From contig BFEA01000029.1 of NCBI GenBank assembly GCA_003427395.1, positions 3,148,041-3,196,906 of the forward strand: a stretch of 48,866 nt of DNA. The letters are read 5' to 3'. Within the stretch, counting starts at the first letter, position 1, and each line of letters starts with the position of its first letter. The position numbers and the translations under genes are program-made. Positions 1 to 48,866 of the stretch are shown piece after piece. Source of the stretch: Chara braunii. Lineage: Eukaryota > Plantae > Charophyceae. The notes under the pieces were generated by a model. That model saw only the letters and a list, made by a program, of their open reading frames with translations. It ran no database searches and was not told the origin of the DNA.

Positions 1-1346
1 CCGTTCTTGTCCCCCTTTCTCCCCTCCCCCTTCTCGTTTGCGTGTGGGTGGGTGTGTTCATGAGTGTGTATGTGCCATCATGTGTGTGTGCCTGTGTTTG
101 TGTGTGTGCCCGTCTGCGTGGCTGGGTGGGTGTGCGCGTGGGTGCGTGAGTGGCTGGGTGGGTGTGCGAGTGCATGCGTGAGTGGGTGCATGGGTGTGTG
201 TGCAGGTGTTTGTGAGTGCATGTGTCAGGACGAACTGCTGCTGCCGGGTTCATCTTCAACGCTATGCAGGGACCTAATTTGGGGCGGCGGCAGCTTCTGT
301 TCTTGTTTTTTTCATTTTCATTCCTTTTTTTTTCCATAACATCGATCTTATGGGTCCCTGCAAGACCCATTACTGAGGAGAGTGGGCTAGGCATACCACA
401 CGCCGGTGAGGTACCACTCGCCAGATCCTCCATATCTGGCCATTGATCTTCGTGTCACTGGTCAGAAAGGAGAGTCTGGGTAAGTGGGACCTCAGCACTG
501 GACCAAATTTGCAACGGCTGTCAGTGGCCGCCTGGGCCGCAAAAGAAGAAAACGGGGCTTGCCGCGACGCTCACCAAATGCGAGAAAGATGATATCAGCT
601 ATATTTTCCAAGGTTGTATCAGAGAATACGTTCTCTCGTTACACATTTGGTGAGGAGTGTGGAGATGCCCAGACCCACACGATAAAATTTGCCGCCACCG
701 TGCAGAGCGAGGGGAAAACCAAAAAAAAGGTGAGATCGACTGACCGTCGTTTCTGCGTGCCAGAGAGAAACAAAGAAAAGAACACCACCCAACTAAGGGC
801 CACCACTGAACTCAGCGAAACTGGCATGACTGACACACTGACACATTTAGTGCAGCTACTGCCAAGCAAGGAGAACACGTTCAATAGTGATACTGAACCT
901 CTGTCGTCCAGATGGCCTCGGAATAAGGAGGAAGCAAAACCAATTACGTGTCGAGATTCTAGGAGGGCAGTATTTGGTTAGAACTTGAGCTCTGCGGCAT
1001 TCCACCCCATGCAGATGTAGATCGAAAGGCCAAGAGACAGAGTTAACCAAGAAACAAGAAATCGGTGCGCAATGTACCCCCGCTGCCCACCTAGAGTATT
1101 GTTTTGAGATGTGACAAGGCCATACATGTACCAGCGAAAAGAGTGTACTTTGTGGGCATGGCCATGCCCACTGGACGACACCACACGGCTGTCGTTGAGT
1201 TGTTGGCTGGGGAGCACAAAGGTAGAGGTATCAAGAACAGGTCATGGTGCACACGGAACTCTGTGGTGGTGATAATGGAGAGAGGTAGTGCCTGCATCTG
1301 TGAACCTCTCCAGTATAGAGCAGATGATGAGTGATAACAGGAACAG

Positions 1347-3598
1347 TTACCTAAACAAACTGGAGAAGCTAGAGCTGTCGCTTCCTCCCGAGGGGCACTC
1401 TTCTGCTTCTCGCTTTGAATCCCGATAGATGGGGAAAGGTGCTAACTTCACCTCTTCATCACACTTTCCTGCTCTTATGATCACATCCCCCTCTTCCTCT
1501 TCATCTGCCAATCCAACGGTTCCCCAGTCCTGCATCTCATCCTCTGTCCTATTCATGATCCAAGCATCAATCTCTTTCACCTGCTGCTCCTCATTCTCTG
1601 CCGAACTGGCCTCTCCTGTCTGCTCTCCTTTTGCATCTGGGGACTCACCATCTTTGACTACTTCCTGCTCCCTCAATGCTTCGTCTTCCGCCATAGCAGT
1701 TTCCACCGCTGCCATCTCTTCTTCCTCCTCATCCTCTACCCTGTTACCATCCCCTTCTGCCAACTCCATGCCTTTTACTTTACTTCTGGGAGGCTTCACT
1801 TCTCTGTGAATGCCAGATTTCTCTGCAGGAGGAATAACCTTCCTCTCCACAGCCAAAGTAGTTTTACCACCAACGTCCCCTCCACGTGCTAACTTGCTCG
1901 GCATTGTTCTCGAATGTCCTTTCACTTTCACCTTGACTTCCTTCCCACCAACCATAGACCTGGGTGATCTCCCTCTCCCACCAACCATACGCCCACATTC
2001 TTTCAACCTTCTTTCCTCATTCCCAATGACTGCTGACTTCTTCTTCCCCTCAGCATCCCAGCCACTTACGCCTCCCAAGGAAATCCCCCGTGATCCACCA
2101 TCTTTCGAGACCCTATCTTCATCATACTCTACCTTCACTTTCACATCATTGGTGCCCGAAATGGGGCCTCGTCCCTCTGTCCTCCATTCCAAAACCTTGT
2201 CGGAACCAGCTATACGGCTACCATTGCCATCTTCTCGGTCTGTTCCCCCTTCAACCTCAACCCTACCATCAAGACTGAATGCGTCCCTCCCTGGAGGCGA
2301 ACGGCAGTCCTGTTCTGCGCTCCCCTTGGGACGGCTTCCACTTCTCAAGAGTCGCTGGCGTCCATCTCCCCCATCATCCACAATCTCCGCTTCCATCTTC
2401 TCCTCCACCCTCGTTCCCGTTGACACATCTGGCTTTTTATCAATCTTCCCAAAATCCGCGGGCTTTCCCTTCCTTGAGGTGCTCCCCTTCTTACTCATCA
2501 CGTTACTGTCTTCTACCCTGTAAGGCTCAGCCTTCACTTTGATCTTCTTGGATTCCATCCTTTCCTTCATCATGTCTCCTCCCTTATCCCTTTTAATGCC
2601 TTCTGCTGAACTTTTCTTCACATCCCCCTTCTCTTTTTTCCACTTCTCTAGTGACAATGGCACGGGAGACGCTCTTCCCCCTAATCCATGGATTTTCTCT
2701 CCACTCTCAATTTTTACGTTCTTACTGATATGTGATGGATCTAACGGCTTCAAGCTCCCATATTTTCCAGCGGATGCTCCCTCCACCAACTTCACATGTC
2801 TCCCTCTGCCCTCAGTTTTGGAGTCGACATCTTTTCCTGTCTTAAACTCCCAACTCAACGCCTCTCTGCTTTTCCGAAAATCCTCCTCTTTAACTGTACA
2901 CTCTCCAAAATCCCCTGATTCCAAATGTGTTTTCCTGCCCCCTTTGACAAGGCGGGGAGATTTGCTCGGCCGGTCTTCGCTGGACTTCCAATCCCCGTAG
3001 CGTGGCTCTTCATCCTTCCCCCTCTTTCCTTTTACCCCCTGCGTTTTCTTTGGCTCAAAGGGCCCCAACTTGAAAGAACCTTGTCGCTTTATGACCGCTG
3101 TATCCTTTGCTTTCCCCGCCTCCTTCCCTGCTACCTCCCATTCCATTTCGCATAACTCGCCCCTCATTGTGGGGCTTTTCCGTTCCGTCCTCTGCCTGCT
3201 TCGTACACCTTGCCCCAAATCTTGTACTTCAGGACTGTCTGTTATTTCAGCTGCTCGCCCTGTAACCTGTCTTGAAAGCCCTTTCATTGTGTCCCTGTCA
3301 CTGCCCCCACCACCTCCCCCCTCCTGCCCCTGCCAAGCGTTCTCTCTGACCTTTCCATCTGTCGTCTCCTTGCCCTTCCCTCCATAACTGCGTTCTGGAC
3401 TGACAATGCGTCTAGGACTCCTGATTCCGAGCCCATGCGTCTCCTGCTTCGTCATTGCTTGCTCGTCAGCTGCCCCTCTATCACCCCTCCTTTCAGTGCC
3501 TCCTGTGCCTGAATCGGGTGAAGTAGCCATTGCTCCTCTTGAAGGAGTCAAACCATCCTTTCCACATTGTGAGGGTGGTGCGCTGCCGTAACTTTCCC
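1347..3598 (-). CDS. Large 3' exon: ~750-aa K/E/G/R-rich disordered tail with an acidic end
   Basis: Within the 758-aa ORF 1347-3623; tttgcag| phase-1 acceptor at 3599-3601; ends at TAA 1347-1349, which overlaps a possible AG|GTAAC donor. Confidence 0.8.
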
Positions 3599-6500
3599 CT
3601 GCAAACCATTGGCAATGCCACACACCGATTATGTCACGAAATGAACATGGTACACTGTTATGTCACGAAATGAACATAGTACACTGCCACAAGCAGCGTA
3701 CATGCCGTAGAGGAAAAAAAGACAATCAAATGTCAAGTTTCCCCATTAATGAAATGAATGAAACAAATAAAACTACAAAAAGGAAATAGAAAGACCCACT
3801 CATCCTTCAAATGAAGCAAAGAAAAACTTGTCCGCCTTTCCCTTGAACTGCCAAAGCATCATCGTAGCCCCATGGATGACCCAAATCACCCTCAGAGTCA
3901 CTTTCACACAGTGAATTGAACAATTACAGAGGCACACACAACAGTTACGACCAAGAACTTGGAATCCCTATAGCGGAGAACCGCAACAGCAAAAAACCGT
4001 CCATTAGCATCCGGGGGCCTCTCCTACCAGCCAGTCAAATAGTAAGTTAGTCACTACTTGCAAGCACCTCCAATAAACAGAATTGGATACAAGGAGCATT
4101 GAGGCAATGTTTGCAGCAATAAGGATCAAATTTGGAAAAGAAATTCCTTCGCCATTCAAACGTCATCCAGATTGTGAACATTGATGCCAGCCGTTCTCAC
4201 ATATAATACACATGTATACATGCTTCCGCAGGTCCCCAGGCGTGCCTCATGATTGCAGGGAAGAGACGCACGGTTAACGGAGGCGGCCTGAAATTTTCAT
4301 AGATTTTCAATGCCGTTCATAAGAAAATCCGAAAGGCCTTTTGAACCAAACTTGCCACTGATTCACAAAAGGAATGTGTAAGCACACCGAACGAACTCAA
4401 ACCTGGCCTCCATATCTGGTTCAAGGAGCCATCCAATGAGAACAGAAAACTTTTGAGATCCATCAAAAGCTCACGGAAGACCGTTCACGAATAAACCGAG
4501 TTCAAAGAAGAATTACAAAAGTTGAGAGCACACCAAATCGAGAACACACACTGAACACTGAAGTCCTTTGAGAATCGGCCAACTTTTCCCATGCGGCCTT
4601 CTTGAGGGTCGCCAAGGCCTGCAGCCTCACACTGGAAGAAACATTCTCCAAACAGCTATATATCATGCCAGGAATGGCTACTTACATAAATGATATTGCA
4701 ACAGCTTCATATATTATACATTATCACATATCTATCGACTAAAAGAGCACACTTTGCGAAGCAAATGAAGAAAATGGCAGACAACACTGAGACCTCGTTT
4801 TTGCCTTCTTCTGTGCAGTTCTTTTCTTTCCTTATTTTGACTTTTTTCTTCTTTCAGCCCCCTTCACTGTGCGTCTCGTGTACAAGGCTCGCCATGTCGA
4901 TTTAGTCCAGTGTGAGGTGCCCACATCCCTGTGCGCCACAGGCGCTAACCAAGGCCACATTCCTGCAACAAACGTGGGAACTTAACAGACAGAACAGATG
5001 GGGGCAAGAAGAAAGGAGCCGCACACTAGAACTTCTTTTTTTCCCTTTTTACTTTTCCGTGTGTTTTCGACGTCTACTCAGGTCCAGGGTTACCCACTGT
5101 GGTTGCCATTTCTGATTCCGGTGCGAGGTTCACCCACTTACATGTCATCAAACAGGAGATGCCACACAACAGTCCATTATAAAGAGCAACCTTGCAAGGA
5201 CTGAGGATCACATGATGATGAGACAAACCTGCCCGTGAGGCGGCGTGAGAGCCTTCGTCAACTTCAAGTGGAAACTTCACCTTTGATCTCAGGCTTGATC
5301 TTTGACTTCAGCAACTTTTGACTTCAAAAAAATTCACAAGCGATGGCGTAGCAACACCCATCCTTGGATGCCATCAAGTATGATGGCTTTAATAACACCC
5401 ATCCTTCGATGGCGTCAAGTACGATGACTTTAATACTTCAACGCACATTCAAACTGGCAGGTCCTCCAACCACTTGTGGAGGCCGGACAAATGTGTTACG
5501 CTTTTCAAATATCCCAAAATTGACTAGCGAATCTGGGTTGTGTGTGAGCAGAAAATAATCGAAATGGCCAAAAAGCCCCCAATAACGTTAACTGACCTCG
5601 TTGTTGAGAAGCCAAAGTCGTTTGCTCAACCGGCACACTGGGTACGTCAGACTGTTTCCTTTCATCTGAGGTCTGAAAAGATGGTCTTCCTGCAGAATGC
5701 CTGGGAGAAGCTCCTGATGGGCAAGCAGCAGGCTGGGACTCCATTTGCCTAGACCTGTTTAGGCCACCAAGGGGTGGTCGGTCACATCGCCAACCAAGTC
5801 GACTCCTCTGCACCATGTATGGAAACACAAGAATCAATGATTCATGCCAACAGCAACAGACTAGCATTTCATGTTCCAACCTGAAGAAAACACTCGAGGG
5901 CACCCTTACACAAACCCTTCTTTTTTCAAAATTTAGAAACAGAGTATTATATGTGCTGGAAACCGGGTCGAGCGTCCCTTACACCATGACCCACTCAATG
6001 TTCCCTTCCACAAACCCTTGTCCATGCAAAACACACAGATCCAATATCTCTGCAACCACTGCTACAGTTGTTGGCAGTGCAAGGCAAAGGTGAGTGATAG
6101 AACAGCCAGCAGGACAAGATCAGCTTTCGCACTCGTGATACACCACTTCAGGACCCCACGTTAGAGCGGGTTTGCTCGTGATACACCACTTCAGGACCCC
6201 ACGTTAGAGCGGGGTTGCTCATTGCCATCGCATGACAAACAACAGTCTCAACGGGTCCATTGTCATTTCCTATTGTTTGCTCAAACACAATTTTCATTGT
6301 CATGAAAAGCATGCCGTTTGGGCTTGAAACCGTTACGACTCAATTTGATGGGGAAACCTTGCAAGCCAGCTTATTGCCACTGAGATGTTGCTACTACAAT
6401 AGCGCTTTGTAGTATAATAACATTATTTTTTTCACAAGCAGGGAAGAAAACAAGAGCCACAACACTAATACTAACCCTCACCAGCCGGTCATTCCAAATG

Positions 6501-9500
6501 GGGCCAAGACTACAATACATCCACTTACCTTATGCAGCGACTACCACATTGCTGGTAGGTACTTTCATTCCACTAAAGGACTCAGGATATAGCAGGTGTT
6601 TCACACAGCCTGAATCAAACACTTCCCATAACCAGAATATACCACTTTGTTTCTGCACATCCAGAACCTGCAGAGTGTGGAGACGATGATTCTTGGCATA
6701 GACAAGCAGGCCACGACTGCTGCTTTGTGGTCTGTTTGTCTGCCAAATAGAAAATTCAGTTCTCCCTATCTGTTTTCAACTTTCCATGGTCTTGCGCCGT
6801 TGTTGTTCTGCTTTCACCTCTAATACCAAAACTGGACAGTCGTGCCAACCTTGGCAAGGAAACGAAGCAGATGTTAGAAACAACACATCCGCAAAGCCGT
6901 GCAAAGAGGAAAACAACACAAAACCCCTGAAAGCATGCCACGGTTATGGCACGGTGTTATACTCAACTTGTGAAAGGAAAACAGCAAGGGTCAATTGACC
7001 TCCAAATTGATGCACCTTCTTAGAGGTCAACCCTCGGCTATTGCCTTCTAGGTTATTGCTTGCACTAGTTTTTTTCTTAGTGTGTTCAGACTGGCATGAT
7101 GCTTCATTCATACCTGCAACTACAGCAAACAACAGAGTATATTTATTCTAAAGATTGAAATCATTGAATGCTGCTATTTTTTTATTTTTATTTTTTTATG
7201 CTGCTTTTTGCTTTTTCAAAGGAGACCAAGTCCATCGGAGATCAAAAGGAAGCGGAAGACACAATGGAATATCTTTGTTAGATTGTCAGCAGCACCTAAA
7301 CAAGGCACATTCTATACACTCGTTCCTCTGCAGCACGTGGAAACTTCACAGGGATGCGTGACCGATCTTTTGTGACTGACAGAACAGGCAAGAGCTACAC
7401 CACTGCTCAGTTTTCACCACGTTCTAATCCAGCAACACCTGAGCTTCGTAGCAATCCAACTCGTCAAGTGCCTTGTGAGGCGTGACCAACGGAGAAAACA
7501 TTTTGAACACATATTCATCTCACTTACTTGGTTCTGAAGAAGATCACGTGGTGTAGGTTGAACACCCGGAGGGGGTGGCTCATCCCCTGGCGGTGGCGGT
7601 TCTCCATCATCTTGCTGCAGGTTCCCTGCTGCTGCAGCTGCTGAAGCATGAGGCAAGGGAGGTGCAGGTGGCATGACCGGTCTCCCCATTGGCAAGGGAG
7701 GCTGTTGATGATTACCCGGTGGAAGAACTCCCCGTCCATCTCCACTGTAACAACCACCAGTATCATGCCGTTGCCAACCTCCGTCTGCCCATCCACCACC
7801 ATCCCATCCATGATCCTGTACCAGACGAGCAAGATTGACCAAACCACATCAGCAAGCATCATATGCTCAGATGGGTGTCATTCCACAATTGTCGATTCTC
7901 ATGCTTGCACCCCTCCTGTCTCCAGTTCCCAGCTCTTACCAACCGTCCAGAATACCAAAAAAGTCAGAAATTTAAAAAGCGACGTTATCCTAACAACGTG
8001 TTCACAGTAGTCAAAAAGCAACACTATACAACAACAGTCCATCCACCGCAGGTGCACTTCGTGATTCATTATGCGTGCCTGCTATAAGTGTACTCTGCGC
8101 AATTCATTACCCATGCCAGCTCCAAGTGCACTTGGCTATTCATTGCCTATGCAAACCCAATTGCAAGTGCCCTTTGCTATAACTATTGCCTGTGTCAGCG
8201 GCACCATAGGTGCACCCCTATGGTGCCGCTAGTAATAGCGTATCCAAAAGAGCGCAAACTCGCAAAAAATTGATCCCGAGCTCAAACTCGCAAAAATAGA
8301 TCCACAACGTGTGTCAAAATTGCGTACCTGCACTACCTGATCCTTGATAAGCTGGCTGTGCTTTCTACATTCTTTCCTGTGTGCAGCTGTTTCAGGCTTG
8401 GAGTTGGATTTTAATTTCTAGCCTCGACAAAACGAGGACAGCAGAAAGATTCCAAACCAGGCTGATTGATCCATCGTTTTTAGCACTGTTTCGTATTGCT
8501 GTGATTGAATTGAAGCTCCGCTAACACAACAAGGAAGATTGACATCACTACACCATGATTTTGCATTAAACCACCAGTACCTCCTAAAAGTGCTCCGCGT
8601 TAACGGGCGTGGCTTTTGAGATGAACGGGCCTGGGTCGGTAGGCCCTATTCAGCCAAGTGGAAACGGCACGACTTCCACTTTTGGCTGGCCGTTAACGCG
8701 GAGCACTTTTAGGAGCTACTGGTGGTTTAAGAAACATGCGCAAGAAAAATTACAAGCGTGCTGGCAAGGTCCTGTAACTTCAAATGGAGGCGATGGGTGC
8801 AATGGACATTACAGTTGGCTCACTGGGAACATCAAGAGGAAGCGCGCTACCCACCATGCCTGCAGCTGGAGGGCCGCTGAATCCATTGGCCATGTTGCTT
8901 GGTCCATTATATCCTCTGTGGTTGCTGTGGGCAGGAACGGCTGGCACAATTGCCCCAGCGACAGGTGCCGGGGCTGCTGCATGAAAATGATTCATAAAGG
9001 TCAGTCGCTATCACGGACAAGAAAAGGAAACCTCATCATAGCAGCAATGTGGATGGATCAATTAATATCCGAACGGCTGCCAAACAACCAGATCGCCCAC
9101 CCGAGAACATACTAGTCTGTGTAACAGTAATATGGATGAACAATACCAGGACAGCTGCCAGACACCCAGACAAGGTGTAGGTAACCAATCCCTAGTGGCC
9201 TAGCCCCCAAAAAAAGTCGAAACAGATGTTCGAAAGGTTCACAATTGTTACATAGCATGTTAGGAGATTACCCAAGGAAAACTTTACTTTAATCACTGCT
9301 ACGATTCACTTCACCACAAATTGAAACCACTTTCCCAATACACTTAACTGGAGGTAGTTTCCCACAGACTGTGATTAAAAACCAGAGAGCAGACCCAACA
9401 ATGACTACCACTGTGACACCAAAATGGCACATGTCCAAAAAGAGGGATGGGGGGAGGGGGGGGGAAGGGGGGAAGAGGAAAAGTCCGAAAAGACCTTAAG

Positions 9501-9558
9501 AAAATTATACTCCTGTACTTCATGACCTTCAACTGTGAATATGGGTTTTAGGAAGGGG

Positions 9559-9590
<32 letters not shown>

Positions 9591-12500
9591 GTTCAACAAG
9601 CCTGTTTATTGTGGTTGCTGCACTGCAGCTGCAGGTTTGGGAGGGGAAAGTACAATAAGCCTGTTTATCACTGTAGCTCCACCTGTGCAAGAGAACAGCA
9701 GAACAGATAGAGCCGGGCTGCTGGTTTGACGACCAAGCAGATTTGTGAATGATGTTTGTCATTATTCAATCAGACTGTAACGAATTGCCTTGTCACCAAA
9801 GGGCACCAGCAGATCTGAGCAAGAAGCCAGCAGCCAAATGTTCCATCCACGCATGCCGAACCTTTTTTCTCCTCCTTCCCCGTTGCAATCCTCTTCATAT
9901 GGGCAGTGGTTCGGCAAACTTCATCCGGCATGCCTCGTGTGTTCTTATCCATGCATTGTCATGACAGTCATCCTCCAGATTGTTGCTGAGCACCTCTAGA
10001 GGATGACTACCTTCTTCCCCAGAACATAACGCATATGCCTTGTATTCGAGTTTCAAAATTTGAAAATAAAATCGAATAGAACGTGTATGCGTTGTATTCG
10101 AAAATTTGGGCTATTCGAATAGAACGCATGGGCGTTGTATTCGAATAGAACGCACCCTATGCGTTGTATTCTTTTACAATGCATATGCGTCATGTTTGGG
10201 GGAAGAAGGTAATTGTTTGGCACGAATGCCAGACTGTGACCATCAGCACTTCAGGGCATTTGGGGTTGCCAAGGAGGGCACGCTTGCGATTCAGGGCGCC
10301 ACCTCCTTGAGCCTTCCTGTTTTCCTTGTACCCTCAAGGATGACAGAACAAATACAATCCCTTCTCATTGCACCCAGCATGAAATTTCAACGACATATAA
10401 ACATAGGCCCAGGTGGTTGCATGCTTTCACGTTAAAAAATGCACAGGAGGGACTTTACCATTGACATAGGCAGGAGCAGCTGCCCGCTTTGCCAAGATTC
10501 CGAGGAGTGAAGGCACCCCACTTCGTATGTCCATTGTAGTTCCAACTTTCAAGAATTCATCAAGTCCATCCAGAGCCGCTTGTTCTTCCATTCGGCTCAG
10601 TTGCTCCCGCACTCTCCTGCCGTGTAATCAAGTGGATAGAGGAACATGGAAAAAATAAGCAAGTTCCGTCATTTGACGAGGAGAATGTATTAAATATAAC
10701 CAGGCAGCGACTGAAACACGAGTCATGAGTGCTAGGCCATTTGCAGATTGTCCGTCCAATACCCTCGAGAGAGGGAAACTCGTACTCTCAAGTTTTTTTT
10801 ACCCAAAGAACAAAACAACACCGGCAAAAGGCACACAGAGCATATACACAGGGTGTCCACGAGCGGGTGTTGTACCGTGTCTCGGCTGGCGTCCATTTGC
10901 CACTGCTGTGTTCATCAACTTGCCCAAGAGGGGAGGTTGAGCTCACATAAGTCGCCTTGGCTCATGTGCCCTCATCCACGACTGAAGGCGAAATTTATTG
11001 TTGACACTGAGGGTGTACTCACACTACCACTGGGCTCTGGGGCCAGGAGGCATAGATGGGACTTCGACCACCACTATCTCCGAGCCTCTTTGTTGCCGAG
11101 GCGGAGTAGAACTGCATGCCAAGCTTTGCCAAAGCACCAGCGCAACCTTTTTTCTTTACATTTGGCTGTCGCCGCCAGCCACTTTGCTCTGGCGCCCGGC
11201 CTCCAAATAATGCGGTATACTGGGTATAGGCTATATTTATGACTTAGCCTTCCACCCTGAAAGGTGATGGTGTTTTAGAGGGGTATAATAACTATGAATA
11301 GGGGCACCTTAAAAAAAAAATCATTTTGACATTTTAGCAATTTAGTTTTATTTTTCTTGAGTTTGGCTGCTGAACTTTAACTTTGGCTTTGGCAACCATT
11401 TTTTTATTTTGACGATTTCGTTTCCTTGGGCTGGCCAACATTTTCTTTCAGGCTAATTTTTTCCAGACTTTTTTAGCTTCATGAATTTTCTTATTTGCAC
11501 TGGGCCTGTCCTGCTCCTCGCCGGGAGCTTGCCCAGCCGGGGTGCCCACCCAGCTCCCAAAGTCTGGGTCGCATTGCTCAAAAATTGAAAGGGGCGTCCA
11601 CAGGGCAGGTCCATGCATGTGGTTAACCTCGGGTGTTATTTCGCCAAATTTTGCACCGACACTGTCATTTTGGCTATAGATTCTTTGCTTTTCTTCTTGT
11701 TTTTCTTTCCGTGTGATGAGTAGCTGCTTTTAGAGTACGTCGTGTATTCAGTTTTGACATATTTGGACTAACAGAGAAAAAAGTTCAAAAAACATGTCGT
11801 TGAAATCGTTGAACGCTTTCGCATTAGGGTTCAATAGTGCTCTTGTTTTTTTTTCTTCGTTTTTTTTTCGCCTGTTTCAATAGTGTTCGTACTGTGGGCA
11901 CATATCGTTCGTTTCTCAAAGTCTTTTTCACTTGTGGTGACGCTGCAAAAACGGCGAATTTTTTACCCTCGGTTAATCACCTTCAGGATCACCCAACTTT
12001 AAATACCATCTCACCCACCTTCTTCACCTGAATACACGTATGGTCATTATTACTACGTATTTGGACTGAAAGATAACCCAACACCTATAATGACTGTACT
12101 CTGCATTTTGGGTGAAGACGATAGGTAGTAGCCATTTTTGCCAGGAGTTCATGTGTAGAAGGATGGCACATGATCTCTGTAATAGCAAAAGCACTCAAAG
12201 AGTCAAACATATTCATATCCAAATGGGCACTCGTCATTACATGAATAAAATCTAAACCATTTCTTGTCATTAGCTTATTATCAGTATAAGTAGCAAAGAA
12301 ACTGCGAGGAAGTTGAACATTACATGGGATCGCCCTGGACTTGAGATCCTTTGCCAGCTAGGCATCCACAATTGCTACACTTGCACGCATTTGCGCAGTA
12401 CAAAATACTTACTGAAACAGGTCACAATTCATTCACAATGCTCAAACATCATGTCTGCATTACCATTATAAATACGATACGCTGCTTGTTGAAGGAATAA

Positions 12501-13950
12501 ATGAGACACACCGTCAGGTGTTGTTACCAATACAACTCTTACAGCAACGATCGACTGCAAAGCAATTGTGACTAGAATCCCGGAACACAGCAACCACCCA
12601 AAGGCAAGCAAAGAGAAATGTGTGGAGCACAACACAAACAAAGTCAAATGCCCATTTGTGGCCAGCTTACCGATCTTCCACAATCTCTCTACGGCACCGC
12701 CTCCCATGCACCATCTCGTCGACTCTTCCAGCGACGACAGGCCGCAGCCTTGGCCATCTTGTGCCATGGCCCATCCTGGGCGGTCCGCCCCATCCACCAT
12801 TCATACGACCCCTTCCTTTTTCGTTGTACCAATCACCACCACGATGCCCACTGTATGAGCTCTCAGCTGCTGTCGTCTTCGTCATTTCACCAAATACCGG
12901 AACGGGAATAGGGGCAGGCAGGTGCCCACATGAATAGTCTGGTGCATGACTCGTAGGAACCACTGGAGGCCCAATGATACCTCCTGGGGGTATTGGGAAC
13001 CCACTTTCTCCCCCCAAATGTGGGGTTGCAGTGCTACCTTGACCAACAGGAAAACGAGGATGCACAGGAGGCGGAGGTGGGGGTGGAGGTGGAGGTGGTG
13101 GTGGGTTCACAGCAGGGTGACTATGGCCATTAGGAGTGATTGGCACAGCACTTCCAACAGGGCCAATCCCTGTAGATGTTGGTGGGATGGGCCCATGAAC
13201 CCCTCCAACAAGAGCCCCATGTGCAGGACCAGCTATTTGTCCCATGAATGGGCCAGGAGCACTGGGATGTGGTCCAGGTATACCAACATGACCTTGTACT
13301 TGGCTATCATGTGCAGCTGGAACATGGCTACGATAGGGTACCTGAGGAGGAGGGGCATCCGGAATGTGTGGTTTATGCAGTGCAGCTCCACGAGCCCCAA
13401 CTGGTTGCTCGGGGCCAGCATTGTCCTTGGGAGAACACCTGTTCCTTGGCGGTGAAAGGTCTGCATGGTTCAAACCAGTTTCCTGTGTCCCTCCTTGATT
13501 TTGTTCATGTTTGTCGTCATGCGCAAGCATAGGGGTTCCTAATCCACCTCCATGACCAGTATGGCCAAACCCACTGAAGGAGCCCCCAATGCCACGCCCT
13601 CCTCCCCTCATGGCAACTGCCGCTCCAGAAGCTTCACCACTGGTAGGCACATGTCCAGTAATTGTCCCAGGCCCTGGCCCTGGTCCTGGCCCTGACGCTG
13701 GCCCTGATCCAAGTCCCGACCCCATTCCAGGCCCTGGCCCTGGTCCGGAGCCTGGCCCTGGTCCAGGACCAGGTCCGTTAACAGGCCCCCCTGGGCATTC
13801 CCTGCACATATCTCGTCCATTATTATAGTATCTAAGAGGACGCATTGCATCAGGTGGAAGCAATCCCGTGAGTCGATAATTATCCTCCTGTCCATAACCA
13901 ACAACATACACAGGACCACAGTGCAGCAGTCATGTTAGCATTTTTAGTTT

Positions 13951-14025
<75 letters not shown>

Positions 14026-17000
14026 NNNNNNNNNNNNNNNNNNNNNNNNNNNNNNNNNNNNNNNNNNNNNNNNNNNNNNNNNNNNNNNNNNNNNNNNNNN
14101 NNNNNNNNNNNNNNNNNNNNNNNNNNNNNNNNNNNNNNNNNNNNNNNNNNNNNNNNNNNNNNNNNNNNNNNNNNNNNNNNNNNNNNNNNNNNNNNNNNNN
14201 NNNNNNNNNNNNNNNNNNNNNNNNNNNNNNNNNNNNNNNNNNNNNNNNNNNNNNNNNNNNNNNNNNNNNNNNNNNNNNNNNNNNNNNNNNNNNNNNNNNN
14301 NNNNNNNNNNNNNNNNNNNNNNNNNNNNNNNNNNNNNNNNNNNNNNNNNNNNNNNNNNNNNNNNNNNNNNNNNNNNNNNNNNNNNNNNNNNNNNNNNNNN
14401 NNNNNNNNNNNNNNNNNNNNNNNNNNNNNNNNNNNNNNNNNNNNNNNNNNNNNNNNNNNNNNNNNNNNNNNNNNNNNNNNNNNNNNNNNNNNNNNNNNNN
14501 NNNNNNNNNNNNNNNNNNNNNNNNNNNNNNNNNNNNNNNNNNNNNNNNNNNNNNNNNNNNNNNNNNNNNNNNNNNNNNNNNNNNNNNNNNNNNNNNNNNN
14601 NNNNNNNNNNNNNNNNNNNNNNNNNNNNNNNNNNNNNNNNNNNNNNNNNNNNNNNNNNNNNNNNNNNNNNNNNNNNNNNNNNNNNNNNNNNNNNNNNNNN
14701 NNNNNNNNNNNNNNNNNNNNNNNNNNNNNNNNNNNNNNNNNNNNNNNNNNNNNNNNNNNNNNNNNNNNNNNNNNNNNNNNNNNNNNNNNNNNNNNNNNNN
14801 NNNNNNNNNNNNNNNNNNNNNNNNNNNNNNNNNNNNNNNNNNNNNNNNNNNNNNNNNNNNNNNNNNNNNNNNNNNNNNNNNNNNNNNNNNNNNNNNNNNN
14901 NNNNNNNNNNNNNNNNNNNCTGGGGCTAAGGTGGGGGGACTTGCTTCCACTCCTTTTTTTTCTTTTTTTTTCTTTTGCAGGGTGGTGACCAGTAGGTGCC
15001 GACAAGCCGACCAGCCAGCTGGTCGGCCCCCGACCAATTTGGGGGTGCTGACTGCCGGGGTGACAACACTACCGTACAGTAACCTCCAATTCATCACTTA
15101 GTCCATCCATCCCACTTTGTTTTTGGAGAAGCACCCTTTGTGGGACTTTCAGACCCTAGAACCATCCCTGGGAAGGCAATACAGACGAGCACTATAGGCA
15201 ATCATAAAGTAACCTGATGGCGATTACCCACACCAAGTTGCAGCTAATCGCATATGGCAATCCGCACTGGTGCAGCCCTCACCTCACATGATAACGCCTT
15301 CTTTGATCTTCTGAAGTGAATTCCTCCTAGTTCACTGGGATTCAATCATCAGGAAACATCTCTTTAACGTCATTGTAAGACCTCTTAAACTGCCACAGGC
15401 ATACCACTATGGGTCATGGCAAGCATTGTACAAGTAGGGGCAACGTCAGTTCCACACTAACCTCTTCAAGGGACCAGTGATACCGTGCACATTCTGCTGC
15501 TCTATTGCGGCACTTCCCAGAGATGAAGTCCAAGCATAAGGACGATGCACGTTCGCAAACTCTGCAATCAAACCCAACAAGACAATGGTAAAAACGAACA
15601 AAAATATTATAATTTCTTCTTTCAAAGATTCCCTCTGATGTTATTATTGCCTGCTGTGCTAAGGTCGGCACAATTCTTAATCCACATGTAAGGTCAAAGA
15701 CAAACCCATATCCTTTCCTGTTTCATTTGCCAGTGATTTCGAACACTATCAAAATGGTAACAGAATGTGTCAATCTGAAGCTCTGAGCCGCTAACTATTT
15801 GCGCAGCACGCTGTGGCAAACCGTGGTCATAATGGAGCGAAGTACAACATGACATTTTTCAACCTACTCAACCAAAGCCACAGCCAGCCTACCAGGTCAT
15901 TATGGACACACTGCAGCTGAGAAGTGGTCCAAAGAAGGAATTACTGAGCAGGCATCTAGGTCATATTGCAAAGCGGAAGTGCCCTACATGGCTGGATTTA
16001 AGAAAGCGCAGGTTCCCTGAAGTTCCCGAAGGCGTGTTATGAATGGAGAAAGCCTGGATAGCAAGGAGCAAACCTTATTTTCAAAACTACGTAGGCAACC
16101 AGCCACTTCAAAAGGATTTTCTAAGATGTGCTGTACATCTGTACTTCGTTGTCACAGAACAATAAAAAACTTTTAAAGCAACGCTGAATGCAGGGTCGGT
16201 GCATAGCAGGTACTTGCCAAGGCAAGACGAGAAGTGACGAGGCCGCATTGGCAGCCAAATCTCCATGGGTACCCATTTAGTAATCAAGGTGCTAGGTGGC
16301 ATGTTGTTGCATTGGCCGGTTTTGCATTTGACCTCTGCATGCATGACCATTCACATCATCTTTGCTGGGACACCTCCTACAAGGTGTCTAGGTGGCATGT
16401 TGTTGCATTGACTGGTTTTGAGTTTCACCTCTGCATGCATGACCATTCACATCATCTTTGCTGTGACACCTACTACAGCAGCAGAGCAACCTCAATGCCC
16501 GTGAGAAGACATTATAAGGGGAAAGAAAACGAAAACGGAATCCCTGCTTGTGCAACCAGATAGCATACTCCACAGCTGATTCCAGTTAATTGTGATCCAC
16601 CTAAGTGTCACGCATTAGGCGCAGCATCCTAGCCAGGCTTTGTATGAGGAGCAAGACTACTGTATCCGGCGCAGCACATAAAGGAACCCAACATCTCCCA
16701 AAGCAGATCTCACAGTGGATGTGAAAAAAGGTCCCTTAGGCAAATGCAAGTTCTCCTTATTCTTCTCCACCTAATGCTAATACTCCCTTTTCCTGCACAC
16801 CCTCTTCCTCCCCTTGACGCTTCTCCTTATTCTTCTCCACCTAATGCTAACACTCCATTTTCCCACACACCCTCTTCATTCCTGTGATGCTAACTTCTTT
16901 CAGCTTTCGCAGATGAGTGGCCCTCCACCTCGACCCCCTTCTTTTCTTCCTGCGAAAAATTTTCAGCATGATCTCGCCTCTGCCATCTTTGTCGATGTCA

Positions 17001-17363
17001 TGCTTGTGGTCATCTTCCTGCTCAGCTCCCTATCCTATCCTTTGCACAGCCCTGAGCCCCCACTTCACTCTTACTCCTCTGGCTCATGCTTGTTATCCAT
17101 TCACAATGCCAGCACTCTGTCCGTCTTCCTTGTAGAACTGTCCTTCTTCTTATTATCCGCCTCCCTGTTGCCCCTATCATGGTCCTCATTCTCCCATTCT
17201 CCTTCCTGCATTTATGCTCTTTGTTGTAATCCTGTAAATAGTCCATGTCCTCCTCCTGCTGGCAACCGGCTTCATTTCTCTCTTACGAGAGACCTGTTGT
17301 GGTTTCACTCACAGACAAACGAAACGGTAGGGAAACACGTGCTTGCTTCACCTTTCTTAAATT

Positions 17364-17437
<74 letters not shown>

Positions 17438-17471
17438 CCCCCCACACACACACACAAACACACACACACAA

Positions 17472-17533
<62 letters not shown>

Positions 17534-19053
17534 CTTACAATCCCTGCTGGACATGTGGCGTCTATCCCTAGAGCCTCTCTCTATCCCTGCATTGATCCTC
17601 TGATTTCTGATCTTGTGCTCGCGAGTTCGCCATTGTCTCCTCCTCCTCGTTATCCACCTCCCTTCCCCCAACTCCTACCTAGCCCCTCCCCTACCCACAG
17701 CATTATCTTCCAATTCTGTCAATGGAGGCCGTGGCCCCCCCTCAACCCCGAACTTGCCGTCCCCTCCTCCTCCCATTCCCCCACCCATGCTGCCCAACTT
17801 TCCTGCTCTTCCTTTATCCTCTGCAGTTAGGATCCCTTCAAGGCCCCATGCCCTCCTATTCTTCCCCCGCCCCTCTGCCATGCCAATCTCATTTCTGCCA
17901 CCTCCAGTTCTTCCCACTCCCATCATAACGATCCCATTCCTATGGATTCCCTAACTCTTCTTCCCCTCCATCCTTGCCATTGTAAACTGAACTTCCCCAC
18001 CTGGTCATCCTCAGCTCCACCCCCCACCCCCCATGACAATCTGACCTTCTGCAGCCTCTGCCTCTTTCACGTCATCCTCTTTCCCTCACCCTTGACATTT
18101 TGTGATGGTCACCCCCTCCCCATCTCCCTCTACTCCCATAAATTGTGCATGCTCCTTCCCCTCGACCCCAACATTGCACCAAGTTTTATCCCCTCTTCCC
18201 TGCTTCCCTGGCATTGCTCCATGCTCCTCCATGCCGTTTTCCCCATCCCTGCCAGTGTGCCATGCGCCTTCCCTTCTTCCCCTCCTCCCCTGACATTGCA
18301 GTATGTTTGCCTGCCTTCTCCCCTTTTATTTCCAACACTGAACTATGCTCCACTGCCTCGTCTTCCCTTCTGCGACATTGTGCCAAGCTCCTCCATCCCC
18401 TCCCCTTACGACCGTGACAGTGAGATGATGCTCCTTCCCTCTTCCCCTCCTCCCTTGACAAGGTGCTATTCTCTCCCAATTTGTTGCCGTGACACCTTGA
18501 CATGCTCGCCTCCTCCTCTCCCTTCAGCTTGCTATCATCTTTTTCTTCCGACCAACCCCTCTCAGGGTACTACACCTTCTGCCGCCTTTGCCTTCCCTAC
18601 CTTCCCCCACTCCTCATGTGCCCCTCTCTTTGTTCACACTTTCCTTGCACTTGATACCTGTATGCCTCCCCTCATTTTAACACAAGGCTGAGCCTATCCT
18701 CCTTTCCCCAGATCTAGAGTTCCCCACAACGGTCGTTCCCATCGTGATTTCGTCTGCACTGACTCCCACACATCCTCCTCTCCCTCCCCATTACACTCGG
18801 ATCCAGACTCCTCCATGCACTCCTCTCCCTCCCCATCACCTTTTCATCTTTCTTCGTGTTCATTCAGATCCCGATCCCATCATTGTGCCGCCTCTTTCAC
18901 TCCCCATTTCTTCCTGGTGCTGTCAACCCTCTTCTCCATTGTTGCTGTGCCACCTCCTTCCCTTCCTGTGGCCATAGTTATATACTGTGGTTTCCAGCTG
19001 GAGACAGAACACTTTCAACACTGAGGCCGCTTCCAAGGGCTTCGAGTGCTCCA

Positions 19054-19130
<77 letters not shown>

Positions 19131-19352
19131 NNNNNNNNNNNNNNNNNNNNNNNNNNNNNNNNNNNNNNNNNNNNNNNNNNNNNNNNNNNNNNNNNNNNNN
19201 NNNNNNNNNNNNNNNNNNNNNNNNNNNNNNNNNNNNNNNNNNNNNNNNNNNNNNNNNNNNNNNNNNNNNNNNNNNNNNNNNNNNNNNNNNNNNNNNNNNN
19301 NNNNNNNNNNNNNNNNNNNNNNNNNNNNNNAGGCATGGCAGCACAACGTGTG

Positions 19353-19417
<65 letters not shown>

Positions 19418-19488
19418 GGCAGCACTTCGCACTGAAATGCATCACAGAACATCGAGTCAAGCCATAAGGCATGGCAGCACAACGTGTG

Positions 19489-19522
<34 letters not shown>

Positions 19523-22500
19523 TGGCGTTGTGTTGCATGGGAATACATGGTGGCACAGCATGACGCATCAGAATGTATCGCACCGCACGATTCGACCATT
19601 TTCGGTTGGATAGGACAGTAGCGACCCGTTGACCACTCAGAGAATCTACGCCATGGTCATGGCCAGTCTTAGGACTGTGCGATTGGCCATGGATCATGAT
19701 TATTGACTAGGGCACAGCCTTGATTTTCCAGAAATTAGGTTTTACAGTTCGTGAACTGATAGGAGTCCTATTCCTCTTCATCCCGTCTACTCTGCATTCC
19801 CTCATCACCTACCACTCTCCTAATCTCTCTCCTCCACCTCAGGCTCTTACTCCCATCCTCCAACATACAGAAGCAGATTCACGGTAAGCATCTTGCCGAC
19901 GAAGAATGTTCCAGATTAACACAGGTCATTCTTTTCTTTCTGGCGCCCTTGAACTCCCATCCCTGATAGAAAAGCAAGAAGATTCCCAAACTGAAGTACT
20001 CAGCCAGTCAGAAACTCCGCGAAGCCTCACAAAGGTTGCATCCCGAAGCAGATTAAAGAGCCTAGCTCAGTTGGTAGAGAACGAGAGTGGCATTCAGGAG
20101 GTCGTGGGTTCGATTCCCCCGGTCTTCATTTGAGCCCCCACGGCCTCCTGCGGCTCACTACGGTTTCACCAGCCGAGTTAGTTGGTTCGACCCCCCTGAT
20201 AGGGTTTGGTAGGGGGTCGGATCCCCTCCCATCCATTGCCCGGGGTTAGGAGGAAGCTGCGGTGCTTAGACACAGGTGGAGGTCGGTGACAACCCAACCC
20301 ATAACCCTTAGGGGCCCCAGCTGGTATGTGTAGATAGACTACAATCGACCAAAAACGCTAGTGACTGGATGTAGGACTTAGTTAGGAAGGACAGGTAGAG
20401 TGAGGCATACGAGTGAAGAATATAGCTTAGTTTAAAGGGGGGTGGGAAAAAGAGCCAGTGGGAATCAGTGGCGACTTCTCAGTATTCTAGTGAGCTCTGG
20501 CATTGTCAGCAGCAGTAACTGTTTTCGGAATTCTAACCCTGTCATTTTCCAGAGCATGCCGAATGAAGCACATCGTAGATCAGCATGGAGGAAGGACAGT
20601 CATTCCAGGTACTTTGTCAGGCGGCTTTATATTCCCACGATCACAACTAACCCTCTACCCCAAACTAACGGTTGGCACAATGCCACCTCTGCACACAGAT
20701 TTTACTTTCACAACTGCAACATGCAACTTTCAATAGCTGACTCTGTTGCCCAAAAGCGGGTGGAAGTTGAGGTTTGGCAAAAGCATCGCAGTTGTTGTGT
20801 GAGGATACTGGTTCAAAATCCAGTACAGATACATCACTCCGAAGTCTGAGACAAGACTGGCCATCCGAAACAGGTCTGCAGGGTCCGTGAATAGCAGAGC
20901 GGCATACCTGCCAACAGCCGACCCCGGCCGCCGACCGTTTTGCAGCCAACCAGTAGGGCCGCCCGTTTTGCAGCCGACCAGGAGGGCCGACCAGTCAGAA
21001 AACAGCCATCCACTGTTTTTTTTTCAAATCCGAGTTGGGGGCTGTACTGAGCTTGTTGAGTACAGCCCAAATCTGCTGAGAAACTTTTGGGGATTGGGGG
21101 GGGGTAATGGGGGGGAGGGAGGGGATAGGGGGTATTGGGCTGGTATAGGGGGTATTGGGGAGGGTATGACTACTATGAGGGTGTTGGGGTGCAGTTTGGG
21201 GGTGTTGAGGGGGGTGTGGGGGGGGTGTATGGGGGTATTGGGGGCGGGTATGGGGGTGTTGGTGGGGATATTGAGGGTTCTGGACCCAAATATATATATA
21301 TATATTTTTATTTTTATTTTTTTTGTTTTTTTGGCGGGGTGCCGATGACCCCCGACCAGTAGGTGCCCTCCAGCCGACCGGTCAGCTGGTCGGCAGCTGA
21401 CCAGTCAAGGGGCACTGACTGTCAGGCATGCAATACTGGTGAATAGGTTAAAATGGAACGTGGTCCAGTCTGTGTCTTGGATAGAGAATATTGTCAATGC
21501 AGTGCACGAACCGAGCCAGAAATGGGGCTGAACAAGCATGGAACAAGTCTTTGGGTTGTAACCTTTGGCTGAAGTCCAACTTCTAGGGTCCAAAGTCACT
21601 CTACTGGGCCTTAGAAATGTCTGAGAAGGCCTTAGGTAGGTGGGACAGAGGTCCAGGGTTGAAAAGATCTGTACAGGGCATGAAGATGTCAACTCTGGCC
21701 CTAGGGAATTCAGCAGACAGACCCTACCCGGGGACTGGAGTCAAAGATGTTCCCAGACTCAACCACGTGTAGAAATCACAGAATCCAAAGGCTCAGCAAA
21801 AGTTTTCGGAAACTTGCAAGGCACCCAAGGTCTAGGCACACACTGGCTGCGGAAAGTTTTTTTTTCTGAATCGTTTTTTGTGAGTTCTTTATGATGTGAG
21901 GTACATGCCTATTAATTTTGAAGTCTGCCCACCCATTCCTCATCCGGGCACTGGCTGCATGCTGCGCAAGCGCTGCTGCGCTATGCGCTGGCCAGCGCTC
22001 ACGCGCTCACGGGCGAGCTGGAAGGCGCAGGCAGCCATATCCGAGCTGCGCTGCTGTATGCTGGATGGGGCGCATGGTGGTCCTTGGGTGCATGTGGTAT
22101 CTGTGAGTTGGGGATTGAGGTTATGAGTGAGGTGAGAGACATACCTGGTGCTTGAGGCGAACGGCATTGGCCGAAATCTGCTCGTACTTCGGGGAGCTGT
22201 TGACGCCATCAGCGGCATTGTAGATAGGCTAGATAGGATCTGCCATTTGTAGTCTGGGCGCCGGGTGCCAGATAGGATGTCAACATTGGTCTTTTGTTCA
22301 TGATGATGAGACTATTCAAACATTGTCACATATGAGCTTTTGCTGTGCTCTTATTTGGTGGGACTCGTGATGCAATTCTGCTTTTGGTTCGAGGTCACGA
22401 CTATCTGGTCTTATGTGTATGATGCTGCTTGGTTTCTGAAGTACGCTATCGCTCATTTTCCTTGCATTAGTTTTATTTTCTGTATTTTAATTTTTAATTC

Positions 22501-25161
22501 AAATTTGGTAAAGAATTTGGATGTAATGCTCAGGCAAATGTTGTTTATTTTATTTTTCTTCATAAGAATCATAACATTTTTTTTGTCAGATTTTTTTATT
22601 TTTTTTTTGGTCCGTGTTCGGCCCGAACGACCGAACGCATCCCCAAGGGCTCCCGTACATTTGGGCGTTCGGCCCGTCCTGAACGTCAGTTACCCTGTAT
22701 GCATATATCGTCACAATCACCGTCGTCTTCCTCCTCCTCCTTTCCCTCCTCCTCCTCCGTCTTGTCTTACCCTTCCACCTACTCCAACTCATCTTCATCT
22801 TCGCTCCTCTCCTTCCTACCCGTCTTTCGCCCTCGCACACACCACTTAGCGCACACTTTTCTTTTTTGTCTCTTCTTGAATCTTGCTAGTCTTCTTCTTC
22901 CTCCTCCTCCTCATCATCTTACTCTCCACCTGCTTTGACTTGTCTTCGGCCTCCTCCTCCTCCTCCTCAACAGACCTTGATCTCGTCTTTGGTCCCCTCG
23001 TCCCCTTTCTCCTCGTCTTTGCCCATCGCCTACATCGCACGGCACACACTTTTTTCTCTCTCTCTTCTCAGATCTTGCTCATCTTCATCCCCTTCAACGG
23101 CCTACCCCTCCACTTGTCTTCAGCCCCAACGCACCTCAGCCTCGTCTTCATCCCCTTCCTCCCCTTCCTCCTCGTCTTTCCCCATCACACGCCTTTTCTT
23201 TTCCCTCTTCTCGGTTCTACACGGTCGTCTTCCGCCGCCTCCTCATCCTCGCCTTAATTCTCCACGTACTCCGACTCGTCTTCCGCCTCCTCCTCCTCCT
23301 CAAAGGACCTCGACACCTCATCTTCCTCCCTCTCCCCTCCTTCCTCCTTTTCTTTCACTCTTGTGAGCGCCACATGGCAGGCACTTTGCTTGTCCCCCTT
23401 GTCTGCTTTGGCATCATCTTCCTCCGCCGCCTCCTTCTCCTCTCTCCTTTCTCAGCAGGATCTTTCTACTTTTGTCTTCCCACATTACAATTCATGCTAT
23501 CGTTTTCGAAGTATCAGGACAACCAGTCCTTGTGACTGCACGTCTTTTCAGACTCAGCTTTCTTTCTTTTCTTTTCTTTTCTTTTCTTTTCTTTTAATCC
23601 GGACATAATACTGTCATCTGCACAGGAATCTGGACATGCACATCAGATATGTCTGGATAATCCGGAAACGTCCAGATTTCCGGACAGTTGGATTGGACCG
23701 CCATGTCCAGCATCCAGTCCTCTCCGGCGTACCACCGGCTTGTCCAGCACTGCCATGCAATACGGTGATTATTGTTGATTTGAGCCTCACGAGTTCATGT
23801 GAGATTTGATCTTAAGCTTCCGAAGTGGGGTTTTCTACAGTTGCACCTATACAAAAGTGAAGATAGTAATGCTGCAAAAAGAAGCAAACAACACAGCAGC
23901 TGGCCACAGGAGCAGCACCTAAGTTGGTATCTTCTGTACATGATTGTGGGTAACCACAAGGTGCACATAGAGTCAGTTAATAGCACGAGCACCTGCATCT
24001 ACACCATTGCACGCAGAAAATACACGGAAGAAAAAGGAAAAGAAGGAGACGAAACGCAATCTGCAAGCCAAATGCAGAAGTGTAACAGTTGCAAACTCGC
24101 AACTCAAGACAAAACAGCACTGGCCCACGGCAATTTACGGAAACTTGTAAGAGGTGCTGAGCACGGAATGAACGTTCATGGGACCACAACACAGGGTGAC
24201 CACATGAATAGAAAGAGGAAGACAACAAATGCCTCACAGACTGGCAAACATCATGCCACCAATGGGGACAGGTTTTGAGAGAGGCAAGCAAACCTGATCA
24301 CATGTCAGTTTGGGCATCCAGCACAGCATGGGGTAGGGCTCTGACAATGAATACAGTTTGGGAAACCGTTACTGAATACAACAGCTTGGGTAGGGCATAC
24401 CTCATATTGCTCCTGGCACAATTAATGTCTCATAGAGAAGGACCAATCATCATCTCAAAGTGACAAAGGGAATCGATATAGCTGGCTGTCACTAAGGCAG
24501 AGTTCATGAGAGTTTGACAACAGAAAACAGTGCACAAGTAAGAAAACAGAACATACTGAGGTAAAGTGGATCCTGACCCATGTGCACATTGTTCCAGAGC
24601 TACCAACAGTTCGGACCACACCAAGGTCAGACGAAGAAGGGCTCGAAGACGTGTAGGGCGAACCACCACTACATCGTGAAATATCAGCCCAGCCCCTGCG
24701 GATGGAAAACCTGCGGCAACTGGACTGTCCATCCAATGAACCAACTCAGGAAGTGGAGGCGACATGGTAAACCAGGCGGGCACAAAAGGAGTGGTGACTA
24801 TTTCAACTAAAGTCACCATCACAAGATAAGGAGCGAGAGATCATAAACACCATAGAGTGATATCACTGCAAGAACTGGACACTACATGTGCTTTGATGGT
24901 GGTGCTGCCCCAGAGTCCCACTTCATGACAACATTCTGAAGCCTCGCTGTAATTGGCAGACGGTTTGTGAGGACAGGGCCAATGAACACTTCTGACACTT
25001 GGATTAATGGCCACACGTGGAATACAGGTTACATCGCTGAGAGTTCGACAAATATGTATAGCGAATGAAGAGGTCTAGTGCTATTATGTGATATCCATGC
25101 ACCCACTCGCTATGACCTATCTTTCAAGGTATCACGTTCAGAAGATGCCCACAGCTGTGTG

Positions 25162-25200
<39 letters not shown>

Positions 25201-26400
25201 CATCAATAAGAAAAACATAAGAGCCCTTAATGCAGGAAAGGGTGCTCAGCTATGCCACGAACCTTGCTGGATGGAAGTAGTCACACTCATGACGGAGGCA
25301 CATGCCACGGGTCAGCATATCAAAGCAGATGCGTCGCGACCGATCAAATCCCCCAGAGAAGTTTCCTCCTCTATCTGCCAATCTCACATCCCAGTCCCTT
25401 TCTCGTTCCCTAAACCCTACTCGCTCCCTCTCCCTTTCTCTATCCCTTTCCCTCTCCCTCTCTCGGTCACTCCCTCCACCCAGCCTGTCCTGGGGACGAT
25501 CCATGTGTCGATCCATGACCATCCCATGCCTCTCCATCCGACCACCCTCCCACTCATGCCCATAACGATGCATTACGGGACCACCAGCTGCTGCAGGAGC
25601 CAGGCCACCAGGTCCAGGACATGGCCCTACTGTACTCCCCCCTGCAACCATCTCGCCCACAGATCCACCACTAGTACCGCCACCTGCCACTGTTCTTGGG
25701 CCACCACCACTTAAAACAGCCCCATTTCCACCACCAACCAGGCCACTTTCAGGTACATTGCAGCCACCTCCCGTTCCACCACCATTAGTGCCAGCAGCTC
25801 CACTCACGGCAGAATTCACACCACTTGAAGAAGGGACATGACCATCACGTTGCTGCTGCTGCTCCCTATGATCACGGAACTGGCAGAAGACTGAGCTGCT
25901 ATTGGAAGTAGGCGGTCCATGTTCCCATCCTGGAGCATGAGGAACTTCTCGAGGAGATGATGGTCTTCCAGTTGGTGGCCTGCACAATCCGTGCGACAAG
26001 GAAAGACAGCACCACTTATGTTATGATGACTAATAGCCCGCATGACGGTATACACGGGAAGACGAAGAAGAACAAAATAGACCCAGTTCTTTGAATAAGC
26101 ACCCTGAATGTCGTTGGTCGTTGGACATGGAAACCCGAAGCAGAACAAAACAGCAGCTCCAGCTTGGGATTTGCAACCAGTCCTCCAGGGTGCCCACCAA
26201 GAGATCCGAAAGACCTGCATTATAGTTGGGGGATGGCGGTCATTCCCCTTCAACCATTTCCTGCCACATGTCCAACCTTATCTGAACAATCCCACAATAA
26301 CACCACAGCTCTTGTAGCACATCGGATATGTCTAAACTTTGTTTGCCCCAGAAAGAGCACATCTCCCTCCCTCCCTCCCTCCCTCCCTCTCTCCACATCT

Positions 26401-26443
<43 letters not shown>

Positions 26444-26452
26444 TCCCCCCCC

Positions 26453-26531
<79 letters not shown>

Positions 26532-26668
26532 TAGCTTTCCCATGTGCACTCTTGCCCTCTTTCAACCCTTCCATTCCCATTCTCGGCCCTCCCCCACCCT
26601 TCTACCCCACTTCCTTCCTCTCCATCTACCCCCTGTCTCTTATACACATCTAGATGTGTATAAGAGAC

Positions 26669-26721
<53 letters not shown>

Positions 26722-29700
26722 TAGCTTTCCCATGTGCACTCTTGCCCTCTTTCAACCCTTCCATTCCCATTCTCGGCCCTCCCCCACCCTTCTACCCCAC
26801 TTCCTTCCTCTCCATCTACCTCCCTCCCTCTTCCTCCCCAGCCTCGCCCCCCGCCTCCCCTTTTGTCATCCTTTTCTCCCCCTTCCCCACCAGATCTTCC
26901 TCCAGCCTCCCCTCCATACATCCCCCCTTCACCCCATCCCACCCAGCCCCTTGCAATATTTCCCTGCCCATGACCACCTCACCACGTAAGGGTATGCACG
27001 AAGTTTATGTCAATATCATTAGTCCACTCCTCAATTTCCATACTCCTTGCTATCTACCTAAGCTCTCTTAACTATTCCCCTTGAGCTACAGCATCAACGG
27101 CTACATTTCCTCCCTAATGCAGGCAAGGAACCCATAGCTGCTTACGCTATAGTTGGGACTTGCAAAAACTAGTCCTGCAAGATCTCTAGACATGCTGCTC
27201 GATACCGCATGACAGCACCAATATTCTACAAGCATCCCATGGACACTTAGAAACAGGTGATCGTAGGAAAGCGAGGGAAGTGCAAGCACGAATTTCTGTC
27301 TGCAAGTTAGCTCTACGCCAGTTCGAAACAAGTCCCTGCAAGGATTCCAGCACTCCTGCCGGCCACTAATGCAAAGATGTCCGTTCCTGATCTCTAAGAG
27401 AGATGGCGCATGATAATCAGAAACAGAGCAAGGAAGAGCAACCCCGTAACGAAGCCCTAAGGCAAAACAAAATCTGAAACTGCACAGTCAAAACATATCA
27501 CCTATCAACTAGCATGTATAGGCCACAACAATTGACATGAAGCTTCTGTTGTCCCAGTGTCTGGGAACAGTGGGCTGGTGTCGGGCAACAATCCAGCACT
27601 GGTCCAATACAGTGGAATCAAAGGGCCAAAGTACTATACGACGAAAATGGGTACTGACTTCCCATTACTCAGAAATGGTTCAGTAAGGTGTCAGCATCCT
27701 TAAACCACCACTGGCCCTGAATCTACTTCATCGAACCTACTGGTTTTCCTGAACCTGGAGGACCAAACCTAATCGATCTGAGTCTACAGGGTCACGGGGT
27801 CACAGTATGACAGAGGTGTGCATACTTTTCCGGCCAGGATTTACTTCTGGCAATGCAGTTTGTTTTTGACTTAGTATTTTCCGAAAAAGATCGGCAATCA
27901 ATCTCTTTTGCTTTTCTTAGAAAGGGCGACAGCCTTGAGTTATCATCATGGAGCTGACAGGCCCCTTCTGGGCTGACAGGCCCCTTCTGGGCTCGGACTT
28001 GGGTGCGTATTTCAGCAGTTCATGGGTGTACCAACTGAGCCAGGCCCATTGGTAGATCAGCACCCAATCTATTTCCCTAATTTTCAGATTCTTTAGCCAT
28101 CGCCAAAGGCGGCACACTCAAAATTTTGCACCATGACGGGGTTAATCATCTTTGCAGGTTCAAATGTTTTTCCCTGTCTGAGAAGAACAGCACCCAGCCT
28201 CAAAAAGAAACTACAGGTGACAGCATCCAAACAAGGGTGGTGGAGGGTGGTGGAGGGTGGTGGAGGGTAGGGGAGGGTAGGGGAGGGTGGGGCAGGGTGG
28301 TGGAGGGTAGGGGAGGGTCGTGGAGGGTGATCCTGCTCGCTACATGTTCATCTAGATGCAGGCCACGGACGAAAACCTACACAAATGCAAAGTCCACACC
28401 AACTCCGACCCCGAGACAAGGGAAGGTACAGAATGAGCGGCTGCTATAGTAGATGACAAGAGAACACATTCCTTCTGGCGTATGGAACACATTGAGCTGG
28501 TTAGTCAGGGTTGATAGCCCTTGGTTTATACAATCTCAGCATAAGATCCCAAGCCCTAGGCACATCCAATCCTAGCATAAGATCCCACTACAGCCAAGCA
28601 ATGCACTATTTCCTGTTGAACAGTGCAGGTCCTCTGCAGAATTGGCTGCTGGCATTTAGTCCTCAAGTCCAAGACTGGCCATCTCCAGCCTTTAAACTGT
28701 CCATCTGCAGGCTTACTCCTAACAGTTGGCGCACTAAAAACCCTGACAATGAAGGCGAAGATCCAGCTGTCCACTGCTTGTCATACACAGCTTCAATCAC
28801 CTCTTTCCTGCCTATACAATGCTACTCCGGCAGATTATGGGGGTTCAAATTTGACTTGGGAATGCAGGACCACCGGAAATAGTTTCAAGGAAACATCACA
28901 GGCAGTCTGGTTTCCGGCTGCAAGAATAGCCCATCCAACGTCCAAATAGCGATTCCCAGTTCCATTCTAGACGAGTACACCCAGTAGAGTTGCCAAATGT
29001 TGACCAGATACATCGGCGAGAAAGAAACCTGACAATGCACGCCACAAACCACAGAAACACGTGGCATCTTTTCCACTGCCAACTCCTGGGCCGGTGGCAG
29101 AGTTTCACCGCTCATCTCTATGAGATGGCTATATAGATGATTCATTGTCGTGACAGTGCACCCAGGCAGCCATGATCAGCCACTTGTCTGGTCCGCAGGG
29201 GATAGTCGTGTCTAGCGAAGAAGGCATATGCTATTCCAACAGCACAAAACGTGGAATACGGTCTGGGAAGGGATTCAGGGGAAAGTCTCTCAGCAGGTTG
29301 TGACTGAGGGATCCTCCCAGCATTCACAAAGTTAGGAGCACCAGCAAAAACACTGTGGCTCTCCACAGAGCAATGCATACGCATTGCAGGAGCTCGACAA
29401 TAGCACCCTGAGTCTCTGACTATACTCTATATGAGCCTTGTAATGTCCAACTCGCAGTGAGTACAAAACAGTCAGATTTTGTCTTTGATGCTGAAAAAAA
29501 TACCCCTTTGTCGAGGAATTTCGTTTGTCCATGTTATTCGCTAAATTTGGTTTTGCTTTTAGCTACTTGCTACCTTTTTCAAGGCAGACCGGACTTGATC
29601 TTCTACTACAAATTGAGTTTGTTTCATATGCCCCTCTGTGTAGGCCCAAGGCCACGGCTCTTGCCCGGTTTCACTATAATAATATGACACTACACACAAA

Positions 29701-32700
29701 CAAAGGTATCTATCGTACGTATATACTCATATAAGCCATTGGTCTTTCTTTTATAAGGCACTTCAACATATCAGCAAGCAGTCAAACCTCATCTGCATAG
29801 GCCATTTTTTGGCTCTCATAAAGAGGGCACGCAAGGCAAGGACAGGACCTGCATTATGTCAATGCGTTGATTTTTGAGGTAATTGAAAAGCTCCTCATGG
29901 ACACTGCCCGTGACATCTGCAACACGCCTGACACAGCCCACAAGGTAGTGAAGGACATCCTCACCAAATAGAAGAGCCACCCTACATCCACCTTTCATTA
30001 CAAACAATCAATGCCCCCCCCCCCAAACACAGGCTATGGATTATGTAGGAAATTGTCCACATCAGAGAATGCATTATGCGTGGCATACTCCCTAAGTAGT
30101 AGCATCCATTGATGCAACTGATTGCGTCCGAAAGGTGCAGGTCAGCGCGGACTGTCTTCATATGTTACTGACGACATCTTGCCTCAGTGGCAGGCCCAAG
30201 TTTTCTGGTTGGCCGCAAGGACATCTCAGATACCTTTCGTAGAAGACTTACGAGATGCTGCCGACGGATCAATTTTCAAAATGGCTTCGGTCAATAGCAC
30301 TTTATTGATACCTCACCTGTGACTACCAGGAGACTGTCTATTTACTGTATAGGGTTTTCCTGGTTGGCTTTCTTGCAGTGCTAAGCCCGACTCAGGTTGA
30401 CCCCAATTACATCCACAGAAAACTGGAACAGGTTCAGGAGGCAAGGTTGCAAAAGCGCTACTGGTTCAAGCAGTGCTCGGTAGAAAAGAGGTTGGCAAGA
30501 ATGCCCCACTGGAACAAGACTTTGGAATAAGGAATACGACCGGACATGCACAAGGAATGCTGAACCAACCCGACAGAACCGCATAGGCAACAAAACTCAA
30601 AACAGCAGAGACATCCTGTGGCAAGCTTGATGAGGAGCACAGAACAACCCGAAGAAGCAGTTGAAGCAGACGCTCTACTACGAGAGAAGCTCTGCAAGTT
30701 ATTCCGATGCATGTGCAACTCGCACCTTACAACACAGCTGTAAGGGAAGGGTTATACAGATCCACAGAATGACACTGCTAATGTACAAAGGGACTTCTAG
30801 AAGTCGAGTCCTCACAGCTTACAACCCATCTGTAAGGGGAGGGATATACAGAGTTTTGACCACACCGTCATGGGCAGAAAAGTAGCCGAGAGGGATACAC
30901 AATGCTCAACTGTTTGTCCCAAGGTCGTGCTGCAGTGAGAAAGACTGTTACAAAACCAATCTTCCCGAAGAATTGTCATCACAGCAGCAAATGCCAGAAC
31001 TGCACTAACCTCACATCCCGCTTGTGAGACACCGCCACACCCACCAACACCTCTTGCAGGTGAGGCACCTGCAACCCGAACAGCCATTACAGTTCACATG
31101 GAAGCCTAGCCTCTGTCACCATAAAGAGGAAGGCATGCTTCCACATGAGGGTACGGCAGCAAAGGAACGTGCCGCTTCAAGCAATGCAAGAAGGTCACAA
31201 CTGCAGCAAACAAAGAGAAGTTTGCTCTGCTAGTTGGTTTGAGAAACTGCTTCCGCTGCACATACCTCTCCGTTGGAATATGTGACCGAGTATCTTAACA
31301 CTTTTAACAACCGCCTAGTAAGACAAGGTCAACATCAACGACTCTTTGCCGTTCGCAAGGTTCCAGGCATATTATTTTATTATTATATACACTAAAACAG
31401 ATACAAAGCATCTGAAAAAAACACTGAGTGCCATCATCAACTGAAAAACAGTCCGGTTCGGAAACACAATCGAGACGAGAATAGAAAATTGGAATGATAC
31501 ACAGACGATTAGCATGGCCCCTGCGGAGCATAAATCGAGGAATGGTCGAAATTCAAAAAAAAAAAAAAACATTGAAAAAACAAAAAAAACTAATAGAATG
31601 AATGCTGGGAACCACGAGTTAGAACCACAATCAGCTATACCTGTAACGGTCCCAGTGGACACAGTGACTGCACTGATTCCTGCAAATCAGATACAGGTAG
31701 AAATGCAGTCGCATGCGCTCATACTAAGGCACTAACATCCAGATCGCCTGCCAAGCATGGGACAGAAAACCCGGGTCGTCTGTGCTGAAGAGATTTACGT
31801 TGTAGTAACAGTTGTGAGACTCTTGAGAGGGAAAAAGGGGGAAAGAAAATTGAGGCTGAAGCCTGCAGGTCCCCAAGCTGCACCCAAAGCCACTCCAAAT
31901 AATCAGAATACATTTCACCTCTTAAAGACAAAGCCCTACCAGTTGTAAACTACAGGCCATCCTTCAGACAAAGATTGATATCAACTTTGCTACGGTTACC
32001 ACAACACTGTAACGCAGCAACATTTTGGAGGACGTCCAAACCAGCAGTACAAAGTGCAAAATCGCCCCATGGGGCCCATGCATCAATTTCATACACACAC
32101 ACTTCAGTTTAAGCATACGGACATTCAACATTTTGGCTGGCTCTGGAGACGAAAAGGCTGCGGAACGGCATGAACATCCTCTCAACCATATGGCAGTGCC
32201 AAAGTTTCTCAAGCTATTAAAAAAAAAACTCACCGTGACAGAGGAGCAGGCGGAGCCAGTGCAGCTGGAGCTGATTCTTCTACATCCCAATCGTACAGCT
32301 GATCATGCTGCCCATAGAATGCCAGTAAGAAGGATGGGTGGTAAGTAGCTAAATCAGTTCGACCTTCATGCCAGAGACAACTCAGACAAGTCAGAGAAGG
32401 TGAAAGCTTGAACACTCACATTCCTGCCAGTGAAAGTGGATGACAAGGCAAGTGATGCTCCACATCCATCATCATACTAACAGAAAGCGAACTGCAGCAT
32501 CCTTCAACATTCAGCTGCATGGAAAGCATACTGCTATCACCGCCCCCCATACAACCAGAATACGACACCCATGGGCACCTCCCTTCCACCCATCCCCAAG
32601 CGCTGAACGCACAATGTGATATCCCCTGACACTTCCCCTCCCTCCCTTCATGTGCAGAAGGCGTATAACTTGATACCCCTAAAGACTCCATGTCTCTCCC

Positions 32701-35700
32701 CAGGCACAGGGAACATAACGCAGTTCAATGGGCATGGTCCTAGGGATTATCCCAGTTCAATGGTCTGAGCTCTTGTGCCGTAAGCCAGAAAGAAAGAAGC
32801 CAGTAGCATGAGATCTTTAACATTACCAGCTAATTTAAGCCTGCATCGATGTTTGCCACGCTTATTTCGCACATATATTCCAACGAGTTACGAGTTCATG
32901 AATGTCAACACTATCATTGAGCTAGATCACATATCAAAGCAAGGAGGGGGTGGGAACCCATAATAGGTTTTCAGTGCAACTTTTCAGATGACTGTTATGG
33001 TGGCTACCTTACCGTGTACCCAAGGCGATTGTGCAGATTTTCCAGAAGCTGCAACAGATAGTTATAGTCGGGTTCGTCGTGAAACTCGAGCGCACGAAGA
33101 TACCTTGCAAATGACTGGAACGCAAAAAACATTGGCACAGTAAGTAATTGCTCCTTCTAAGTGCAGTCCTTGACTAACATTGGCATCTTCTAAATTCCAG
33201 CTTTCCTAGCATAATTGATACTATTTGTACTGTTTCCAAGAATATTGGGCAAGTTATGCCAACTAGCTCAATCAGTTGTCAACTAAATTAGTGTCAAGAG
33301 CTTAAATGTTTGGAAGCACCATTGATTGCAAAAGAGGTAAACACCAAAGGTAGGAACATAGCAAAATGAGGTTCCATCCACACTCACGGGTTACGAGATG
33401 AAGCACCACATTATCCATCGTCAGTCCTGCTGAAGCACTTCATGAAATTACAATCAATTTGCGCCGATTAGATGTCACACAGAGAAACCTAAACCAGGGA
33501 GGCAACATGAGTAACAGGAAAGGCATATATCCACACGACGAATCCACCTGACAAGGCTGAAAGCACTGTAGCAACAACGTTGTACATGGCAGCTGAGAGT
33601 AACGTACCAAAAGCTCCTCTGGCAGTTCAATAGTCTTCGTCAGCAGGTGAGGATTCTTGTTAAAATGAGCTTTCAAGCCACGGACTTTGTCCTGCACAGC
33701 ACAGGAATAGACACAGACGATTGGGATCGTTGCCCGACCTCAGAAACCCACCAGAGGAAATGCTTGCTCTAAGGTTCCACTCCCTCACAGAAACATTCTC
33801 ACCACAATGCAGCAATGCCAGGCATCAAGCAGAGAATGCATCATCATGCTCGCTAGGCATGTTCCGACTCCATCACACGTGTGTGGAGACACCAAGTGCT
33901 TGCCCCTTCTGTCACCTGGAGCCCTGCTGAATGCATGAAGGGTTGTGCAGAGTTGTCGGACCCTGCACAAGTACATCCGATGCGTTGCAATAACATGGGA
34001 TGCTGATTGAGATGCCTTGCTGTCCATTGGTCACTGCAAATGTCATTGTCAGTCCACTCATATCATTGTCAGACATTCCAGTTTCCGCTAATGCTGCATC
34101 TCTGATTCATCCTTGGGGCAAGTTGACGCTGAAGAACATGCAAGGGCGTTATGATTGGCACAAGATTCAATCACTTCCCATCACTTCAAACTCTTGTGCA
34201 ACCCAGAGATTGAACCCACGCTCTCAATTGCAGCTCTGAAAAACGGTTTTCGGCACACATACAACTCGTTATCACTTGAGGAAAACTTTCCAAAAGAGAA
34301 GAGATGGAGACATGACCGATTTGCACAAAAATCTCCGGAAAAAGCCCTCAATTTCCCTTACTCAATCCACCAAGGTACCGGACACACAGTCCACAATCTC
34401 CCGGTCTACATGCCTACTATATCAAACGTTCTGCCCTCCTGTCTGCATGGTTTCCGGCGAAGCCGGCCTCCCTACTCGATGCTGCCAGCTCAAACTGAAC
34501 TGCCAAACCAACATCAACAATATTTTTTATCATGTTGTCTAGGAACGTTTTTGGGACCGAGTCACCACAATGCGACCAACACACTAGCCACCAGAAACAC
34601 CACACAGGTTCAAATCCTGACGTCCAACCAACAAAAACCCAAAACACGCGCAAGCGGCACACCAGAGATCGAATCCCGGCTGCTTCACTCAAGCTGCAAC
34701 AACAAACAAGAAACTCGGGATCAAACCCCGGTGATCCAAGCAGAGGGCCTCCTCATTTTCACAGTAGCAATCCCAATCGGCCCAGATTTTGCAGTCCTCC
34801 ACTACCCGGCACCAATGCTGGACTTTGTCCAGCTCAACAGGTCAGCTCCGGATGTAGTGGTGGTTTAAGGCACCTGGATAGCACTGCTGCTGGGCCATAG
34901 TCTCATGCCGCCTATCCACCATCCAAACGTCGGCGAGCACCCAAGCACAGAGGTATTCTGGGCATTGTTTTTGGAAATCCAGGTCACCAGGCTGCTTGCG
35001 TCTATAGACTTCTGTACCATACTCACGGAGTGACGAGCCAGCTCTACCCAAAACCCACCCCCGGGCACGTGTGGGTGCCAAAGGGTGGGTCCACGTCAGT
35101 ACCAGTTTCCCTGTCACATCAATAGGTACACCCATTCTACACAAGCACCCTCCCATGTGGCCAGGCAGTGACTGGTGACCGCGCGCTACCGTGGTTACGT
35201 GGCACCATATTTCAATTATTTTGGGAGTCCAAAAAAAAGCAATCCAAGCATCCAATGACAATGCCAACCAGTCTTTCAATAAATCCACGAGTAATATTTT
35301 GATATTCTTTCGAGTCAGCAGCTCATCATCTTGTGCATTTACCTTATCTGATGAAGTTGACCTCCAAGGTAGATCACCTTCTAGAAACTCAACGAGTACA
35401 TATAGTAATGACCACAAGTCATCTCGCCGTCCGAGGTCCTGAAAGGGGTAAGAACGTATCCAACAGTTAAAATAAGCTATTCAGTAACAGGCTTAAGTAA
35501 CAGGCAGGCAGGCATCGACCATCCCAAAAATGCATTTTAATCATCGAAGCTTCTGCTATTCAGGTTAACAAAAGGCGTGAACTGGGCAATAGAAGGGAAT
35601 GCTGCCACCACCTTCTCCCACTCTGTTTGTCTGGACCAGGTTCAGAACCTATGTTGGGTATGCTACTATACTCTTTTGCGACTCCCGTTCTTTATCATTC

Positions 35701-36629
35701 AGTCGTTGCTGCAGATGTAAGAATACGGACCAGAGGTCTTCTGTCGCCGTGAAATATGCAACAGCAATTCCAAGCAAGGCTGAATTTCCGGTCCCACCGG
35801 GGCCCCCTTCCCCAACCGGAACCGGGCCGGTGGTACCGGCCGGTGGAGAGCGCCGGTTCCCCCCTGGTGGAAATTTGCGCACTTCGACGGGGGGGGGGGG
35901 GCGTTTCAAATTTTTTTAGGGCCGGTAGGCCTCCATGCGGGTCGTGGAGGCCTCCCGGCCCCGAAAAAAAAACAAACCGGGTCCTGTTGGCCCGCCAGAA
36001 TGCTCAAAAACTGGCGGCCTATCTGGGCCGTCGATCTAGTCAGATCTGCGGCCCAGATAGGCCGCCAGTTTTTGAACATTCGGGCGGGAAACCGTCCGGA
36101 GTTCTTGGAGGCGAACAACGATCCCCAAGCACAGGCCCAACCTCCCCGCCTCCTGCCTCTGCTTTCGAACAACCATCCCCAAGACCCGTCACTTCGACAC
36201 TTCGTCGAAAGTGAGCGAGGTCGAGAATGCGTCGCCCTCCCCCAAGTCCATCTGCAAGCCGTCAGCCCCCCCACGTCAACCCCCCCCACGTCAGCCCCCC
36301 CCACGTCCGCCCCGGCCAAGGATCGACATCGCCCCGGCCCGCCGTCCATTGGTAACGGTGAGTCTGTCTGTTTCTTCTTCTTCGTACTACCTCCTTCTTC
36401 TTCTTCTTCTATTCTTCTTCTTCTATTCTTCTTCTTCTATTCTTCTTCTTCTATTCTTCTTCGTCTTACTATCTCCTTCTTCTTCTTCTTCTTCTTCTTC
36501 TTCTTCTTCTTCTTCTTCTTCTGGCAGAGCCGAAGTCCGAAGTTTGCGAAGTAGAGAGAGAGAGAGAGAAGTAGTGGGCGCGCGTGGAGGAGGGTAGTGG
36601 GCGCGCGCGGAGGGTAGCGGGCGCACGCG

Positions 36630-36713
<84 letters not shown>

Positions 36714-39611
36714 GAGAGAGGGGGAGGGGGGCAGTGGACGTGCGGGGAGGAGGGTGGTGGGTGTGCGCCCACCATCAACCCGTGAATTTCGACCCCCCCC
36801 CCAACCCCAGGAATTTTTTTTTTGCAGATCAGTGATCACTGTTTTCTCTGCGGATTCGGGGAGATCTCGACAAGCCCAGTCCAACCCCATCATCAGAAAA
36901 AAAAAATAAAAAAAAATTGACCCGGTTTTGGCCCCAACCGGATTTCTGGTTGGACCACCGGGGTTCCAACCGGCCCAGTTGGGTCCGGTCAGGTCCAACC
37001 GGCCGGTGGCCAGTGCAGCCCTGATATGTACCCAGTTGTTGTGATTCGGGAGATGAAGCGGTAGGCTCCAGCATGGAGAGGTTGTGATATAGGAATTCCC
37101 CAGTCGCCCGGTTTCCACGAGAAGTCTTCCTTTTATAAGGTGCTCCATTGGGTAGGAATGCTACGTTGGATTTGTGTTAGGTTGGTGGCCAGCGAGTGGC
37201 ATCCTTTTAGTCTGGTGCGCAGTTCTCGTTCGCTGATCCAGTCGTTCTTCTCTTGTGACCAAATTTGCTTTATTTGCCACACCCCTTTCTCCACCCAGGA
37301 TAACCATGGCCCGTAGGGACCAGGGCAAGCCGTCCGGATCCTTGATCCAGGGGTTGCAAAAGAGAGGTTGCCTCAAGGCCTCTTCTTTGTTTGCTGGTGC
37401 GCCGTGTTTGCTTGGCATCATGTGCCGCCAGGCTTTTAAGGTGGGGGTCAGAATTCATTTTCGGCCTGGTAGTTTTGGCTTCTTCTGGATCTCTGGCTCA
37501 GCTGGATGCCGGATGATATGGCCGGATTCGGCATGCTGCCAAGGTAACATGTAGTCTGCTACTATGCGATCATTACCCTACAGCTAACCAAAGTGGCACA
37601 TCCAAGGCAGATCGAGTTCCCCCCGCTGGAAAAAGTGACAAGTACCTGCTGGAAAATGTGACAAGTCCTTCTCCAAGGCACATGCTCGGATAACTTGCTC
37701 ATACTTCTGCGGATCCATCGACTTCCCGAATAAAATGTTGTCCTGAATAGTCGCATTCTGCAGCGGAAAAGATGCAGACTCCCCATGACCACATGAAAGG
37801 AGAGGAGGAAGCATAAATAATTTAGGGTTAAGTACGTTCATGTCACCTTTGAGTATCAAATGGGCAAAACAAACACGCATCGGCAAAGAAAACAGCACTG
37901 AGTTCGGAAAGGCAATGGAAGTACCAACGGCTGTGGTGTCAGACCGAGTGCCGTATTTATAGGGGTCGGCTGTGGTGTCAGAGGGGGAAAACAAAAATAA
38001 AAAAAATGCCCAACGGATACTTTTGGACGAAAATCGCACGTGTTTTTTTTGCCGACACATGTTTTTTTTGCGTTTATGGTTTCAAGATATGCTGCGTCCG
38101 CCGTTATTTCAATAATTTAACAACTTAATAAGCACGAGGAGAACACAAAGACTTGGCAAAACAGACGGAACAAAAACATATTTGCAATCTGAACATATGG
38201 ACACTGTCTGAATACATGTCTCATATGGGATTTTTAAATTCTCAGTAAGAGCGAAGTCAAAGTCATTGAGAGAGAGAGAGAGCTTACCTGACTTATCGCC
38301 TGGTGATTGCTTGCTGGAGAGACAGTACCTTGCTTCTGAGGTCAGCCTCTATAGCGCCAGTTGACATTGCCGATGGAGAGCTGGCAGATGCATTGGCAAG
38401 TTGCTGCTGAAAGGAACATCGACTTCATCATCTGTAAAGGGCTAGGTTGGAACACTGCGGCAGCGAGCAGAAAGGAAGAAGCCTGGAGGAGGGTGGAAGA
38501 GCTTGAAAACTGTATTCAATGATTATTATTACAAGCTCTCCTCCGCTGCAATTCTTCTGTGTCTTTGCCTAAGTTCTAGCCTACTTACTTGCGTTGGTGA
38601 GGTGAGCAGAGAGGAAGAAGCCTGGAGTTTCAAGGAGGATGGAAGAGCCATGAAAATTGTATTCCCTGATTATTATTAAAAGCTCTCCTCCCGGTCAACC
38701 AATGGCTTCACAAAAGAAGGAAACACTCAGACCCGAACAGCTCGGAAATCTGCGCGATGTGCAACAAAAACACGCCAGAAGATATCCCACACTGCCTACT
38801 CTTCTGTTCCGAAGCGACCTGCTACCGGAACAAAGTTCAGAAACTATGGTCTACCTCTTCTCAGCCCCACCCCCCAACACTTCCCCCCTAACCATTCTAC
38901 TCCTCCCGAACACTCCCGGGCACCTCAAGAGCAGCAGGGGTGTCTGGTTCCAGCTACTCAGAAAGCTAACTCTCTGGACCATATGGAAACGACGATGCAC
39001 ACAAACAATGGAGGGAGCAGAGCTGGCAAAGGAAGAAATGTGGACTCTTTTGATACTCATGGTGGAGACCGAAATCCGGAGCAGATGGCGGACGATATCC
39101 TCATCAGCGAAACACAGACCAGATAAGCATGCAGCTTAGAGACGAGCATTCCGAGAGGACTGGCTAATAAAGGGCAAGGTGGCCACCATAACGGACAACA
39201 GACTGATATGGAAGAAGTGGTATCAAGGGTAACGGAAAAGCGACAACCGAACTTGGGAGCCCAAGACCGAAGATCAGTACGACAAACACAGGAACAAGCA
39301 GGGCGATAAACAGGGCGTGAGAAAGCCAAACGTGCACGAACGTCAGCAAAACCTCTCGACTTCTCTAGTTAGGTAGAGGAATATCTGGCAGGCCTATACA
39401 GCAGCCTGAGAGGAACGAGTTGAGAGTGCATGGGTCCTGGGGACCATCTCACGCAAGTGTGTACATGCCATGCATCGTACTCCCACACACAATGAACAGT
39501 AGTCTGACAATAGACAAAGATAGAGAAGATGAGGACCGAGTTTCACAGTTTATATTATCAGAAATATGAATACAAAGTGTTTCAAAGTTCCCCTGAGTCC
39601 AGCGCTCATCN

Positions 39612-39682
<71 letters not shown>

Positions 39683-42600
39683 GGGTAGTGGACGCGCACA
39701 GAGGAGGGTGGTGGGTGTGTGCCCACCATCAACCCATGAATTTCGAACCCCCCCCCCCCAACCCCAGGAATTTTTTTTTTGCAGATCACTGTTTCCTCTG
39801 CGGATTCGGGGAGATCTCGACAAGCGCAGTCCAACCCCATCATCAGAAATAAAAAATAAAAATAAATTGACCCGGTTTTGGCCTCAACTGGATTTCCGGT
39901 TGGACCACCGGGGTTCCAACCGGCCGGTGGCCAGTGCAGCCCTGATTCAAAGGTTAAAAATCGATAAAAATATGGAACTCTGTTGAGCTCTGCGTAAGAA
40001 CATTTTTTATGTTCTACAATCTACATAGTGCTGCACAGGCTCAGCCTCAAGAACATCATCTGTACGCTAGAGGTGCATCCAGTCCACTCAGACTGTGCAC
40101 TAGGCTGTAGAACTGTTGAGGCCTGGCCCTGAGAGGCAGGCTGGGTCAAGCATCCCAATCAGGCCATACCATTGTGAATCCACAGCCCTTTGCTGTGGGA
40201 TTACGATGCCAGACACAAGGGGCCGTAATTAGGAATCTCTAGGGAATATGGTGTGGCAATAGGCACGGACTAAGTATGCCCTATCTTCACATAGTATTTG
40301 GAGCAACTGTAGGTAGGCACGGACTAAATACGTACTATCTACACATAGCAGACAACAACAAAATCAAGCCATACTCCACTGTAATGAGGCGAAGGCACAG
40401 TACAAGTTCAGTTCTACACTCAAACTTTGATCTTAGTCATTTACCTTAAAACATAGCCTAGTCCCTGGCCCAGTTTCTGTGCGCGAGCACAATACAAGGT
40501 GCTATTGGTATGCTTACAACTATTTCCTCGAGTCATACAAGATGTTATTGGTAGCAATATCAATTCCACAGAGCCATAAAAAATGCTATTGATTTATAGC
40601 CCTGAAGGGCCTGAACCATACAAACTCCTACTGGCACCGGCATTTGTTCCCCTGGAGCCATTCCGGATGCTATTAATCCCGATATCTATTCTTTACGAAA
40701 GTTAACCAGTGGACTGTCCTTCCTTCATCTTTTTGCCAACTGACCTTAACAGGGCTCTGCATCCATATAGTCTGGCCGTTTCTCTGTTACAATGATCGCT
40801 TGTACCATGGCACCAGGGTGCCCTTCTCATTTCCTGTTGTACACTGGCTCTCTAACCCCTTCTCTAACACTGGCTCGGTCGGGGGTTTCTGGCTCTGCAG
40901 AGTCTGCACCCATATCGTCTGGCTGTTCTCTGTTACAATGATCGGTTGGACCATGGCACCAGGGTACCCTTTTCATTTCCTGCTGTACACTGGCTCTCTA
41001 ACCCTTTCTCTGCGCTAAAGTGTTCCTCAAGGTGGAGAGGGGCAGCAGTTGGTCTGCTGCAGGAGGACAATCGCAAGGCAACAGTGCGTAGGAACAAAGA
41101 TAACAAACACAACGGAAAGTATATGGTTTCCGATCTAAGGAGACCGTTAGTGTTTGTGGGAAACACTTCCGTATTATATTAATTTAGCACTGCTATTACC
41201 TATGTTTGCTATTCTTTTCTGCAGACGTAGCTTCTCTTTTTGTTTCTAAAGGTCTCCCAAACATACCAACAACGAAAATTCTCCAGAAATTGGTGTAACA
41301 CTTCGCATCAACCTCTCAATAGCCAATTTGGCACATGTATACATGTTTCTACGTGGCAGCCGTCTTTCTGATGATTGCTAGCTTTTGTTGTTGACTTTGA
41401 TATAAAATATTCCTTCTGAACGAAACACTACGGGGTATTACCAACATGATTCAATACAGGCAATGAGAGGCTCCTCCCCAACTATTTACCTACCAGGCCC
41501 ACCTCCTCTTTCGAGCAAGGGTACCATATAATTGCTCAGCATTCCTTCTGTCATCACACACCACTAACTGCAGTCCAACCAAGTTATCACCGCAAAAGGA
41601 AAGCTGGGGATGTCACAGCTATTCAAACCCGAGGCCAAAACAGAGAAAGCATAAACAAGTTTGCAATGCAACAACGTAAAGAATTACGAGGCAAGGGTGG
41701 TGGAGCAAGGTCGGAGAGAAGTAGTGATTGCACTGACCTTGCACATATGAGCATTCACAGAAGCATATGACGATGTACCCCTGAATTCAGCATTATCTCT
41801 TGGCGCCACTATCTCGCCTGTATTTGTCTTGTAGCGCCTGGATAATCCAAAGTCGATGATGAAACATTGTCTCCGTTTCGGACCATAGCCCATGGCAAAG
41901 TTGGACTGCAAAGAGAAAAGAGGAAAAAGGCCAATCCGCATCGTTGGACATTGCGAACGATAACACGTTCAGTGCACACAAAGAACCAGGGCCGATCCTC
42001 TTCCCTCTCAAAGCCCACAACCGTTCTTTACTTTTTCCTGAACCAAAACAATCCTTAAAGTTTTTCTGGTGTTTCTTCATTGTTTCACTGCACTGGCTTG
42101 AAGCTCGTGAATGCACAGCACATTCATCGACAATCAAGAATAACAGGTGAGTGTCATTCCCAAGAACAGAAATTTGACGAAAGACCAGGCAAAACTCCTT
42201 CCCCTTCAGGTCACGTTCACGAATCTCTCGAGTCTCAACCATGGTTCAGAAAGGGATTGTCAAGAGCTCAAACGGTTGAAAAGAAAAGTCGACCAGTTAA
42301 TGCAGGGAAGAAGCACAAAAGGTGGCAAGGATAGCTCATGGCTATCAACCAAGGCCAACATCCAGAGGAGCGTGTCAATATCCATTTTCGCGGCACAACT
42401 ACCTACACATGGTCAAGCTCCAGGGGTTGACGACAAGGTACACAGTCACAGTAAAGGCAACAACCATGGGGAAGCGCTTACAAGGGCTCATCTCCGATCT
42501 CATCCCGGAAAAGTAAGGGAGTCAACCAACAAAAGTGAGGGAAAATAGAGAAGGATCCACACACCATATGGAATCTATCTGAACACTATGAGCCCCATCT

Positions 42601-43735
42601 TCAAGTCCTCACAGACGTTGGTAGCACCCTGAGACAACACTCTGGAATCTAGAAGAAGCCCATCACCTCAAGGACAGGCTTCAAAGCTGAACACCTTTAC
42701 AATAGCGAAGGCCTTAAGTCGAGAACACCGTACAAGCTCTCTGAACAAGATGTGCCCCATCTTCAAGTGCTCACAGACGTTGGTAGCACTCTGAGAGAAC
42801 AGTCAGGCATCTAGAATAGAAGCCCATCGCCCCAAGGACAGGGTTCAAAGCTGAACACTTTCACAATAGCAGCGGCCCTTATGGCAATATGTGACCCGTG
42901 ACTATGCAGACTTCTCCCCATCTTCCCGTCAGTGTGTCTCTGATTGAGACCTTTCCTCATCCCAATCGTGGCAACGACCCATACCAATTGCTAAAAAGTA
43001 GCAGTTTGGGAGAGGACGATGTGTTGTGCCCTCTAACATCATGAACGAGGACAGCAATAACATTATTTTGATGAGGATAGTAGCCAGCATGATGAGGATC
43101 ATGCTTGTCACATTGCGGATCCCACGCACCCACACTCTCCACTGTCGATTCAAATATGAGGTAAGACAGGGCCAGACATGTCCCATCTCTGTACTACATG
43201 AGGATTGTAGACACCGTGTGGCTATGCTGCAGCGCTGTGTTGCTATTATGAGAGTGCTTTTAATGGCTTGCACACTGTGTGTGTACTACTTGAATAGCAT
43301 TGTAGGGCTACCTGCATCAGCCGCCTCCATAACACACAGCTCACCCTCACTACACCCTCGTTACACTTCGGTGCACTCGTTCAGCGACAAAGTCTGGTCA
43401 TTGCGATTATAAAAAAACTACCCTCTACTCTCCGGGTGGGGATTGCGTGGGCACCAACAGGACTATGTCTAAAAATACCAGAATGATGCTGCAGCATTAT
43501 CACGGCAAACTTTTACTCAGGAAGGATCACCCTCATTCCTGCCATGCAAAACCTCCACCACAATAGTATTACATGCTTCTATGGCAAGTGCAGACCTTGG
43601 TTTTGGGATAACCCAGAGCATATGACCTGAGCATCTTGTTCGACGACTTTGGAAATTGACAAGTGCAACGGCAGCGTTCACTGCCATGACTCTTGAGGCC
43701 TTTCCTTTCTGATTTCTGCAGCCAACCTAAACCCC

Positions 43736-43795
<60 letters not shown>

Positions 43796-44317
43796 NNNNN
43801 NNNNNNNNNNNNNNNNNNNNNNNNNNNNNNNNNNNNNNNNNNNNNNNNNNNNNNNNNNNNNNNNNNNNNNNNNNNNNNNNNNNNNNNNNNNNNNNNNNNN
43901 NNNNNNNNNNNNNNNNNNNNNNNNNNNNNNNNNNNNNNNNNNNNNNNNNNNNNNNNNNNNNNNNNNNNNNNNNNNNNNNNNNNNNNNNNNNNNNNNNNNN
44001 NNNNNNNNNNNNNNNNNNNNNNNNNNNNNNNNNNNNNNNNNNNNNNNNNNNNNNNNNNNNNNNNNNNNNNNNNNNNNNNNNNNNNNNNNNNNNNNNNNNN
44101 NNNNNNNNNNNNNNNNNNNNNNNNNNNNNNNNNNNNNNNNNNNNNNNNNNNNNNNNNNNNNNNNNNNNNNNNNNNNNNNNCCCCCCACCCCACCCCCACA
44201 CACAAGCAACGAACAGTGTGACATCTTCTTCAAAAAAACATCATGTAGAATTTGACGACAGCCCTTGGCTGGCGGTAACCGCAACAGCTACAAATAAGAA
44301 CTTTGCAAGGTCTAACG

Positions 44318-44370
<53 letters not shown>

Positions 44371-44620
44371 ACTGTGTGATATTTTATTTGAACATCAAGC
44401 TAGATAATATACAAAACTTGACAACGGCATCTGACTGACAGTAACTGTAACACCTACAAATAAGAACTCTGCAACGTCTAAAGGTGCAAGGATCAAAGGC
44501 TAACAACATTGAAAACAACAGGTGAAGATTAATGCTCGGCACTCTAATACCAGAACTCACCGGTTTCACATCACGGTGAAGATAACCAAGCTCATGCATC
44601 CCTTTGATGCCCTTCAGTAG
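1347..44620 (-). CDS. TTBK: 5'-partial multi-exon gene: TTBK-family kinase with two CCCH zinc fingers, an hnRNP Q/R AcD/NURR-like domain and long disordered tails; join(44561-44620,41738-41905,35343-35438,33608-33691,33013-33114,32234-32307,25263-25979,15462-15561,12671-13887,10459-10616,8855-8976,7528-7815,5597-5807,1347-3598)
   Basis: All 14 exons have AG acceptors and the 13 internal ones have GT donors. Intron phases are compatible (0,0,0,0,0,2,2,0,2,1,0,0,1) and the total of 5649 nt is divisible by 3 with no internal stop. Motifs [48 protein letters not shown], EPDY and YDWD match TTBK/CK1 kinases. Confidence 0.8.
3630..3687. repeat. 29-bp tandem duplication just upstream of the last exon's acceptor
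   Basis: TATGTCACGAAATGAACAT.GTACACTG occurs twice. Confidence 0.85.
5597..5807 (-). CDS. Exon: RSRLGWRCDRPPLGG...TTLASQQR(G)
   Basis: gtgcag| acceptor and |gtcagt donor; 211 nt, phase 0-1, the phase needed to reach the large 3' exon; no homology support. Confidence 0.62.
6133..6220. repeat. 43-bp tandem duplication
   Basis: CTCGTGATACACCACTTCAGGACCCCACGTTAGAGCGGG occurs twice. Confidence 0.9.
7528..7815 (-). CDS. Exon: DHGWDGGGWADGGWQ...PPPPGDEPPPPG...LLQNQ (GW- and Pro-rich)
   Basis: gtacag| acceptor and |gtaagt donor; 288 nt, phase 0-0. Confidence 0.82.
8570..8726. mobile_element. 157-bp MITE with 37-bp TIRs, flanked by TTAA
   Basis: ACCACCAGTAnCTCCTAAAAGTGCTCCGCGTTAACGG arms (36/37 identical) at 8570-8606 and 8690-8726; TTAA at 8566-8569 and 8727-8730. 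Confidence 0.85.
8855..8976 (-). CDS. Exon: AAPAPVAGAIVPAVPAHSNHRGYNGPSNMANGFSGPPAAGM
   Basis: ttttcatgcag| acceptor (followed by a second CAG) and |gtgggt donor; 122 nt, phase 1-0, bridging both neighbours. Confidence 0.75.
10010..10209. mobile_element. Tc1/mariner (pogo-like) MITE with TA target duplication
   Basis: TA|CCTTCTTCCCCAGAACATAACGCATATGC...GCATATGCGTCATGTTTGGGGGAAGAAGG|TA; internal GAATAGAACG..GCGTTGTATTC repeats. Confidence 0.8.
10459..10616 (-). CDS. Exon: RVREQLSRMEEQAALDGLDEFLKVGTTMDIRSGVPSLLGILAKRAAAPAYVN (second half of the AcD/NURR-like domain)
   Basis: cggcag| acceptor and |gtaaag donor; 158 nt, phase 2-1; amphipathic helical pattern. Confidence 0.82.
12671..13887 (-). 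CDS. Exon: EDNYRLTGLLPP, GP-repeat/poly-Pro disordered region, RG-rich patch and first half of the AcD/NURR-like domain
   Basis: ggacag| acceptor and |gtaagc donor; 1217 nt, phase 0-2; lies inside the 414-aa ORF 12667-13911. Confidence 0.85.
13954..14919. repeat. (CT)n microsatellite followed by an assembly gap (N 14026-14919)
   Basis: Directly visible. Confidence 0.95.
15462..15561 (-). CDS. Exon: CCCH finger 2 (VCERASSLCLDFISGKCRNRAAECARYHWSLEE)
   Basis: ttgcag| acceptor and |gttagt donor; 100 nt, phase 2-0; C-x7-C-x6-C-x3-H at 15477-15536. Confidence 0.85.
16286..16475. repeat. ~95-bp tandem duplication
   Basis: CTAGGTGGCATGTTGTTGCATTG...GACCATTCACATCATCTTTGCTG.GACACC occurs twice. Confidence 0.9.
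16751..16877. repeat. ~70-bp tandem duplication
   Basis: TTCTCCTTATTCTTCTCCACCTAATGCTAA...CACACCCTCTTC occurs twice. Confidence 0.85.
17366..17529. repeat. Compound (CT)n-(CA)n-(A)n microsatellite
   Basis: Directly visible. Confidence 0.95.
19056..19519. repeat. (GA)n tracts, gap (N 19131-19330) and duplicated AGGCATGGCAGCACAACGTGTGACAAGAGA units
   Basis: Directly visible. Confidence 0.9.
20056..20330 (+). mobile_element. tRNA-derived SINE-like element or tRNA pseudogene head (tRNA-Ala-like) with downstream body
   Basis: Pol III A box TAGCTCAGTTGG (20063-20074) and B box GGTTCGATTCC (20107-20117); TGGCATT loop; anticodon and acceptor stems mispaired; 3' limit approximate. Confidence 0.55.
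20903..21431. mobile_element. Degenerate non-autonomous element with GCCGACC subterminal repeats and a G-rich core
   Basis: Imperfect ends GCATACCTGCC / GTCAGGCATGC; its right end (GACCAGTAGGTGCC...CAGCTGGTCGG) recurs at ~14987-15055. Confidence 0.45.
25263..25979 (-). CDS. Exon: Gly-rich and RE/RD-rich region plus CCCH finger 1 (CFDMLTRGMCLRHECDYFH)
   Basis: gtgcag| acceptor and |gttcgt donor; 717 nt, phase 2-2, fitting both neighbours; C-x8-C-x4-C-x3-H at 25271-25327. Confidence 0.85.
26633..26670. other. Nextera mate-pair junction adapter (assembly artefact)
   Basis: Exact CTGTCTCTTATACACATCT+AGATGTGTATAAGAGACAG (Tn5 mosaic ends back to back); flanked by a duplication of ~26464-26632 at ~26671-26820. 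Confidence 0.98.
28235..28330 (+). repeat. G-rich minisatellite of ~10-bp units (GGAGGGTGGT/GGAGGGTAGG)
   Basis: Directly visible tandem array. Confidence 0.85.
32234..32307 (-). CDS. TTBK: Exon: HDQLYDWDVEESAPAALAPPAPLS(R), end of the kinase domain
   Basis: gggcag| acceptor and |gtgagt donor; 74 nt, phase 0-2; supplies the conserved (F/Y)DW that ends CK1/TTBK domains. Confidence 0.88.
33013..33114 (-). CDS. TTBK: Kinase exon: SFARYLRALEFHDEPDYNYLLQLLENLHNRLGYT
   Basis: ttccag| acceptor and |gtaagg donor; 102 nt; CK1-family LxFxxxPDY motif; absent from the ORF track. Confidence 0.92.
33608..33691 (-). CDS. TTBK: Kinase exon: DKVRGLKAHFNKNPHLLTKTIELPEELL
   Basis: gtgcag| acceptor and |gtacgt donor; 84 nt, phase 0-0; continues the CK1-type C-lobe. 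Confidence 0.9.
35343..35438 (-). CDS. TTBK: Kinase exon: [32 protein letters not shown]
   Basis: cctttcag| acceptor and |gtaaat donor; 96 nt, phase 0-0; GRxDDLWSLxY and LPWR motifs. Confidence 0.95.
35776..37023. mobile_element. GC-rich non-autonomous DNA-transposon-like element or composite, ending ...GGCCAGTGCAGCCCTG
   Basis: CCGG-rich subterminal repeats, internal long hairpin, TTC and GA tracts; the last ~300 bp recur at 39682-39944; left boundary uncertain. Confidence 0.5.
36004..36075. repeat. Inverted repeat with perfect 27-bp arms and an 18-nt spacer
   Basis: TCAAAAACTGGCGGCCTATCTGGGCCG (36004-36030) pairs with CGGCCCAGATAGGCCGCCAGTTTTTGA (36049-36075). Confidence 0.9.
37024..37560 (-). 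mobile_element. Decayed LINE ORF2 fragment (post-RT region)
   Basis: Translation LKAWRHMMPS...KEEALRQPLFCNPWIKDPDGLPW resembles the AW...P...EE.L.QPLF.NP.I motif of plant/algal L1-type LINEs; interrupted by stops. Confidence 0.55.
37646..37757 (-). pseudogene. Orphan exon of an ABCC/MRP-type ABC transporter, NBD1 region (NATIQDNILFGKSMDPQKYEQVIRACALEKDLSHFPAG)
   Basis: Matches the ABCC NBD1 consensus QNATxxDNILFG...YxxVIxACALxxDLxxxPxG; has cag| and |gtac flanks; no other ABC exons recognised in the window. Confidence 0.75.
38700..39140 (+). mobile_element. Decayed LINE ORF2 C-terminal fragment
   Basis: VWFQLLRKLTLWTIWKRRC matches the W..lR...lW.iW..R(C/N) motif near the end of L1-type ORF2. 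Confidence 0.55.
39682..39944. repeat. Direct-repeat copy of ~36727-37023 (transposon end rc CAGGGCTGCACTGGCCACCGG)
   Basis: Near-identical sequence, missing a ~28-nt internal segment; both copies follow a (GA)n tract. Confidence 0.85.
40752..41011. repeat. ~145-bp tandem duplication
   Basis: TCTGTTACAATGATCG..ACCATGGCACCAGGGT..TGTACACTGGCTCTCTAACCC occurs twice. Confidence 0.85.
41738..41905 (-). CDS. TTBK: Kinase exon: [56 protein letters not shown] (DFG and activation segment)
   Basis: ctttgcag| acceptor and |gtcagt donor; 168 nt, phase 0-0; SNFAMG and FRGTxxYASxNAH are TTBK-type motifs. Confidence 0.95.
42592..42880. repeat. Imperfect tandem duplication, ~160-bp period
   Basis: GCCCCATCTTCAAGT.CTCACAGACGTTGGTAGCAC...TTCAAAGCTGAACAC..T.ACAATAGC occurs twice. 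Confidence 0.85.
43738..44368. repeat. (CT)n, gap (N 43796-44180) and (CA)n
   Basis: Directly visible. Confidence 0.9.
44561..44620 (-). CDS. TTBK: Kinase exon: LLKGIKGMHELGYLHRDVKP (catalytic loop)
   Basis: gtgcag| acceptor and |gtgag donor; 60 nt, phase 0-0; HRDxKP motif. Confidence 0.95.
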
Positions 44621-44968
44621 CTGCACACACAAGATTACGCTGTTCGTCAGTAAACTTCTACGGTCAAAAACTAACATCAGGGGGCGCCAGATATCACAAG
44701 GACGTCTCATCATAAGTTTGTCTGTAAGTAGTGCATACTATGCTTACAAAGATGTTTCTTGTTTGTACAAACTGACAAATAAGTCGCGTGCCAAGACTGC
44801 TACTACGAAAGGCTGAGCGCCTTGCCTTGCTTCAGCAATCCCTACGTAATCATTAGTGAAAATAGACAGCATCAACTATTCATGGATGCAGAAAGATATA
44901 CAAGCCTGACTGTTAACCAACGGACCATGAGTTCAAATCCTGCTGTATGCAATAATATTAAAAAAAAC

Positions 44969-45244
44969 TAGGCTACCAGAGTGGCCCGGGGTCACTTGCC
45001 CGGCCGGGCAAAAAAAAAATTAAAATATATAGTTTATTTTATTTTTTATATTAAATTTGGTAAAGAATTTCGATGTGACCGTGAGGCAAAAGTTGTTCAA
45101 TTTATTTTTCTGCATAACATAGTTTTGTTTCAAATTTTTTGGAGGTCTTTTTTTTTTTTTTTTTTTTTTTTCTTCTTCTGGCACCTTCTCTGGTCCTTGC
45201 ACGGGCTGGCCACCCGGGACCCGGGCGGCCCGGCTGGTAGCCTA
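44969..45244. mobile_element. MITE with TAGGCTACCAG TIRs and a 9-bp direct flank (AAAAAAAAC)
   Basis: TAGGCTACCAG...CTGGTAGCCTA with GC-rich subterminal repeats; AAAAAAAAC at 44960-44968 and 45245-45253. Confidence 0.75.
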
Positions 45245-46549
45245 AAAAAAAACACGTTTTTTATTATTTTTCTAAGGAAATTTCCAAACACAAACACGAT
45301 TATAGAGCCAAGTGGAATAAGCTGGCCAATGTTGCCACGTTGGGCGCAGCTTGAAAAGCGCCTACTAAAATAAAAAACTCACCAATAAAGCTACTAGTGC
45401 CTGGCAGACTAATGTCGGCTAAAGTAAAAAACAGGAAAATAGTAGAGAAGATACAAGTTTCCTATATAAAAAGGAATCAATGGAATAATAGCACCCCCTC
45501 TAGTAGAGGTCGCTGGTTTAACAAAAAACAAAAACAAAAAAAAGGCAAATTGTTCTAGTGACCTAAAACTTCTAAAAGCCATTATGAATTCTCTTTTTTT
45601 TTTTACGGAGCTTTTGATGATTGATCACTCAAAGCCAAAGCAATCTAATATACTCGGAAAAAAGCAAAGGCCGTAGGCTTGCTAGCTAGAGAAAAGAACC
45701 ATTCCTAAGAGTCCAAGCCATTACTCGCTGACTTAGAGAATTATGTTCAGTCACTACATAATCGAGTTCATTATCCTCATTCGTTCCGACTTTCGTCTCG
45801 CTAGCTTGCTTTTATGTCGAATAATCTTTTTGCCATCTTTCTTATTAATGCCACTATCTTATTACTTATCTATGGAGTGATTTTGAGCACTTCAAAAAGA
45901 TATTTACAGAAAACTGTACGCATTTGTTCCACACACACAGACCCCAAGCCAAAACAGGAAGGGAAAAAAAAAAAAAAAGGAAAACTGGCCCCTCACGCAC
46001 CCATGATGGTGCTTGAGGTGGTGCGGTAACAACAAAAAGTGGGGTACCTGCTAACCAAGTGTTTGAAAGGGTTTAAACTTTGAAGGGGTATGTCATAAGC
46101 CCACAAGGGCCTCCCTCACACAGCCGATAACAAAAGGCAAATGGGCCCTGGCTCAGAGCCGAAGGAGTAAAGGCTGGTCATGGCAAGGGATGGGCCTGGT
46201 CAGGCTGTCTGGGACCCAGTAGACTACGGCCTTGTCCAGAGGACTACGGACTGAGGTACCTACTACCGTCAAGACAGAAGACCGAAATCACGTCAGAGCA
46301 GGTCAAATCCATATTGCTTAGAGGAAGCTTGGCCGTCGCTGGGCTCTTGTTGTGAGCTCCATGAGTGGCACACGTTGCTTCAGCTGACAGAGCAGCACCA
46401 GCCGTAGGTGGGCTGCGAGAGAGGGCCAGCACTAAACATAGCACAGCACAGAGAGAGAGAGACCAACGCCTTCGCGCTTGGCCGTTCAGAAGGATGCTGA
46501 CTGGAGCTTGCCAGGGAACGGCAGCATCCACTATCAGGCCAGCAGCAGC

Positions 46550-46790
46550 ACAGCCGCTGAGGACGAAGAGCAGCACTATAGTGTTGGGGGCGCTGAGGAA
46601 GACATGAAGGTGCGACAAGGGGAAGAAGATGATGGCGGATGCACCGAGGAAGAAGAGCGTCACCATAGTGTAGGGGGGGCTGAGGAGGACAAGGAAGGGA
46701 ATGGTGGCTGCACTGAGGAAGTAGAGCGCCGCCGTAGTGTTGAGGAGGCCGAGGAAGACAAAAGGTGGTGCGACAAGGGAGAACTCGGGA
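46550..46790 (+). repeat. Degenerate minisatellite (CTGAGGAAGA...CATAGTGT units, ~30/60 bp)
   Basis: Recurrent gctgaggaagac / gagcagcactatagtgt / gagcgtcaccatagtgt units. Confidence 0.6.
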
Positions 46791-46936
46791 GACGCCCTCG
46801 GCAATGTTGCATAGCGGACACCAAGAAGTGCTCCAGCATGACATGTTGTTCAAGCAGACATTGGTGGAAACAGCACAGAATTCCGTGGCACTGTACTGTG
46901 GAGTAGTATAAGCTAAGGGCAGGTAGTACAGTAGGT

Positions 46937-46937
<1 letters not shown>

Positions 46938-47008
<71 letters not shown>
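46938..47008. repeat. (CT)n microsatellite
   Basis: Directly visible. Confidence 0.95.
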
Positions 47009-47010
<2 letters not shown>

Positions 47011-47505
47011 CCAGCAGGAGCTGCAAATGGTTACTGCTCTCGATGTACTGATATTTGGGAGGCGAGGAGGGGGATTTTCATCATCAAAGAGAGAGAGACT
47101 TCAACTCGTTAGGTTTTGTGCTCCCATTTTACTTGATCGATTCTGCTGCCAGCCTGGTTCCGATATGCATGCTAGCCAAGACATTTCATTGTTTCTCCTG
47201 AGCGGTCTTCTTGCACGACTCTCATGTTCTATTCACTTTGTATCTGGAAATAGGCAAGGATTTTGAGATGACACTCGGCCAAAAGGCATTCATTTGCAAT
47301 TTCACACCACATTTTTCCCTGTGGCTGGTCCCACTATGCACATGATCAGGCAAAAGGTCTTCGTCCTGGGAGCACGGCTCCAACTACACACTTGCCGTGT
47401 GACCGGACCAATCGAATGCACTCTACAAATTTAACTTCCTCTCTATTTGTAAATTGACGAAAAGAGTTACAATGAAACAAAAAGAAAAGAACTTCCTTAG
47501 CACTA

Positions 47506-47610
47506 CCGTCTTCCCCCGAACATAACGCACCCTGATAATTAGCATATACAAGCTAACTTTCCAGTCCGATACAGTCAAAATGAGAGCGCATTGTGTTCGG
47601 GGGAAGATGG
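47506..47610. mobile_element. Second member of the pogo-like MITE family
   Basis: TA|CCGTCTTCCCCCGAACATAACGC...GCATTGTGTTCGGGGGAAGATGG|TA; TIR nearly the same as at 10010-10209. Confidence 0.8.
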
Positions 47611-48784
47611 TAGTGATGCAGAGGCAAGGGGCTTCCCGCTAAAACCGAGCTGTGTACTCTTCTAATGGAGAAAAAATGCTGATTTTGTTTATACCCATCA
47701 CCTCACACTTTTTCCGATTCTTCTCTCGCCCGTTTCATAATTATTTTGATTGGCGCATCAGAAATCAGACATCTACTTAGGAGCTCCTCTTCCATTCTTG
47801 TTTCATTGATGTGATCCGTTGTGCCCGTCAGATCGTCCAAAGATCTAATGGCTGAGTAGGTATTTGCTGGCGCAACACATGATCGAGCTCTTAGGCCGAT
47901 CACTACCCAATTATGTTTCTCGCAATACCGAGCCCACAGAGTTCGTTTGGATGTTTTCAATTGTTTACGTTGTGCTCGGACACAGCTTATTTGGATTTTT
48001 TTCATTTTTTAACATCCTACCGGGACTGCCCAGGCCTCTGAGGCAGAGCTAGCCTTAGACGCCTGACTGATAGACAGAAATATTCTGCACTACATATGTT
48101 TTTGTTGAATTGTCCAGAGTTCACCTGTTGAACAACCTCATCCTTAAGGAAACAAACCTACGCATAATTGTCCAACATTGCAGAGTCTCTCAAAACCAAG
48201 CCACCTAATGAATGTCCTTGTGCTTAAATACTACATCATGAATCTTGACCTCCTTCAATTTCCGGTGGGGCCTGTCTAACACGTGATGCAGGCCTACCTT
48301 GCCAGGCCGCAGATGGCTCCCAGACGAATCAAGGTTACCTGGGCGGCCCGGCCCGGCCCGGCCCAGCCCAGCCCAGCCCAGCTGTTTCATCAATCTTGGC
48401 ATCCAGTTGACTAAGCGATCCCGTTGAACTAAAAAAAGACACAGCTCAAAACTTCAGATATAGAGTCAGGGGTTCATCTACGCGAACCCTGCCTACCCCC
48501 AACAAATTCCATAGCTCGGCATCCCCTCACCTGCCTACCCACCACCTCTCATCTCCATTATGATCAAAGCTCCAACACAACCTCTTGTGCCACGTCTCCA
48601 TTGAATGAAGTCTGGACACATCCCTGCAACTTTCCACAAGCATTCTCGCAACACCATTTTGACAAGCGGAAACAATAACTGATACTGCTTCCCATCACAC
48701 TCTCTGCCTGCTCGTTTATCTACATGTCTGCTCAACTACCGGCCTGTCTTCTTTTCCGCTTCTGTCTGTCTGTCTGCCTGCCTG

Positions 48785-48785
<1 letters not shown>

Positions 48786-48864
<79 letters not shown>
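48786..48864. repeat. (CT)n microsatellite
   Basis: Directly visible. Confidence 0.95.

Positions 48865-48866
<2 letters not shown>

What the first reader, a model, noticed from the sequence alone, without database searches (positions are those of the whole stretch)
1347..44620. TTBK kinase fused to tandem CCCH fingers and an hnRNP Q/R-like domain: a candidate RNA-binding tau-tubulin kinase
Seen: 14 phase-compatible exons join a TTBK C-lobe to an RE/RD stretch, two CCCH fingers, a GP/poly-Pro region, an AcD/NURR-like helical module, a GW/Pro-rich exon and a charged tail. Known: animal TTBK1/2 have a kinase plus a largely unstructured tail and act in ciliogenesis and in tau/TDP-43 phosphorylation; I know of none with CCCH or hnRNP Q-type RNA-binding domains. 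Inference: this kinase may be targeted to RNA or RNP condensates by its own domains, coupling CK1-type phosphorylation to RNA processing.
Basis: partly seen in the sequence, partly recalled or inferred. Interest (0 to 1): 0.85.

Follow-up and report, generated by a model that had tools for sequence, protein, structure and literature searches.

The report
Green-algal kinase with RNA-binding domains
This alga makes a tau-tubulin kinase that carries two zinc fingers and an hnRNP Q-type domain of the kinds that bind RNA; the same undescribed design occurs in other, distantly related green algae, so it may be a kinase that is steered to its targets by RNA.

Summary
The fusion is real and old. RNA reads and spliced contigs from three studies join the last kinase exon (32234) to the zinc-finger exon (25979), and that exon to the next across a gap. 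All three gaps and a Nextera adapter artefact lie in introns. The kinase is TTBK-type.

The same kinase plus tandem CCCH design occurs in Klebsormidium, Spirogloea, Closterium and the chlorophyte Cymbomonas. Klebsormidium and Cymbomonas also carry the hnRNP Q acidic/NURR-like domain. Klebsormidium shares nine intron positions and encodes the kinase end and first finger in one exon. Homologue profiles match Muscleblind fingers and Syncrip NURR first, at modest scores.

Two corrections: the N-lobe lies upstream, and the 'stop' at 1347 is probably a conserved splice donor, so the protein likely continues. Databases call these proteins hypothetical or generic kinases, and I found no paper on the architecture; TTBK was reported absent from Chlamydomonas and Arabidopsis. 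RNA binding and substrates are inferred, not shown (about 55%). The scan had noted only the NURR part before, on this same window.

The parts
44561..44620 (-). E1: kinase helix E and catalytic loop (HRDVKP); N-lobe exons lie upstream, outside the window
   Evidence: same intron positions in Klebsormidium and Cymbomonas
41738..41905 (-). E2: SNF, DFG, activation loop, FRGT; TTBK-type
   Evidence: best solved relative TTBK1 E 1e-13, CK1 about 2e-8
35343..35438 (-). E3: LGRRDDLWSL helix F
33608..33691 (-). E4: kinase C-lobe
33013..33114 (-). E5: kinase C-lobe (EPDY)
32234..32307 (-). E6: YDW end of the kinase domain; phase-2 donor spliced to E7
   Evidence: RNA loose ends
26633..26670 (.). Nextera mate-pair junction adapter with a duplicated flank: assembly artefact inside intron 6, no effect on the exons
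25263..25979 (-). E7: Gly-rich linker, RE/RD stretch, first CCCH finger (C-x8-C-x4-C-x3-H)
   Evidence: both edges shown by RNA; Pfam zf-CCCH_10 E 4.5e-5, below its cut-off; homologue profile
15462..15561 (-). E8: second CCCH finger (C-x7-C-x6-C-x3-H, RYHW)
   Evidence: start shown by RNA
12671..13887 (-). E9: conserved EExxYxxxGxLP extension of the fingers, Gly/Pro-rich region, first half of the NURR-like domain
10459..10616 (-). E10: second half of the NURR-like domain
   Evidence: intron at the same position in Klebsormidium and Cymbomonas
8813..8976 (-). E11: Ala/Pro-rich exon, edges uncertain
   Evidence: frame and splice scores only
7528..7815 (-). E12: GW/Pro-rich exon, edges not tested by RNA
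5597..5807 (-). E13: short exon needed for phase, edges not tested by RNA
1351..3598 (-). E14: long charged low-complexity exon ending in the conserved S[DE]SxSFSxLF motif and a probable phase-2 donor at 1351

Best explanation
One gene encodes a roughly 2,000-residue (or longer) TTBK-family Ser/Thr kinase of a green-algal subfamily that arose before chlorophytes and streptophytes split. Shown: single spliced transcript across the kinase-finger junction, TTBK-type kinase with intact HRD and DFG, conserved tandem fingers and NURR-like domain in distant algae. Inferred mechanism: the Muscleblind-like finger pair and the NURR-like domain bind short motifs in RNA; the RE/RD, RS and Gly/Pro-rich linkers hold the protein in RNA-protein assemblies (splicing speckles or mRNA granules); the kinase then phosphorylates Ser/Thr clusters of neighbouring RNA-binding proteins and of its own tail. 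RNA binding would thus do the targeting that CEP164 and EB binding do for animal TTBK2 (that comparison is from memory).
For: Junction reads and contigs. Architecture in Klebsormidium GAQ87395.1, Cymbomonas KAK3237924.1, Spirogloea SM000426S15719 and Closterium GJP61473.1. Shared introns; kinase end and finger 1 in one exon in Klebsormidium. The finger profile's top six PDB hits are five named MBNL1/2 chains plus one unnamed chain (2E5S), best E 6e-4. The helical module's profile and predicted fold hit Syncrip/hnRNP Q first (E 0.007; TM 0.73; Z 10.7 against 7.8 for the best unrelated chain). All eight zinc ligands are kept in five species. The arginine matching RNA-binding R60 of Syncrip (PMC5827114) is invariant in three species, and the window keeps the G97 match (numbering transferred by eye). 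RE/RD and RS runs flank the fingers. No SxIP motif in E7, E9, E11, E12 or E14. The gene is kept in Zygnematophyceae, which lack flagella (own knowledge).
Against: No binding, localisation or activity data. Pfam hits for both domain types are below the curated cut-offs. The G97 position is Leu in Klebsormidium and Asn in Cymbomonas, and G97L was part of the double mutant that abolished RNA binding. The aromatic residue before the last ligand that stacks on bases in MBNL (from memory) is not invariant in finger 1 and is shifted in finger 2. The finger order is the reverse of an MBNL pair. NURR is missing from the Spirogloea and Closterium gene models. The finger-pair structure prediction failed (pLDDT 52).
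Confidence: 0.55

Rival explanations
1. The gene is the same conserved fusion, but the fingers and the helical module act as protein-docking modules and the kinase keeps a cytoskeletal or basal-body role like animal TTBK2.
For: The Syncrip domain was first described as a protein-interaction module (PMC5827114). RNA-contact positions are only partly conserved. Cymbomonas, Klebsormidium and charophytes have flagellated cells (own knowledge).
Against: Retained with both fingers in non-flagellated Spirogloea and Closterium. Two unrelated RNA-processing-type domains plus RE/RD and RS runs in one chain. No SxIP motif. TTBK not found in flagellated Chlamydomonas (PMC6743461).
Confidence: 0.25
2. RNA acts as an allosteric switch rather than an address: the conserved S[DE]SxSFSxLF tail motif is an intramolecular substrate or inhibitor, and RNA binding releases it, as in PKR or GCN2.
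For: The motif is conserved in four species inside an otherwise unalignable tail, 0 of 20,000 shuffles carry it, and among 388-395 fetched kinases only these green-algal proteins have it. CK1-family kinases are autoinhibited by their phosphorylated tails (own knowledge).
Against: No biochemical data. The motif could equally dock another protein.
Confidence: 0.15
3. Two neighbouring genes, or a misassembly at the Nextera adapter, only look fused.
For: A 6.3-kb intron with an adapter artefact separates kinase and fingers; junction read counts are small (3 and 4 reads in one raw run).
Against: Spliced junction in raw reads and in contigs of two further studies, zero depth in the flanking intron; one-exon continuity in Klebsormidium; four homologues with the same order of parts.
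Confidence: 0.02

Closest known systems
Tau-tubulin kinases TTBK1/TTBK2 and Asator (CK1 group)
   Same: Kinase domain: best solved relative; falls on the TTBK side of the TTBK/CK1 split, 100/100; long low-complexity tail.
   Different: No CCCH or NURR match in any fetched animal, amoebozoan, euglenid, cryptophyte or glaucophyte TTBK (388 proteins scanned); no SxIP motif in the tail exons checked; reported absent from Chlamydomonas and Arabidopsis (PMC6743461).
Muscleblind (MBNL1/2) tandem CCCH fingers
   Same: Top PDB hits of the finger profile; one finger with x6 and one with x4 spacing.
   Different: Order of the two finger types is reversed, finger 1 has x8, a conserved RYHW plus EExxYxxxGxLP extension follows, and the fingers are attached to a kinase.
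Syncrip/hnRNP Q/R NURR (acidic) domain, PF18360
   Same: Profile and predicted fold of the homologues match it first; the R60 match is invariant.
   Different: No RRM follows it; scores are below Pfam's cut-off; the G97 match varies between species.
Kinases or kinase folds with their own RNA-binding parts: PAN3 (CCCH plus pseudokinase), UHMK1/KIS (UHM), PKR (dsRBD), GCN2, CDK12/13 (RS domain); recalled from memory, not tested
   Same: General idea of a kinase domain joined to an RNA- or RNP-targeting module.
   Different: None is CK1/TTBK-type and none, to my knowledge, combines tandem CCCH with NURR.

Membership tests
TTBK (CK1 group) | Kinase domain closer to TTBK than to CK1 | tested here: met
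   TTBK1 E 1e-13 vs CK1 delta 2e-8; tree 100/100
TTBK (CK1 group) | Catalytic motifs intact (HRDxKPSNF, DFG, FRGT, LGRRDDLWS) | tested here: met
TTBK (CK1 group) | N-lobe with Gly loop and ATP-binding lysine | tested here: inconclusive
   Not in the window; an RNA contig extends about 357 nt upstream; intact in homologues
TTBK2 (ciliary) | SxIP motifs for EB binding in the tail | tested here: not met
   none in E7, E9, E11, E12, E14; the true C-terminus is probably outside the window
TTBK (CK1 group) | Phosphorylates tau/tubulin-type substrates | not testable with these tools
   needs an assay
Muscleblind-like tandem CCCH | Two CCCH fingers with MBNL-like spacing and sequence | tested here: met
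   E about 1e-3, below Pfam cut-off
Muscleblind-like tandem CCCH | x6 finger before x4 finger, as in MBNL pairs | tested here: not met
   order reversed in all five species
Muscleblind-like tandem CCCH | Binds YGCY RNA | not testable with these tools
   needs an assay
NURR / hnRNP Q acidic domain (PF18360) | Sequence and fold match | tested here: met
   for the Klebsormidium and Cymbomonas homologues; window E10 linked to them by profile E 8.6e-5 and shared intron; window halves alone give no significant Pfam or PDB hit
NURR / hnRNP Q acidic domain (PF18360) | RNA-contact residues R60 and G97 | tested here: inconclusive
   R invariant in three species; G in the window, L and N in the two homologues (numbering by eye)
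hnRNP Q/R proteins | RRM domains after the NURR domain | tested here: not met
   no RRM in Pfam scans of window exons E9, E10 and E14 or of the full-length homologues; E11-E13 were not scanned

The most novel reading that the evidence does not exclude
Green algae keep an ancient TTBK subfamily whose activity or substrate choice is set directly by sequence-specific RNA binding through Muscleblind-like fingers and a NURR domain: a CK1-group kinase that reads RNA and regulates splicing or mRNA fate, apparently lost in Chlamydomonas and flowering plants.
Probability: 0.4. Interest if true: 0.85.

Novelty: new variant of a known kind. Interest (0 to 1): 0.66.

Why it matters
TTBKs are described as a kinase domain with an unconserved tail (PMC6743461) and were not found in the two standard green models. 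A billion-year-old green subfamily with two conserved RNA-type domains changes that picture and extends both Muscleblind-like fingers and the NURR fold to a kinase. Human TTBK1/2 phosphorylate the RNA-binding protein TDP-43 (PMC4256087), so a natural TTBK with built-in RNA-binding parts offers a direct way to ask whether acting on RNA-protein complexes is an old TTBK role. It is testable in Klebsormidium or Closterium.

Tried and rejected
Two-gene or misassembly reading: rejected. Pfam on single window exons gave only sub-threshold hits, and none for the NURR halves; PDB searches with E10 or half-domain profiles were blank or chance. ESM Atlas gave only leads under 0.9. AlphaFold of the finger pair was too poor to search. 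Metagenome scans found no relative of the finger pair, and none of 80 kinase loci carried fingers or NURR; most of these contigs are short. No land-plant or Chlamydomonas orthologue turned up in three length-limited homologue searches and one 150-hit search; this is weak evidence of absence. The window's own protein did not appear in those searches. The C-terminal helical part of the Pyramimonas paralogues does not match NURR. No convincing exon after 1351 or before 44620 inside the window. Nine paper searches found no description of the architecture. Intron 6 (6254 nt) exceeds the 6000-letter limit, so the junction was read from loose ends at E7.

Full report
Gene model. The window holds a minus-strand gene of 14 exons, from 44620 to about 1350, in one open frame of 1895 codons. 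E1-E6 encode the C-lobe of a kinase. E7 is Gly-rich with an RE/RD run and a CCCH finger, E8 a second finger, E9 a Gly/Pro-rich region, E9-E10 a helical module, E11-E13 short low-complexity exons and E14 a 748-codon charged exon. The organism is not given. The tree and gene structure point to a streptophyte green alga; it looks Chara-like to me from memory, which I did not test.

Gaps and artefacts, tested first. All three N gaps are inside introns (E1/E2, E7/E8, E8/E9). The critical 6254-nt intron between kinase and fingers contains a full Nextera mate-pair junction adapter at 26633-26670 with a duplicated flank, which made a false join a live worry.

RNA evidence. I laid two raw oligo-dT runs and spliced contigs from two other studies on 25205-26340. 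Depth is confined to 25263-25980 and is zero in the flanking introns. Loose ends at the acceptor continue with the 3' end of E6 (3 reads in X21, contigs of X2 and X4). Loose ends at the donor continue with the start of E8 (4 reads, both contigs). First-mate direction fits a minus-strand RNA. The X2 contig has 596 nt upstream of E7 (E1-E6 need 583) and 6133 nt downstream (E8-E14 need 4386). The X4 contig has 940 nt upstream, about 357 nt beyond E1, which matches the 117 N-lobe codons of homologues. Expression in the raw runs is low (11 and 21 reads laid). Minor isoforms cannot be excluded, and junctions other than E6-E7 and E7-E8 were not read directly.

Kinase identity. E2 matches TTBK1 at E 1e-13 and CK1 at about 2e-8. 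In a 50-row tree of the C-lobe the window lies on the TTBK side (100/100), in a green-algal group (91/81, not fully supported). That group also holds two Pyramimonas paralogues without fingers and one long-branch row. The nearest row is Cymbomonas at 63% identity.

Conservation. Searches from E2 outward found the same order of parts in four other green algae. Klebsormidium nitens GAQ87395.1 (2029 aa) has kinase, RE/RD, two fingers, an RS run, the NURR-like domain and the tail motif. Cymbomonas tetramitiformis KAK3237924.1 (1082 aa) has kinase, fingers, NURR-like domain and motif. Spirogloea muscicola SM000426S15719 has kinase, fingers and motif. Closterium NIES-67 GJP61473.1 has kinase and fingers. 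Profiles built only from these homologues hit window E7, E8 and the start of E9 in contiguous order, and E10, well above all other six-frame hits. Finger spacing is C-x8-C-x4(5)-C-x3-H then C-x7-C-x6-C-x3-H in all five. Klebsormidium has introns at the same positions as the window at nine boundaries, and none between the kinase end and finger 1. Cymbomonas shares the intron inside the NURR-like domain. Since Cymbomonas is a chlorophyte, the fusion predates the chlorophyte-streptophyte split (inference). No other of the 388 fetched kinases matched either profile.

3' end. E14 ends in S[DE]SxSFSxLF, found only in these green-algal proteins and in 0 of 20,000 shuffles. In homologues the motif is internal and followed by acidic residues, and Cymbomonas has a phase-2 intron directly after it. 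The window reads AG|GTAACT there. The extra 1747 nt of the X2 contig fit either that or a long 3' UTR, so this is not settled.

What the domains are. The finger profile retrieves five named MBNL1/MBNL2 chains and one unnamed chain (2E5S) and nothing else significant in the PDB (best E 6e-4), with the two finger types in reversed order. The helical module gives Pfam hnRNP_Q_AcD at E 5e-4 (Klebsormidium) and 0.027 (Cymbomonas), below cut-off. Its profile ranks Syncrip/hnRNP Q first. An AlphaFold model of the Klebsormidium domain (pLDDT 72) superposes on Syncrip NURR with TM 0.73 and Z 10.7 (for helical domains that Z alone would not be decisive, but three methods agree). PMC5827114 shows that NURR binds RNA through helices 3 and 5 and that R60A/G97L abolishes binding. 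Transferring numbers by eye, the R60 match is the invariant first residue of E10, and the G97 match is Gly in the window but Leu and Asn in the homologues.

Mechanism. Shown: one transcript, an intact-looking TTBK catalytic core, and long conservation of both modules. Inferred (0.55): the fingers and NURR bind RNA, the charged low-complexity linkers keep the protein in RNA-protein assemblies, and the kinase phosphorylates proteins there. Retention in flagella-less Zygnematophyceae and the lack of SxIP motifs argue against a purely ciliary role. Rivals are protein docking with a cytoskeletal role (0.25), RNA-controlled release of autoinhibition through the tail motif (0.15), and two genes (0.02).

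Novelty. The homologues sit in databases as hypothetical proteins or generic Ser/Thr kinases, with only kinase domains annotated. Nine literature searches found no description; one study reports TTBK absent from Chlamydomonas and Arabidopsis and unconserved outside the kinase domain (PMC6743461). The held library lacks most subscription papers, so an earlier mention cannot be excluded. I file it as a member of the TTBK family with a new, conserved architecture; it is not a Muscleblind or hnRNP Q/R family member.

Noticed in passing
window 37647-37757, minus strand: A lone ABCC/MRP transporter NBD1 exon with AG and GT ends sits inside kinase intron 2 (E 2.5e-7 to ABCC3); probably a captured fragment, no neighbouring ABCC exons noticed.
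   Followed up: partly
window 45303-45461, minus strand: NADH dehydrogenase membrane-subunit fragment (Pfam Proton_antipo_M E 9e-5), nad4-like by my recollection; probably a mitochondrial insertion upstream of E1.
   Followed up: partly
window 26443-26860: Nextera junction adapter left in the assembly with a duplicated flank of about 150 bases; such reads can create false ORFs elsewhere in this genome.
   Followed up: yes
proteins P0163 and P0194 (Pyramimonas): Short TTBK paralogues in the green clade lack fingers but share an unnamed C-terminal helical segment that does not match NURR.
   Followed up: partly
proteins P0262 and P0153, last 30 residues: Klebsormidium and Spirogloea share a C-terminal FWxExxGxxKSREL...GKRRR motif ending in a possible nuclear localisation signal; its counterpart would lie outside this window.
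   Followed up: no
window 36426-37160 and 39613-40020: Two similar microsatellite-flanked repeat copies in kinase intron 2, seen from matching translations; probably a non-autonomous mobile element.
   Followed up: no
window 25956: G-to-A difference in 4 of 5 reads of run X21, absent from the other runs; probably a strain allele.
   Followed up: no
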